A stretch of 58,185 bases of DNA, counting the filler, from Bilabrum cf. latius (Eukaryota): assembly GCA_965178125.1 (NCBI GenBank). It is 2 parts of 2 records of this genome, joined end to end, with 100 filler letters (N's around TTAATTAATTAA, not from the genome) between each part and the next. Parts side by side here need not be neighbours in the genome. Positions count along the whole stretch, not along the records: positions 1 to 29,157 come from CBCXTV010000019.1; 1 more part is not named here. One strand, given 5' to 3'. Position 1 is the stretch's first letter; every line of letters begins with the position of its first letter. This document shows, piece by piece, positions 1 through 58,185 of the stretch. The notes beneath the pieces were generated by a model that was given only the letters and a program-made list of their open reading frames with translations, did not search any database and was not told the origin of the DNA. The position numbers and the translations under genes were made by a program.

Positions 1-3000
1 GCAGCACTACCCCACCTTGGCCGACCTCGTCCAGTGGGCGAGGAACGCCACCGGCAACGCCCAGCGCAAGGAATCGGAGGTCGAGGTGCTCGTTAAAATT
101 CAGGCCAGCAAAGTATGTACGCAAAAATACATGTGTCGTGCTTTTGTGTTTTTATGTACAAGTACATGTATGGATGTACATGTTTGTGCTTGCTTGCTTA
201 CATGTGTGTCTATGCGCATAGAGTTATGTATACCTATGTGCGTTGACATATGGAGACATGTGTATTCTGAGCATGTATACATGTATATGTGTGTGGAAGC
301 ACACACATACAGGTACAACTGTAGCTTTCGGTACATCAATACATATAAGCGGATGCGTATGTTTGCATGTAGGACTATAATATGTATTGAGACACACGAA
401 CTTACATATGACGATATAGATATATTTCAACCTATGCATGTATACATGTATAAAACACATAGACATACACACAGCTTATAGGCACACACACACAAGTATA
501 CACAAGATCTCGTCGTATCGCGTTATCGAGATTGACCACAGCGCTCGCTATGAAAGAGTTTGTTGCTCGATCGTTGTCGGCAGGGGTTTCGGTATGGCAG
601 ATTTACGGCGGTCCTAATTTGTGTGTCGCGCCTCGTTGGCCAATTCGGAAGTCTACAGTTATTAGTTATTGGGACGCCCGCCTTATGTCTGTGCACTCTC
701 ATCTTGCTCATTTGGCCAGGCGCCAGCCTCTCGTCGATGGTCATTTGCATTGCGGGTTTTAGTAAACCTTGTTTATGTTGTTGCATTTGTCGATACCCCC
801 TTGACCTTAGGCAGTAGACAGGGCATTCAGAGCCAGGCATTTCAAAGCCCAGGGCGTCAGAGACCGTTGCGTTCGAAGTCGCATCGACTGTATTTGCATT
901 TCGGGGCTCCGTCGCCATCGGTTCCCAGGGATCGCGTGCATTACAGATGTGCTCGAAGTCGACAGCGTTATTACGAGCGGAGGCGCAAGCATGAGCACCG
1001 CTGAAAGTGATTGGCGTCTTATCTTTTTTTTTTTTTTATGTAGTATGTTGCCGAGATCGCGCACTGCCCATCTTTATCGTGGTCCGACCGCGGTTTCGGT
1101 CATCGCTGAGCCCAAGAAGTAGTAAGTCGGCTTCGTGTTGCTGCCTTTGCTTAAACACAGTCGCTTGCCGCCCATCCTCGGTCATTACGCTTGCGGTGAC
1201 AAATTCGCAGACCACAAGGACAGTGATGCGTATTGCGATTGCATGTTCGCCCCAAGCTGCAACATTATCTCACAATGATGTGCGGAAGTCGGGCGCCCGA
1301 TTCCAGTCTTCGGGCGGGTGTGACATTGCCGGGCATGCGCTTGTCAGTCGATGGTCGAGCAACAGACGGACAACGTCGTCAATTTCGACAAGATCGGCGA
1401 AGTCGTGAGCCACCGCTCCAGCATGGACAAAAAAGAGCTCGCGACTTACCTCCGTTTTGTACAGCTGTACGGCGGAGGGCGCGGAGGTCGATTCATCGCT
1501 GACTTGATGAACTTCAAGAAAGCGAATGTGCCGACTGGTCGCGTCATCGCGCTCGGGACCCAATTTTGTTGTATGTATTGTATCATACGACGCTTACCGA
1601 GACTATGCCCGCCCGCCCACCCGCCCGCCCCCCGCCCACTTCGCCGCCCCCCCCTTCCCCCTCCCCCCTGCCCCCCCCCCCAAAAAAAACTCTCCGCAAA
1701 AGTCAAAGCTGGCCTTATTATATTTTGGATGCCCACACCACATGCGTAGGACGTTCCAGTCGTTGAACGAGTTGAAGCTTTCGCCGGTCGAGGCCTGCCC
1801 CTTCTTCGCCATCGCTGTCGTCAAGACGCAAGCGGCGTGCCCGTCGATGAAGGTGTCGAACAACGTTTGCCGCTATATCAGCACATCGGACATCGCATCG
1901 TTGTCAGGACTTTGCGAGTAGACTGCATTTATATGTAGATAAGGTCGCATGCATACATGTATATCATATTTCACAGGCGGACGAGTGTTAGTACATTTGT
2001 ATGTATGAATGCATTTGTAAGCATGTGTCTAAAGAAAATATAGAAGATGTAAGTGAGACGGACAGACATATGCTCATGTATATGTACGTTTACGAACATC
2101 AACTACCAACATGTTTCATATATTCATCTGTGCATATGGATGTGTCTAAGTGTATGTATGCATGTGTATACGCATATGATACAGTGACGGCATACATGTT
2201 ACCATCTATAGAAGTCAATCGAAGGACCCAAGAAGTCAACCATGATGGCTGCTGAGCAGATTTTGCGCCAGTGCAGGTCGATGGTCGCTAATATGCCGCA
2301 GGAGATGGTCGATGTCGTTTCGCTCGCGACAGGTCGTCTCGATGTCCACATGGTTCGCGTCGTCTTGAAGAAGCCGGAGTCGAAGTTCAAGAACATCGAA
2401 GCGGTCGGCGCGAACTTCATCGACGAGATCAAGAAAGGCATGGCGGACAAAAACTTGGCCTCGCAGTCGACAACGCCCCTCGTCAGCCCATGGGCCGCCC
2501 AGGCGGCAGACGCGTCGCCATCGGGATCGCAAGTCGGGGTCGCGAACGTCATGCAGTACTCGGCGGACGGAGTCGCTGTCGGACCGTTGCAGACAGCGTT
2601 GCGCGCCGCAGGTTGCCGCTGTTCGTGAGGGTCTGTTTTTTTTCAGGCCTTTTTGGAGTCGCTTCCGCATCCCGCTTGGGCTCGCCCGCCAATGTTAGTA
2701 CCCGATGTTTGGTTTGTTCGCCAGCGCTTGCCATGCCATCTGCCCATCTCGCCCCTATCCCCGCCCCCGCACCAGCCCACGCCCCCGCCCCCGCCCCCGC
2801 CACTGATCTCCTGGCCTCTTTGTGTCTGGCATCTGTTTGCGCGCAGCCTGTCACAAGTGCATAAAGCAAGGTTTTGTCGAGGGATCGAATGTGAAGGACG
2901 ACGACACGAGCATCTTCAAAATCGTCAAGATCGATGAGTCCGGGAATGTGGAGCTCGCGCAGTACGACAATCGGGGCAAGATCGGTATGAAGACGACGGT

Positions 3001-3646
3001 CAAGCACGACGATTTCGTTACAACGTACTCGACGACGACCGCGACCATCGAGGTCATCGACAAGTGGGAGGAGAAGTCGATGTCGAAAGCGAACGAGAGC
3101 TACAATGAGGAGCTGTCGAAGTCGTACGCGCGCTTGGCTTTGCGCATGATCGCTGACGACATCGGCGAGCCCAAAAACTTGCGGCTCCAGGTGAAGCCGC
3201 ACAAGGGCGTCTTCGTCGACGCTGCGTTCGCAAAAGACAAGTTGATCCTCGTCCCCGAGACGCCGACGATCGTCCTCCGCAAAGATTGGCCGAACAACGG
3301 CTTGAAGATCGACTCGCCAATCGACATCGGAGACAAGATGATGTTCATCATGCCGACGTTCAATGCGAAGGACGCGGTCGTGCCATCGTGGTTGGTGCGC
3401 ACCGTCAGCGAAGAGAAGCAGGCCAACATGGTGATAACGAAGAAGTCGGTCTCGATTACGATGAACGTCGGGCAGAAGAAGTCGGAGAAATCGGAGAAAA
3501 AGGTCGAGATCAAAGTGCCGGTGCTCGTCAACTCGAAGAAGTTGGATGCGCAGGACGAGTTGAAGATCTACCGGGCCACTCCCACCACCAAAAAGCGTGG
3601 TGGGCTGGCGTTGTCGTCGTTTTCCAAAGCGCCGAAGCTCGCGTAG
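1..3646 (+). CDS. 5'-truncated multi-exon hypothetical protein with C-terminal SET-like region; exons <1-103, 1348-1556, 1750-1907, 2225-2611, 2871-3646
   Basis: Four introns (104-1347 GC-AG, 1557-1749 GA-AG, 1908-2224 GA-AG, 2612-2870 GT-AG) join the ORF pieces in frame (KIQ|SMVEQQ, IALG|TFQ, ASLS|GPKK, RAA|GFVE). Intron interiors are low-complexity. The last exon has KGVFVDAAFAKDKLIL ... ANM ... VPVLVNSKKLDAQDELKIYR, resembling SET-domain ends. Confidence 0.75.
506..1197 (+). repeat. ~690-bp dispersed direct repeat, copy 1 (inside intron 1 of the first gene)
   Basis: GATCTCGTCGTATCGCG...CATTACGCTTGCGGT is closely similar to 3772-4464, with scattered substitutions and small indels. Confidence 0.95.
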
Positions 3647-3771
3647 TCGCAATTCGCATTCGCGTGTCGTTTTTTGGCCGACTTGCGATCAATATTCGTC
3701 GTGCGCTCCGCCTTCCTTCGGAGGTCGACACACACGATCTCGTTTTGGCGTGAGCGACATGTCGCACACAG

Positions 3772-4464
3772 GATCTCGTCGTATCGCGCCATCGAGATTG
3801 ACCACAACGCTCGCTATGAAAGAGTTTGTTGCCCGATCGTTGTCGGCAAGGGTTTCGGTATGGAAGATTGACAGCGGTCCTAATTTGTGTGTCGCGCCTC
3901 GTTGGCCAATTCGGAAGTCTACAGTTCTTGGGACGCCCGTCTTATGGATGTGCACTCTCATCTTGCTCACTTGGCCAGGCGCCAATAGTCTGGCCTCTCG
4001 TCGATAATTATTTGCATTGCGGGTTTTAGTAAACCTTGTTTATGCTGCTGCATTTGTCAATACCCTCTTGACCTTAGGCGACAGGCAGGGAATTCAGAGC
4101 CAGGCATTTCAAAGCCCAAGGCGTCTATGAAACAGAGACCGTTGCGTTCGAAGTCGCATCGACTGTATTCGCATTTCGGGGCTCCTTCGCCATCGGTTCC
4201 CAGGGATCGCGTGCATTACAGATGTGCTCGAAGTCGACAGCGTACTTACAAGCGGAGGCGCAAGCATGAGCACCACTGAAAATGATAGGCGTTTCATCTT
4301 CTTTATGTAGTATGTTGCCGAGATCGCGCACTGCCCATCTTTATCGTGGTCCGACCGCGCTTTCGGTCATCGCTGAGCCCAAGAAGTAGTAAGTCGACTT
4401 CGTGTTGCCGCCTTTGGTTAAACACAGTCGCTTGCCGCCCATCCTCGGTCATTACGCTTGCGGT
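3772..4464 (+). repeat. ~690-bp dispersed direct repeat, copy 2 (intergenic)
   Basis: Aligns end to end with 506-1197. Confidence 0.95.
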
Positions 4465-4635
4465 TTCGCCCTGCACTCACTTTTCGAGCATAGTTGTCAG
4501 AGCGGATGCGCATGAGCAAATTGTATTTTTGTAGACAAGCATTCGACGAGAGCGCGCTTGGCATTCGCCCATCGCCCCCATCCGTCGGCAGTTGTCATCG
4601 CCGACTTCTGTCGCTCTCGGCGCATCCCGATCGAC

Positions 4636-5430
4636 ATGCCGGAGGTCGTTATCGAGCGTCGCTATGTCGTGACCGTTGCAGGCATGAAGGAGGGGGTCAT
4701 GCTGAAGACGGAGACAATCGACGGCGTCGACTTCTTCAAAATCACGAAGTCCGATCACGCACTCCAGCGCTTGTTGGTCGGGGAGAGCAACGCGAAAAAG
4801 CGAGTCCTCAAAGCGACATCGATCATTGAGGATCTCAGGGACCTTCGGAACGAGAAGATCGACGAGTTGACGAAATCGCCGATCGCGCAGCAGGACCTCG
4901 GCATCGATGAGGGTGTCGGCGAGCGCCCGTCGAAGATCCTCCGCAAGTCGTTGGACGATTTGCCGAAGATCGTGGGCGTCGCCACACCGCCCTATGGCGA
5001 CATTCCGGGTCGAATGTTGAACGTCCGCGCGGGGTGCGGCAAGGACGCGTTGTGGCTCGAGTTGTCGTCGGAGGTCGTGTCGTTCTTGGTCGATGTCGTC
5101 GACTACATGATAAAGTCGCAAGCCGAGGGCGAGGACGAGACCGCAGTTCTGAAGTCGGGGGTCAAAGGCATCTACTATGCCAAGGAGCGGAAATCGTGGC
5201 GGGCAGTGAGGCCCGACGGCAAGTCAAAGTACTTCAATGTGGAGCTCTACGCCGGCAACGACCTCGACGCCCTGGCGGTGGCGATCGATTGGCAGCTCGG
5301 CGACGACCAGGGCAAGGAGGAGAGCCCCGAGGTCGACGGCAATCGCCAGGACGCGCCGCCCGCCACGATGGGTAGGGGTAGGGGGCGCCCGCAGCGCCCA
5401 TCGAGCTCGAAGAGTTCGACCGAGCCCTAG
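4636..5430 (+). CDS. AP2-domain (ApiAP2-like) DNA-binding protein, ~264 aa
   Basis: Uninterrupted ORF from ATG 4636. C-terminal SGVKGIYYAKERKSWRAVRPDGKSKYFNVELYAGNDLDALAVAIDW matches the AP2 pattern (GV/IYY..+..W.A ... K.F.V..YG ... A..AI.W). Confidence 0.75.
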   Translation: MPEVVIERRYVVTVAGMKEGVMLKTETIDGVDFFKITKSDHALQRLLVGESNAKKRVLKATSIIEDLRDLRNEKIDELTKSPIAQQDLGIDEGVGERPSKILRKSLDDLPKIVGVATPPYGDIPGRMLNVRAGCGKDALWLELSSEVVSFLVDVVDYMIKSQAEGEDETAVLKSGVKGIYYAKERKSWRAVRPDGKSKYFNVELYAGNDLDALAVAIDWQLGDDQGKEESPEVDGNRQDAPPATMGRGRGRPQRPSSSKSSTEP

Positions 5431-6342
5431 ACAATCGATATCGCGTGCGTCTAGCGTGATTCGAGTTTTGTTTCCGTTGTCGTAGTCGCTTATCGATGCG
5501 CGGATGTGTCACAGGCTTCCGTTCGACATTCTCGCGCTCAGGTTTAAGTGGATCATGTGTCACAACCGGCCGATTGATCCATGGGGAATAATGCCGCAGT
5601 TTAGCATGTCATTCAGAGCGATGTCGAACCTTGTTTGTCGTCGTTGTCGCGCCAATTGTCGTTCTTCGTTTGCGTGCCTTCGCCCCGCCGCCCCGCTCGC
5701 TGCTCGCCCCTCGCCCATCTTGAACGGCAACGTCTGCGGCACTGTTGTCGCCAAGTACAACTTCTACAAGATGTGCCACTTAGAGGTGCGCCCTCCGCCC
5801 TTGATGCACTCGTTGCCGCCGACATGCACAGTCATTCGAGCGCCGGGATACCAATTGCGAGTCTAAGGTCGACATCGTCGCGGGTCGCTTTTAGTCTTCT
5901 GTAGAGTGTAGGGTTGGCAAGGCCGTCAAAGAAGGCAGCAACAGGACAATGCCGGAGTCAAGGCAAATGTCAGAGCATAAGTACAGAGAGTCCACAAGTT
6001 TGGCAAGAATGATATGGATTGCGAAGGTCGGGGCAGTAATGCATGTTTGGCTGAGCTAGGCGTATCACATTGGCATGATGCAGAATGTATGTTTGTCGTC
6101 ATTGGCGTTGCATTCTGGAGTTCCATGGTCGAAATTCGCGATCAGCATGTAAGGAGACATGCCATGGAGGCAAGATTTACATTGATGCCGCGTTCGGCTC
6201 AAATTTCCCAGAGCGTCTGCGCCGTCTTCGCTAAGAACCCCCTTGATCGACCGTCGTCGATCGCCTCTCTTGATCGACCGTCGTCGATCGGCCCTCTCGC
6301 GCTTCGTCGTCGACTTCGATCCTCGAGTCTTCGACGTTCGGC

Positions 6343-8405
6343 ATGTCGGGCGCGCGGTCGTTCTCGAAGATGGGCAAGCCGTTGAGCGACGACGCGTCGG
6401 GAAGCGCCCAGGGATCGGCGGCCGGCATGGCTCCGTTTCCCAACCCGGGAGGGGCCTTCGCTGCGACGCCGCCTCGTCCGTCGCGTCCGGCCCCTGCGCC
6501 ATCGCCATCGGACGTCGCGCCCTCGTCGGCCATCGGCGCGCCGGGTCCTCGTCCGATCGCTCGCAGGCCGGCGACCGCGAAGCCGATGCCGGTGGTCGTG
6601 CAGCCGCCGCCGCACATGCAGCAGCGGCAGCCTCGCGCGCCCGATCGTGCGCCGCCGCCCGACGTCGCCCAGTCGTCGTCGTCCTTCGACCGTCGCCCGG
6701 CGCCGTTCCCGCCGCAGCCGCCGATCGCGATGGTCGCGATGCCGCAGGTCCCGCAGCCGACGCCGCCGGTCGAGCCCCCGCCGCCGCACTTGTTGCCGTC
6801 GTCGGTCGACTGGTTGCAGGGATCGATGTCGCAGTCGTCGGCGCCGGTCGGGCCATCGGCGATGCCGCCTTGCGCGGCGCAGCCCCCGCCGCGGCCGCCG
6901 GTCCCCGCACAGCCGCCCGTCGTGGTCGAGGACGATACGCCGATCGAGTCCTTCCAGTTTCCCATCGCCGTCATCGCGGTCGGCGGTCGCCATCGTGCGG
7001 GCTTCCACTTGCCGAACGAGATCGTGGCTCGCGTCGGCAATCTCGGCGTCCACGAGGTCGACTGTCGCGATTTGTTGCCGGACAGGGTTGAGGGGGGAGG
7101 GGGGGGGGGGGGGATGTGTGTTGTTGGCGCAGTAATCCAAAGAGCGCAAGGTTCGCACAAAACGAGCGGTGCGGACTCGGCGCTCTTTGCCAGTAACACC
7201 AACGACGCCAAAAAAACACAGGGCGTCTGGACGGCGTACAGCGACGCGACGGTCGACGATCCGGCGCTCATCTGCGACATCTTCTCGTGCGATGGCGTGT
7301 GCGAGGTCATCGTGTCGGGCGTCAAGGCGATCATCTTCGGCGGCAATCGCGTCATCGTCGTTCGGTCGGACATGGGCAGGCATCGATCGCATGTTGTCGG
7401 CTATTGCATCGTCGAGATCGTCAATCTGCTCACCGACACGATGAACGAGCGGTCGTTTAACGCGCACTTCTTCGCCGCGTCGGCCGCGCAGTCGAACGAC
7501 GACATCGACCATCTTGTCGACCACATCGCCAATTGGCTCGAGCGTCCGTTCGAACTTCGCGAGGGTGGCTAAAGAATATGAACAAATAAAGTCGGCGGGT
7601 CGAAATATGAGGCTCGATTCAAGATTTACAGGACCATAGCGCACTAAGCGGGAAATCAACAGAATTGAACCGACTGGAGAAAAGACCAGGCCAACCAAGC
7701 GGTGTAGATCTCAGCGGTACTTAATTGCAAAAACACGTTTACCATGGAAAAAAAGGTGGTCCGATGCCGCATTCGTCGAGGTTCGGCTTCGAAGCGGTGT
7801 TCGACTCGGCGAAAGCGTCGGAGGCGTGGTTGCGGGTCCATCGTTGGCTCGACGCGACCTTCTACACCGGCGAGGACGCGGTCATGCAAGCGCCGGTCGA
7901 CCCTCGCCCGTCGGATCCCGCCCATCGCCCATCGGCTGCGGCGTCGTCGGCCGGCGATATCGACTCCGCTTCCGCCTACGCGCGCGCGGCCGCCCCGCCC
8001 TCGCATGCGCCCGTCGATCCTCGCGAATCGAGCACGCCCTTCGACGATCGCCAGTCGCCCGCCGGTCGCGGACAGAAGCGTCCGGTGTGGATGACGTTCG
8101 AGCCGAATGTCGAGAATTGGCGTGCGGTGCTCGAGGGTTGGGGTTGCGACGACGACAGCGTTCGAACGTTGTTTTGTTTGGCGCAGCTCAACGAGGATGG
8201 GTACTATGCGGCGAATTCGATCATCGGGAAGCTCTTGCAGAAGCGTGCGTCGCGTGTTCGGGTCGACAATGTGTCGGGGTTCGTCTCGAGTTGCGCGCGC
8301 ACCGCGAGGCACGAGATCGAAGATCGTCGCCGCGACCAGCGCGATTCGGAGCGTGACTATCGCCGCCGCGACCATCGGGAGGGCTCGCAGGCGGGGTGGC
8401 GCTAG
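6343..8405 (+). CDS. Three-exon Pro-rich protein (~578 aa) with RapZ-C-terminal-like and hnRNP-Q-AcD-like regions; exons 6343-7086, 7222-7564, 7756-8405
   Basis: GT-AG introns 7087-7221 (contains a G-run) and 7565-7755 join in frame (LLPDR|GVWT, ELRE|GGPMP). VDCRDLLPD...VIVVRSDMGRHRSHVV recalls RapZ C-terminal motifs. LNEDG...VDNVSGFVSSC recalls hnRNP Q AcD (FNEDG...VQNKSAFL). Domain calls are tentative. Confidence 0.65.
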
Positions 8406-8729
8406 GTCGAGGTCGACGCTCGTTTTGCATGCGTTCTTCGCGTCCGGCGCTCGTGTCGAGAAAGCGCTCGTCGATGATCGTCAATCGTCGACTCGAGCGC
8501 GAAAGGCGACGGGGCGTCCGGAGTGCGCGGCGTCGAGACAGCACAGTCGGCGCGAATTCGGATCGTGATCGGCCCTCGGTGTCGGAGAACATCGTCGGTC
8601 GCGCAGCGTTGCCGGTGTCATCGTACATCGCACCCATCTGTCGATGTCATCGTACATCGACCCCCTATGAGCGACTGGTCGTCAAAATATGTGCGGGCAA
8701 GGTCTATTGTGCATGGCCTGAGCTTGTCA

Positions 8730-9033
8730 GGGACAGTCAAGTTTGAGTCAAAATGCACGTTTCAAGCAGGAAAACCCCTTGAGACCCGTTTGGGGCCAAG
8801 AAATGCGCAAATGTCAGCCTGACGTTTGCTCAATTTCCCGGAAAACGCGCAAACGTCAGCCTGACGCTTGCTCAATTTCCCGGAAATTGAGCAAGCGTCA
8901 GCCTGACGTTTGCTCAATTTCCCGGAAATTGAGCAAGCGTCAGGCTGACATTTGCTCATGGTTTGGCCCCAAATTGGTATCAAGGGGGTTTCTTGCGTGA
9001 AACACGCTTTTTTGCCTCAACCGTGACTGTCCC
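8730..9033. repeat. ~300-bp foldback element: long imperfect inverted arms around 39-bp palindromic tandem units
   Basis: Left arm GGGACAGTCAAGTTTGAGTCAAAATGCACGTTTCAAGCAGG pairs with right arm CTTGCGTGAAACACGCTTTTTTGCCTCAACCGTGACTGTCCC. The core repeats GCGTCAGCCTGACGTTTGCTCAATTTCCCGGAAATTGAGCAA. No clean TSD seen. Confidence 0.85.
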
Positions 9034-10115
9034 ATGGCCCGTCGTTGCCAATGTCTGTTTGTCGGCAGTTGTGTTCAGGTGTGAGACTGCTCCGATGGCA
9101 AGCTTGGTGTCTGGGATGTTCGTGCTTGGATCGATGTACGGTTGCGCCATCGTGTCTGTGCGGTCGACTCGCGATGCTCGATTGTCGATCCAGTTCGGGC
9201 GGCCCCGATGCATCGCGCGCACGAGGTAATTTACTGTTCTTCCAGGCTCCGGTTCTCTCTGTACCCGGCCTCGCAGCTCGTCGGTCGTTGCCCAACTCGA
9301 TCGCATGTTCCTTGATTCGGCCTCCGTCCGTCCCATGTCTTGCCGGCGTGCCCATGCTCGCTGCACACCGAGCAGCGACTTGTCGACATGTCAAGGGATG
9401 GGTCGGTAGATGTCAGTCACTACACTTGAGTAATACTAAGGTACTTGGCTGAGTGTGGGAAGCTCGTGTCGAGGACTACAACTATGGGCGCACATATGGA
9501 TATGTACTCCGCAAGAGTGAGGTACCGCTTAATACAAAAACACAGATTGACAACGCACCGTTACTACGAGTATATATGTGTGCATATAGGAATACACACA
9601 TGGATGTACAACCATTGTCACTTGCGAGGGCGGGTGGGATGTCATGTGCGGGGGATGGGCGGAATGGGGGGAGGGTGGGGGGGGGGGGGGGGGGGGGGGG
9701 GGCGTAGAGCTGGCAAGGTAGATCGATCTTTGACAACGCGATGCTTTGTCGGTAGGTTTCCATGTGTGTTGCGGCATTCGGTTGCATACAAATGGGTATG
9801 CGTACTGGTCGGGGGCGTTCCTAGACACATGTTGGCATTATCCGTCAACGCTGGGGGTTGTGTGGCATGGCCGATGACATGTCAGATCGTCATGCAATCA
9901 TATGGCTGCGGATGTTGTCCCGACGCCTATGGGTGGGTGATGGTAGTTGCAGGTCATTCAAGTTGTCGTCTTCGCGCCCCCTCATGTACCTAGCACTGTC
10001 TAGCGCGCGCCCTTGCAGTCGTTTACGGCTCGACGCATCGTAGTTCCCTTCGGTAAGTGTGTGCTTATTTTGATACTCGACCGTCACATACCTCCCACCG
10101 GCATCGCCTATCGTC

Positions 10116-11615
10116 ATGTATGGGCAGATCAAAGCAGTCGTCGACTTCCTCTCGACCGCTCGTCTCGGCCTCGGCGACGGACAAGAGTTCGACAAGGCTC
10201 GCGAGGTGCAAGTGGCGCACTTGACCACCGTCTTGCGGAAGACTCCCGGGAGCATGGACGACGCCTCGGCGTCGATCAAGTTGCTCCAACTCGACATGGC
10301 CAAGGGGTGCTTGACGGACGACGATCGTCGCCACCTCGTTGCGACCATCACATCAACGATGTCGCAAGAGGCACCTACGTCTTTGTCGAAATCGACCTCT
10401 CGCTCGTCGAACCAGTCCCACATGCACTTCTGGAACTACATGACGGCGCTCGAGTGGGACGTCCTCAAGAGCGTCAACACCATCGACAAGAAAATCGACA
10501 TCGTCGTCACTCGTGCCCTGAAGATCGGATTGACGCACCCGAATGAGTTGACCTTCGCATCGATTACCGCCTTGTTGGTCGTGGCCGACGGCAACACGAA
10601 GACGGCTGTCGAAGCTCTCGAGATCTTGCAGAAGGTGAAACGAGTTCTTCGCGCTCGGCGGTCGGTGCACACGCAGCCGACGATCGTCTTTCCGTCGAAC
10701 GTCTCCGATTTCGTCGCCTCGTTCCCGGACTCTTGCGTCGGAGACGTCTTCGCGCCGCCTGCCTTACGCCCTGAGGACATTGAGAATCGTCGCTTGCTCC
10801 TCGCATGTCGGAAGACGCATAAGTCGGTCGGCCATGTTGTTTCTTATGGGCAACAGGCGCTCATGGCGCCGCTCGCAAACATCGACTACCACATGCTCCA
10901 GCAGCACCTCGCCATGACGAAACCCGAGCTGCGTCGGCCGGGGGAGCTCGAGATCACCATGCTCAGACGCAGGCAGAATGACGCTCGATCGGCCGAAAAC
11001 TGCCTTCCCATCGAGGATCGGGTCTCGACGATGTCCCGGGACGAGGAGCTCAAAGCTCTGTGCGATGACCCCGTCCAACGACCCGGCCAATCGCGTGTCG
11101 CGCCCGGCGATTCGACGGCAGTCGAGGCGACGGCCACGCCGCAGGAGCCTCCTGCGCGCGCGGCGACTTCGCAAACGACGCCCCCGGCGAATTCGAATTC
11201 GACGCCAGTGGGCACGCCACAGGCCGCTGTCGGATTGGACGCTACCCTGACCGATTTGGCAGCGGCGGTCGCCCATGGCAAGAAGCGGCCTAGAGACGTT
11301 TTGGAGATCGCGCCCTCGAAGCCGGCGGCGGGCAAAGCTAAAGCGAAGGGCAAGAGCAAGGCCAAAGCCAAGGTTAAGCCCGCCCCCAAGAACAAGCCGC
11401 GCAAGGTCGAGTCGAAATCGTCGAATTCGGGCAATCGCGCCGACAGCAAGGCGAAGAAGTCGCAGATTCGTGTCGAGTGGTCGCGCGAGCAGGTTGTGGC
11501 GGTGACAGGCCGCAAAGGCCCGGGGTCTACGAAGTGCTTTAAGTTTAAGGAGCTCGGTGACGCTCAGAGGGCTACCAAAGCCGCCCGGTCGTGGTTGGCC
11601 CAAAACGGTTGTTGA
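10116..11615 (+). CDS. Hypothetical protein, 499 aa, Lys-rich linker and possible C-terminal AP2-like module
   Basis: Long uninterrupted ORF with the same TCG/GTC/GAC-rich codon style as neighbouring genes. C-terminal IRVEWSREQVVAVTG...KCFKFKELGDAQRATKAARSWL has a three-strand-plus-helix AP2-like layout (weak). Confidence 0.7.
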   Translation: MYGQIKAVVDFLSTARLGLGDGQEFDKAREVQVAHLTTVLRKTPGSMDDASASIKLLQLDMAKGCLTDDDRRHLVATITSTMSQEAPTSLSKSTSRSSNQSHMHFWNYMTALEWDVLKSVNTIDKKIDIVVTRALKIGLTHPNELTFASITALLVVADGNTKTAVEALEILQKVKRVLRARRSVHTQPTIVFPSNVSDFVASFPDSCVGDVFAPPALRPEDIENRRLLLACRKTHKSVGHVVSYGQQALMAPLANIDYHMLQQHLAMTKPELRRPGELEITMLRRRQNDARSAENCLPIEDRVSTMSRDEELKALCDDPVQRPGQSRVAPGDSTAVEATATPQEPPARAATSQTTPPANSNSTPVGTPQAAVGLDATLTDLAAAVAHGKKRPRDVLEIAPSKPAAGKAKAKGKSKAKAKVKPAPKNKPRKVESKSSNSGNRADSKAKKSQIRVEWSREQVVAVTGRKGPGSTKCFKFKELGDAQRATKAARSWLAQNGC

Positions 11616-12855
11616 TCGCCGTTGGTGTGTCGCGCATCGCGTACGTTTTCGATGGCTCATTTTTCCGCGCGCTATCGGTCAATCTTTAATTCGCGGTCGA
11701 GGTCGTCTTCGTCGACCGTTCGACCATTTGTCAATAGCGTCTAGGGGAGACGACGTTGTTGCCGAGAGCGTCATTGCAGATCGCAACGCTTCAAACTGAA
11801 AAACAACCCAGCGTTTCGCTTATCGTCACCGATGCTTCTCGCCGCTCCTTGCGGTCGTCTGCTCGCATGTCGCATGCGTGTCTCCGGCTGTCTGTCGTAG
11901 TCGCCACTCAGCCGCAGGATTGATGAGATTGATGAGGTGACTTTGGCGAAGTATCGGAAAGCCAGCGCTAAGGCCAATATTCGTAGTGTGCTCCGTCTGT
12001 GTAGAATGGCTGCATATGTGGTGGCAAGAAGTTGATAATCGGGAGGTTCGCTACACTGATGACATTACTGGGCAGGAAAGCTGTGTGAGTACAAAAGAAA
12101 TACGCAGACCAAAAAAAGATGCCGGCCGTATCCTTGACGAAGATAGCCAAAATGGAAAAGCCCAGAAAGAGAGACAAACGAATACTGCAGCAGAGCGGCA
12201 ACCAGAATAAAAGCACAGTGAACAAGAGGGATATAGAGAGAGCAAGAGAGGTTGTGCGACTCAGGTACAAATAAAGAGAGAAAGAGACATACTGATAGAC
12301 GTGCATGTTAAGCGACTTACAGACAGCCAGACAGGTAGACCGACAAAATGCCAGACAGACATACAGGTAGACCGACAAACATACAGAGAGATAGAGAATG
12401 AGGACAAGACAAATAGATGCCAAACGCAATTGGTACGAATACCGCTACCCGATGACGCAGGGACGGTAAGCAGGGTGCACAGTCGAATCCCGAAGAGCTT
12501 GCAAGACTCATGTCCGCCTCCATGCGCAACTTACACACTCGATTGGTCACCTTATTTGCCCAAGATTCATCGCAATGCTGCAGTCGACAACGACCCTCGC
12601 GTTCTGTGCACAAGCGGCCCCGCTAAGAGGCAATGCTTTTGCAGCAGAGTAGTCTTGATGCCTAGAGTTTTTTGCGCTACATCGACGCATCTTGGTTTTG
12701 AGTGGGCGGGGGTGGGCGGTCAGCCTTGCGGGCGGCACCACAGCGTGAGGGGCAAGCCACAATCTTCGTGCAGCAAGCATAGCGTCGGAACAAGCACTTT
12801 TTTGCAGATTCGACTTTGAGCCTCGATTTCGCACCTCGATTAGGCGAGCCCACCG

Positions 12856-14823
12856 ATGTCGTCGTCTTCGAAAGACTCGGATGTCAAGCGCCGACGCCTC
12901 TTCTCCGATCTGCGCCTCGTGCCTGGGTGCTCTCGGACGGCAGTGTCGAAAATCTTGCAGACCTTGCACTCGCATGGTGAGCTGAAGTCGGACATCGGTG
13001 CGGCAGCCGAGCGCACGATACGAGAGCGCTTCGAGATCTCCGTTGACGACGCCGTCGCTTTGGACACGCCGTATGGACGTCTGATCGAGTCTGTCGAGTT
13101 GCAACACCCCACCCACTCGAAGCTCGAGATTGTGAATCCTTTGGCACTTCTGCATGTCCTCAGCGCTCGCAGTCGTGATTTTTACGATTTGCTCTCGACG
13201 GTCGTCAAGCCGCTTGAGCCTCGTAAGATCGTTTTGTACATCGACGAGTTGACCCCAGGGAACCCGCTGCGGCCGGAGAAGAGCAGATGTACCCAATGTC
13301 TCTATTGGACGTTCGCCGATTTCCCACCGCATGTCGTCATCAAGTCCGATTTCTGGTTCTTGGTCACAGTCGTTCGGTCGAAGATCTTGGAGGTCGTCCC
13401 CGGTCAAGCGTCGGCTCTGATGCGAACCATCTTGAAGCTCTTCTTCTTATCGAAGCATCGGAATTTTTCGCAGGGCCTCGTGGTGCAGAATGGGCACGAC
13501 AGCTTCCTTCTCCGCGCGACGTTCGGGGGATTCGTATGCGACGAAAAGGCGTTGAAAGAGGTGTTTGGCCTCAAGGGCGCCTCAGGTACGAAACCCTGCC
13601 CGACATGCGAGAATGTCGTCAAAGCGTCGCAGTCGGCACTCGCAAACACGACAGTCGTCAACTTGTCGTGCTGCGACTACTCGAAGTTCCGCTACCACTC
13701 GAATGCAACTTTCTACGAGATGGTCGACAGGTTGGCGTCGCAGATCCGCAGCGGAGCATCGAAGTCGTCAATCGAGAAACTCGAACAGCTCATGGGCGTC
13801 AACTACAACGCCAACAACTTGCTCTTTGACGACGAGTGTCGACAGATCGTGCGTCCAGTCGAGCATTATGTGCGGGACTGGATGCACACGATGGTCTCGA
13901 ACGGCGTCGCCGGAACGGAGACGGCGATGTTATTGCACGCGCTGAAGGACGAGGGCATATCGCCGTCGATGCTCGCCACGTACGCATCGAACTATCGACT
14001 GCCGACTTCGCGGGGAAAGGTCGACATGTCGTGGTTCAGCGAGAAACGCATTGGCGAAGACCATTTGCGCACCTTCGCGAGCGAGCAGTTGAATCTCTTG
14101 CCGATCGTCCTCGCTTTCGTCGAAGATGTCGTCGCTCCTCGAGGAATCCTGGTCGATCATCGGAAGTGCTTCTCCTTGCTGGTGTCCATCGTTCAGATCT
14201 TGGGCAAGGGGCCAGCGGCGTCGATGTCGCACCTTGCCACTCTTCGGGAGATGATCGTCGAGCATCATCGTCTTTTCGTGGCCTTGTACCCGCAAGCGGT
14301 CAAGCCCAAGTTCCACCACATGATGCACCTCCCGGAAGACATGCAGAAAGTTGGCGCGCTGCTATCATGTTTCCCAACTGAGCGAAAGCATCGAGCGGTC
14401 AAATCGTCTTGCTTAGTCGTTTTTCGCCATTTCGAGCATACATTGTTGATCGATTTTGCTCATCGCCAGTTGAATTCTCTATTAGAGCCGACGCTGTACC
14501 AAGAGGCCATCTTGATAAGGCCGACAGTCGTTCCGAATCGCAACATTTTGACGTCGAAGTCGGCCCGTCTTCCATGCGGCGAAGCGCATGTCGACGACAT
14601 GTGTTTGATGAGGTCGCGAACCGTCGGCCGAGTCGAGGCTTTCGTGGATGTCCAAGGTCAAGTCGTCGCGATGGTCCGGGAACTCGCACAAGCCGGGGGC
14701 CTCCATCGGTGGACGACCGAAGATTCGAGCGTTGCCGCTCGTTTTGCCGACGAAATTGTCAGTTTGTTGTCGTGGGCTCCATGTAATCCTTGTGTGGTTC
14801 GTGTGTGCATGCCTGCAGTTTGA
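12856..14823 (+). CDS. EnSpm/CACTA-type (Plavaka-like) DDE transposase, 655 aa, intact
   Basis: Motifs LYIDE, FVCDEKALKEVFGLKGASGTKPCPTC (D...KG..G..PC..C), RDWMHTMVSNGV (D.MH...GV) and KPKFHHMMHLPEDMQKVGALLSCFPTERKH (K.H...H...G...F..E) are characteristic of CMC-EnSpm transposases. Confidence 0.85.
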   Translation: MSSSSKDSDVKRRRLFSDLRLVPGCSRTAVSKILQTLHSHGELKSDIGAAAERTIRERFEISVDDAVALDTPYGRLIESVELQHPTHSKLEIVNPLALLHVLSARSRDFYDLLSTVVKPLEPRKIVLYIDELTPGNPLRPEKSRCTQCLYWTFADFPPHVVIKSDFWFLVTVVRSKILEVVPGQASALMRTILKLFFLSKHRNFSQGLVVQNGHDSFLLRATFGGFVCDEKALKEVFGLKGASGTKPCPTCENVVKASQSALANTTVVNLSCCDYSKFRYHSNATFYEMVDRLASQIRSGASKSSIEKLEQLMGVNYNANNLLFDDECRQIVRPVEHYVRDWMHTMVSNGVAGTETAMLLHALKDEGISPSMLATYASNYRLPTSRGKVDMSWFSEKRIGEDHLRTFASEQLNLLPIVLAFVEDVVAPRGILVDHRKCFSLLVSIVQILGKGPAASMSHLATLREMIVEHHRLFVALYPQAVKPKFHHMMHLPEDMQKVGALLSCFPTERKHRAVKSSCLVVFRHFEHTLLIDFAHRQLNSLLEPTLYQEAILIRPTVVPNRNILTSKSARLPCGEAHVDDMCLMRSRTVGRVEAFVDVQGQVVAMVRELAQAGGLHRWTTEDSSVAARFADEIVSLLSWAPCNPCVVRVCMPAV

Positions 14824-15829
14824 TCGTGCGTCGGGACAATCGCCCTGAGGCTAGACCTCGCTCGATCTTCAAGTCGTTTGCTGTTTTTTTCTCTCGTAGG
14901 CCGAAAGATCGTGTGCCGAGGAGCGACCGATTGAAAGTTCTTGCAAAATGAGCTCGCGCTTACTGCAGAAGTTGGTGAAGGACACACCCACCTCGCCGAC
15001 CAAGAGACCAATCCACCTACCACCACTACCACAAGCCCCCCAAACAGCTATGTACCCCGCCCCTGCTCCTCCCGAGACATACACACACCCTGAAACATTT
15101 ACGAAGACACACGCCGACGGACGCGCAAAAGTCCACCCCAACACATGCGGCTACATATACATATACACAGGCACATGTGTATGAAGATATACATATGTGT
15201 ATGAATATATACACATACACAAGTTCTTGCAAACCCCAGCAACGCCACACTAAACTTAATTAAGCTTTGTCTGCTTAAACCCAATTCCTCCATGCATGGT
15301 TGAAGGAAAAAACTTATTTTGTGGTCTGGCCTTTGGAAAAACAGTCAAAGCGCACATCCACATTTCTGCTCCCCGGCTAGCGGTGTCGATACTGGCGATC
15401 ATCTTTGCTTTAAACACATTTCCCCGCCAGGCTTCCGCCGACATGAACGAAGTAGGGTGTAGTATCGTGTAACTTGCAAAATTCATTGTACAGACTCTCC
15501 CTGCAGGGCCAGTTTCTAGTATCAAAATTGCTCTTAAGAGCATCGATGTACGGTGGCGGAGGGTATCATGCGGTACTGTGAGACACAAGCCTACAGCGCA
15601 GTGGATCATGTTTTGGGCGAATAGATTTGGCACTAGATCTGGGGCAGATTAGGTTTTGTCAGAGTGAGACAGTGTATTGTGGACAGATGCTGTCGCGCAC
15701 CTTTTTGTGTTGGCTGCGACTGTTGCCTAGTGTGGCGCCCATTACAATTTCTCTGGCTGCATAATCAAGCGCTGAGGCTTTCACAAGGTGGGTGTAGTGA
15801 GAAATGTAGTATATGCAGAAAGACGGGGG

Positions 15830-18190
15830 ACCGGCGATTTTGCCTCGTCCGGCGCCAGGCCACCAGTAAATTGTCTGCAACTCGCAGTGATCTGCGTACT
15901 CAGACAAAAGTTAGACCCCAAGTTTCAGGGTCCCGTTTTTCTTCGGGTTTTCTCGGGGGTGCTTAAGCTCCCCTGAGGCATTATAGAGGCTTTCCTTTGC
16001 CAGAAATCAAATTGGTCCAGGACGAGGCGCAAGTGATATTTGCACTTCGTCTGGCGCCACACAACCAGGATGCATTTTCCATCGCAGTCGACTGCGAACT
16101 CAAACCACTCAGGGTTTAGGGTTGAGGGTTTCGGTCCCGGGGTCTTATTTGTGTGAAGGGTTTGCTTGGAATCTTGGTGCTGGGTTGAGGGGCGTTCCGG
16201 AGGGTTTTTTTTAGTTGGCATGCTGGTATGTCCAGAGGGAACAAGTAGCGCTTTTGATGTGCCTGGCGCCAGACGACCAGTGGGTCTTTTGGCATGCAAT
16301 CGACAGCGATGTGAAAACGCTTAAGTTTTCGCATCGGGCTCCGATTTTTGGCTTCATATTGTCTTGGGATCGTGGGGCTAAGTTGCGGCGTTTTCGTCAC
16401 AGCTTTTCAGTTGGACTGTTAGTATGTGCAGGGGCCAGAACTAGTGGCGTTTGGGCCTCGTTTGGCGCCTACGACCAGTGACTTTTTCGTAATTTGTTTT
16501 GGACTGCGAAGTTAAATTGTTTAAAGCTTGGGGTGGGGGTTCGGCCCCGGGTCTCATTTTTGTCCTAAGGGTTTTTTCTCGGGGTCTTGGGGCAAAGTTG
16601 GTTTTAAATACGAATTTAGCACAGATCTTAGTATGTTGAAGAATGGCCGCAAGTGGCGTTCTTACCTCGTCTAACGCCATACGACCATTGGGTTTTTGAG
16701 TTCGCAGCCGGCTATAATCTATCGACGTTAGGCTTTCGGGATTGGGCCCCGGAGCACGATGTGTTCAAAGGGTTTTCTTGGGGTATGTAAGGCTAAGGTG
16801 GGTTTTTAGTAGAGCGTCTTCAGTAGGAATCGCAGTATGTTCCAAGACAGTGGGCCGGTGGTATGTTTGCCTCGCTTGGCGCCGCCATACCACCAGTGTT
16901 TTTTTAGATCGCAACCAAGTGCAATCCAAGGTTACTTAGAAGTCGGAGTAAAGTTTTCGGGCCCCGGGATCCAACTTTTCATTTTGGGTTTTTCGGGGGA
17001 CTGTTGGGCTAACATGAGTTTTCTCAAAGGGTGTTCAAGTAGGAATGCTAATATGGATGAGGGGCAAGCGGCGTCCTTGCCTTGTCAGGGGCCACATGAC
17101 CAGTGGGGTTTTACATGTTTGCTGTCAACCGCAAACACAACACACTTAGGGTTTAAAGGTTTCGCATTTTGGCCCCCAGATCCTAGTTTTTTGCATTAGG
17201 GTTGTCTTGGGAGCTTGGGCCAATGTGCGGTGGGGTGAAAGCTCTTAGGGATCTAGCATATCGAGGACAAAGGGCCGGCAACCTTCTCGCCTCGTCCTGG
17301 CGCCAGACGACCAGCGTTTTTGGTAATTCGCAGTCGCCTGCATGCGAAACGAGATACCATTGTCTACCTCAGTGTTTTCTTGGGACTGCGGGCCTACTCG
17401 AGGAGGGTCTAAAGCTCGTTTAAGTAGGAATTGCAAAAGACTTAGGCGGACGGGCAAACAACGTTCTTGCCTCGTCGGGCGCCAGACGGCCAGTGAGGGT
17501 GTTCAGTTCGCACTCGACTGCGATTTCCCCTAGAACCGGAGAAGTATCTGAAGAATCCGTTCTTATATGGGGGTTTCGTCAACCCAGTTTAGGTATCCCT
17601 ACAAAATCTTTATGGAGTTCATAGAAACTCCGAAAGTATGTTGGCGAAAAACCTTATATAACAACGGGTTCTGCAGGTACTTGGATCCAGGAAAAAAGGG
17701 CAGGCGTTCTGACCTCGCCTGGCGCCAGACAACCAGTTGCTTTTGGAATTTGCAGTCGACTGCGACTTGAAACTACTTAGGCTTTAAAAAGTTAGCCATT
17801 GTTTTTTGAAGGATTTTCTTGGCGTTGCGGGGTCTACTTGAGGGGGCTTACAGCTCGTTCGAGTAGGCGTTTTAGTATCTTTAGAAAGGGGGAGCAGGCA
17901 GCGTTCTTGCCTCGTCCAGCCCCAGGCGACCAATGAGTGTGTTTAGCTCGCAGTCGGCAGCGTTTTCCGAAATGATCGGACAAGTCGTTGCAGAATCCGT
18001 TGTTACATGGAGTTTTTCGTTAACAAAGTTTCGGAACCCTTAAAAAATCTATACGGATGTCCCAGGGGTCCCAAAATCATTTTGACAAAAACCTTACATA
18101 ACAAGGGATTCTGCTGGTACCTGCGGGAGGAGGGGCAGGGGCGTTCTTGCTTCGTCTGGCGCCAGGCGACCAGTGATTCTTTGAAATCGT
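15830..18190. repeat. Degenerate tandem array, 12 units, mean period ~210 bp, two palindromes per unit
   Basis: Core GCGTTCTTGCCTCGTCTGGCGCCAGACGACCAGTG ... TCGCAGTCGACTGCGA. GGCGCC-equivalent centres at about 15851, 16053, 16265, 16464, 16673, 16878, 17088, 17299, 17478, 17721, 17918, 18158. Confidence 0.9.
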
Positions 18191-18646
18191 AGGTCGTGCT
18201 ATGTGGGTCCTCATAGCCAAGATGACGGAAAACTGTGGCCGCCCCTGTAACGTCGGATTCAGCATGTACTTGGGGCTCATCCGGGGGTTGCAAGGGGCTT
18301 TCGGAGTTGCCCCCTGTGTTACAGGGCTTTGTACCTGCTGAACCCGACATTACAGGGATGTCCAAAAAAACGCCTGTCATCTTGGATACGACACCAAACA
18401 TTAACCTTTATGTGCGCCATGTGGATTCTGTAGCCAAGATGACGGACCTTGTCATGGGGCGTTTTTGGCGGCGCGCGCCTCCCATGTGCAACTTCGGTGG
18501 CGGACGCAAAGCGTTTAGAAACGTGTCGGAATGAGATTCCCACTTTCGGGCGTCATGACCTCCCTGCTTCCATGACTCCGACCACCCTTCCTTTGGCATC
18601 CCGCCTGCAACTTTCGCAGGGTGGATTTTGCCATTTTTAAGGGGCC

Positions 18647-18740
18647 GCTAAGTGACTTAGCCGACTTAGCTAACTGACTTAGCTAAGTCGGCTAACTCAC
18701 TTAGCCGACTTAGCTAAGTGTGTTGTAAGTCAGACTTATA
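18647..18740. repeat. Short subterminal direct/inverted repeats (GACTTAG / CTAAGT) near the CACTA end
   Basis: GCTAAGTGACTTAGCCGACTTAGCTAACTGACTTAGCTAAGTCGGCTAACTCACTTAGCCGACTTAGCTAAGTG. This arrangement is typical of CACTA subterminal binding sites. Confidence 0.8.
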
Positions 18741-18824
18741 ACACCCCTAAGTGGGTTAAGAACACGTCCATGTTAAGTACACTATAACTGAGTTATAAGA
18801 CAGCCAAGTAGTCATACCTACTTA

Positions 18825-18847
18825 CAAAAAGGGCCGCCAACATAGTG
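18825..18847 (-). repeat. Right terminal inverted repeat of the CACTA element (CACTATGTTGGCGGCCCTTTTTG on the minus strand); predicted 3-bp TSD CAC at 18848-18850
   Basis: TAGTG terminus lies exactly at the compositional break. The partner TIR is outside the window, so TIR length and TSD are unconfirmed. Confidence 0.7.
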
Positions 18848-20816
18848 CACCCCTGGCCTAGCCGCTGTCGTAGCCGGGTTTGTGCACCAGGCGTGGCAGG
18901 CGCAGCAGTGGCAACAGGCCTGTGCACGTCGGAAGGATTTTCCGCGGCGCGCCGGTTCCTGACTTCGCCGCGGTCGCTGCCGAGGTCGGTCGCGCTCGAC
19001 CGGAGGACCAGGCCGCGGCGCTCCGCTCCCTCCTCGTCGGCAGTGCCATCCCCCGAGCGGTGGCGGTGCACTGGACCAGCACGGCCCAGTGCCCGTACTG
19101 TGGCGCCCCCGCCGAGACCCTCGTCCACCGCTTGTGGACATGCCCGCGCTGGGCGGCGCTCCGCACGCAGGCTGCCTCCCGGCCAGTCGCGGCGCTCCCG
19201 GCGGCCATGGCGCAGCACCTCATCCTCCCCCGGGATGCCGACGCCGAAGCGGCCCGCTGTGCCGCTGAGGCCACCGAGCTCACGCCGGTCACTGCGCGCC
19301 CGGCTGGTACCGTCTACACCGACGGTATCGCGCTTGACCCCCGCAACCGGCTCCTCCGCAGGGCCGCTTGGGCCGCGACGTGGTTCGCGGACGGGTCCTG
19401 GCGCGCGGTGGTGGGAGGTGTCCCGGGCCGCCAGACGGCGGCGAGGGCCGAGCTCACGGCGCTCGAGTGGGTGGCCCGCGCGTTGGCGGCCGGCGCTCCG
19501 GTCCGCGAGGTGGTCACCGACTGCCAATACGTCGCCGATGGCGCCGTGGCCCTGGCTCGGGACCTTGGCGCCGGCCTCGCCCTGGGCTTGGACGGGGACC
19601 TCTGGTCCTCGGTCGCCCGGAACCCCCCGCGCGCTCGCTGGGTTCCCGCCCACCTCGAATGGCCCCAGGCCGCTGCCCGGGGCTTGTCACGGGCCGACTG
19701 GTTCGGCAACCGCCTCGCCGACCAGCTGGCCGGCCGCGAGGCCCACCGGCGCCGTGCCCCCAGCCCGCTGCGCCGCCGCCGCAGAGCCGGCCTCCGCCTC
19801 CTCCGCAGCGCCTACGACATCGCCGGGTGCGTCCAGGTTGCCGCCTTGGAGGAGGGCCGGCGGCTGGGTACGCACCGCCACGGCAAGCGCCGTCCGGCGG
19901 ATTGACCGCGCCCCCCGGAGGCCGGGCCGCTGCCCGCCGCCCGCGCCCCCGCCGGACCCCCCCTGACGCGCAGCACCCGCTGGTGCACGACCTCTGGCCC
20001 GCCGAAGGACCCGTCGAGGCGGCTGCCTCTCTCCCGCGGCGGGGCTGCCGTGGGTCGCCGAGTGCCGCCGCTGCGGTACTCGGGCCTCCCACACCGCCCG
20101 CTGGCGTTGCGCTGCTCCGCACGCCCTTTGGCGGCGAGCAGTGGGATTGGGACCGCCATGACCTCGAACCCACCGCCGGAGGCTGGCGCTGCCGCCGCTG
20201 CTGGCTCTTCGCCCGGCCTGGGCACCCGGTCGAGGCGGCCCGGGGCCGCTGCCCCGTCCCCTCTTCGGCCCCGCCCGTGGCGCAGGCGGCCTTCCGCGTG
20301 GTGTTTGCCCGGATCGCGGACTGGCGGCATTGGTACCGTGGCGGCGAGCTCACCCCCCCCCCCCGTTGGGTACCTTGGCGGGCGGATGCTGCCATTCCGC
20401 GCGCACTACCTCTTGGCGGCTCGGCGGGTGAGCGCCTATGCCTCCGCTGCGGGCGGGCGGGCCCGCCCAAGTCCTTCGGCGGCCGCCCTTGCGTCCAGGC
20501 GGCGGTCCTCACTGGCCCCGCCGCTGCCTTGCTGCACTCCGGTCACCTCGATGCTCAATTGCGCGCCGCCCCACGGTGGGTGCAGTTGCGGGCGCGGGAG
20601 GCCGGCTGGTGCGATCTGGACGCGACCCCGCCTCTTGCCTCTGCGGGCCCGCTGGCCCCAGCGGCTGGGGCACCCTCGGCCTCCGCGGCCGCTGCCGCCG
20701 GCGGCCGCTCGCGGCGCCTGCCTTCAGGCCAGGACCCCTCGCCGCCGCTGGAGACCGCACGCTTGCGGCCCCGGCGGTTCCTTCCCCCCATGCGCTGCCG
20801 CCCGCGGGCCTCGTAG
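18848..20816 (+). pseudogene. 3' part of a non-LTR retrotransposon ORF2: zf-RVT + RNase H + Cys-rich tail, frameshifted
   Basis: CPYCGAPAETLVHRLWTCPRW (zf-RVT). VYTDG...QTAARAELTAL...VVTDCQYV...RWVPAH...GNRLADQLA (RNase H D-E-D-H-D). Upstream frame TPGLAAVVAGFVHQAWQAQQWQQACARRKDF begins right at the CACTA terminus. Confidence 0.9.
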
Positions 20817-21246
20817 GTGCCCCGCTTGGGCGGTCCGGAGCGGACGCCGCAGCCGCTGCTGCAGCCCGCGCCACGCCCTCCGAGGTCGCTGCCCCCGCCG
20901 TTGTCGCCGACATCCTCGGCTTGCGCCACCGCCGCCGGCGGCGGCCCTCGCGGCGGCTGGGAGAGCTGTGACCGGTGTAGGCGCGTCGCCCGCGCGTGCG
21001 TCCGCGCGCGCTCGCGGGTCTAGCCGCTGCCGGGCGATCTGAGCCGCCGCTGCGGCCGCCGCGCTCATGTGAGGCGTCCTTGGGTCTCCGCGGCCGCTGC
21101 CGGAGCCGGGACTGAGCCGCTGCTGCGGCCCGCTCTGTTCTGATCGCTGAGGCCGCGCGGCGCTCCCCGCGTCCTGCGCGCGGCCGCACTCTCCTTGCAA
21201 CATACGTTGCTGAGCGTACGCGAAGGCCGAGCCCAACCAAAAAGCG

Positions 21247-21312
21247 GGTGGGCGCGCGGGCGGGCGGGCGGGCGGGCGGGCGGGCGGGCGGGCGGGCAGG
21301 CAGGCGGGCTGG
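21247..21312. repeat. (GGCG)n microsatellite (similar tract at 29258-29362)
   Basis: Direct reading. Confidence 0.9.
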
Positions 21313-22036
21313 CTCACATGGTGGGTGGGAAGAATGAATTCACTTGGCCGGGGTGCAGGCTGCGCGCGTAGTCGGTCGTCGTCGCATGTGTTCCCAGGCG
21401 GGCATCAGTCAGTGGGCAGTGGCGGTTGGCCCCTTGCGATCCTCGGTTGTGTCGCCGCTCCTCGGTGCCTTTGCCAAATTCCAGCATTCGTAACAGATTC
21501 GACGGCTTGCAGCATGCACTGTGTATAATTATGCTGCGCACGCGTCTTGTGACTTAAGACATGTTTCCGGAGCGGCTTGCAATCGCGAACGTGCGTTAAT
21601 TTTCGCGCGTTCGTTGCGTTTTCTCGCACGTCGGTCCAGACGGTCGGTCTTTCGGTTCTCTCTTTTCCTCTTTTTCGCGGATCTAGTGGGGGAGCCGCGC
21701 AGGCAAGCGTGGTATTCTGTGTTTTTTTTCAGCTCCAGAGAGGGTGTCCATTTCTTTATGCGCCGATTGCTTCAAGTGGTCGTGCGTCCGCCGCGCGTCG
21801 TCCATGCCGCTTGTCTTGACAGTTGGGCTTTGTACGACGCATTGTAATCAATGTCGTGCGCACGTGCGGCTTCGAACTCCTACGATTGTCAAATATGACT
21901 GTGACGGATGTGCGGGCTCTGGGGGTGCGTGCAATCGTCATGGTTGTTGGGTCGGCAGCCAACTCAGCCAAGTCTCCTCGAGCTGTACCGCTGCGCGGTT
22001 TGTTGTCGGACCAGTTGCGCTTCATTGTTGGCGATA

Positions 22037-22464
22037 CTCCAGGTTGGTTAATTGGGGTTCCGGGATAAGTCAGCGTTCCGCTGGCCCGGCCGGCCGAGAT
22101 TTGGCCAAGTTTTGGGCCGATTTGGGCCGATTTTGGGCCGATTTGGGCCGATTTGGGCCGATTTTGGCCGATTTGGGCCGATTTGGGTCGAATTTTGGCC
22201 GATCTTGGCCGAATTTTGGCCGATTTGGGCGGATTTGGGGCCGATTTGGGCCGATTTTGGCTGAGTTTGGCTGAATTTGGGCCGATTTGGGCCAACTTTT
22301 GGCCGATTTTCGCCAAGTTTTGCCAAAATCGGCCCAAATCGGCCAAAACAGGCCCAAATCGGCCGAATTTCGGCCCAAATCGGCCCCAAATTCGGCCAAA
22401 GTTTGGGCCGGCCGGGCCGGCGGAACGCCGACTTACCCCGGAACCCCAATTAACCAACCTGGAG
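22037..22464. mobile_element. TA-flanked MITE (Tc1/mariner-type), ~60-bp TIRs, interior of 10-11-bp GATTTGGGCC repeats
   Basis: TA|CTCCAGGTTGGTTAATTGGGGTTCCGGG ... CCCCGGAACCCCAATTAACCAACCTGGAG|TA. Interior repeats switch orientation part way through. Confidence 0.9.
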
Positions 22465-23573
22465 TAGTGTTTTTTGGATGGTGATGTTGCGTGGTTTGTT
22501 CTTTGCGGCTTCTTCTTCTTTCTAGACGCTGACCTTGATGTGCAAACCGCTTCGGCGGCGCAATGCTCGGCGGGGGAGTGTCACCGAGGTGCCGGAGCGA
22601 AGGACAGCAAGCACATGATGCAGACGATCATGAGGATGCCCAGGCGGCTCGATGACCTGTCACTCATGAAGACAGCGGGGAGCAACATAGTGCTCAACGA
22701 GAAGCTGCGTCGGTCGTTGGAGAAACTGCAGACGCTCGTCCGATTGGGCGAGGACCACGAGTCGCTAAAGGACCACATGAAAAACACGATCGAGTCCTTG
22801 CAAGCTCACATGCACTTCTACCAGAAGGTCTCTGGTATGTCTGCAGCCTTGAACAGCAATTGGCGGACCGCAGCCGCCCTCCCCCCCAAAAGCGCTCAGC
22901 GGACGCTTGGTATTCACGACATCCTCAAGAAATCGAGAAGGTCGAGAAGTATGAGATTGATCCCGAGCAGTCGTCCATGATTTCGTCACCTTGGCAGGGA
23001 AGTATGGCGGCACTAAAGAAGTCGAGCAGTTGACAGAGCGCATCAAAGCACCCGCGAAAGATATTGCATCGGAGGAAAACTTTGGGCGTCCTTGGGGATC
23101 GATAAGCGGCCTCGGAGGGAGCCAACGGCGCAATACCTTAGCGACAAGCCCTTTCGGAGTGTCGTCCTTCCCTACGTAGATTGATTGAAACACAGTCTGA
23201 TCGAACATCGGCCTAAAGGCATGGGGGATGAAACCGAGTGGAAAGTTGAGACATGGGGGAAATCAACGAAGCACCAAGAGCAAGCGCCGACAATTATGTA
23301 GTCACTAGGTTTATGCTGGATTTTTTGGTTTGGATGATGACTTCTTGGGTCGGTGCCCTTTAGATTGGTTTGGAGATCTTGCAGTTTTGTTGGTTGGAGC
23401 TACCGAGTAGTCATGAAGCACCTGACCACTTACAAAACTCCGAAAGCCAGGCGCCTCGGCTCAGATTCCCAGAACAGGCGCCGCACCCCCAGGCAGACCC
23501 CCACAAAAGCGACAGGGTGCCAAACCTACTCATCATCGAAGTTGCCAGCACCGGGAGGCCTGCACCATCTGCC

Positions 23574-26500
23574 ATGGTAGCACTGCTCTGCGTCATGCTG
23601 CTCGTGTTGTACAACCTCCTCACTGCCAGGTACGCCGACCGTGCGTAAGAGATCAGCGACGAGTTCTCTCGCGCAGCCGTCGTGGTGCTTCCAGGCACGC
23701 AGGTCCGACAGGGCGATCCGGACGTCCCGGTCACTCAATGTCGGCTCCCGCATCATGTGGAGTACTCCGCCGGGTGGCGCCGCAGCCGTCACACCAACCG
23801 CAGTGCGGGTGTCAGCATATACATCCGGCACTCTTTGGTGCCGAACATTGTTCAAGTCCACCGCTCGCCACATGGACTGTCGGGCCGCCTGCTCGCGCTC
23901 CGAGTCGAGACTGAGAACCTCGACCTGCTGATCGTGGCCGCCTACTACCCCCCCTTCAACTATCAAGTGACCGACACTGACAAGCGCATGACGGCATGGA
24001 TCAGCGAGCTTTTGGACCGCACCCCCTCCCGCACCCTCCCGCTTCTGATGATGGACCTCAACGACGGGATCGGCAAGCGGCGCGATGTCACCGGCAATTG
24101 GCAGTCGGTGGACGACGGCTACTGCGGCGACCACCGCACTCGCGAGAAGCACCAGGGCATGCTTGTCCGCGAGATGGCCACCGAGCATATTTTGTCTTGC
24201 CTCGGCTCCCAATCGGTCGCCCGGTGCGACGTACTGGGGCCCCCAACGTCACCCGAGCGAGCCCGACCAAGTCTTCCTCCCATGGACGGCGCTGCACCGA
24301 GTACAACGGTACCATGCTCTTCGTCATGCACACCGCCGACTTCAACCGATACGTTCTGCTGCGCTTCGTGACCAGTCGCCGCTATTGTTGCAAGTCGACG
24401 TCAGGCCAGAAGCCCAGCAGGCCCCTCGGCCTCGCGAAGCCCTCGTCAAGTGCATGATGACTGGCGCTGGCCGCGAGGAGTTCATCACTGATGTTGACAT
24501 GGCCATCCGCGAGGTCCTTGAGGAGCGGTGGGCGGAGGCCGAGGACTCCACCACTGCCGACAAGTACTGGGAGCTTGTCTACGAGGCGGTGGTCCGAGTG
24601 GCTAAGAAGCATTTCGGATCCACGCCCGACCCCGAGCGAGCAACCTTCGTCGAGCGCCGCATGGAGTTCCCCAGCCGTCGCCGGCAACTCCGCGCCGACA
24701 TGTCCGGCATCGATGACGACGAACTTGAAAAACGTATGTCTCGAACTCCACATGGTCACCCGCCGCCTCCGACGCTTGCACCGACACCGTCGCCGCCAAG
24801 AAGACAACCAACTCGTCGAGGACATCTGGCGCGCTTGGCGCGCTCGCGATTTCACCCGCGTTCACATGCTTCGGGTGCGCCTCGCCCGCACCGGATGCGG
24901 TCCCCGCAAGCGCAAGTTCTACGCCCCAAAGCTCTCGCAGCCCGAAATTGGCCAATGGACTGCCACACTGTCCAAGCTTGGCGGTGAAGGCGGGCATGCT
25001 GGCCCGCCCGGTCAACTTCTCCGACATCGTCGCCGAGCACATCCGATGTAGCGACCAGGAGGCCGACACGAAGCTCCATATGGACACCTACATCGCCAAC
25101 GACGTCTTGGACTGGTCCCTCGGCATCGGCCGCGTCTTTCGAGGAGCCAAGAAACGGAAAGCCTGCCCCCCATGGTCCGCGCCGGCGGAGGTCTGGCTGA
25201 TGGCCATGCGGCCTAACTCGCACAACCGAGCCCACCTGCATGCTGGCCTTGGCGCGCACCTGCCTCGTCGCATCGCCAACAACGCCTTCCGCGAACGTAT
25301 GACAGCTATGCTCACTCGTCGCACAGGTTGGGCGCCCAGGCTCTGGTCCCGCTCCTACGGCTGCCCGCTGGACAAGCCGAACGGCCGCGAAGGCACCGGC
25401 GGCATGCGCTTAATTCACATGTTCGACCCGCTCGGCTCCGCCATCTTCGGCGAGTCCCTGCGTCGTGGCCACAGGTGGACGAACCCAAGTGGTCCTTTGG
25501 GTCTCTTACCGGTCGGAGCCGGGACGAGGCTGTAGTTCTGCTTCTTGCTGGTGCTTGGCGCCTTCGCGACATGCGGCTTTCGCGCATCACAGCGTACTAT
25601 GACGCCGCCAACGCCTTCCCGAGCATTGCGACCATCGACGCCGAGGCTGCGGTGACACAGCTTAGCCCTCTTGCGGAGTCGTACCTGCATGTTGATCATC
25701 TTCGCCAGCAAGTTGTCAGCATACCCGATCGCCATGGCCAGCTACATGATTACGATATCGGCCAAGGCATCGCCATGGGACAGGGCGGAGCGTCGCACAC
25801 ATTCGTGCGAGCATACACCACCGTCCTAGGCCAGTTCAGTTCAACTTGCGCTACGCTAATGCTGCCCCGGAGTGCGCGAGCACCGTGAGCGTCCGCGACC
25901 CGCTCTCCAGTTCTCCATCCGACTTGAGCCTCAGCATATATGTTGACGATGTCTGTAAGGCCAGTGTTGTCCCCCACTCCCGCGACGACGCCTCCGTTGC
26001 GCCGGACCCGCCGTCGACGGACTACCAGCGCACCACCGCCGACTTAGCCGCCCACATGAAGAGCTCGCAGTGCACTTTCGTTGTGCGCAAGACTGTCTGG
26101 ACACTTGCGGTGTACGGGCGGGGGCCTACCGGCGAATGCGACAGATTACGGCCCAGCCCGGCTGCGCACGAGACGCGCATATCTGGGTCCGTACCTGTCG
26201 CGAAGCCATGTATATGTTGAGGAGCTTCGCCGGCGGCTTCTTGCAGCCGACAAAGGATGGCGCATGCTGGGCCGCTTCTGGGGCCGCCCCACACCATGGC
26301 GTCTCCGCCGCATGATGTACATCGCCTTCGTGCAGAGCGCCCTCTTGAGCGGCCTCACCGCGTTTCCCGAGTTGCCCGACTACTACTACCGCGCTCTTGA
26401 GCAGCGGCAGGTGCGCCGTCCCCGCGTCATGCTGCAGGGCAAGGAGCACAAGCAAGAGGGGGACAAACACACTGCCATGAGTAACTGCGATGTGCGCAGT

Positions 26501-27240
26501 TGCTGGCGCATTTTACCTGTTCGCGACGAATTGCGTCTCCAACGCCTTCGCCGCCTCCAGCGTTGGGCCGCCAACCTTGCCGAGTACTCGCCAGTGTGGG
26601 CGGCGGTGTTGGGCACCACCCGCTACGAAGAAGCCAAAGGCGTTGAGCGCCTTAGCGAGGCCGGTGCCCTCACAATCCCGTTCCACACCATGGGCCCGAC
26701 AACTCCATGAAGACGTCGAGAGCTGTGCCAGACCCTCGACATCGAGCGTACCTGCCTGCTTATCATGTTGTTGTTGTTGTTGTACCGCCTCCCGGCCTGG
26801 AACTTCCCGGCGATTTGCCGTCAAAAGAGGATGAAGTTGAGTGGACCTACAGGCCCTTCGTGTGTGACCGCGGAAATCTGGAAACGGGGTGCCCATGCGA
26901 AGTCCCTGTTTTTCTACTTGTTCTCGACTTGCGGCCCATGTCCGACGACGTCGCCAAGAAGCTTCCCGAATTCACACTTTGGTCGTGACTATAACCAGTG
27001 CCCGCATTGCAGCTCTACGTTCGCCAGCCGAGCCATCGCCGCCCGCCATGTGACCTCTAGCGTTGATAAGAGGCGGTGTCAGGTTGACAGAGCAGTCTGG
27101 AGTCACCTTGTTGTTGATCCTCCGTCGTTGTCCTGTCCGCTGTGCATGCTCGAGTTCTCTCACCCTGCGCAGCTGCAGCGGCACAACACCGAGGAACATC
27201 TTCCGCCCATCGCCCACCTCGAGCTCGACCTCGGCATCAC
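23574..27240 (+). pseudogene. Decayed non-LTR retrotransposon ORF2 (APE endonuclease, RT, C-terminal C2H2-like zinc fingers) with many frameshifts
   Basis: APE: YNLLT...VVVLPGTQ, AGVSIYI, GRLLALRV, AAYYPP, MMDLNDGIG. RT: YYDAANAFPSI (~25596), GIAMGQGG, YVDDV (~25939), YLG. Zinc fingers: QCPHCSSTF...RHV and CPLCMLEF...LQRH. In-frame stop at 23646. Confidence 0.9.
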
Positions 27241-27251
27241 CTCCCAGTTCA

Positions 27252-28170
27252 ATGGCGGCGTCGGCTTCGTCAGCGCTCGCGGGCCAGCGCCCTGGCGCCT
27301 TATCCCCCCGCCGACCCGCAGGCACCGCCGCCGAACAAATACCTCAGGCACGAGGGCAAGGGCACGGGCCATGGCAAGGCGACACAGCAGCGCAAGCGCG
27401 GAGCCGAGGAGGCCGCGGCCGCGCCGAGCGGCGCCGGGGCAGCGGGCGGGGCAGGAGTGCCGCAGGACCCTCCGTCGCAGGTGCGGGGCGCGGGCGCGGG
27501 CGGCGCAGGCAAGAAAGCGAACGAGAAGCCGAAGGCGGACGAGAACCGCGTCCCCATGGAGGCGGACGAGGACGAGGAGGACGGGCCGATCCCGGAGCAC
27601 CGCTTGCGGACCATCATGAAGCTGTGCTTGAACAACGCCCAGCGGATCCGTCACCTCGAGTCGGTGTCGTGGCTACGTGGCTCGCCCCCGCCGCGGACGA
27701 GGCCGCGGTCGCGGCGAAGGCCGCGGCCCAACAGTACGCTGCCGAAGTCGTTCGCCTCGGCAAGGGCCACCAGTTGGGTCCGCCGCATGTCCACATCGCC
27801 GCGGCCTTTCTTACCAAGATGTCGGAGGCCGAGCGCAAGGGCTACATGAGCATGATGGACCGCGAGGGCGCAGCGTCCGGGCTCGTGGCGGAGAAGGCTC
27901 TCGTGGCCGCGTTTCGTGGTCGAGCTGAACACCGTCCGGACGGTGACAGAGGCGGGCTTCCTCGTCTCCTACTTCCGGGTCGTCGACACGTTCCCCAAGG
28001 AGGGCGAGGACGCCCCCCCCCCCTCCCCAGGTTCGTGTTCACTTGGCCGTCGACCCTTGCAGTGTGAAGGTCGCCCGGCCGATGGTCGCGAAGGTCTTGA
28101 AGGCCCGCGGCTACGAGGCCACGGTCGGAGCACGGCGCTTGAGCGCGCGCTCGGAAAGTGCTTCCGGTAG
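27252..28170 (+). pseudogene. Frameshifted ORF immediately 3' of LINE ORF2 (unknown protein)
   Basis: Protein-like segments in successive frames: PPNKYLRHEGKG..., EDGPIPEHRLRTIMKLCLNNAQRIRHLES, VATWLAPAADEAAVAAKAAAQQYAAEVVRLGKGHQLGPPHVHIAAAFL. Strong coding-type third-position GC. Confidence 0.55.
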
Positions 28171-29157
28171 ATGGTGTGCGAGCCGTCCTTCCAGCCGACG
28201 GCTGGCGGAGGGCACGGCCCGCTCGACCAGCGCCCCGCGACACAGTGCGGTGACCTCTCGAGCGTGCCGAAACCGCCCAGGAAGCCGGCGCAGTCCTGTG
28301 AAGGTCCGGCAGGCGCCGCGCTGGCTCCTCGATTTGCCTAGGGCGCTTGCGGCCGCGCATCCCACAGCTCGAGTACAGCCGTCTTACGGGCCTTGCGAGC
28401 TTGCGATGCGGCAGCGGCGTGAGTTGATTGCGCCTCAACCATCAGCGAAGCGAAGAAGAACTCGAACGCCGCAAATTCCGCATGAGATCCCGCATGCGAT
28501 GTGCTCATCATTCCTTGTGGAGACCCATCTCGCTCCGCAGCCACATGGCTACGCGTAGAGCATTGCAGCTTTTGCACAGGCGTTTGTCACGTTTCCTGGC
28601 TTTGCTCCTCACTGCGTTTTTGTGTCCATTGCATGGCCACGCCCCGGAAAAAAAGGCGGGTAGTGGGTTGTGCCCCCACTGTCGCTGTCGCCCTCGCTGT
28701 GTGAGGCACCATCAGCGCCTGCAGATGTGCTTCGAAGCCACGTCGCTTGAGGTCTTGCGAGGAATCTACCCGCCGGACGAAAACTTGTGGGCAATGCGGC
28801 GGCGCACTACGTGTTGCCCCCAGCCCCGCTTGGGGCCTTCGCCGTCGCATGGCCTGGCGGCTCTGCCATGAGCTTGATGACCCTCTCGTCCGCCGCGCTT
28901 GATGGGCGGTGGTGCGTGGCGCAGGCCCTCCGGAGCACAGATTGTCGTCCGGGCAGAGTTCGCCGCCCTCGTCTGGACTGTTGAGGCCACCGGTGCCCCG
29001 TTTCGGGTGTACCCCTGCTGCAATAGTATCTGCGCGGTGCCCGCGCCATTGTGCCTGGGGCGCCCCGACCACCTCCCTCGAAGGACGGAACGGGTACTTG
29101 TGGGCGCGCCTGCGCGACCGCCGTCGCGGTGCGCGGGACGACCAGCCACCGCGCATG

Positions 29158-29257
29158 NNNNNNNNNNNNNNNNNNNNNNNNNNNNNNNNNNNNNNNNNNN
29201 NTTAATTAATTAANNNNNNNNNNNNNNNNNNNNNNNNNNNNNNNNNNNNNNNNNNNN
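29158..29257. other. Artificial contig linker (44 N + TTAATTAATTAA six-frame stop + 44 N)
   Basis: Symmetric 100-bp N spacer containing stop codons in all frames. Confidence 0.97.
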
Positions 29258-30361
29258 CGGGCGGGCGCTTGCGGGTGGGCGGTCGGACGCGGGTGGGCGG
29301 GCGGGCCGGCGCGGGCGGGGTGCGCGGGCGCGGGCGGGCGGGCGGGCGGGCGCGGGCGGGCGAGCACGCTTACTGCCAAACATAAGGAACGCTCGATTGC
29401 GCAACGGAGATACTGACGACATGAGACCACTTCATGCGCGGGACGGCTGAAGGCTCGTTTTCCCGGCTGAAGATGGAGCCGCGATGGTTCCTTCCTCGGC
29501 TGACAATCTCGAAAGCATGTGCATAAACACACAAGCCTTGGCATCCCAGATCGTGTCACACCTTACACACGACCCACACGGTTCCGGATGCGCTCTGGGG
29601 TGGTCGGGGCTGCGGGACGGGAGGCCGGTGGGAGGGAGGGAGGAGTATGTGGATGGGGGGCGGGTGTTGTTCGTGCGCGTGGGTGTGTCGGGGCGGGTGG
29701 GTGGGGATGAAAGTGGTGGGTCGAGGAGAGGGTTAGGACGGATGGTCGAGCGGGTGGTTGCCTGTAGATGATGTCGGAGCGCGTCACATGCGCTCGATCC
29801 AAGTCGGTTTCGCGCGCCCGAGTCGCGTAGCCGTGCTGGCGACGCACCGTCCGGTGAGGCGCGTGTTCCGTCCTCGCGCCTCGCCGCCGTCGACGGCTGC
29901 CCCGGCGGCAAAGGTGCCGGCCGGCGACTCCAGCGCGCGTGCAGCCCGTTTGCGTTCCGCAGTCGTGGTCCAATGCCGTCACTCGCAGCGTATCGGAGCG
30001 CGACCTCAGTATGCTAGCGTACTTGTCGCGAGCTCGCACACACATTCGCTTGCCGTCGCATGGTTTGCGCTGCATGGTCGGCTGTTACGCAAATCGGTTC
30101 TTTGTGCGGTCGCCGTCGCACTGACATGAGAACGAATGCATCCTGACTGCTTGCGGTTCCTGACATAACCCGACAGTATTCATGCTGCGACCGGAACATG
30201 CGTGACCCAAAAATGCCCGACAAGCCGGATGATTGTGGAGCGCCGAGTTCGGCTCTCGTGCGGTAGCGGATCCAATAGTGGTATGGAAGATCTGAGCGTT
30301 TTGCATCATCGGGCCTTTCCCGTGCCTCGTGCGAATCGGCTGCTCGAAACGACTCTGGGCT

Positions 30362-30682
30362 GCTCTCTCAGAGCGCTCTCTCAGAGCGCTCTCTCAGAGC
30401 GCTCTCTCAGAGCGCTCTCTCAGAAGCGCTCTCTCAGAGCGCTCTCTCAGAGCGCTCTCTCAGAGCGCTCTCTCAGATCGCTCTCCCAGATCGCTCTCTC
30501 AGAGCGCTCTCTCAGAGCGCTCTCTCAGAGCGCTCTCTCAGAGCGCTCTCCCAGATCGCTCTCTCAGAGCGCTCTCTCAGAGCGCTCTCTCAGAGCGACC
30601 TCTCGGAGCGCTCTCTCAGAGCGCTCTCTCAGAGCGCTCTCAGAGCGATCTCTCAGAGCGCTTTCTCAGAGCGCTCTCTCAC
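30362..30682. repeat. Minisatellite (CTCTCTCAGAGCG)n, 13-bp quasi-palindromic unit
   Basis: More than 20 tandem copies by direct reading. Confidence 0.95.
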
Positions 30683-30971
30683 AGCCCAAATTCGTCCTCT
30701 ACTGCGCGCGGATTCTCTGACCCCCCCCCCCCCCGCCCCGGGGATAGGAAAGGGGGACCAGAATTGGGGCCGCAGGAAGGTGACGAATCCGCGGCCCCGA
30801 TTTCAGGACCGCGGGCCTGGTTTTGAGACCGTTTCCGGCCCAGAGAAAATGGACACGAAAAAGTGAAAGCCCGACAGTAGACAGGAAGATCTTGCAGTTG
30901 GTGCAAAAGGAAGAGATCGCAGCCGCGGCCGGAGCGTCTGGGCCGCAGCGCTCGACTGGAAGGCCTTCGAC

Positions 30972-31792
30972 AATGTCGTGTACGGCTCCGGGCGGTCAGC
31001 GAAAGCGCAGGAGCGGGGCGCGTCGGAGTTACACTACTATTGTCAAGCTGCCAAAGTCGGTGCGCTGCTTTGCGCCACAAACTACCGAGCCGGACGCGAT
31101 TTCGTCGTCAATGGTAAGTTCGTGCACGCGTTGTTCGCACGCTTCAAATGGATCCGGACGTCGCGAGAAGGGAACTCGTGGCGTATCGGTGTCGGGACGC
31201 CGAGAGCTTAGTGCGCGCCATCGACTTCCACATACAGAATGCCGCTGAGAGGAGAGAGGTGTGCGCGCAAGCCGCGGTGCACGTAGTGACGAAGCTCAGC
31301 CCCTTTAAGGTGGTGCCCGAAGTCGAGAAGTGGCGCGAGAGCTATCGTCAGGAGTAGTTCGCGCACATGCGCTTCAAGTTCCTTGTCTTGGTGGGGAACT
31401 CCCAGTTTGGGAAGACAGTGTACGCGCGGAATCTCTTCGGGAGCGAAAGGACTCTTGTTGTGAACTGTCAGGGCAGTGTGGAACCTCCGCTCCGTGGCTT
31501 CGATCGAAGTCGGCATGTGGCCATTGTGTTCGACGAGGCAAATGCTCTGTGGGTCGTCAACAACAAACAGGTCTTTCAGGCTCTCCCTGCTCGGCCAGAG
31601 CAAGACGAACAGCCTCGCATACTCTGTGTGGCTCCACGGGCCCTGATCATCTGTACGAATTCGTGGGGCTCTGACGTGACGGAGTCGGTGGACCGCGAGT
31701 GGCTTGACAACAACTGTACGAAAGTGGAGGTGAAAGATCGGCTCTACTTCGACGAGGACTTGTTGTCTCTCACGGATGTGCAGCAGAGCTGA
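30972..31792 (+). pseudogene. rep: Geminivirus/CRESS-like Rep, C-terminal two-thirds (motif III + SF3 helicase), disrupted
   Basis: HYYCQAAKVG (catalytic Tyr motif). LVLVGNSQFGKTVYARNL (Walker A), AIVFDE (Walker B), LIICTN (motif C), WLDNNCTKVEVKDRLY (gemini-type C-terminus). Frameshift at ~31146 (frame intact in the 43-kb copy) and stop at 31355. Confidence 0.85.
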
Positions 31793-32199
31793 CGCCGGGC
31801 CGCTGAGGTTTTCAGTCCGGTTCACACGAGCGCCGGAGCCGCAGCGGCAGCCGCTTCGGTGCTCCTGAAGGTCTAATGTCCTCAGTGCGTTTCGTGTGCA
31901 AAAAGGATGTGGTCTCTACATGGGGGCATTCCGCAAGTTTCATGTGGTCCGTCGCGTTCGTCCGGGGGAGTGCTTGCCTAGTATTGGGAGCTTGCCTGAC
32001 ACACACACACACGTGGCACCCATCCTGATGGGTTGCAAGTGTGTGTGTGTCTCCGCAGTGCCGCGGTTGGGACCCGGCGGGTCGTTTGCTTTTACGTCGC
32101 CGCGTCGCGCGCCGACGAGACATTTCTTGGTCTCAGAAGCCCCTGCTTCCGGTAGTCGCGCGGTGTACGCTCGCGGGCCGAAGGTGGGTGCGTTGCTTG

Positions 32200-32892
32200 A
32201 TGGCCTACGTCGGTATCGCCGATGCACCGTATGTGGCCGTGGTTGCCGCGTCGACCTCCGAGCACGCCCCGGAGGGCGAGGTGGAGATGATGCTTGCGCC
32301 TCTTGCCGGAGATGTCGGTTTCAAGCGGGCTCGCGTGTTTCCTCCCGGTTCGCGACTTCTTCCTAAGTCGCCGGCCCATCCGGCGGTGCTCATAACAGTG
32401 CTCGGCAGTGAGGCACCTCAGGACCCACAGTGCGTCGTTTGGTCGGACTCCAAGGCTTTCGACCTCGCGGAGTTTGTATGCTCTTCCTGCGGCTGCAATC
32501 GTGTCATGGCGGACCTGAATCATCGTATGCGTGATCGTCTCGTGCGTCGTGTGCAGCGTGCGCTTTATGCCGATGATTCTCCGTGCGGCAGGGGTGCGAT
32601 TACTTGTCGTGCTTGTCGCGAGAAGGCGCAGGACGCGGCGCCGAAGACGTCGATCATGAACGCGGCGAACAAGAGGAAGATCTCGGGAACACTTCGCATG
32701 CAGGTGGATCTCATTGTAGAGACCGGGGAGCGGAAGGGGCAGCGTTGTACTGCGGAGAAAGTTCTGACATTGGGGACGATGATGCAGCACAGGGTTTTCG
32801 AGAGGGATCTTTACGATGAGGCATGGCGCGGGCTTGTTCGTGTGTCTGGACGCGAGGCTTTGAGCGATGACGAATCTTGGTCTCCGCGTTGA
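32200..32892 (+). CDS. Hypothetical protein with CxxC...CxxC zinc finger (start uncertain; frame open from 32041)
   Basis: Open frame containing FVCSSCGCNR ... ITCRAC. Confidence 0.5.
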   Translation: MAYVGIADAPYVAVVAASTSEHAPEGEVEMMLAPLAGDVGFKRARVFPPGSRLLPKSPAHPAVLITVLGSEAPQDPQCVVWSDSKAFDLAEFVCSSCGCNRVMADLNHRMRDRLVRRVQRALYADDSPCGRGAITCRACREKAQDAAPKTSIMNAANKRKISGTLRMQVDLIVETGERKGQRCTAEKVLTLGTMMQHRVFERDLYDEAWRGLVRVSGREALSDDESWSPR

Positions 32893-34055
32893 GCTTGCGT
32901 GACGGTTTTCCCTCTCAACCTGGCCTCTTGCGTGGCGCTGCTTCCGCGTGTGGCCTGAGCGTGCGACCTGAGCGTTCGGCTTGCTGTCGCGTGTGACCTG
33001 GAGCGAACGGGCTCGGCGACAGTATCCCGCGTATGTTGCTCCTGGGGTTCAAGAAAACTTGTACTTTTTGGGCTGTACGGTGGTCAGTGGTGCATGGTTC
33101 GTTCGCAGCCTCCGCGTTGTTGGAAAGCTATGGTGGAGCATGGTTCTTTTCGCAGCCTCCGCGTTGTGATCAAGCTACGGTGGAGCATGGTTCGTGAGCA
33201 TGGTTCTTTTCGCAGCCTCCGCGTTGTTGACACGTGAAAGCTACGCGAACGTGACCACACAGTAGGCCATACCCCAGGTGAAATCCGGACTCGGACATCC
33301 AGACGAAGCGCCATCATACACACTGTTGAACACACAAATGACTCTGAGCTCCACCGTAACGTAACTTTCCATCACCACCTGGGTTTATTTTCTCCGCGAT
33401 GGCAGCTTGGCGGTGACGCTGTGTCTTCGGGCATGAAGGGGCAAGTCTTCGGTTTTTTGGGCCCTGTTTCGGTCACCGAAAAGTCGTGTGATTTCTGGCG
33501 CGCAGGAGGAGTGACGCAAGGTATTTCTGAACCGTTTTCCGGACGCTTTCCGGGCCTCCCATGTGACCGCTTTTTGCGTACCGAAACACGTTCCGCGCGT
33601 GAGGAGCAGATGCGGATCTCCGCGGGGTCCTATTTGTGTCCTTTTTCGGGGGACGAAATCGGGCGCACTTGTCGTGCCGATTCGTGGTCGTCTCTGAGAC
33701 CGGCTGCGAGTCGGGAAAGGTGCCCGGGAGATGCTCGTGTCCTTGGCTTCGTATTTCTCCGCATATTCTTCAAACGCGGGCGCACGTCTCCTACCGATTC
33801 GTGGTCGGTTTCCGAGGCCGATCGCGAGTCGGGAAATGCGCCCGCGATGCGCTCTCGATCTCGGAAAGGGCAGGAGTCCGCTCTTGCATTCGGAATGGGC
33901 GGGGAGTAGAGCCGGTCCAGCATGTGTGGGCGTGAAGCCGGAGGAGTTGCTTTTCCTGGGAGCATGTGCGAGATTCCTTCTCCGCGGGTCCTCTTTCGGC
34001 TTCGGCAGCCAGCAGCGCACTCTGTGGGAACGGCATTCTCCGAGTCTCTTTGCCG

Positions 34056-35102
34056 ATGATGTGTGAGGAGAATCCGTCCGAGAGCATTGCTGTTTCCTTG
34101 GGAGACGACCGCAATCTTCGTGGGCGTCAAGGCGCCGGTAATATGGGAAACGAGGGCGGCATGTTGGCGCGCGAGGTCGACACCCCGGCGGAGCACGCCG
34201 GCGCGGCGGCAAGCGTCGATGTTGCGGCCGGCCCCCATATCGAGAGCGGCGGCGCGGAGGCGGCGTCCACGAGGATGCTCGGAGAGGAGAGCGACAAGGC
34301 AGCGCCGAAGGAGGACGCCGAAGACGACGGCGGCAAGAAGACGGAGGAGGAGGATGCTCGCGGCGCTGGACGTGCTGTGGTGCCCGGAGGTAATGACGAC
34401 GTATGGACAGACGCAGCCGCTTGGAAGGCGGGTGGCGGCGTGGCAGAGGCATTGTCATCGCAGCGTGTGAATCTTGCGCACGCTGCCGGGGCGGTCTCTG
34501 GCGCTGATAGCTGGGGTCCATGGGAGACCCCTGCGAAGTCGTCATGGGGGGAGACGTACGTGCCGCGGCAGGTCGCGCCGGAGCCGGCGGAGGAGGCGAC
34601 ATGGACTTGCAACGCGTGCCAGTGCTGCAAGCCCCGGTCGGCGTACTTCAAGAAGTGGAAGGACTGGATCCAACCAGTTTGCCGGGTGTGTTGCGACAAG
34701 TTCGACAACGCGACGCCGTGGTGGGTGTGGTGCAAGAACTGCAAAAACGAGTATCCGGCGTACCGATTTCCCCAGATCCGCCGGAAGAAGGAGAACCTGC
34801 GCTATTTCTTCCCTGAGGACTGGTGCGCGAAGTGCCTGGTTGCGCGTGGCTGGAGTCTCCATGATGTCCGTTCCTCTGCGGGTGAAGCGAAGCGTTGGGT
34901 GCCAAAAGCTTGCGCGAATACCGGTGACGGCGACAACGACGCTCGTGCTCCCGCACGCGACGAGCCTCCTGCAGGGGGCGCCGCCTCCTGCAGCAACGCC
35001 GTGCGTCAGAGTCCTTCGCGTGACGAGGCCTTGGATGACATCAAGCGGGCCATGGAGCTTCTCCGGAATGCGGAAAAGTTCATCTTCACGATGCCAGCGT
35101 GA
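34056..35102 (+). CDS. Hypothetical protein: acidic N-terminus plus two CxxC...CxxC zinc fingers
   Basis: TCNACQCCKPRSAYF...VCRVC and WCKNCKNEYPAYRF...WCAKC. Re-used almost identically at 45434-46006 and 46861-47343. Confidence 0.65.
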   Translation: MMCEENPSESIAVSLGDDRNLRGRQGAGNMGNEGGMLAREVDTPAEHAGAAASVDVAAGPHIESGGAEAASTRMLGEESDKAAPKEDAEDDGGKKTEEEDARGAGRAVVPGGNDDVWTDAAAWKAGGGVAEALSSQRVNLAHAAGAVSGADSWGPWETPAKSSWGETYVPRQVAPEPAEEATWTCNACQCCKPRSAYFKKWKDWIQPVCRVCCDKFDNATPWWVWCKNCKNEYPAYRFPQIRRKKENLRYFFPEDWCAKCLVARGWSLHDVRSSAGEAKRWVPKACANTGDGDNDARAPARDEPPAGGAASCSNAVRQSPSRDEALDDIKRAMELLRNAEKFIFTMPA

Positions 35103-35302
35103 CGCGGGAGCTTCCCGAATGGGTCCGTCGTGCTGTGAGGGCGCTCCGGAAGGAAGAGCGCGAGTGAGTCATCCTTGCGCCGAGGTGAGCGCGACGTCGG
35201 AGGAGCACGGTCGTTTGATTGGGAACGATATGGTCGGCAGCGTGTGAAAATCCGAGTTTCTCGTGCAGGATTGGGCAGCTCTCTAGATATCTTTCCCGGG
35301 AA

Positions 35303-36283
35303 GGGTGTGATGCAGTGGGAGCGCTTCCGCCTCACGTGGCAGACGTCCACACTTCCTGGTTCCCCGGCAGGCTGTTTGGCGAGACGGAGTGGCAAAGCAT
35401 CCGCCTGCTCATTCCTACTTTGTTACCTCGATTGTGAGCTCGGAGCTTGGGGCGGAGGATTCTGCGGGCAGCTCATGTGTGCCTAGAGTGTCATCCCGCG
35501 ACCCTCTGACTTCTGTCCGTGGCTTTACCTCTTCGCGCAGGAAGATTCCTCATGAGGCAAGCCCGGTCCGAACTCGCGTGGGATGCCGTGCGCTGGTGCG
35601 GCTTCCACTCATCCCCGGGGTGGGGAGCGCTGGGTAAAGGATCGTCTGTCCCTGCAAGTTTCGATTCGGCGAGGTGCGGCAGCATGACGCGGACCGAGGT
35701 GAAGTCCTTTGTCCGCGATAGGTCGCCGCGTCGCGCGGTGGCGACCCCACAGCGCCCAAATCCCATTCCAGAGAGGGGGTGTGATGCAGTGGGAGCCCTT
35801 CCGCCTCACGTGACAGACGTTCACACTTCCTGGTTCCCATAAGGTCTTCAGCACAGCGCATGCGAGGCAGGCTGTTTGGCGAGACGTAGTGGCATCGCCC
35901 CCGCCTGCTCATTCCTACTTTGTTACCTCGATTGTCAGCTTGGAGCTCGGGGGCGGCGGATTCAGCGGGCAGCTCATGTATGCCTGGAGTGTCATCCCGC
36001 GACCCTCTGACTTCTGTCCGTGGCTTTACCTCTTCGCGCAGGAAGATTCCTCATGAGGCAAGCCCGGTGCGAACTCCTGTGGGATGCCGTGCGCTGGTTC
36101 GGATTCCACTCATGCCCGATGTGGGGAGCGCTGGGGTAAAGGATCGTCTGTCCCTGCAAGTTTCGATTCGGCTCGAGTCAATGTGAGGAAGGAGAGGTGC
36201 GGCAGCATGACGCGGAACGAGGTGACGTCCTTTGTCCGCGATAGGTCGCCGCGTCGCGCGGTGGCGACCCCGCAGCGCCCAAA
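35303..36283 (+). repeat. ~475-bp tandem duplication (35303-35760 / 35777-36283)
   Basis: GGGTGTGATGCAGTGGGAGC...CAGCGCCCAAA repeated with small indels. Confidence 0.9.
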
Positions 36284-36731
36284 CCCCGCTCCGCCAGCGA
36301 GTCCTCACTCGACAGCGGTGTCGAACCTGCAGCAGCGCTTCGAGAACATGCAGCAGCGTGCGGAAAGCTTGAGCGCTCAGCTGGAGTACGCCCAAAGTGT
36401 GATCAGGCTGCTCTCAGGCCTGTTGCGCGAGGAGGCTCCTCGGTTCCATGCAGACTTTGATCCCGTGATTCGGCGTGCGATGTCTGGCGCAAGCGGCTCC
36501 GTTGCGGGTAGGTCTTTCCGTCTTGTGGACGGAGGCGTCATCCACGGACCTGACACAGCAGTCGCTGCTCCTCCGCGTCGTCTCATCGTTGAGGTGCGTA
36601 CGGACTGGGAGATGACCGAGACTGCCTCAACTGTGCTGGATTCCTCAGGATCAGACGACATGGGTTCCGAGGACTCGCCGCCGCCGACCGTCGTCCTCCC
36701 CAGCGGCGCGGCGGGCGCCGGCGGTGCCTAG
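36207..36731 (+). CDS. Small coiled-coil hypothetical protein (174 aa)
   Basis: RDRSPRR motif followed by heptad segment VSNLQQRFENMQQRAESLSAQLEYAQSVIRLL. Confidence 0.5.
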   Translation: MTRNEVTSFVRDRSPRRAVATPQRPNPAPPASPHSTAVSNLQQRFENMQQRAESLSAQLEYAQSVIRLLSGLLREEAPRFHADFDPVIRRAMSGASGSVAGRSFRLVDGGVIHGPDTAVAAPPRRLIVEVRTDWEMTETASTVLDSSGSDDMGSEDSPPPTVVLPSGAAGAGGA

Positions 36732-37302
36732 TCCTCGGCAGCTCCTGCATCGGAGCCTCCTGTCGAGATTCGATCGCGCAACGTCGTTTCTTACATTGCT
36801 TGCCGTCGCATGTGCGGGGCGGTGGTGGGTGTGCGTGTTCGCCGAAAGTTCCCGGCCTCGTCTTCCTCAGGAGAGCTCCTCGACCCGAAATTGGCAGCTC
36901 AGCGCTGCCGTGGCCGATACAGTACCCGTGCACGGCCAGTTGGCAGCTACGCGCTGCCGTTGCCAATGTCGTCCGCACGAGAGCAGATTGGCAGCTCAGC
37001 GCAGGCGAGAAACCGCGCTCGCAATGCTGCGAGGTGTATTCAATGCTGTGCACGTGTCTATCCCTCTCCCTGGTTTTGTCTCGCTTGCGCCAGTGTGACC
37101 GCAGCAGAGCGGGTGCTTCCCGCGCGTCTTCAGCTTTGAGCACTCCTCCAGCGACAGGAAGGCATTCGCTTGCTCTCGCTCCCCGCCTGCGTCCTATCCC
37201 TCCCGGGTATCTTCAGAGGCCACAGGCAGTGCGAAGCTTGGCAGCGGGTCCGTCCGCGTCGTTTCGGCTGTGAGCGATCTTCTGCCCGGTTCCTCACGCG
37301 TC

Positions 37303-38855
37303 ATGATGTCCTCCGCTTCGGTGCCGGATCAGCTCGCACGGATCAGTAAGGAGCTGAAGTGTCTCAGAGACGCGAGACAACGGGCGCGCAATGGGTTGCG
37401 CCATCCGTGGTTGCGCGCCATGGAGGCACAGGTCGCTGAGGTTATTCGTCATCACCCCGGAGGTGGCGAGGCAGCTCTTCGAACCTATGTCTCTCGTCAG
37501 TTGCAGAGTCGACAGGTTTCCACGCGGACGGCTTCGCAGGAGGAGTTTCAAAGGCAGGTCGATGAGGAGGTCGCGCTCACCATGAGGCGCCCAGCTGAGG
37601 CGTGGCAGCGAAATCCTCTTCGCTCATGTCATCGAGAGTCCGTGGCACGCGCGGAGACCTTTCTCGCCGAGGCTTCTGTCGTTGCTTGGATCGACCATGT
37701 GAACGAGCAGCGTGGGTGTGCTCCAACTGGGAACATGGTTTTCGCCATGCTTGCGATGGGCGTTCGCGCGGGGAAGGATTCGGCTCGACGGCAGTGGCTC
37801 CTGCGCTTCCGTCGTCGTTGGCGGCTTCGGCATGGCCGATTGAAGAAGCAGCCCCGGTAACACTCGATTACGTCAGACTCGCGTGTCGTGTCTTCTATCA
37901 GTGGATTGAATTCGCAGAAGCGCGAGTGCCCCGCAACCGCCGCCTCGTCTTTGTGAACTTCGATGAGTCCAGCGTGCCCTTTGCCTTTCCGGGAATGCGC
38001 GGGTACATCGCACCGAGGTCAGGAACGGAGCCCGCTTCGCTTGGTTCGCGCACGGAGCGCCTCGCCTCGAATAGCAGTCGAGGATCGTACACCTTTCTGG
38101 GTTTCATTAGCGACTGCCCGGAAATCCAGCGACGACTCCCGCGTATACTCATCGGGAAGCACACGCGGCTGAGCAAGCGCTTGATGCGTGGGGCGTCGAA
38201 CCAAATGGTGGACGGAATGGAAGTCTGGGCCCGAGAGAGCTCGTGGGTGACGCAGTCCCTCATGTTCGACATTCTGCGTCGGCTTTTCGCTTCTTGGATG
38301 GACATTCAGCATGAGATCTATCCAATAGTGATACTTGACTGCGCGCCCCAACACATTTCCACTGAGATTGTGAACTTCGCACACGGCCTTGGCATGGATC
38401 TCGTGTTTATTCCTGGTCGACTCACCTTCTTGCTTCAGCCGTTGGACGTTCTCGTCTTTCAGCTTCTTAAGCGCGACCTTCGGGAGACGTGGATGCAGGA
38501 GCGCTCGCGTCATGAAGCGGGTCATGTCGATGTCTCTTGCCATCTCAGGGTTGTCGCTGAGTGCACGAAGAGAGTGCTCTCGTCTGGCTCGTGGCAAGGC
38601 GCTTTCGATATGACAGGCATTACCAGCGGCAGGCGCCGCTTGCATTCGACCCTACGGCGCTTGTTTGAGTGTGACATGGAGGACATCTCCAGCGATGCTC
38701 CGTCCTGTCGACCAGCTCCGCTTCATCAGCAGTCCGCAGCAGCCTCTCCCGCACGATGCGCTCATCAACAGGGCCCCAGTCGCGTCCGGACACGGGGGTC
38801 GACGGAGGCGTCCACGGTGGTAACGCTCGCCGCGTGCCTCGTGGCCGCAGACTAA
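37303..38855 (+). pseudogene. pogo/Tigger-like (DDE_1) transposase with one frameshift near 37850
   Basis: RRQWLLRFRRRWRL (CENP-B HTH-like) in the first frame. VFVNFDESSV, SSWVTQSLM, IVILDCAPQH and FIPGRLTFLLQPLDVLVFQLLK (DD..D catalytic triad of the pogo family) in the second. Confidence 0.85.
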
Positions 38856-38859
38856 ACGG

Positions 38860-39922
38860 ATGGACCCCCCGCGATCGCGCTCACCCCTCGGCGGCCATGC
38901 CGTGACCTCGACCACGACCATGTCAGGGGCGAACGCGACTTCGTCAACCTCGAGCACGACCATCCCAGCGGCGAACGCGGCTTCCTCGATGGGATCCCTG
39001 ACCCCGACGAAGCTTCCCCGACCTCGGCCACGTGAACCTGCAGGCGCATTCTTGCCCGATGTGCCCGCGCAGGTGGCGGCCTGCACGGCGTGGGCGCCAC
39101 CGTTTCGTCGACCAGACAGCTCAGCCACCCCGGCGACGCGCGAGGCGGCAACGTCCACGTGCATCAATCCGTGGACCGCTCTCTCCTGGTATCCGACACC
39201 ACCGCAGCCGACGGACCCCCCTTCCGACAGGCCTCGCGAGGTACCGAACCCGAGCTCCCGGCAGCAGCGCAGGCGTCATGCTTGGGGTGGCACGTGGGTC
39301 TTCGACGACGCCATTACGCTCAGTGAGTGCGGGTCGAGGGTGCAGATCGACGCGCCGCAGTCGAAGCTCTTGGCGTTGGTCGTGCCCGGAAGTCGGGCCT
39401 GTGGATTCCTCATAAGCTGCGCTCGCGTACGATCTGGTATTTGGCTGGGGAGCAGTCGGCCGTGATCACCAACCTCAAGTGCCAGGCCTGCAGTCAGGTC
39501 AAGCACGCGACGAGCTTCAACCCGAGGAGCTTGCGTCGGGCTCAGTACTCGTTGCTGCATTCCCTGTGGCCCGGCTACATACGACGTACCGAGCGGTCTA
39601 TTTGGTGCACGCAGTGTGCGGTGGAGGACCAGTTGATGCAGGGCAACTTCCCGGACGGCTACTGTTTCCGGATCCGCGCCACACTCGAAATTTGCCATCA
39701 AGATCGCGTCGCGGCCAGGCTGTTTGCAGTGCACGACAGTAACGCTCTCTTCGAGCAGATCCCGCTGAGCTCCCATGCGGCCATGGACGTGGCGGAGCAG
39801 TTGCGTCGATACTGCAGGATGCCGTGTCCTCAGACGGCCAGGGCAACATCTTCCACAGCGACCACGTCTCGACAGACGACGACTCTGAGTTCGCACCGGG
39901 CGGACCGGAGAGCGTGCCGTGA
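38860..39922 (+). pseudogene. Zinc-finger hypothetical protein with two single-base frameshifts
   Basis: KCQACSQVKHATSF...WCTQC. The copy at 46007-46860 carries the extra bases (GTGCCCCGG, ACTGGCAGG) that restore the frame. Confidence 0.6.
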
Positions 39923-40184
39923 AGGACCGCAGCGACAGTATCGTCGCTTAGGTGAGGAGCGGGTGCCAATGCTCTTTTGAAAATGGTGCGTCGTACGTAC
40001 GGCAGGAACCGTCGGTGGGAGCGGGGCGGATCCTGCGGGAAGTCGTGGAGACTGAGGGCAGAGACTCTCGGGTCGGTCAGGGTCTCATGTAACGTGCTGT
40101 TCACCGCAGAGGTATGTGCGGATCTTGGTGGATCTCTCGAGGACATGGGTGGCATACCGTTGTGCATCCGTTCCCCGGGGGGTG

Positions 40185-40317
40185 GGGGGCGGTCGCAGAA
40201 GAGTGCACACGAAAACAAGAGGAAAGGAGACCAACCCCCCAAACCCACGTAGTGCGATCCTGGGGGGTACCCTATAAGGTACTAAGAATCCTTCTCCCGA
40301 AAATCGCACTACCTCGG
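40185..40317 (+). repeat. Second copy of the stem-loop module found at ~57735-57867
   Basis: GTCGCAGAAGAGTGCAC...GTAGTGCGATCCTGGGGGGTACCCT.TAAGGTACTAAGAATCCTTC.CCCGAAAATCGCACTACCTCGG occurs in both places. Confidence 0.9.
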
Positions 40318-41244
40318 GCCACAACGTCTTGGTGGATCCCTCGAGGACATGGGTGGCATACCGTTGTGCATCCGTTCCCCATCGCTCCCTAACGTCTTCA
40401 GTGGCAGGTTCGGAAAAGACACCTCCGTAGGCACGCGACAAGTCCCGGTGAAGCGGGCTCGCACCGCGCTGGGCGGGAGATCGTGAGTGCTTAGAGGACC
40501 GGAGCTCTCGGGCGGGTGCGTGTCTCGACAAACTCCCTCTTGACCACGGGCGGGGAACGTGTAGGGCGGAAGCTAAAGACACCGTAAGTAGCGGAGGGCT
40601 AACATTCCGTCCTTCGGTGAGAGCCAAAAGTTCGAGTCTGCGAGAGACTATTATACGAAGTTCTCCCTCCTCATACGTGCGCATAGCCTCCTCACGCGGT
40701 AGCGCGAGCGAACCCGGCGTACTCTCCTAGTCTGTCACTTCCACGACCTTTGTCGCGGAACCACTTGCACGGAGAGGAACCTGTCGTTCAAGCGGGTGCA
40801 GCCGGACGCGCAGGTGTAGTGCATCGCCTTGCATATGTGCACGGCCAAGTAGATGCCGGAACCGTAGAGGTATCACACTTCCCGCGGAGCTTGGGTGGGT
40901 CTTTCGCTGCTGTCGTCTGCTCCAGAAGGTTTGCGCCAAAAACCGGATGGGATGCCAGGAGCTCACGGTCCTGCCGGATTGGGGAGGTCCATGCCCATGA
41001 CACGCCAGCATTGTGAGACGCCGCGGAGCTTGGAAGGTTTTTTAGTGGTCTCGCGACATGCCTGGTCGTCATTGGCTGGAGTCTGTATGACGGCCGTTCG
41101 GTGACGGGTGATACGAAGTGTTGGGTGCTAAAAAGTTTCCCGAAGCACGCATTGTTCCAACGCTTCAAAGGGCCGGGTGCGCCTCCGAATCCCACGCGAG
41201 CCGTTCCCCACGGCGCACCGATAAGCGTCGCTGTAAGCGTACCA

Positions 41245-41429
41245 GCTGGGTAGGTCCGCAGGTCAAGGAGGCGTTCGCAGTTATAGACGTAGGTGGAGTT
41301 TGCGAGCTGCCGGCCGACATGCACGTGTGGTGACCGGAGGTCACCACATGAGCATGTCGGCCGGCAGCTCGCAAACTCCACCTACGTCTATAACTGCGAA
41401 CGCCTCCGTGACCTGCGGACCGACCCAGC
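41245..41429. repeat. 185-bp near-perfect hairpin built from a piece of the glycosyltransferase gene
   Basis: GCTGGGTAGGTCCGCAGGTCA...GTGGTGACC-GGA-GGTCACCAC...TGACCTGCGGACCGACCCAGC. The right arm and its continuation match ~51332-51452. Confidence 0.9.
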
Positions 41430-42929
41430 GCACTGAGCAGACAACGCATTTGTGGTCCCCCTCCACGTCGGCATGGGCTTGAAGTGGTACCTCAGGAGGA
41501 TTTCACTTGGGCCGGCAGCCGGCCGAATGTTGTGTACGGCTCGGGAGGTCACAGAAGGGAACTCGTGGCGTACCGGTGTCGCGAGAAGGGAACTCGTGGT
41601 GTATCGGTGTCGGGACGCCGAGAGCAGGCACGCTGACGGCGCCAAGGACGCTCGTGGTCCGGCACGTGAGGAGCCTCTTGCAGAGGGCCGCGTCTCTGTT
41701 GAACACACAAATGACTCTGAGTTCACCGTAACGTAACTTTCCATCACCACTCTCGATCTCGGAAAGGGCGGGAGTCCGCTCTTGCATTCGGAATGGGCGG
41801 GGAATAGAGCCAGTCCAGCATGTGTGGGCGTGAAGCCGGAGGAGTTGCTTTTCCTGGGAGCATGTGCGAGATTCCTTCTCCGCGGATCCTCTTTCGGCTT
41901 CGGGCAGTCAGCAGCGCACTCTGTGGGAACGGCATTCTCCGTCGCCAACGCCGTGCATGAGAGCGCCTGCCCGACAAAGTTTACGCCAAAAACCGCAAAA
42001 CATGTGGGACAGAGGTGGGATGCTTGGGGCTCGCGGTTGTGACACATTAGGAAGGTCCATGCCCATGTCACCGCCACCATGGCGACACGCGCCCAGACCT
42101 TGGAGGGTTTTTTTCAGTGGTGTCGCCTGCCGGGGAGGGTTTACGCGGAAAACCGGAGAACTTGTGCGTTTCGCGTTCCCGAAGCCCGCCCATTACTCCG
42201 GGAGGGAGCCTGCCAACGAGGTGGTGCTTGGCGAAATGTGGTGGGTGGCGAAGATGTGGTACTTCGCCGTGCCTTTCTCTATGACGGCCAAGCGTGCACT
42301 CGCCATCGCGCTCGGACGCCACAGGAAGAGATCCCAGCACGCAGCTCCGCCGCCTCGTCCAGGAGTAAGGCGAAGTCGAATCGTGAATAGCGCTTCGCGC
42401 CTTCACAGAGCCGAGGATCACAGATAGGCCCCGCCTCACAGAACCAGCGCCACAGGGCAGAGCGTGAAGTACTGGCCGCTTGGCTTGGCCGGACCCCCGC
42501 CCGCCCTCCGCCGGCAGCTCCTCCCGTCCGTCCCTATGGAGGCAGATCCGCGTACCCATGCTGCGGCGGGATCCTGACACAATCCGTTCCTCCTAGTGTG
42601 TGGCCGTGGGGCATGAGTAGGGCAGCATCGGGCCCTCGCCAGCCGTGGAACGGAAGCAGCTCTCCGTGCGGCAGCTGTGCGATGCACAGACCTTTTCCCA
42701 AGGATACGATCCATTTTGCCGTCTTCCCGCGCATACTGCATCGCTCTGCAAAACTGCATTGCGCAGTGGATCCCGGAGCGTCGACTGCCAATAGCAGGCG
42801 GCCTCGCAAGGCCTTCATGGACGCAGGATTTGGGCTTCTTCATCGTAAATTTGGGGTCTGCTCAGCGCGCGAAAATTTCATCGGGTCCGTTGCGTCCGGG
42901 GAAAAGGAACGATCACTGACGCCCAGCTC

Positions 42930-43218
42930 GTCCATACTATTACCAGGCGCGGCGGGTTGGAGCATTCGTCCTCTTTGCGCCACAAACCGTGCGAGCCGGA
43001 CAGCAGGCCGAATGTCGTGTACGGCTCTGGTTGGGCAGCGAAAGCCCAGGAGCGCCGCGCCTCCGAGTTCCATTATTGTCAGATGCCCAAAGTTGGTGCG
43101 CTGCTTTGCAACACCAACTACCGAGCCGTACGGGATTTCGTCGGCAATGGTAAGTTCGTGCACGCATTGTTCCAACGCTTCAAAATGGATCCGGACGTCG
43201 CGAGAAGGGAACTCGTCG
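42930..43218 (+). pseudogene. rep: Rep fragments (motif III region twice)
   Basis: SRPNVVYGSGWAAKAQERRASEFHYCQMPKVGALLCNTNY...FKMDPDVARRELVA is homologous to 30972-31185. A more decayed motif III copy precedes it. Confidence 0.8.
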
Positions 43219-44496
43219 CTTGCTCACCTGTGCGGAGGGGTTGGATGCCCGATGTGCAAAAGAGAGGATATTGTCCGTCGGCGTTCTCTCTTCACCTTGT
43301 GCGGAAGGGTTGGGTGCCTGATTTCAGACAGAGAAGGTCTCGTCCGTCGGGAGCGCTTAGGAATACTTCCGGATGGGGCGTCCAGACGCGGTTCAGGACC
43401 TCCAGCCCGTCGGGTCAATGTCGCCCGCGCCGTCCGTGCGGTTGACGCCCTCTGGATCGATGATGCCCACGATCTTTGTCATCTCGGACGACACACGGCC
43501 GAGCTGCTCTTTGGTAGTGCATTACCTCATTGACCCCGGAAGCGTTGAATATTTAATGAAGACCCTTCGGAGGCTGACGAAGTTTGTCAGCTTGTCGGAG
43601 CGCAGCCTGGGTCCTCGTCAACAAACATGGAGGGTTTCGGGGGCGGATTTCCAGCGTTCCGCCTTGATTTCGAGTGCACTTCGAGGTCGGGATCGAAGCG
43701 GGGCGGGCGGTTCGTCATCCTCTGTGATACGCTCAGGAGGCGCCGACTTGATGCCCACCTTGTCCCCCAATCACTCCAGACGTAACTGGGGAACTCCTCC
43801 CGTCGTGGGCCGGGTACGCCTCCGAATCCCACGCGAGCCGTTCCCCGCGGCGCACCGATAAGTGCCGCTGCAAGCGCACCAAGACTAGAACGTTCTGCAG
43901 AACAACGTACTCCCTTCGCTCGGGAGCGTGGCACTTCAAGCAGTGCAGTGCGCCGGTTTTCGTGCACGCCCAGTCGCGCGGACGCCGCAGGTGGCTTGGC
44001 CGTAGGATAGAATTAGTGGCGGGTCGGTTTTGCATGTCTTCCCTCTCCTCTTGATATGGTACAGAAAGGCAAGAGCCTGACGATGCAGACGGAGCTCCTG
44101 GATTTCACCGCCAAACTCCTAGTCAAGACAGCCCTCGACTAAACAGACGCCGAGTTATCTTGAGCAGCATCCCACGACGCAGTGATGTGGACGGCATGCA
44201 TGAGGAACAGTGATATGAGGGTGATGCCATGCTCACGGAAAGCTGGAATCTCGGTGAAGCCTCCAGAGATCATGGTGACGTGTGAAAACCGCTGTGTTGC
44301 TTCTCACACGCGCTCACTGTCTTCCACCTCAGTCATGCATTTGGCGAATGTATGGCTCGCAAGCTCTCCCGTGCAAGGCTCCCATTCCCTCCTCCTCTTA
44401 GGACATGGCACATGAGTCTCCTGTCGCAAGGCGCAAACGCGGCGTCCACGCAGATGGTCGGAAAGGAGGGCGGCAAGGCGGCGCCGAAGGAGGACG

Positions 44497-44616
44497 CCGA
44501 GACGCCGAGACTTTAGTGCGCGCCATCGACTTCCACATACGGAGTGCCGCCGAGAGGAGAGAGGTGCGCGCACAGGCCGCGGTGCACGTAGTGACGAAGC
44601 TTCGGCCCTTCAAGGT
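44497..44616 (+). pseudogene. rep: Rep fragment (linker region)
   Basis: DAETLVRAIDFHIRSAAERREVRAQAAVHVVTKLRPFKV matches ~31195-31312. Confidence 0.85.
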
Positions 44617-44786
44617 CTCGTGCCCGGGAGATGCTCGTGCCCGTGGGCGTCAAGGCGCCGATAATATGGGAAACGAGGGCGGCATGTTGGCGCGCGAGGC
44701 CGACACCCCGGCGGAGCACGCCGGCGCGGCGGCAAGCGTCGATGTTGCGGGCGGCCCCAGCCATGAGGCACATGATCAAGTACGCG

Positions 44787-45002
44787 GAAAGCACGCAGAG
44801 CATCGTCAATCCGTTCGTGAGCCGCGAGTTCCAAAAGGTCTTCGAGCACATCCCCCCGGAAAGCACGCAGAGCATCGTCAATCCGTTCGTGAGCCGCGAG
44901 TTCCAAAAGGTCTTCGAGCACATCCCCCCGGAAAGCACGCAGAGCATCGTCAATCCGTTCGTGAGCCGCGAGTTCCAAAAGGTCTTCGAGCACATCCCCC
45001 CG
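44787..45002 (+). repeat. 72-bp tandem repeat x3 (ESTQSIVNPFVSREFQKVFEHIPP) derived from the glycosyltransferase gene
   Basis: Three exact units; single diverged source copy at ~52868-52939. Confidence 0.95.
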
Positions 45003-45018
45003 GATGATGTCGGGCATG

Positions 45019-45251
45019 CGGACGCCCTGCTCCGGATGATGTCGGCCATGCGGACGCTCTTCCCAGAGCTTGCGCGGCAGCGGGACGAAAATGGAGCTCT
45101 CCCTGTACCGCAAGCACGCCGGAAACCTGGTGCACTTCCACGTATGCATGACGGACTCCGAGAGGTCGAATCGTTGTCGCGTGGCGGAGGATTTCATTTG
45201 GGCCGGCAGCAGGCCGAATGTCGTGTACGGCTTCGGGCGGTCAGCGAAAGC
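45019..45251 (+). pseudogene. rep: Rep N-terminal fragment with HUH motif II
   Basis: KMELSLYRKHAGNLVHFHVCMTD...FIWAGSRPNVVYG. Its 3' end overlaps the start of the Rep copies at 30972 and ~43000. Confidence 0.75.
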
Positions 45252-45433
45252 CAGTCCGCTCTTGCATTCGGAATGGGTGGGGAGTAGAGCCGGTCCAGCA
45301 TGTGCGGGCGTGAAGCCGGAGGAGTTGCTTTTCCTGGGAGCATGTGCGAGATTCCTTCTCCGCGGGTCCTCTTTCGGCTTCGGCAGTCAGCAGCGCACTC
45401 TGCGGGAACGGCATTCTCCGAGTCTGTTTGCCG

Positions 45434-47343
45434 ATGATGTCTGAGGAGAAACCGTCCGAGAACATTGCTATTTCCTTGGGAGACGACTGCAATCTTCGTA
45501 GGCGTCAAGGCGCCGGTAATATGGGAAACGAGGGCGGCATGTTGGCGCGCGAGGTCGACGCCCCGGCGGAGCACGCCGGCGCGGCGGCAAGCGTCGATGT
45601 TGCGGGCGGCCCCCACATCGAAAGCGGCGGCGCGGAGGCGGCGTCCACGGGGATGCTCGGAGAGGAGAGCGGCAAGGCAGCGCCGAAGGAGGACGCCGAA
45701 GACGACGGCGGCAAGAAGACGGAGGAGGAGGATGCTCGCGGCGGTGGACGTGCTGTGGTGCCCGGAGGTAATGACGACGTATGGACAGACGCAGCCGCTT
45801 GGAAGGCGGGTGGCGGCGTGGCAGAGGCATTGTCATCGCAGCGTGTGAATCTTGCGCACACTGCCGGGCGGTCTCTGGCGCGGATAGCTGGGGTCCATGG
45901 GAGACCCCTGCGAAGTCGTCATGGGGGGAGACGTACGTGCCGTGGCAGGTCGCGCCGGAGCCGGCGGAGGAGGCGACATGGACTTGCAACGCGTGCGAGT
46001 GCTGCAGGCGCAGCAGGCGCATTCTTGCCCGATGTGCCCGCGCAGGTGGCGGCCTGCACGGCGTGGGCGCCACCGTTTCGTCGACCAGACAGCTCAGCCA
46101 CCCCGGCGACGCGCGAGGCGGCAACGTCCACGTGCATCAATCCGTGGACCGCTCTCTCCTGGTATCCGACACCACCGCAGCCGACGGACCCCCTTCCGAC
46201 AGGCCTCGCGAGGTACCGAACCCGAGCTCCCGGCAGCAGCGCAGGCGTCATGCTTGGGGTGGCACGTGGGTCTTCGACGACGCCATTACGCTCAGTGAGT
46301 GCGGGTCGAGGGTGCAGATCGACGCGCCGCAGTCGAAGCTCTTGGCGATGGTCGTGCCCCGGAAGTCGGGCCTGTGGATTCCTCATAAGCTGCGCTCGCG
46401 TACGATCTGGTATTTGGCTGGGGAGCAGTCGGCCGTGATCACCAACCTCAAGTGCCAGGCCTGCAGTCAGGTCAAGCACGCGACGAGCTTCAACCCGAGG
46501 AGCTTGCGTCGGGCTCAGTACTCGTTGCTGCATTCCCTGTGGCCCGGCTACATACGACGTACCGAGCGGTCTATTTGGTGCACGCAGTGTGCGGTGGAGG
46601 ACCAGTTGATGCAGGGCAACTTCCCGGACGGCTACTGTTTCCGGATCCGCGCCACACTCGAAATTTGCCATCAAGATCGCGTCGCGGCCAGGCTGTTTGC
46701 AGTGCACGACAGTAACGCTCTCTTCGAGCAGATCCCGCTGAGCTCCCATGCGGCCATGGACGTGGCGGAGCAGTTGCGTCGATACTGGCAGGATGCCGTG
46801 TCCTCAGACGGCCAGGGCAACATCTTCCACAGCGACCACGTCTCGACAGACGACGACTCTGAGTGCTGCAAGCCCCGGTCGGCGTACTTCAAGAAGTGGA
46901 AGGACTGGATCCAACCAGTTTGCCGGGTGTGTTGCGACAAGTTCGACAACGCGACGCCGTGGTGGGTGAGGTGCAAGAACTGCAAAAACGAGTATCCGGC
47001 GTACCGATTTCCCCAGATCCGCCGGAAGAAGGAGAACCTGCGCTACTTCTTCCCTGAGGACTGGTGCGCGAAGTGCCTGGTTGCGCGTGGCTGGAGTCTC
47101 CATGATGTCCGTTCCTCTGCGGGTGAAGCGAAGCGTTGGGTGCCAAAAGCTTGCGCGAATACCGGTGACGGCGACAACGACGCTCGTGCTCCCGCACGCG
47201 ACGAGCCTCCTGCAGGGGGCGCCGCCTCCTGCAGCAACGCCGTGCGTCAGAGTCCTTCGCGTGACGAGGCCTTGGAGGACATCAAGCGGGCCATGGAGCT
47301 TCTCCGGAATGCGGAAAAGTTCATCTTCACGATGCCATCGTGA
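45434..47343 (+). pseudogene. Chimeric zinc-finger gene: copy of 34056-35102 with an 854-bp insert copied from ~39040-39886
   Basis: Insert 46007-46860 is flanked by duplicated GAGTGCTGCA (45997-46006 and 46861-46870). Confidence 0.85.
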
Positions 47344-50300
47344 TGCGGGAGCTTCCCGAATGGGTCCGTCGTGCTGTGAGGGCGCTCCGGAAGGAAAAGC
47401 GCGAGTGAGTCATCCTTGCGCCGGGGTGAGCGCGACGTCGGAGGAGCACTATTATTGCCAGGCGCCTGACCATCTGCACGACTTCGTGGGGCTCCATGAC
47501 GTGACGGCGAGCGAGAACATTGACTGGTTGCGTGGCTGGAGGATCTCGGGAACACACGGCGGGCGAGCCGTTTTTCAAAAGGAACAAGGGTCCTTCGGGA
47601 CGGCATTTCACTTACGGCGGGCGAGCCGTTTTCCGAATGGTGCGGGGGTCCTACTGATGCACACGGCGATCGTTGTTTCACTCACGGCGGGCGAGCCGTT
47701 TTCCGAATGGTGCGGAGTCCTCCAGATGACCACGGTGATGGGTGGCAGCATGTCATGAGCGCACCGTCGGAAGCTTCCCCTTTCGAGTGCTGCCTAAAAC
47801 TGAGAAGCGTGGAGATGCGAGCATCGCAGGGGGCACGAGGTAACAGCAGTGGGGTCCGTTCTCCGCTTCAGTTCCTGTCCCAAATCCGAATCCCATTTCG
47901 AGACCGAAAAAGGTGACCCGGAACACGACGGTACTCTCCGTCACTCCATCTGGCGGCGAAAATTGCCTCAGTTTCCGGTCCCCGATTCCGGGCCCAGGGA
48001 CCCCCGAAATTCCCGATTCCGCGCAGTGCCGAAAGCTCGACATAAACCACAAACACGACACACAACACAACACGATAGCGCCTCCCCACGTACACTCCCG
48101 CATCGTGAAGTCAACCACGCAACACCGTGCAGACTCATGCACCGAGACCGATGCATCTTACCGTCAGCGGCGCTGGTGGAAGCCGCGCTGCGAACAAGCT
48201 CCTCTGCACCAGTTACTCCGCCTTTTCAATCCTCGCGCACCTGAACGTGACTCCTGTGGATACGCAGTTCCTTCACCCAGCGCGGGTGCTTCGCAACGTC
48301 GTGCGTGCCCCATCTCGCCGTCGCGGGTGCTGAGACGCCTTCATGGTCATAAGGCGCCCTGAGCAGACTGCAGCGCGACTTCCAGTGACATTCCCGGCAA
48401 GAACACACTGCAGCTCACATGCAGCGAGCGGAAGGACCCAATCCCGCGCGCAGCCTTCCGCAGCGGGAGAATAGTATCCCCCCACGACCGCCGAAAAAAA
48501 AAAAGAAGGCTATGCTGAACTCGTTCCAGGGAAGGCTATGCAATGAGTATCTCTAGGCGCTTTCCGGAAGACCCACCCACTACACGCTGGTCGGCCCTCC
48601 CAAGTGGGAGTGAACCGCGGAGCCGCGGGCCCGTGAGCGCTGCTGCTACGATCATTTCTGCCCGTTTAACTCTCGCCCACTCTTGCCGTGACCAAAGACG
48701 CGCAGATCCTTATGACGCATGACACCTCGTCGAGGTGTCGGGACTGCCTCACACTCCCGTTAGGGAGACCCACAGCACTGCGACGACGAAATCGGTCACG
48801 AAGAGAGCACGAGGCCGCGCACCTGAGCATCACCAAAACCCCGGCAGACATAAACAACACCGTACCGTGAAATCCCCGCGACGAGGAGATCCCAAGGGGC
48901 TCCCACGGCGGCTCCTCTGCGGGAGAAGCTGTCGCAGACCTCGAGATGGGATGCACATGATTGCGAAGATTGCGGAACTCGTCCGAAGCCGGTCGCACGA
49001 GGGTCACAGCGAATGGAGGCATATCTATGAAATAGAGTCTGCGTGCAAAGCAGCATTCCAAACGATCCTCCGCATTCTTCCGAGCAAATCCTTGGGAGCA
49101 CACATCCTGCGGACGACATCTTTTTTCTGTCCACCCCAGCGTGCTCCCCGCACACACTTCTCGCGAATGATTGAGGATTCTGTGCGGCACATGTAATTAC
49201 AGGCTACCATGATTCGCGGGATGGCGTCCTATTGCTCGCACGTTCGTGCGCCCCCTTCCGAATGCGCTTATCACATCACCATGTTCGTCGGAAACCGTGA
49301 ACAGCGTAGGGGTCTTCCCTCCGACACCAAGCGTACACGACTGGCAGTAATAGCGCAGCGTAGATGTTTCGGGCGTCACCCACGACAAGTGTCGACGCCG
49401 GTTCGTCACGATCACTACGTGTGCACTTCATTCACCGCCCTCCAGCCGCTAGACTTCTTTTGGAACGCGACATCCTACGACGCGCTATGACACGTAGCCG
49501 TAAACCGCAGACGGCCTCGCGTTCACTGCTTGCAGCGCAAGAGCGTGCACGAAAACCGCCCGCGTGGCACACCTTCACAGGCGCGGAAGACAAAAAAATC
49601 CTTCTCAGCTTGTATTCGGGTTCGAAAGCCAAATTCCACTTCGGGGTCGAGAAGGGTGACCCGGGAAATCACCGTACGCTCTGTGAATCCATTTCCCAGG
49701 GAAAGTCCCCGAGTTCCCGCTACCCGGTCCCGGGCCCAGCGACCCAGGAAAGTTCCCGTCCCCCCGCATGCGGAAACTCCCACGAAGCACGCCCACCTCA
49801 CGCTTCACACGCAAAAGTCCAGGAGTCATCCATTCCGGACCCAGCAGTTCACCCCCCGTGACGATTGGGAAAGGCTCTTGCACACACCTTCTCGTCCGAT
49901 CAGTCTATGGAGCACACGCCTCTCTTCGTTGCCTTTTCCGGCCAAAAATGCAGGGAGCTCGAAGGGGAAGTAACAAACGCGGGAGACCGCTTTCGAAACG
50001 CAGGTGCTCAGGGAAAAACAACCAGAGCGTCCATGATCCTCGGCAGAGCCGTCCAGGAGGGACGGGCACGGACGGGCATCGCAGATCTTGCAGCGCCACC
50101 ATTCGCCGGGATGGACGACCGGACGAGGGCGACCGCAAGTACGTAGCGTGCGACGTCCGCCAGTGGCCATGTTGCGCTCATTCGCTTTCGCGGCACGACT
50201 TCCAGGGCCGGCCTTACTCACTCCTCGGAGTCCGCGTGTGGATTCTCCCCTGCACACGATCTGCCGCTCTAGGTGCTACACAAAGATCCCACTCGGATGA

Positions 50301-50833
50301 CCCCCTCTGTGCATTCTGCAAGATCTTACGCGCGTCCATTCAATGCGCGAAGCATGCACCGCAGCAGTCTGAGTCCGGTGACCACCTTCAATAGCGTGGG
50401 ACAAATTCCGTCCGCGATGTGCATTCGGGCATGCTCCCCTTTCCGAGTCTCTGTGACCCGTAGTGCGTCCGCGGCCAACGACTCAGGACCTCCACGATGG
50501 TAAGCACGAGTTGCATTCCTTGCAAGAAGCGCGCGGGGAGAAAACGATGCTGAGACATCGAGGCGCTTGGAGAGTCTGCACACGACATGCTTCGAGAGGC
50601 CATGCAGACATGCGGAACGAGAACCGAGGTTCCGCATCGTTCCTGCTGTCGAGCGCTCAATTGGGGCATCGGATCAGGATGCAGCTCGCGAAGAGAGGAC
50701 GCGGGTGGTCCCCCATCCAAAAATCCGCCGCGCTCAAGGCTCGTGTTCCCGGATCCCGCATTCGCGAGTTTCGGGAGCAGAAGTGTAAGATCGCCGCTGG
50801 ACACACAGCGCATGCCATTCCCCGCCCCTGGAG

Positions 50834-53389
50834 ATGTCGGGCTTCCACGCGCAATTCGGACACCATCGCCAGGACCTCGGGAAGATGACATGCCTGCTGA
50901 TCTGCAGGGAGGAGTCCCGCTTCGAGGAGTGGCAACAGCAAAAAGGGGCGCAGGAACTCCAAGCGCACATGCGAGCGGTCCTTCGGCTCCCCAATCCGGT
51001 GTTTCCGCAGACCGACAGAGACCCAGATGGACGCAACATCGTCAAAGACCAAGCCCTCTTGGATATCTTCTCCGGCAAGATAACGGACTGCATCAAATAC
51101 AATCCGGCCACTGTTGGGGCGATCCAATCCCATCGAAACGCATGGCTGTGGGCGGAGAACCACACGCCGACGGAATGGCTCATGGTTGTCGAGGATGATA
51201 TCCAACCTCGCGAAGCATGCGTGGATCGGCTACTCGTAGTTCTTCACGCCATCGCGAAAAACCCCAAGGTGACGCAGATGGCCATGTTAGCGGGGTCAGA
51301 AGCACCGAGAATGGTCGGCCTCCAACGCGGAAACTCCACTTCCGTCTACAACTGCGAGCGCCTCCTTGACGTGCGGACCTATCCAGCGCACTGGGTGGAC
51401 AGCACATTTGTGGTCCCCTTCCACGTCGGCATGGGCCTAAAGTGGTACCTCATCAGCCCGAAGGGGAGGAAGGCGCTCCTGAAGATGCCCATCCCGAACC
51501 GAAGCTTCGAACGCTGCGTCTGGCGCCGCATCTTCGACACGTTCCAAGGGCCGGTATGGAGGTGGGAAGATTGCCTCCGCATGACATCTGTGCTCGCAGC
51601 CAGTCCGGTCCTGGCATCGACTCCCGAGAGCATGGACGCGGAGTGGGGGGGGCTCGGGACGGCGAAGTACGGATGCAGGGCACAGTCTGAAACCGTACGT
51701 AATGATCGACCCGAATGGCGACTGGACTCTTGGCGAGCGATTAAACACATTGTCCGTCGTGATGTCCGTGTGCGCGGCCCTGAATTGGGGGATTGTCCTC
51801 GTCTGGGAAAAAACAGAGCGCGTGCCCATCTCCTACGAAGACTTGTGCGGTGTTCACGAGCACGCCGACGAAACCAACACGTTCATCCACCTCCTCCAGG
51901 ACAAACGAGGCGGGTCGTATTCGTACTTCCTGAGGCACGGAGACATCCGCATCCACGTGGTGCAGCCGATGATGTGCATCCCCACCCTCGACAGAATGCT
52001 CGACATGGTGACCATGGAGAGTCCCAAGATGAAAACCCTGCCTCCCTTGAAATGGCAGGCCGCTCGATGGATCCAAGTCAAGCAGAAGTGGATCGACAAA
52101 CTCCACACGGAGATGCCGGGGGCCGAGCTGCCCTCATGGCTGGAGTGGCGACCCTCACTCCACGCGCTCGTCCTCTGCGACGACAGGGACTTGGCGGCGT
52201 ATTCCCTCGAGGGGAGATGCCAAAAGGAGCAGAAGGAGTGGCTGACCGGCGGGAGGGACAACAAAATCCAGAACTACATCCCGGAGGCAAAGAAGGCCCT
52301 GCAGAACGAGTTGGAAGACATCCTCGAGGCAGCTCGCGCCTCGTCGTGATCCACATGACAACCAAACCGCTGGGACAGCTCTGGGTGGAAATGATGAACC
52401 ACCTCACGAAGAAGTTCGGCAAGCGCATCATAACGCCTACGTTCCTCCTCCCGACAATGATCCCCAATCGGAGGTACGACGAGAAGAAGCCGAGTGAGGA
52501 TTGGATTACTTGGGGACAATCCTTGGCGACAAGCATGGGCCTCCTCACGCTCATACCTCCGATGCAGGTGCACTATCCCGTCATGAGCTGGACCGTGGCC
52601 TGGAACCACTTCATGTTTCGAGGCAGGACTGCCACGGACGGCGTGATCCCAGACGCCACCCGAGCTCTCTACGCTCCGCACAAGGGCAACAAGAAGCAGC
52701 TCCTCAAGAACGGCCCGCTGTGCCAGACGAGGCACGCCGTGCTGGACTCGCCCGCACTGCAGGACATTGCGAACAACCGCTCAAGGGCCAAGGACAAGAC
52801 CTATAACCTCCTGAGCTATTCCAAATGGTTTGCCGAGGAGGCCATGTGGCACATGATCAAGTACGCCGAAAGCACGCAGAGCATCGTCGACCCGTTCGTG
52901 AGCCGCCAGTGCCAAAAGGTCTTCGAGCACATCCCCCCGGATGATATCGGCCATGCGGACGCCCGGCTCCGGTACAACCTTCAGGATGCCAACGAGCGAG
53001 GTTACCGCTTCAACGCGCAGCATCTCTACACCGCGGTGCAGGACATCAAAACGGTGAACATCACATACTCGAAGTGGCTCACCGAGCAGACACAAAGTCA
53101 TTCCGAGTGGACCTGGGGCAAGACGTTCATCAAGCTTGTGATCAACCAGTGGCGGCAGCAGCAGGGCAGTGAGCCGTATGACGTGGACGAGGATGACTAC
53201 GTGAGCCTTCCGCGGACCTTCCACGGGAATTCCGTGAAGCTCGCGAGGAGCGCAAGCCGTAAGGACACGAGACCTTGTTCCACATCGCCCTCATCCTATT
53301 CCAGGTCGCCGTCCACCCAGAGGACTGAAGCACAGCCTCCGAAGAGAGCGCGCCTGACCCCGGCACCCGACGTAAAGCAAGAGCCCTGA
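50834..53389 (+). pseudogene. Glycosyltransferase family 25-like domain fused to a possible fucosyltransferase-like domain; two compensating frameshifts (~51700, ~52330); true start may lie further 5'
   Basis: VGAIQSHRNAW...WLMVVEDDI and KWYLISPKGRKALLK match GT25 motifs (GC..SH...W, ILEDD, Y.IS..GA.KLL). Alternate frame 51702-52349 reads WTLGERLNTLSVVMSVCAALNWGIVLVW (GLGNRL-like) and is clearly the protein-like frame there. Confidence 0.7.
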
Positions 53390-53938
53390 CGACGAAATGC
53401 CGCGGAACAGCGCGTTGCGAGGAGACAAAGCTCCACAGGCAACAGCAGAAGGCCGCCGAGCGCCGGGGTGGGAGGGTCACATAGTCCCACCGCTCCCATT
53501 CTCTCCGGAAGTCGCATAGCACGTGAAGATCCGCATGCTCTCGGTGCATCAACGCTGGCAGCACGCAGTGCCACAGTCGCAAAGACACTTCAGAGTCACA
53601 AGTCCAGAAGTTCTTCTGTCAATGTGTGTCCTCTTCCCGCTCATGTGTGCATCCTCGGAGGAAGTCTGGAGATGACAGGACCCAGCACGCACCACATCAG
53701 AAGTCCTCTTTTAAAGCGGCATCGTCAGAACAAAATCTGGAACGCCCTTCCGCAAAAAGAGTGCTGCCCACAGAAAAAAGGGAAACACCTGAGGCCCCAG
53801 AAGCCAAAGGGAGGACCGCGAAGGACGCAGTTTCGAGGTCACACTTTCCGGGACCAGTTTTGAGCCCAAAAAGGGGTACACAAGAGGAAAACACAATGCG
53901 GGAGGCTTGAAATTGTCACCGAAAACGGGCCCAAAATT

Positions 53939-54380
53939 TGTGAGACCGCGAGGATCTCGACGTCCAAACTTCCGAGCTCCAAGATCGCAACTCACGTGGA
54001 ATGCACGATGTGGAAACCTCTTCCTGCCCTTCACGGAAATGCCCAGCACTCAACTTCAAGACCCAAGTATCAACGCGTCGACACAATGAAGTCTGCTGCT
54101 CGGAAACGCGATCTTTCCGCTGCTGCTCGCCGCTGGGTTGGACTCAAGGGCCCTCGAGTGCAGACGGCAACGACGCGGTCGCGTATCACGCGCAGCCAAA
54201 AAGAAAACATGCACTCGGCCCCTAGCTCACAGCACAACAATGCCGGCCATGGATCGAATTCAATGAACCGTCCCGACTTGCCTTGACCGTTGCAATCACC
54301 ACGCTTCAGAACCATGCTTGTCGAATGAACTGGAACCGTCCATGCCCTAAACTGGTCACGACACCCGAATTGTCTTCACA
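53939..54380 (-). repeat. 3' LTR (442 bp)
   Basis: TG...CA termini; preceded on the minus strand by PPT TGAGGGGGCG (54381-54390). Confidence 0.95.
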
Positions 54381-54490
54381 CGCCCCCTCAGCCGAAGCGA
54401 ATATTCGCAAGGATGCCCTAAGGGTGTCGGATCGTTCGCTCGACCTCTGGCACTGGGAAGCACGAGCAACAAAAAACTAGGCCCGCGGCG

Positions 54491-56032
54491 TCACTCGTCC
54501 TTCGTCGTACTTCTTCTCCTCCAGTCCGACATCCTCTTTCTCGCCCGCTCCACACAATACGAGCAAGACCTGAGCTCGCGAATGTCACCCTTCAACGCCT
54601 GGCAACCGGGCATGTGATAGCAACTTCCCAACGGAGTCACGTACAAGTGCCCTACGCCACAATAGTTCGCGCCTGTGTCGTAGTTCACGACGGATGTCGT
54701 CTCCTGGAAGTAGTCGCGCTCACTCTTCAACTCGTCGAACTCGGAGTTCTCCTTCTTCTTCACGCTCCTCCTCCTACCGTCACCATGCATGCACCAATAT
54801 GCCAGAACACAACCCAATATCACGAACAACACCATCACCGCCAACAATAGCAGCAAGACCAGGCCTCGCAAGAAGCCTATCTCCTTCGCATAGCCATCCA
54901 TGGACTTATGCCCGACGCCATACAACACTGCCATGCCGTACGGATAAATCCTGTCACCGCCCGTGTTGTAGTCCGAAGTGTCCCTGGCATTCATGTCGTT
55001 CATCGTCTGCGCGCCAACCTTGCTCACCAGCATCAGCAATGCCATAGCGATCGACTTGAGCTCCGCGCCCGTGCTCGACGTCACGCTCGGCAACCCGCGC
55101 TTCTTCACGATCGTGCTGATGCGCGCCTCGTCGGTCTCGCAGACCAACCCCATTTTCCCGATGAGGTACCAATGCTGTGCCTTGTCCAAGGCCTTCGTCA
55201 ACTGGTCCGCTTCGTTCTCCCGGGTGTTCACGTGCTTCACGTCAAAAACCTTGTCCTGGTACAATTCCTGCAGCGAAAACGTCCGAATCTCCACGTGTTT
55301 CAACCTGCTGCCCGAGCCGCGTCGTTTGATGACCGCCTCGGCCGCTGTACTGTCCGTCCGCAATTCGCCCTTGCCTTTCCCCTTCAACGCACCGACAATG
55401 GTCATGTCCGCATCACCGCCCTCGTCATATGTCCATGTCCACGCACCTGTGCTCTGACAGTAAGACTCGATGCGAGTGAAAAGCTGGAGCATCGTCATGT
55501 CGACCGTCGCCGTCATCTGCACTTGCGTCCGCAAGGGATCCGGCAAAGCCCTTATCACCGTCGCTGTCTTCACTGCGTCACCCAAGACACCTGCAATCTT
55601 CTCGTAGTTCGACACGTCCGACTTCCACTTCTGAACGGACTCGAGAAGTGCCGACCCATCGTGGCCATGGAACGTCGGGTTCAACAACCTCGACAACATG
55701 CCCAAGGCCTTCGCCTTGTCGCTCGGGCCGAACTTCTTCGCAAGCCTTCTCCAAGACTCAAACCCGTTCGTGTTGTCCTCGCGTGTGATCTCCGTGAACG
55801 CCTTCCCCACGACGGAGATAGAAATCAAATAGTGCAGCTGTCTGCTCCTCGCTTGCTGGTCCTCGGGCACCGTCACGATGGCCGTGTCCGTCGCTGCCGA
55901 CTGGTCCATGATGCCAATGGCCGCCTCGTCAAGCAATGCCACGTAGCTCTTGAACTTGGCCGCCCACTCCTTCCAGGGCGTGCCCGGAGTCCACTGCGGC
56001 GCCCGAAGGGAGTACTTCAATGAGGTCTCCAT
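54491..56032 (-). CDS. Copia Gag fused in frame to the RNase H C-terminus plus a transmembrane/zinc-binding extension (513 aa)
   Basis: Gag: WKEWAAKFKSY...NGFESWRRL. RNase H tail: LRTDSTAA...RLKHVEIR...VNTRENEADQLTKAL. Hydrophobic LVLLLLLAVMVLFVILGCVLAYW. C-terminal YVTPLGSCYHMPGC...SCSYC. Confidence 0.9.
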   Translation of the reverse strand: METSLKYSLRAPQWTPGTPWKEWAAKFKSYVALLDEAAIGIMDQSAATDTAIVTVPEDQQARSRQLHYLISISVVGKAFTEITREDNTNGFESWRRLAKKFGPSDKAKALGMLSRLLNPTFHGHDGSALLESVQKWKSDVSNYEKIAGVLGDAVKTATVIRALPDPLRTQVQMTATVDMTMLQLFTRIESYCQSTGAWTWTYDEGGDADMTIVGALKGKGKGELRTDSTAAEAVIKRRGSGSRLKHVEIRTFSLQELYQDKVFDVKHVNTRENEADQLTKALDKAQHWYLIGKMGLVCETDEARISTIVKKRGLPSVTSSTGAELKSIAMALLMLVSKVGAQTMNDMNARDTSDYNTGGDRIYPYGMAVLYGVGHKSMDGYAKEIGFLRGLVLLLLLAVMVLFVILGCVLAYWCMHGDGRRRSVKKKENSEFDELKSERDYFQETTSVVNYDTGANYCGVGHLYVTPLGSCYHMPGCQALKGDIRELRSCSYCVERARKRMSDWRRRSTTKDE

Positions 56033-56114
56033 GACGCTCTCGTCAAAGTCGCTGTAGCTGTCGCTGTCAACGCCGATGTCGTGGTACTCGGAGACGGACG
56101 GGCTAGACGTCGTT

Positions 56115-56128
56115 GTGCTCCGCTACCA
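56115..56128 (-). promoter_or_regulatory. Primer-binding site TGGTAGCGGAGCAC (tRNA-iMet-like)
   Basis: Immediately follows the 5' LTR on the minus strand and starts with TGG. The tRNA identity is inferred. Confidence 0.75.
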
Positions 56129-56569
56129 TGTGAGACCGCGAGGATCTCGATGTCCAAACTTCCGAGCTCCAAGATCGCAACTCACGTGGAATGCACGATG
56201 TGGAAACCTCTTCCTGCCCTTCACGGAAATGCCCAGCACTCAACTTCAAGACCCAAGTATCAACGCGTCGACACAATGAAGTCTGCTGCTCGGAAACGCG
56301 ATCTTTCCGCTGCTGCTCGCCGCTGGGTTGGACTCAAGGGCCCTCGAGTGCAGACGGCAACGACGCGGTCGCGTATCACGCGCAGCCAAAAAGAAAACAT
56401 GCACTCGGCCCTAGCTCACAGCACAACAATGCCGGCCATGGATCGAATTCAATGAACCGTCCCGACTTGCCTTGACCGTTGCAATCACCACGCTTCAGAA
56501 CCATGCTTGTCGAATGAACTGGAACCGTCCATGCCCTAAACTGGTCACGACACCCGAATTGTCTTCACA
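56129..56569 (-). repeat. 5' LTR (441 bp)
   Basis: By eye it differs from the other LTR only at one substitution and one homopolymer indel. Confidence 0.95.
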
Positions 56570-56900
56570 AAATTGGGACCCCTTTTTCGCAAATTTCGCA
56601 GCATCCAGACGAACCAGAAAGACTTTCCCAGGCGCCGCCTCGAAGCTCACCTTCTCGCATGCAACCATGACGCACCCCCACCTCCTCATGCAGACGCGTC
56701 TGAGAGACCCCGCAGTGGAACTTCTCCCATTCTGCGCAGGAAGCACTTCAGTCTACAAGGACCCGCGCACTTCTTACCGCACCAGCTCCATGTGAAAGCG
56801 CTTCTCGCTGAGTTTTTTTTGGGGCCCAGGAATACAGCAACTGCCAGAAGCTTCGCACAAAGAAGCAGCCCGCTCAGGAAGCAAACTCACTGCACACCCC

Positions 56901-57371
56901 ATGGCGAGCGACGCAGAACCGGAGGACGCAATGCGGCTCGACTCCCCCAAAGATGCGGATGCAGCGGCGTCACCCGAAGCGACGGAGGCAGGATCACACA
57001 GATCAGATCATGCGCAGCAGTTCTTCGGGGAGCCCTGCCCGAAAGGCGGACTCACGGAAGCGCTGGAGAAGACCGCCAAGACGGACGAACCAAGCGACAC
57101 ACCCTTGTTCGTCGACAAGTGGACGGCAGCGATCACACGCCTTACCGAGGAGCGTAAGGCTCTCAAGCTCGAGCAGCGGGCTAAAACGAAGGCCATCCGC
57201 AAAACCATCCGGCAGAAAAGGCGCACCATGAAGAACGCCAAGAAACTCACAGACGACGAGCTCGCCCAAATCGTGCTAGACAGGAAGATCTTGCAGTTGG
57301 TGCAAAAGGAAGAGATCGCAGCACGCAGCTCCGCCAACTCCTCAACGAGTAAGGCGAACTCGATGACGTGA
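56901..57371 (+). CDS. Small protein with acidic N-terminus and basic coiled-coil C-terminus (156 aa)
   Basis: ITRLTEERKALKLEQRAKTKAIRKTIRQKRRTMKNAKKLTDDELAQIV. Its 3' segment (DRKILQLVQKEEIA) is duplicated at ~30878-30923, just upstream of Rep. Confidence 0.7.
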   Translation: MASDAEPEDAMRLDSPKDADAAASPEATEAGSHRSDHAQQFFGEPCPKGGLTEALEKTAKTDEPSDTPLFVDKWTAAITRLTEERKALKLEQRAKTKAIRKTIRQKRRTMKNAKKLTDDELAQIVLDRKILQLVQKEEIAARSSANSSTSKANSMT

Positions 57372-57798
57372 GAAGCGCTTCCCGTGTTCACAGAACCGAG
57401 GATTACAGATAGACCCGCGTCACAGAAGCCAGCGCCAGAAGGCAGAGCGTCAAGTACAGCGCAATTTTGACGGTCACAGGTAGCCCGAGCAGCACAGAGC
57501 AGCGGACGCGGCCGCGCAGCGGAGTCGCGCACTCGGAGAGCATACGCGGGAAGTGCTGGGAGAAATCACTCAGTCCGCCAGAACCGTCATCGAGAGCACG
57601 GGAGGGGCAGACTCGACATGCGCAACCTTGAAAAACGGGAGGGGCACGGAAAGGAAGACAGACTTGGCATTAATCCTCGATTACCCCCGCTCCCCCGTAG
57701 AATCAGAGCGAGCAGATGTGCTAGGAAGGTCCGGGGGGGGGGGCAGTCGCAGAAGAGTGCACGGGAAAACAACAGGAAAGGAGACCCCCCAAACCCAC

Positions 57799-58049
57799 GT
57801 AGTGCGATCCTGGGGGGTACCCTCTAAGGTACTAAGAATCCTTCCCCCGAAAATCGCACTACCTCGGTCCCTGGCGTCGGGGAAAGCGGAAAAAAGCGGA
57901 GCACTACCGTGAAAAAATCCCGCATTTTACAGGGAAATCGGAGCACTACGTGTCAAAAACTGGGGGTTTTTGAGCTTTTTTTTTCTTCCAGAAAAACGGC
58001 ATTTTTTTATGTAAAAACCGCGCGAAACGAGCACTACCGAGCACTACCT
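57799..58049. promoter_or_regulatory. Stem-loop (GTAGTGCGAT/ATCGCACTAC) followed by iterated GCACTAC repeats; candidate origin or element end
   Basis: Stem 57799-57808 / 57853-57862 with inner G6/C5 pairing. Further GAGCACTAC copies near 57899, 57941, 58029 and 58039. Function is inferred only. Confidence 0.45.
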
Positions 58050-58185
58050 CGCCTCCTCCAGTCGTGTTTCGCATGTCTTTCGCTGGCCGAAAATGTCTCC
58101 GAAGGCGCTGCCTCGAGGGGGGTTCCGATGGCTGATTTTGGGCGTTCGGTTGTCGATTTCGCGTGCATTTCAGGTTGTCGGCGAG

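What the first reader, a model, noticed from the sequence alone, without database searches (positions are those of the whole stretch)
15830..18190. 12-unit ~210-bp array in which two palindromes are conserved while the rest decays
Seen: each unit keeps TCGTCTGGCGCCAGACGA (18-bp palindrome consensus) and, ~20 bp later, TCGCAGTCGACTGCGA (16-bp palindrome), while the T-tract-rich linkers are highly diverged. Spacings are 202, 212, 199, 209, 205, 210, 211, 179, 243, 197, 240; the last four units form a ~440-bp higher-order dimer. Established: CACTA subterminal repeats are normally short 10-20-bp motifs, like those at 18647-18740. Inference: selection maintains phased twin binding sites for two dimeric proteins (synapsis, partition or chromatin-positioning scaffold), or a repeated hairpin RNA.
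Basis: partly seen in the sequence, partly recalled or inferred. Interest (0 to 1): 0.75.

Follow-up and report, generated by a model that had tools for sequence, protein, structure and literature searches.

The report
Old repeat array inside a transposon
A real but much-decayed 12-unit, ~205-bp repeat array sits in the non-coding tail of a cut-and-paste transposon whose enzyme folds like RAG1; two short palindromic boxes per unit change about half as fast as the rest, which fits protein-binding sites rather than hairpins, though binding is untested.

Summary
Conservation is not uniform. The two consensus palindromes evolve at about 0.5x the rate of the rest (LRT p = 3e-8) and are the two best-conserved 18-column blocks. 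They are decayed all the same: one unit has a perfect 16-mer, and the one unit that matches the 18-mer carries a 1-nt insertion. The most invariant letters (CCA) lie just outside palindrome 1. Neither strand shows compensatory change, so a hairpin RNA or cruciform is not supported.

Context: the array lies between a 655-aa transposase gene (RAG1/Transib-like fold, Z 16; D-D-E with C(2)C and H(3)H, the CMCT/CACTA-Transib signature) and a boundary at 18847 that reads CACTATG from outside. A conserved partner ORF1 lies upstream.

In one run the array has the same contig depth as its flanks, so it is not a generic high-copy satellite. The closest precedent is the satellite arrays near the 3' end of plant CACTA elements.

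Best reading (0.4): a transposon-borne array of weakly constrained protein-binding boxes. Main rival (0.33): a neutral frozen minisatellite.

It is a new member of a known kind, of moderate interest.

The parts
15815..18222 (+). The array: 12 head-to-tail units of 179-243 bp. Each has a ~77-nt core (GGCAAG..CTTGCC hairpin-capable box, 18-bp palindrome 1, CCAGTG, a T-run, 16-bp palindrome 2) and a G/T-rich linker. Unit 12 is cut short after its core.
   Evidence: 12 profile matches; unit alignment; spacings
17294..17312 (.). Best-kept copy of palindrome 1 (unit 8): all 18 consensus letters, but with a 1-nt insertion.
16082..16097 (.). The only perfect copy of palindrome 2 (unit 2).
17264..18222 (+). 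Higher-order part: short-long-short-long-(cut) units 8-12. The long units 9 and 11 carry a different, A/T-richer linker that is not alignable to the short type.
   Evidence: repeats D6 and D11 at spacing 440; linker identities 0.38-0.46 against the other units and 0.68 between units 9 and 11; clade of units 9 and 11
12856..14823 (+). Transposase gene (655 aa from the ATG; P0001 numbering starts 4 residues earlier). RAG1/Transib-like fold; invariant D134, D233, C252-x2-C255, H491-x3-H495, E513; a BAH-like beta domain at residues 553-651.
10116..11615 (+). ORF1 (499 aa): helical N-domain, disordered Lys-rich linker, small C-terminal domain of three strands and a helix. It is the conserved partner of the transposase in related loci.
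18211..18457 (.). Long imperfect inverted repeats (foldback) between the array and the short subterminal repeats.
   Evidence: inverted repeats I25 and I6; DNA fold z = -4.3
18647..18740 (.). Short (22-bp period) palindromic subterminal repeats, GCTAAGT/ACTTAGC type.
18801..18847 (-). Putative right terminus. Read from outside: CACTATG, then 31 nt, then ACTTGGCTG. A contig of run X5 stops matching at 18845 and runs on unlike. The neighbouring high-copy repeat starts at about 18850.
9418..9451 (+). Candidate left terminus, weak: CACTACA, then 18 nt, then the same 9-mer ACTTGGCTG. No target-site duplication and no subterminal repeats.

Best explanation
What it is (shown): an old, non-coding, 12-unit minisatellite of about 2.4 kb. 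It lies in the 3' part of a two-gene cut-and-paste DNA transposon of the CACTA/Mirage/Chapaev/Transib (CMCT) kind. It starts about 1 kb after the transposase stop codon and ends 657 bp inside the boundary that reads CACTATG. Units have diverged by 0.17-0.45 substitutions per site on their terminal branches, while the transposase and ORF1 frames are intact.

How it most likely works (inferred): each unit carries two short boxes that act, or acted, as double-stranded binding sites for proteins. The first is a ~33-bp box centred on palindrome 1 and running on into CCAGTG. The second is the 16-bp palindrome 2, whose centre lies about 35 bp from that of palindrome 1. The most likely binder is the element's own ORF1, by analogy with TnpA of En/Spm; the transposase or a host factor are also possible. 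Twelve redundant copies would concentrate that protein at the 3' end, to help assemble the transposition complex or to control the element. Because the sites are redundant, each one is only weakly constrained, which gives a twofold slowing rather than strict conservation.
For: Rate heterogeneity along the unit (units 1-11; unit 12 left out because it is cut short):
- With six partitions the relative rates are palindrome 1 0.44, palindrome 2 0.56, hairpin-0 box 1.00, spacer 0.85, linker 1.05 (2dlnL 43.9, df 5, p = 2e-8).
- Palindromes against the rest: 0.50 against 1.08 (2dlnL 30.7, df 1, p = 3e-8).
- The best non-overlapping 18-column windows are palindrome 1 (identity 0.73), palindrome 2 (0.63), and then columns 16-33 (0.61).
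- Base composition does not explain this. In the linker, G/C and A/T consensus columns are equally conserved (0.57 against 0.61).
- Two non-homologous linker types flank the same core.

Pattern of change: half-sites drift independently with no compensation. That is expected for double-stranded protein sites and not for hairpins.

The array is inside the element:
- The transposase has a RAG1-like fold (Foldseek E 5e-8; VIA Z 16.1, rmsd 4.9, 448 residues aligned).
- It has the invariant D, D, C(2)C, H(3)H, E pattern. Passages of PMC12730594 give this pattern as the CMCT signature.
- The boundary at 18847 reads CACTATG and coincides, within 2 nt, with the point where an X5 contig diverges. CACTATG is also the ProtoRAG terminal heptamer (PMC8289069, passages).
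- ORF1 has relatives next to transposase relatives in 11 of the 79 loci.

The array is not a generic satellite: 12 of 12 core matches lie in the array and 0 in the 79 loci. X2 contig depth is 160-204 over the array and 131-185 over its flanks.
Against: - Nothing shows binding.
- Most palindromes are broken: symmetry is 4-9 of 9 pairs for palindrome 1 and 2-8 of 8 for palindrome 2.
- The slowing is only about twofold.
- The most invariant letters (CCA) lie outside palindrome 1, and the two arms are not conserved symmetrically.
- The core motifs occur nowhere else in the window, including the termini. The left side has no counterpart array.
- ORF1's C-terminal domain matches no AP2 or other DNA-binding family by sequence, and its fold search was uninformative.
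- The left end and the target-site duplication were not found, so 'inside the element' rests on the right boundary and on gene order.
- The rate partitions were chosen after seeing the data. The twelve units are one locus and not independent lineages.
Confidence: 0.4

Rival explanations
1. Neutral 'frozen' minisatellite. A ~205-bp unit was amplified once in, or captured into, the element's non-coding tail, as happens in other transposons, and has simply decayed. The slower boxes reflect local differences in mutation or repair, conversion between units seeded at the palindromes, and worse alignment of the indel-prone T- and G-runs. They do not reflect function.
For: - The palindromes are mostly broken.
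- The rate difference is only about twofold.
- There is no mirror array and no other copy of the motifs.
- Related loci often carry unrelated tandem arrays in their flanks. With TRF at period 40 or more, arrays lie downstream in 10 of 22 loci and upstream in 13 of 29 loci that have at least 1 kb of flank. Array formation therefore looks like a habit of these elements.
- A plant CACTA element carries a captured 171-bp satellite near its 3' end (PMC8978399, section 10).
- The window holds other arrays of palindromic units: a 42-bp unit at 8801-8958, a 13-bp unit at 30362-30685 and 10-bp units at 22098-22397.
Against: - Composition does not explain the heterogeneity.
- The two slowest blocks coincide exactly with the two palindromes out of about 250 columns.
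- The same core persists next to two unrelated linker types.
- MAFFT inflates identity in a saturated linker, so the true contrast is larger than measured.
- The array has persisted, in phase, for far longer than the intact reading frames beside it could survive without selection on the element lineage.
Confidence: 0.33
2. Chromatin scaffold. The ~205-bp period is about one nucleosome repeat, and the boxes together with the G/T-rich linkers phase nucleosomes or nucleate a chromatin state at the element's 3' end. That state could be read by the BAH-like domain of the transposase.
For: - Unit lengths cluster at 197-212 bp in 8 of 11 spacings.
- The linker has strong strand asymmetry (GC skew +0.21, AT skew -0.23 over 16001-17000).
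- The linker is enriched in GGGTTT: 13 of the 26 + strand occurrences in the window fall in 4% of its length.
- The transposase C-terminus (residues 553-651) resembles BAH domains (DNMT1 BAH1: Z 10.4, rmsd 2.3, 95 residues aligned).
Against: - Nothing here measures chromatin.
- Three spacings (179, 243, 240) break the phase.
- A 200-bp period is common among satellites for unknown reasons.
- The BAH likeness is a fold match of a predicted model only.
Confidence: 0.1
3. Repeated hairpin RNA or DNA cruciform. Each unit is transcribed into, or extrudes, two or three stem-loops (small-RNA precursors or structural signals).
For: - The consensus can form three consecutive stems: 6 bp, then 7-9 bp, then 6-8 bp.
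- A T-run follows palindrome 1.
Against: - There is no covariation on either strand. Paired cells equal the shuffled expectation. Double changes are 4 against 7.5 expected on the + strand and 3 against 7.0 on the - strand.
- No tRNA gene was found in the window, and no Rfam match at E up to 1 falls inside the array.
- Most stems are broken in the present copies.
Confidence: 0.04

Closest known systems
Satellite arrays carried inside plant CACTA elements (Chenopodium 'Jozin'; PMC8978399, section 10 read)
   Same: A long tandem array of satellite-sized monomers (171 bp there, about 205 bp here). [quoted passage not shown]
   Different: There: 32.5 monomers, with consensus monomers 97.7-98.8% alike between the elements that carry the array, and a similar satellite also found without connection to CACTA-like elements in another species. 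Here: 12 units only 50-62% alike, found once, no free copies seen, and marked rate differences within the unit. The transposase here has no Pfam Transposase_21 match.
En/Spm (CACTA) subterminal repeat regions bound by TnpA (recalled knowledge; general description in PMC8978399, Background passage)
   Same: Repeated motifs near the element end, partly as inverted pairs. A second element-encoded protein is the presumed binder.
   Different: Those motifs are 10-20 bp, closely spaced, within a few hundred bp of both ends. The 22-bp repeats at 18647-18740 fit that description. The 205-bp array does not: it has a long period, lies on one side only, and lies 0.66-3.0 kb from the end.
ProtoRAG / Transib / RAG1 (PDB 6b40, 6pqx, 6dbw and others; PMC8289069, passages)
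   Same: The fold of the transposase core (Z 14-16). The D-D-E pattern with C(2)C and H(3)H. A terminal heptamer CACTATG identical to ProtoRAG TR1. A 9-mer lies 31 nt further in, and ProtoRAG's 3' TIR spacer is also 31 bp.
   Different: No sequence-level match to RAG1 or Transib chains (profile search of the PDB). No RAG2-like partner, but a helical ORF1 instead. A BAH-like C-terminal domain. No 5-bp target-site duplication found. I did not search the literature for long internal arrays in Transib or ProtoRAG elements.
Internally repetitive ends of Galileo/Foldback-type elements (PMC3573991; search listing and abstract only)
   Same: Transposon ends that hold tandem repeats of about 100 bp or more.
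   Different: There the repeats lie in long inverted termini on both sides. Here the array is on one side and in direct orientation only.

Membership tests
[quoted passage not shown] | DDE catalytic triad in the transposase | tested here: met
   D134, D233 and E513 are invariant in 28 aligned relatives. Their assignment as the catalytic residues is inferred from their order and from the RAG1-like fold, not from a residue-level superposition.
[quoted passage not shown] | [quoted passage not shown] | tested here: met
   C252-x2-C255 and H491-x3-H495 are invariant and lie between D233 and E513.
[quoted passage not shown] | RAG1/Transib-like fold of the catalytic core | tested here: met
   Model pLDDT 89.7. 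Foldseek: RAG1 E 5e-8, BbRAGL E 3e-5, HzTransib E 9e-4. VIA: Z 16.1, 15.1 and 14.4, with 407-461 residues aligned.
[quoted passage not shown] | Sequence-profile match to a named family (Pfam Transposase_21, Plavaka, RAG1) | tested here: not met
   None of the 28 members matches any of these at E up to 1. The profile search of PDB sequences finds no RAG1 or Transib chain. The language-model atlas gives only leads: Plavaka 0.93, Transposase_21 0.92.
[quoted passage not shown] | Termini 5'-CA..TG-3' forming inverted repeats | tested here: inconclusive
   The right boundary reads CACTATG from outside and coincides with a contig break in X5. The left candidate CACTACA at 9418 shares only CACTA and one 9-mer with it (by my rough estimate, about a 3% chance match).
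[quoted passage not shown] | Target-site duplication of 2-5 bp | tested here: not met
   For the candidate ends the flanks are ..CAGT and CACCC..; no duplication of 2, 3 or 5 bp. The right flank is a high-copy repeat and the left end is uncertain, so this does not exclude transposition.
Transposon-borne satellite array (as in Chenopodium CACTA) | Head-to-tail monomers inside the element, between the genes and the 3' end | tested here: met
   Transposase stop at 14823, array at 15815-18222, boundary at 18847.
Transposon-borne satellite array (as in Chenopodium CACTA) | The same monomer also amplified as a free satellite | tested here: inconclusive
   No other copy in the window or in the 79 loci. 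X2 contig depth over the array equals that of its flanks. No whole genome is held.
Structured RNA / hairpin repeat | Base pairs kept through compensatory change | tested here: not met
   Both strands: paired cells equal the shuffled expectation, and double changes are fewer than in shuffles.
Structured RNA / hairpin repeat | Match to a described RNA family | tested here: inconclusive
   No tRNA gene in the window. No Rfam match inside the array at E up to 1.
AP2-domain protein with its binding-site array | An AP2 domain in an element-encoded protein | tested here: inconclusive
   ORF1 has no Pfam AP2 match at E up to 10. Its C-terminal 45 residues are predicted as three strands and a helix (pLDDT 83-89), a topology I recall as AP2-like. 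Fold searches did not test that small domain. A weak AP2 match (E 0.003, below Pfam's cut-off) lies in another ORF at 4516-5427, outside the candidate element.
AP2-domain protein with its binding-site array | Specific binding of the protein to the boxes | not testable with these tools
   Needs DAP-seq, EMSA or ChIP.

The most novel reading that the evidence does not exclude
The array is a cis-acting landing pad that the element lineage has kept for a long time. It would hold twelve nucleosome-length units, each with two different operators. These would load ORF1 dimers and/or the BAH-bearing, RAG1-fold transposase onto the 3' end and set its chromatin state. That would be a long-period, two-operator scaffold of a kind not described, as far as I know, for CACTA/Transib-type transposons.
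Probability: 0.15. Interest if true: 0.65.

Novelty: new member of a known kind. Interest (0 to 1): 0.35.

Why it matters
Tandem arrays inside DNA transposons are known as seeds of satellite DNA, and here the array itself is ordinary in kind. Two things make it useful. First, its units are old enough that differences in rate within the unit can be measured. They point to two short boxes that can be tested directly for protein binding. Second, the element is a member of a large, unnamed family: 156 relatives in one metagenome collection and no Pfam model. Its transposase has the RAG1/Transib fold and motif pattern, a BAH-like tail and a conserved partner ORF1. If the boxes bind ORF1 or the transposase, this would give an accessible system for studying how RAG1-fold transposases from protists find and pair their ends.

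Tried and rejected
- Whole genome: none is held for this window.
- Mirror array or any second copy of the array in the window: none found by self-BLAST or by the core profile.
- Core motifs elsewhere in the window: 8-mers of the core are not enriched outside the array.
- Likeness of the cores to the termini: right end 10 of 200 shuffles as good, left candidate 190 of 200. Dropped.
- Subterminal ACTYRG-type motifs at the left candidate: 2 in that 100-bp bin, not convincing.
- Inverted termini in 35 related loci: none credible, because the contigs are too short.
- Homologous arrays in related loci: none. The tandem arrays found there are unrelated in sequence, and some look coding.
- tRNA or Pol III reading of the core: no tRNA gene and no Rfam hit in the array.
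- Telomere-like reading of the linker: only one TTTAGGG and one GGGTTTAGGG. Kept as a note only.
- RNA evidence: no RNA holder listed for the stretch.
- Contigs laid on the stretch cannot give copy number or absence. The parts of X5, X6 and X7 without cover are not interpreted.
- ORF1: whole-model Foldseek and VIA-wide searches gave only generic helical matches. The C-terminal profile gave no PDB or Pfam hit.
- ORF1 N-domain self-association with complex prediction: never run, because the queue was full at every try.
- Viral collection: one isolated 18-nt chance match, with no array.
- Earlier notes of this scan: nothing on this genome, this sequence or these words.
Full report
OBSERVATION

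The window is G+C-rich (about 0.6), and the stretch 15-19 kb is lower at 0.49-0.53. A profile built from the ~95-nt cores of the units finds exactly 12 + strand matches in the window (E 1e-20 to 6e-16). All lie at 15822-18192. The other rows of that call are weak - strand echoes of the palindromes themselves.

The 18-mer consensus occurs 7 times with up to 3 mismatches, all in the array, against 0.07 expected. The 16-mer occurs 10 times, 5 of them in the array, against 0.74 expected. Tandem Repeats Finder misses the array at two settings because the units are too diverged. Self-BLAST finds no other copy and no mirror array in the window.

HOW CONSERVED

Aligned units share a core of about 77 nt. 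It holds a GGCAAG-N7-CTTGCC box, palindrome 1, CCAGTG, a T-run and palindrome 2. The rest is a G/T-rich linker with one weaker conserved patch (GGGTTTTCTTGGG).

Mean pairwise identity in 10-column bins is 0.74 and 0.73 over palindrome 1 and 0.59 over palindrome 2. It is 0.16-0.33 over most of the linker. In separate pairwise alignments of units 1-11, the core is 0.62 identical and the linker 0.50, against 0.45 for shuffled sequence. The core exceeds the linker in 53 of 55 pairs.

I ran a partitioned likelihood analysis on units 1-11; unit 12 is cut short and was left out. It gives relative rates of 0.44 (palindrome 1), 0.56 (palindrome 2), 1.00 (first box), 0.85 (spacer) and 1.05 (linker). Equal rates are rejected (2dlnL 43.9, df 5). 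For palindromes against the rest the rates are 0.50 and 1.08 (2dlnL 30.7, df 1, p = 3e-8). The two best non-overlapping 18-column windows are the two palindromes. G/C and A/T columns of the linker are equally conserved (0.57 against 0.61), so base composition is not the cause.

Three caveats apply. The partitions were chosen after looking at the data. The units are paralogues at one locus. The saturated linker is over-aligned, which makes the contrast conservative.

LIMITS OF THE 'TWO PALINDROMES' PICTURE

Units match palindrome 1 at 11-18 of 18 positions, with 4-9 of 9 symmetric pairs. They match palindrome 2 at 8-16 of 16 positions, with 2-8 of 8 symmetric pairs. One unit has a perfect 16-mer. 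The only full 18-mer carries an inserted base. The most invariant letters are G28, C36 and C37, and the CCA just after palindrome 1. The right arm of palindrome 1 is its least conserved part, and conservation of the two arms correlates weakly (0.35 and 0.27). So the first conserved box is about 33 bp and asymmetric, with the palindrome at its centre.

NO HAIRPIN SIGNAL

I counted 23 pairs of the three possible stems on both strands. On the + strand, 74.2% of cells pair, against 74.3% in shuffles. On the - strand the figures are 73.1% and 73.9%. Cells with changes on both sides number 4 against 7.5 and 3 against 7.0. No tRNA gene was found in the window, and no Rfam family matches inside the array.

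AGE AND ARCHITECTURE

Terminal branches of the unit tree are 0.17-0.45 substitutions per site. Units 9 and 11 form a clade. They share a longer, A/T-richer linker that is at or below random identity to the other linkers (0.38-0.46) and 0.68 identical between the two. The same core thus sits next to two unrelated linkers.

CONTEXT

One kilobase upstream of the array, a 659-residue open frame (ATG at 12856, stop at 14823) has 35 relatives at 33-49% identity and no Pfam domain. Its model (pLDDT 89.7) matches RAG1, amphioxus RAG1-like and Transib transposases (Foldseek E 5e-8 to 9e-4; VIA Z 16.1, 15.1 and 14.4 over 407-461 residues). Residues 553-651 resemble BAH domains (Z about 10).

Invariant residues in 28 relatives are D134, D233, C252-x2-C255, H491-x3-H495 and E513. 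Passages of PMC12730594 give this pattern for the clade of EnSpm/CACTA, Mirage, Chapaev, Transib, Plavaka and RAG1. A protein-atlas search gives Plavaka and Transposase_21 clusters as leads only.

ORF1 (10116-11615, 499 aa) has relatives in 11 of the 79 related metagenome loci, beside the transposase relative that each locus was fetched for. Its model has a confident helical N-domain, a disordered Lys-rich linker, and a small C-terminal domain of three strands and a helix. No AP2 or other family could be assigned.

ENDS

At 18841-18847 the + strand reads CATAGTG, that is CACTATG from outside. This is the heptamer reported for ProtoRAG termini (PMC8289069, passages). It fits the 5'-CA..TG-3' rule of the clade. 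A contig of run X5 matches up to 18845 and then runs on unlike. From about 18850 a G+C-rich repeat with an RNase H domain begins, and its contig depth in X2 is about 100 times that of the left side.

Between the array and this boundary lie a foldback (18211-18457; z = -4.3) and the short 22-bp palindromic repeats (18647-18740).

A candidate left end at 9418 (CACTACA) shares with the right end only CACTA and a 9-mer, at 18 nt against 31 nt inside. It has no target-site duplication and no subterminal repeats. It is unproven.

NOT A GENERIC SATELLITE

In X2, contig depth over the array (160-204) equals that of ORF1 and of the sequence to the left (131-185). The neighbouring repeats reach 15,000 and 486,000. 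Depth of contigs is a rough guide only. Runs filed under other organism codes (X5, X6, X7) hold pieces of the array with 0-3 differing letters and up to 7 gaps per piece. They are therefore not diverged relatives and allow no comparative test.

None of the 79 related loci holds the core. Many do hold unrelated tandem arrays in their flanks: downstream in 10 of 22 and upstream in 13 of 29 loci with at least 1 kb of flank. At the same settings the window has 5 such arrays in 58 kb.

INTERPRETATION

Shown: a real, old, non-coding array inside, or at least directly beside, the 3' end of a CMCT-type two-gene element. It has two boxes per unit that change about half as fast as the rest, and it has no structural covariation.

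Inferred: the boxes are redundant, weakly constrained double-stranded protein sites, most likely for ORF1 by analogy with TnpA of En/Spm (recalled knowledge). I give this 0.4. A neutral frozen minisatellite is nearly as likely (0.33). A chromatin-phasing role is possible (0.1). A hairpin RNA is unlikely (0.04).

COMPARISON WITH WHAT IS KNOWN

The closest known case is the satellite array of 32.5 monomers of 171 bp near the 3' end of a 16.5-kb Chenopodium CACTA element (PMC8978399, section 10). The present array differs in being diverged, found once, and heterogeneous in rate. The short repeats at 18647-18740, not the 205-bp array, correspond to classical CACTA subterminal repeats.

Literature: I ran four searches. 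Of the papers cited I read one section and passages of PMC8978399, passages of PMC12730594 and PMC8289069, and only the search listing and abstract of PMC3573991. I did not search specifically for arrays in Transib or Plavaka elements, so 'not described' is my impression only. Supplements were not consulted.

Noticed in passing
12856-14823 (+), with relatives P0002-P0036 and L001-L079: A large, unnamed transposase family: 156 relatives in one metagenome collection and no Pfam model. It has a RAG1/Transib-like fold (Z 16), the CMCT motif pattern, and a C-terminal BAH-like domain (residues 553-651, Z about 10 to the DNMT1 and ZMET2 BAH domains).
   Followed up: partly
10116-11615 (+): ORF1, the conserved partner of that transposase: a confident helical N-domain, a long disordered Lys-rich linker, and a small C-terminal domain of three strands and a helix with no family match. 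In relatives it lies upstream or downstream of the transposase.
   Followed up: partly
18850-21320: A 77% G+C repeat with an RNase H domain (ORF 18874-19902) and a (GCGG)n tail at 21244-21313. Its contig depth in X2 is about 100 times that of the neighbouring sequence, and other copies continue further to the left. It looks like a 5'-truncated retroelement abutting the transposon end.
   Followed up: partly
22039-22466: A foldback-type miniature element. It has ~28-bp inverted termini (CTCCAGGTTGGTTAATTGGGGTTCCGGG and its complement) enclosing arrays of a 10-bp unit (TTTGGGCCGA) in both orientations. It has by far the highest contig depth of the laid stretch (486,000 in X2).
   Followed up: partly
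8770-8995: Another foldback-like element, whose inside is 3.8 copies of a 42-bp unit that is itself a palindrome (8801-8958).
   Followed up: no
30362-30685: 25 copies of a 13-bp palindromic unit (GCTCTCTCAGAGC). Arrays of palindromic units recur in this window.
   Followed up: no
22484-25000 against 6000-18679: In run X2 the sequence left of the repeats is matched at about 99.5% identity and depth 130-200. The sequence right of 22466 is matched only at about 94-96% identity and depth 4-10. The two sides may differ in strain, haplotype or copy number, or the assembly may be joined across the repeats.
   Followed up: no
15815-18222 (linkers): GGGTTT is strongly enriched on the + strand of the array: 13 of the 26 + strand occurrences in the window, and none of its complement inside the array. 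Unit 2 holds GGGTTTAGGGTTGAGGGTTT, which looks telomere-repeat-like.
   Followed up: partly
37599-38852 (+) and 4516-5427 (+): A DDE_1 (pogo-type) transposase fragment (E 1e-11), and an ORF with a weak AP2 match (E 0.003, below Pfam's cut-off). Pfam finds hardly anything else in the window.
   Followed up: no

Follow-up and report, generated by a model that had tools for sequence, protein, structure and literature searches.

Probable copies of a mobile element with a CRESS-type Rep and a pogo-type DDE_1 transposase in Bilabrum cf. latius

Introduction

In a 58,185-nucleotide stretch of DNA from Bilabrum cf. latius, analysed here at its full length as the window, pieces of a Rep gene lie near a gene for a pogo-type transposase, a glycosyltransferase-like (GT-like) gene and several CxxC-rich ORFs, raising the question of whether these genes belong to one element and, if so, of what kind. 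The original prediction had seen in them a virus-like, large rolling-circle replicon integrating via a DDE enzyme. The stretch contains damaged and rearranged copies of a mobile element, with a patchwork of gene fragments at 41-47.5 kb. With moderate confidence, we consider the region from 30972 to about 47450 to be an array of decayed and rearranged copies, probably in part tandem, of a eukaryotic mobile-element family, which has a CRESS-type Rep and a linked pogo-type DDE_1 transposase as its conserved core and carries lineage-specific cargo. The array might also take in the flanking 47.5-58 kb. Pairing of a Rep with a cut-and-paste transposase in one element appears to be undescribed so far.

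Results

Rep Pieces and Patchwork Structure

When five full-length family members were used as tblastn queries, Rep was found only in pieces (Table 1). The first one, matching residues 451-726 of the family member P0009 at 30960-31777 (motif III and SF3 domain) and showing 51% identity to this protein over 59 aa in BLASTP, is 5'-truncated with the cut at 30971/30972 and changes frame three times (near 31100-31150, at about 31580 and at about 31640). Before position 30972, contigs of 4/4 other sequencing runs have a different upstream sequence which continues Rep. Moreover, runs X1, X3, X5, and X8 all show the A of the in-frame TAG replaced by G (31356 A>G) at full depth, and P0009 has W at the stop position. 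The last 35 nt of the fragment bearing the HUH motif repeat 30972-31006 (34/35 identical), and 30972-45055 together with 45056-45251 forms a unit of about 14,245 bp with Rep at both ends and a 35-nt overlap. The Rep-continuous junction of this unit is present in 4/4 runs, and two of them, X3 and X5, contain the joint 30971->45056. The sequence of the loose end preceding 30972 is that of 45203-45216. Motif I and the N-terminal part of Rep are absent throughout the window.

In line with the original prediction, fragments are joined to one another at many junctions, self-BLAST giving 19 pairs with a length of 80 nt or more. Parents of the patchwork pieces with 97-99.5% identity are located inside the same 27 kb. 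In other sequencing runs of the region, a total of 94 alternative joints was observed, and 29,098 contigs of one run map onto 20 kb. The palindrome represents an inverted duplication of a GT-like gene fragment, with tblastn using P0001 matching both strands at 41220-41318 and 41356-41493. Besides, the window is generally rich in repeats, with tandem arrays and an RNase H ORF in addition to a nested LTR element. The stretch 53939-56569 was rejected as a part of the element, as it is a nested and unrelated LTR retroelement; its ORF is on the minus strand, and the description of the genes as co-oriented and intronless fails here.

Table 1. Position and strand of the features in the window (positions counted from its first nucleotide).
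Feature	Position	Strand	Remarks
Rep remnant	30972..31789	+	motif III LHYYCQAAK, linker, SF3 helicase; Walker A GNSQFGKT, Walker B IVFDE, motif C CTN
In-frame TAG inside Rep	31355..31357	+	codon TGG (Trp) in four other runs; family residue Trp
CxxC-rich ORF, 230 aa	32200..32892	+	from ORF list; no Pfam match, no homologue in 34 loci
CxxC-rich ORF, 348 aa, four CxxC pairs by eye	34056..35102	+	gene region 33875-35208 duplicated at 45253-47449, 97-99% (self-BLAST)
Local tandem duplication	35303..36287	+	35303-35764 versus 35777-36287, 85% identity
215-aa ORF, putative coiled-coil protein of the original prediction	36084..36731	+	no known family (Pfam)
pogo-type DDE_1 transposase gene	37099..38855	+	Pfam DDE_1 E 1e-11
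Segment downstream of transposase with another CxxC ORF inside	39040..39890	+	copied at 46013-46864, 99.5% identity, within second zinc-finger gene copy
Near-perfect palindrome	41245..41429	.	91-nt arms, 96% complementary, 3-nt loop
Second Rep fragment	42999..43217	+	family residues 451-524; 86% identical to 30972-31182
Rep linker fragment	44498..44626	+	129 nt, 88% identical to 31193-31319 (self-BLAST)
Three tandem 72-nt copies of GT-like gene fragment	44751..45035	+	parent 52841-52972
Rep fragment with HUH motif	45056..45251	+	NLVHFHV; tblastn match 45091-45240, residues 413-462
Second copy of 348-aa zinc-finger gene	45253..47449	+	interrupted by 852-nt copy of 39040-39890; read through, a chimeric 520-aa ORF
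Gene of 836-859-aa family, N-terminal GT-A (GT25-like) domain	50885..53386	+	two frameshifts that compensate each other, near 51660-51671 and 52328-52343
Nested, internally deleted LTR retroelement, outside the element	53939..56569	-	442-nt LTRs 99.5% identical, TG...CA; 5-bp target duplication AAATT; 513-aa ORF
156-aa ORF, no known family	56901..57371	+	3'-end fragment copied at 42323-42472, 84% identity

Rep Family and Predicted Fold

Identification of the Rep is based on a deep HMMER search, conserved residues and fold, as Pfam gave no match. In the HMMER search, 974 cluster representatives were retrieved at E <= 1e-3 and 482 at E <= 1e-10 (best match E 5e-54), and these family members are listed as "hypothetical protein" or without name in the source databases. 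At the sequence level, the family matched neither Pfam Rep models nor PDB chains. Among 41 aligned members, E160, H173, H175, Y223, K228, G340, G345, K346, D386, E387, and N433 are invariant, covering HUH, the Tyr, Walker A/B and motif C. A structural model (pLDDT 87.5) matches full-length AAV2 Rep68 (E 1e-8) and Vientovirus Rep (E 7e-7) in the PDB, with the N-terminal domain aligning to the Vientovirus Rep endonuclease domain (Z 8.5, 106/113 residues) and the C-terminal domain to the PCV2 Rep ATPase (Z 9.8). In the best 50 rows from a viral fold library, 25 hits are named, 22 of which are CRESS-type Reps and three parvovirus NS1. From conserved residues and fold match, the Rep is predicted to be of the CRESS type, combining a single-Tyr HUH endonuclease and an SF3 helicase in one protein, and not a Helitron RepHel, as had been claimed from the outset.

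Transposase Gene and Further ORFs

The catalytic part of the transposase (37599-38852) is an open frame with intact DDD triad, and the putative DNA-binding N-terminal part (37099-37857) is in another frame. In the alignment of DDE homologues (A6), the three catalytic Asp are invariant and kept in the window copy, corroborating, together with the Pfam match, the pogo-like assignment. At one conserved place, the DDE gene is interrupted in five lineages, be it by a shift of frame, by an in-frame stop or by sequence of variable nature; this interruption looks like a nuclear intron. TIRs or a TA duplication were found neither around the window DDE gene nor around the segment 35138-41244.

The GT-like ORF spans 851 codons, masking two compensating frameshifts, and its family comprises eight relatives versus 974 in the Rep family. 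Pfam GT25 is touched weakly by 2/9 members of the GT-like family, with a best E of 0.005 below the cut-off. The N-terminal ~220 residues match GT-A glycosyltransferases in a low-confidence model, a mimivirus protein being the best fold match. Hence, of the proposed GT25 fusion, the protein family and a GT-A fold match at its N-terminus are retained, but GT25 itself is only weakly indicated and the ORF is frameshifted twice. Likewise, CxxC-rich ORFs exist where zinc-finger genes had been proposed, but show no family match in Pfam. GT-A-fold and CxxC-rich genes may be the cargo of the window copy. Their membership in the element, as well as that of the 156-aa and coiled-coil ORFs, was not borne out, as none of them has a homologue in any of 34 metagenome loci bearing Rep and the local patchwork is the sole basis for it; in these loci, only the Rep pieces and the DDE ORF of the window found a match.

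The copy in the window is not an intact element, with Rep truncated and frameshifted and the GT-like gene frameshifted. Only the transposase catalytic domain looks whole, and the copy looks dead or dying. From the gene set first described, Rep pieces, pogo-type DDE_1 gene, CxxC-rich ORFs and junctions are confirmed, with the qualifications that Rep is fragmentary, GT25 identity only partial and co-orientation not given at 53939-56569.

Linkage of Rep and DDE Genes Outside the Window

The 34 loci had been fetched by scanning metagenome contigs for Rep motifs only, and loci were regarded as informative if 1.7 kb or more of sequence preceded the Rep match (n = 12). In 11/12 of these, a DDE_1 homologue is located upstream of Rep on the same strand. 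Locus L001 shows the gene order of the window, with the DDE_1 homologue 3.6 kb downstream of Rep. Altogether, a DDE homologue adjoins Rep in 12 loci, the Rep proteins of which differ by up to about 75%. As some loci are nearly identical (L015, L018, L021, and L022 mutually 93-98%; L023 versus L025 99%), the 34 loci are not independent and represent about seven diverged lineages plus the window. In L008, the Rep match is preceded by 1.9 kb without DDE, a space probably taken mostly by the N-terminal part of Rep itself, and in L028 4.3 kb downstream of Rep are without DDE. Rep and DDE trees have all well-supported groups in common, namely (window, L001) at 99/99 and 98/98, (L015,(L013,L023)) and (L010,L012); window and L001 are on long branches in both trees, so that their pairing could partly be due to long-branch attraction. 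Within the data at hand, Rep and the pogo gene do not appear independent of each other and no TA-flanked TIRs of its own were found for the latter, in favour of the original prediction, considering linkage in 11/12 loci, agreement of the trees and lack of a TIR/TA pair around DDE alone. That Rep and transposase form one element is thus well supported by evidence from outside the window, and the proposed genetic tie between the two holds.

One set of relatives possesses further genes for proteins of 759-791 aa, ~170-215 aa and ~117 aa, arranged as X759-X215-X117-DDE-Rep in L023, L013, and L012 and as X215-X117-DDE-Rep in L006; these accessory genes have no homologue in the window or L001. In L006, perfect inverted arms of 5656 nt with an inner palindrome flank a 6114-nt DDE plus Rep core, and in the L015 group diverged inverted repeats (80-84% identity) are found on either side of the Rep-DDE pair. 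The inverted repeats extend to the contig ends and are absent in L012, L013, L023, and L001; in L023, sequence recurs in direct orientation with a period of about 16.96 kb. Element ends could not be defined, and a conserved stem-loop origin near Rep was not detected in six loci plus the window. Families of capsid, packaging ATPase or protease were not recognized in nine ORFs of L023 and L015 or in 20 window ORFs scanned.

Discussion

Proposed Mode of Replication and Alternative Explanations

In the proposed mode of action, the DDE enzyme would excise and insert the double-stranded element at its ends, while Rep would nick an origin within the element and, with its own helicase, power its copying by a rolling-circle or rolling-hairpin mechanism, in either the excised or the resident state. 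Combining cut-and-paste with Rep-driven copying would turn a transposon into a self-amplifying one. Regarding the original interpretation as a rolling-circle replicon, the ~14.2-kb circular-permutation or tandem signature is the only hint, circles were not observed, and this mode is otherwise inferred. CRESS type and Rep-pogo tie persist from that interpretation, but not membership of GT-like and zinc-finger genes, a capsid or the virus-like nature, the latter because no capsid was found and IMG/VR contains neither the Rep nor the GT-like family.

Nevertheless, an endogenous true virus of 14-17 kb deserves attention, in which Rep and DDE would be the replication and integration module and capsid and packaging genes would be among the unassigned ORFs, similar to polinton-like viruses with HUH and rve. 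Relatives indeed bear 3-8 more co-oriented ORFs of unassigned function in ~17-kb units, L006 has the look of a linear genome ending in long inverted repeats, the nearest folds to Rep are viral Reps, and large DNA viruses often have glycosyltransferases, in line with the mimivirus protein as best match of the GT-like domain. Moreover, some Mriyavirus-like groups join HUH endonucleases with rve integrases, according to a 2026 preprint. We regard this reading as unlikely, however, given that no capsid, packaging ATPase or protease family came up in the ORFs scanned and neither the Rep nor the GT-like family in IMG/VR, that the transposase belongs to the DDE_1 type of cellular transposons and not to rve, that its gene is interrupted in a nuclear-intron-like manner at one place in five lineages, and that the lineages do not share accessory genes.

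It is decidedly improbable that an ordinary pogo-type transposon captured a viral Rep long ago as cargo without role in movement, either neutral or, e.g., interfering with related viruses. Intact Rep ORFs with all catalytic residues invariant across lineages at only 25-40% identity show that nicking and ATPase activity have long been under selection in the element, and congruent Rep and DDE trees also argue against passive carriage, even if captured genes do occur in DDE transposons, the DDE catalytic domain is best preserved in the window while Rep is broken, and no origin-like hairpin was detected in the six loci and the window.

Chance neighbourhood of a pogo transposon and an unrelated, dead Rep from an endogenous CRESS virus in a repeat graveyard is strongly disfavoured: the repeat-rich surroundings and highly similar pieces with parents in the same 27 kb would fit ordinary local duplication and deletion, but not the presence of one DDE family next to Rep, with shared orientation, in 11/12 informative loci, congruent trees with the window paired with L001 in both, and linked Reps too different for a single clonal family. 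Hardly credible, finally, are domesticated host genes in a non-mobile multi-copy tandem family, as common in some protists, since co-orientation, tandem-like periodicity (L023 ~17 kb, window ~14.2 kb) and the intron-like DDE interruption are opposed by truncated, frameshifted and shuffled copies in the window, many alternative junctions in other samples, flanks and cargo varying between lineages, and inverted-repeat arms in some of these.

Comparison With Known Systems

As a mobile element with Rep and DDE_1 transposase as core, the family shares features with several known systems. The Rep resembles those of CRESS-DNA viruses (Cressdnaviricota: Genomoviridae, Geminiviridae, Circoviridae and others, including endogenous copies) in domain order, i.e., HUH with one catalytic Tyr, linker and SF3 helicase, and in full-length fold (best E 9e-16 in the viral library). 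Motif III of CRESS Reps is YxxK. In contrast, the family has HYYxQxPKxG as motif III, its proteins are of 470-735 aa with a long variable N-terminal extension, and its genes reside in loci of at least 7-17 kb beside a DDE transposase, with no capsid gene or stem-loop origin found. Full-length AAV2 Rep68 is the best PDB match, and the long inverted terminal arms of L006 with their inner palindrome recall parvovirus-like rolling-hairpin replicons; however, these arms are 5.6 kb in size and gene-bearing, parvovirus NS1 comes after the CRESS Reps, at ranks 40-43, in the viral library, and a parvovirus-like capsid was not found.

With the pogo/Tigger group of Tc1-mariner, the transposase shares the DDE_1 domain, the DDD triad with 36 residues between second and third Asp and, by eye, an N-terminal region that has a W..(K/R)FRRRW-like motif at its end. 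Unlike in that group, there is Rep as second large enzyme gene, short TIRs or a TA duplication were not found, and gene-bearing kilobase inverted arms surround the pair in some relatives.

Helitrons and Replitrons likewise have an HUH endonuclease in a eukaryotic genomic repeat, but are not known to encode a DDE transposase. In Helitrons, RepHel contains two Tyr and, instead of the fused SF3 helicase found here, a Pif1-type SF1 helicase. For Replitrons, PMC10288648 describes a single Tyr and a weak connection with CRESS Reps, as in the present family, and proteins without helicase.

Polintons/Mavericks, transpovirons and HUH-encoding polinton-like viruses (Zora and VC218 groups) follow the same logic, in that an integrating element of 10-40 kb encodes both a replication protein and an integrase of the DDE superfamily, and replicase-integrase modules as well as HUH endonucleases with rve integrases are described in two 2026 preprints. 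Polinton-type elements have a double-jelly-roll capsid and packaging genes, whereas no morphogenesis gene was recognized here. Their integrase is of the rve type and their replicase usually pPolB, PolA or AEP, in contrast to the pogo-type DDE_1 and CRESS-type Rep of the present family, which would thus realize the Polinton logic with another replicase and another integrase.

Linkage of the Rep and transposase genes

In the 27-kb region (positions 30878-58049) for which the original prediction had proposed a putative undescribed virus-like element, the long plus-strand ORFs are present as listed there, and DDE_1 is the sole curated family found among them (ORF 37626-38855, Pfam E value of 1e-11, 45.1 bits versus a cut-off of 22). 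The assignment of this gene to a pogo-like DDE transposase is borne out by the Pfam match and by the retained catalytic Asp triad, as D298, D419 and D455 (numbering of the metagenome locus L015) are invariant in six aligned sequences including that of the window. The L015 homologue attains the same DDE_1 score, and PF03184 is found in 21 of 24 database relatives. In the window, 418 codons of the catalytic domain are open, while the putative DNA-binding part is found further upstream in a different frame, which gave no BLAST match to the relatives. An N-terminal HTH of the CENP-B/Tc5 type was not matched by Pfam HTH models in the full-length L015 protein, a short common motif being seen by eye only.

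For analyzing the linkage of this gene to the one encoding Rep, a protein combining an HUH endonuclease with an SF3 helicase, 34 loci were obtained from a metagenome collection by a peptide pattern derived solely from a nine-sequence Rep alignment. When comparing all window ORFs of at least 70 aa with these loci by tblastn, matches besides the Rep pieces were found only for the transposase ORF, in 12 loci at E values of 7e-13 to 2e-25; homologues of the GT-like, CxxC, 215-aa and 156-aa ORFs of the window were not detected in the 34 loci. The DDE gene is located upstream of Rep on the same strand in 11 of the 12 loci having at least 1.7 kb of sequence 5' of the Rep match. The lone exception is L008, where also an HMM search did not reveal a DDE gene upstream of Rep, and where this space is likely occupied mostly by the N-terminal extension of Rep itself. 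L001 resembles the window in gene order, its DDE gene being located downstream of Rep at a distance of 3.6 kb, and in L028 no DDE gene is present within 4.3 kb downstream. Some of the loci are closely related, with identities of 93-98% among L015, L018, L021 and L022 and of 99% between L023 and L025, so that not all of them are independent and about seven diverged lineages are left.

Maximum-likelihood trees of Rep and DDE (nine rows each) agree on every supported group, both containing (window, L001) at 99/99 and 98/98, (L015,(L013,L023)) and (L010,L012), with long branches for the window, L001 and L016. Hence, the co-occurrence check proposed in the original prediction, here run on metagenome loci, favors one element, with 11 of 12 loci linked and trees congruent. 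TA-flanked TIRs around the DDE gene alone, by which a simple nested insertion was to be recognized, were not found bracketing this gene in the window. The lone perfect inverted pair in its vicinity (15 nt, at 36062 and 39887) is without TA flanks and situated inside a tandem duplicate, and neither TIRs nor TA were found at the ends of 35138-41244. Judged from sequence comparison, an element comprising both Rep and the DDE enzyme is supported, with independent comparative evidence backing it.

Characteristics of the Rep family

Among the six-frame ORFs of the window with at least 60 aa, a single Walker A motif is present in ORF 31358-31789. A word-indexed protein search with this 144-aa helicase ORF in one length band gave no match. 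Window 31118-31789, with its single TAG read as X, was then employed as query in a HMMER scan of 1.84 billion representatives, resulting in a family of 974 proteins at E ≤ 1e-3 (482 at E ≤ 1e-10, best match 5e-54), most of them of 470-735 aa and aligned at their C-terminal end. Where these proteins are named at all in their sources, they are called "hypothetical protein". Pfam Rep models such as Viral_Rep and Gemini_AL1 do not cover the family (41 members and the window pieces scanned), PF23343 being touched by two members at an E value of 0.011. Comparison of the family profile with PDB sequences gave chance P-loop matches and no relative, and none was found in IMG/VR.

In the 41-member alignment, E160, H173 and H175 are invariant, as are Y223 and K228, the former representing the one catalytic Tyr of the family next to which an adjoining Tyr varies, and the SF3 residues G340, G345, K346, D386, E387 and N433. 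Nine aligned members show the motifs LTW/YxGxWG, VHFH, HYYxQxPKxG, GxSxxGKT, (I/V)xxDE and N; motif I is present in these relatives with L350 and T351 (LTW or LTY) invariant. The AlphaFold model of the family member P0012 is confident (pLDDT 87.5), and in a Foldseek search of the PDB, full-length AAV2 Rep68 (E 1e-8) and Vientovirus Rep (E 7e-7) lead, followed by papillomavirus E1 and B19 NS1. By VIA-align, the Vientovirus Rep endonuclease domain corresponds to residues 89-239 of the model (Z 8.5, rmsd 3.2, 106 of 113 residues). The C-terminal domain aligns with the PCV2 Rep ATPase (Z 9.8, 121 of 142 residues) and SV40 large T antigen (Z 10.3), at Z values which do not separate SF3 from AAA+ proteins in general, since Lon and ClpB score alike (Z 10.8). 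When comparing with predicted viral structures, 25 of the top 50 matches bear names; 22 of these represent Reps from CRESS-type or uncultured circular DNA viruses (best E 9e-16), the other three being parvovirus NS1. Because of the invariant HUH, single Tyr and SF3 residues and the CRESS-Rep fold, the previous assignment to a CRESS-type, non-Helitron Rep is correct for the family.

Rep remnants and patchwork structure of the window

By tblastn with five family members, three Rep pieces were located in the window (see the table below), and no window DNA encodes family residues before about 401-413, so that motif I and the N-terminal part are absent. Motif III reads LHYYCQAAK and lies within 30972-31208, and the SF3 motifs are GNSQFGKT (Walker A), IVFDE (Walker B) and CTN (motif C), the latter two being separated by two frame changes. 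Window 30878-50877 was compared with contigs from four further public runs. In all four, position 31356 is a G, turning the stop found there into a Trp codon as in the Rep family. Moreover, the sequence just 5' of 30972 differs from the window in all four and continues Rep, being identical to window 45203-45216; therefore, Rep is present in those genomes in more complete copies, and that of the window has been severed at 30971/30972. The window Rep is a wreck and the window copy of the element a fossil.

Positions of Rep pieces, repeats and associated features in the window and in the metagenome loci
Feature	Sequence	Position	Details
Rep piece	window	30960-31777	family residues 451-726; frame changes near 31100-31150, ~31580 and ~31640, plus TAG
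Rep piece	window	42999-43217	family residues 451-524
Rep piece, detached	window	45091-45240	family residues 413-462; HUH motif VHFHV
LTR retroelement, nested and internally deleted	window	53939-56569	442-nt LTRs 99.5% identical; start TGTGAG, end TTCACA
Tandem array	window	30388-30734	13-nt units, immediately upstream of the Rep breakpoint
Array with inverted symmetry	window	22070-22388	10-11-nt units
Palindrome	window	8750-9012	131-nt arms built of 42-nt units
X759-type protein gene	L023	1458-3737	759-791 aa, adjoining DDE and Rep
X759-type protein gene	L013	2101-4395	759-791 aa, adjoining DDE and Rep
X759-type protein gene	L015	8273-10648 (-)	759-791 aa, adjoining DDE and Rep
Repeat-filled spacer between Rep and DDE	L001	3114-4901	8-9-nt units
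His-rich coding array after Rep	L023	11331-11888	15-nt units
Array inside variable part of DDE gene	L012	3884-4105	12-nt units

The final 35 nt of the Rep fragment 45056-45251 repeat 30972-31006 (34 of 35 identical). A Rep-continuous junction from 45216 to 30972 is implied in all four runs, and a joint from 30971 to 45056 in two of them. Together with the continuity of the window, these junctions describe a cycle of about 14,245 bp beginning and ending in Rep. By its sequence, this unit of about 14.2 kb may have arisen by partial tandem duplication or else by integration of a concatemer or circle.

Further rearrangements are evident from self-BLAST, as 45253-47449 corresponds, in this order, to 33875-34632, 39040-39890 and 34621-35208 with identities of 97-99.5%. 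Fragments of greater age (84-88% identity), derived from Rep, the GT-like gene and the 156-aa ORF, are dispersed over 41-45 kb, among them the palindrome 41245-41429, which consists of a piece of the GT-like gene. In the other runs, 94 joints were registered in the region, and contigs at least 90% alike that align within the 20 kb number 29,098 in one run versus 120-184 in the other three; hence, the sequences of the region are repeated and variable in nature. The stretch was found in 16 runs of 12 studies bearing many organism labels, a distribution compatible with a microbe associated with many hosts; among the 24 runs listed, no RNA data set containing the stretch appeared.

The window is GC-rich (50-70%). 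Its 520-codon ORF 45781-47343 was rejected as a single gene, being an artefact of GC-rich open frames that crosses a rearrangement junction. Pfam searches of twenty window ORFs at permissive thresholds did not reveal any Rep, glycosyltransferase, zinc-finger or capsid family. The segment 53939-56569 was rejected as part of the Rep/DDE element, as it represents a nested LTR retroelement with an AAATT 5-bp target duplication on both sides. Its minus-strand 513-aa ORF shows a gag-like start, a Copia-like polymerase tail recognized by eye, a membrane segment and a Cys/His tail, and is without Pfam match.

In the remainder of the window, direct repeats of about 700 nt (500-1197 and 3766-4464, 90% identical and 3266 nt apart) surround a 219-aa ORF (2987-3646) and look like another LTR-type pair. 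ORF 4636-5430 gives a weak AP2-domain match below the cut-off (E 0.0027). ORF 19207-19905, located in a stretch at 18-22 kb with 65-70% GC and all frames open, matches Pfam RNase H (E 3.4e-8) and may be a retroelement remnant. Two intact ORFs, 12856-14823 (655 aa) and 10116-11615 (499 aa), belong to no Pfam family; Cys/His-rich stretches of the former recall, by eye only, large DNA-transposon proteins.

The glycosyltransferase-like gene

The 851-codon ORF 50834-53389 has eight relatives of 767-859 aa with 39-91% identity over the N-terminal 320 residues. From about residue 280 to 520, the window ORF shows no relation to this family in the alignment, the true frame being the overlapping ORF 51702-52349, and two compensating frameshifts were confirmed by tblastn. 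The ORF was therefore rejected as a single gene, as an artefact of GC-rich open frames spanning both frameshifts. The original prediction had described its product as a GT25 fusion. Pfam Glyco_transf_25 matches none of nine members above cut-off, two of them weakly (best E 0.0053) and the window copy not at all. In the low-confidence model of family member P0001 (836 aa, mean pLDDT 51.6), residues 1-220 resemble GT-A enzymes such as mimivirus R655 (Z 12.0, 171 aligned residues) and beta-1,4-galactosyltransferase (Z 11.1), and also the GT25-containing LH3/ColGalT1 complex (Z 8.8); beyond residue 260 or so, weak fucosyltransferase-like rows appear at Z 6.6-7.4. The acidic motif EDD of the family has E120 and D122 invariant. 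Neither the PDB sequences, searched with the family profile, nor IMG/VR contain a relative. As residues 1-220 match GT-A enzymes consistently, it is fair to describe the predicted protein as having a GT-A fold and as possibly GT25-like.

Organization of the related loci

Intact genes are present in L001, L006, L015 and L023, with Rep ORFs of 560-702 aa and a transposase of 634 aa. The DDE gene is broken at one conserved place in five lineages, and the stretch found there varies in length. The break consists of an in-frame stop in L013 and L023 and a frame change in L001, L006 and the window, while L015 is continuous. The stops of the sister lineages L013 (7611-7613) and L023 (7412-7414), which share 81% nucleotide identity, occupy one and the same site within the variable stretch, in which the frame changes in other lineages. 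This conserved break looks like a nuclear intron, and the in-frame stop could reflect a retained intron, read-through or decay.

Gene order is X759-X215-X117-DDE-Rep in L023, L013 and L012 and X215-X117-DDE-Rep in L006, the accessory families being named by approximate length. The surroundings of the gene pair vary. The 17,426-nt contig L006 possesses perfectly complementary arms of 5656 nt flanking a 6114-nt core with DDE and Rep, and could be a real linear molecule with long terminal repeats or an assembly path through a repeat; each arm harbors, near its outer end, an inner palindrome with 295-nt arms. In the L015 group, the pair is situated between inverted repeats with 80-84% complementarity over 285-329 nt, which extend outward and bear X759 and X215 genes. 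L023 (positions 1-18232), on the other hand, is without inverted arms and has a directly repeated organization with a period of about 16.96 kb, comprising ten ORFs of the same orientation, its first 1360 nt or so being repeated at 16966-18219 with 86-95% identity. In L013, the last gene of the ~16.96-kb unit (164-172 aa, Cys-rich) is found directly upstream of the first, as predicted for a tandem or circular order. Defined element ends were not obtained for any locus, and a terminal overlap signaling a circular contig was detected in none of the 34. A search for a shared stem-loop origin near Rep (stem of at least 8, loop of 5-14) in six loci and the window gave five unrelated hairpins and none in common.

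The accessory ORFs of the relatives match no Pfam family. X759 resembles GT2-like glycosyltransferases by language-model features only (Protein Atlas, score 0.96), an assignment to be taken as a lead only. Profile-profile comparison of the GT-like family of the window with the 759-791-aa proteins did not indicate a relation (probability 0.1%), and the two lineages may each carry a different glycosyltransferase. HMMs of X759, X215, X117 and X164 found nothing better than E 0.04 in the six frames of the window and L001.

Proposed mechanism and significance

The original prediction is, as a whole, partly confirmed; its wider claims, namely that the glycosyltransferase and zinc-finger genes belong to the element, that the element is viral and that it replicates by rolling circle, are possibilities only. 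A joint reading, tentative and somewhat more doubtful than probable in its entirety, would see in the window a fossil representative of eukaryotic "self-replicating transposons", a widespread and hitherto undescribed class, with the following roles of Rep and DDE and the ~14.2-kb unit as a scar. Members would span about 7-17 kb or more and co-inherit a CRESS-type Rep and a pogo-type DDE enzyme, an association predating the split of lineages now at 25-40% protein identity. Excision and integration of the element would be accomplished by the DDE enzyme, and the excised DNA would be amplified by Rep, in circular form or, in elements with kilobase inverted arms, in the form of linear molecules with hairpin ends. 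The unit in the window, with its 35-nt overlap and both ends in Rep, would then be the scar of an integrated concatemer or circle.

Eukaryotic elements uniting a replication enzyme with an integrase, for example Polintons and Teratorn, are central to ideas on the interconversion of viruses and transposons. If the reading proposed here is true, such elements would connect cellular DDE transposons with Rep-encoding viruses as a link hitherto missing. A stable partnership of a CRESS-type Rep with a cellular-type pogo enzyme would add a new bridge between the two worlds and explain how Rep genes spread and multiply in protist genomes without a capsid. Moreover, a large "dark" protein family, comprising 974 cluster representatives and lacking a Pfam model, would thereby receive a name, and replicative DDE transposition would become accessible in a testable system. 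Besides, the 851- and 520-codon ORFs hold a lesson for annotation, as long open frames in GC-rich DNA can conceal frameshifted pseudogenes.

Comparison with known systems

Helitron RepHel proteins possess two catalytic Tyr and a Pif1-type SF1 helicase, whereas the family described here has one invariant Tyr and a helicase domain with SF3/AAA+ folds, Pif1 being absent among the matches listed. Replitrons, as outlined in PMC10288648, encode a Y1 Rep with C-terminal zinc-finger-like domains and without helicase or DDE partner; in contrast to that outline, the present Rep family bears a fused P-loop helicase. Genomes of CRESS-DNA viruses are small and circular, with a capsid gene and a stem-loop origin, whereas the loci analyzed here extend from 7 to more than 17 kb, with no circle among the 34 contigs, no capsid family by Pfam and no conserved hairpin near Rep. 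Pogo-type DDE transposons are bounded by short TIRs with TA duplication, of which none was found around the DDE gene of the window or at the ends of 35138-41244. Polinton-like and Mriyavirus-like elements encode a double-jelly-roll capsid and an A32-type packaging ATPase; at the Pfam level, the accessory ORFs studied here had no match. According to passages of 10.64898/2026.06.19.733378, HUH endonucleases occur together with rve integrases and capsid modules in some polinton-like groups, and replicase-integrase modules are likewise discussed in parts of 10.64898/2026.10.13.758929; since such modules have been described there, the idea of a replicase acting together with a DDE integrase is already known. 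In the main texts of the openly accessible literature, an element with an SF3-bearing Rep and a pogo-type transposase was not encountered. Hence, it is the pairing of an SF3-type Rep with a pogo enzyme, without recognized capsid, that appears to be new.
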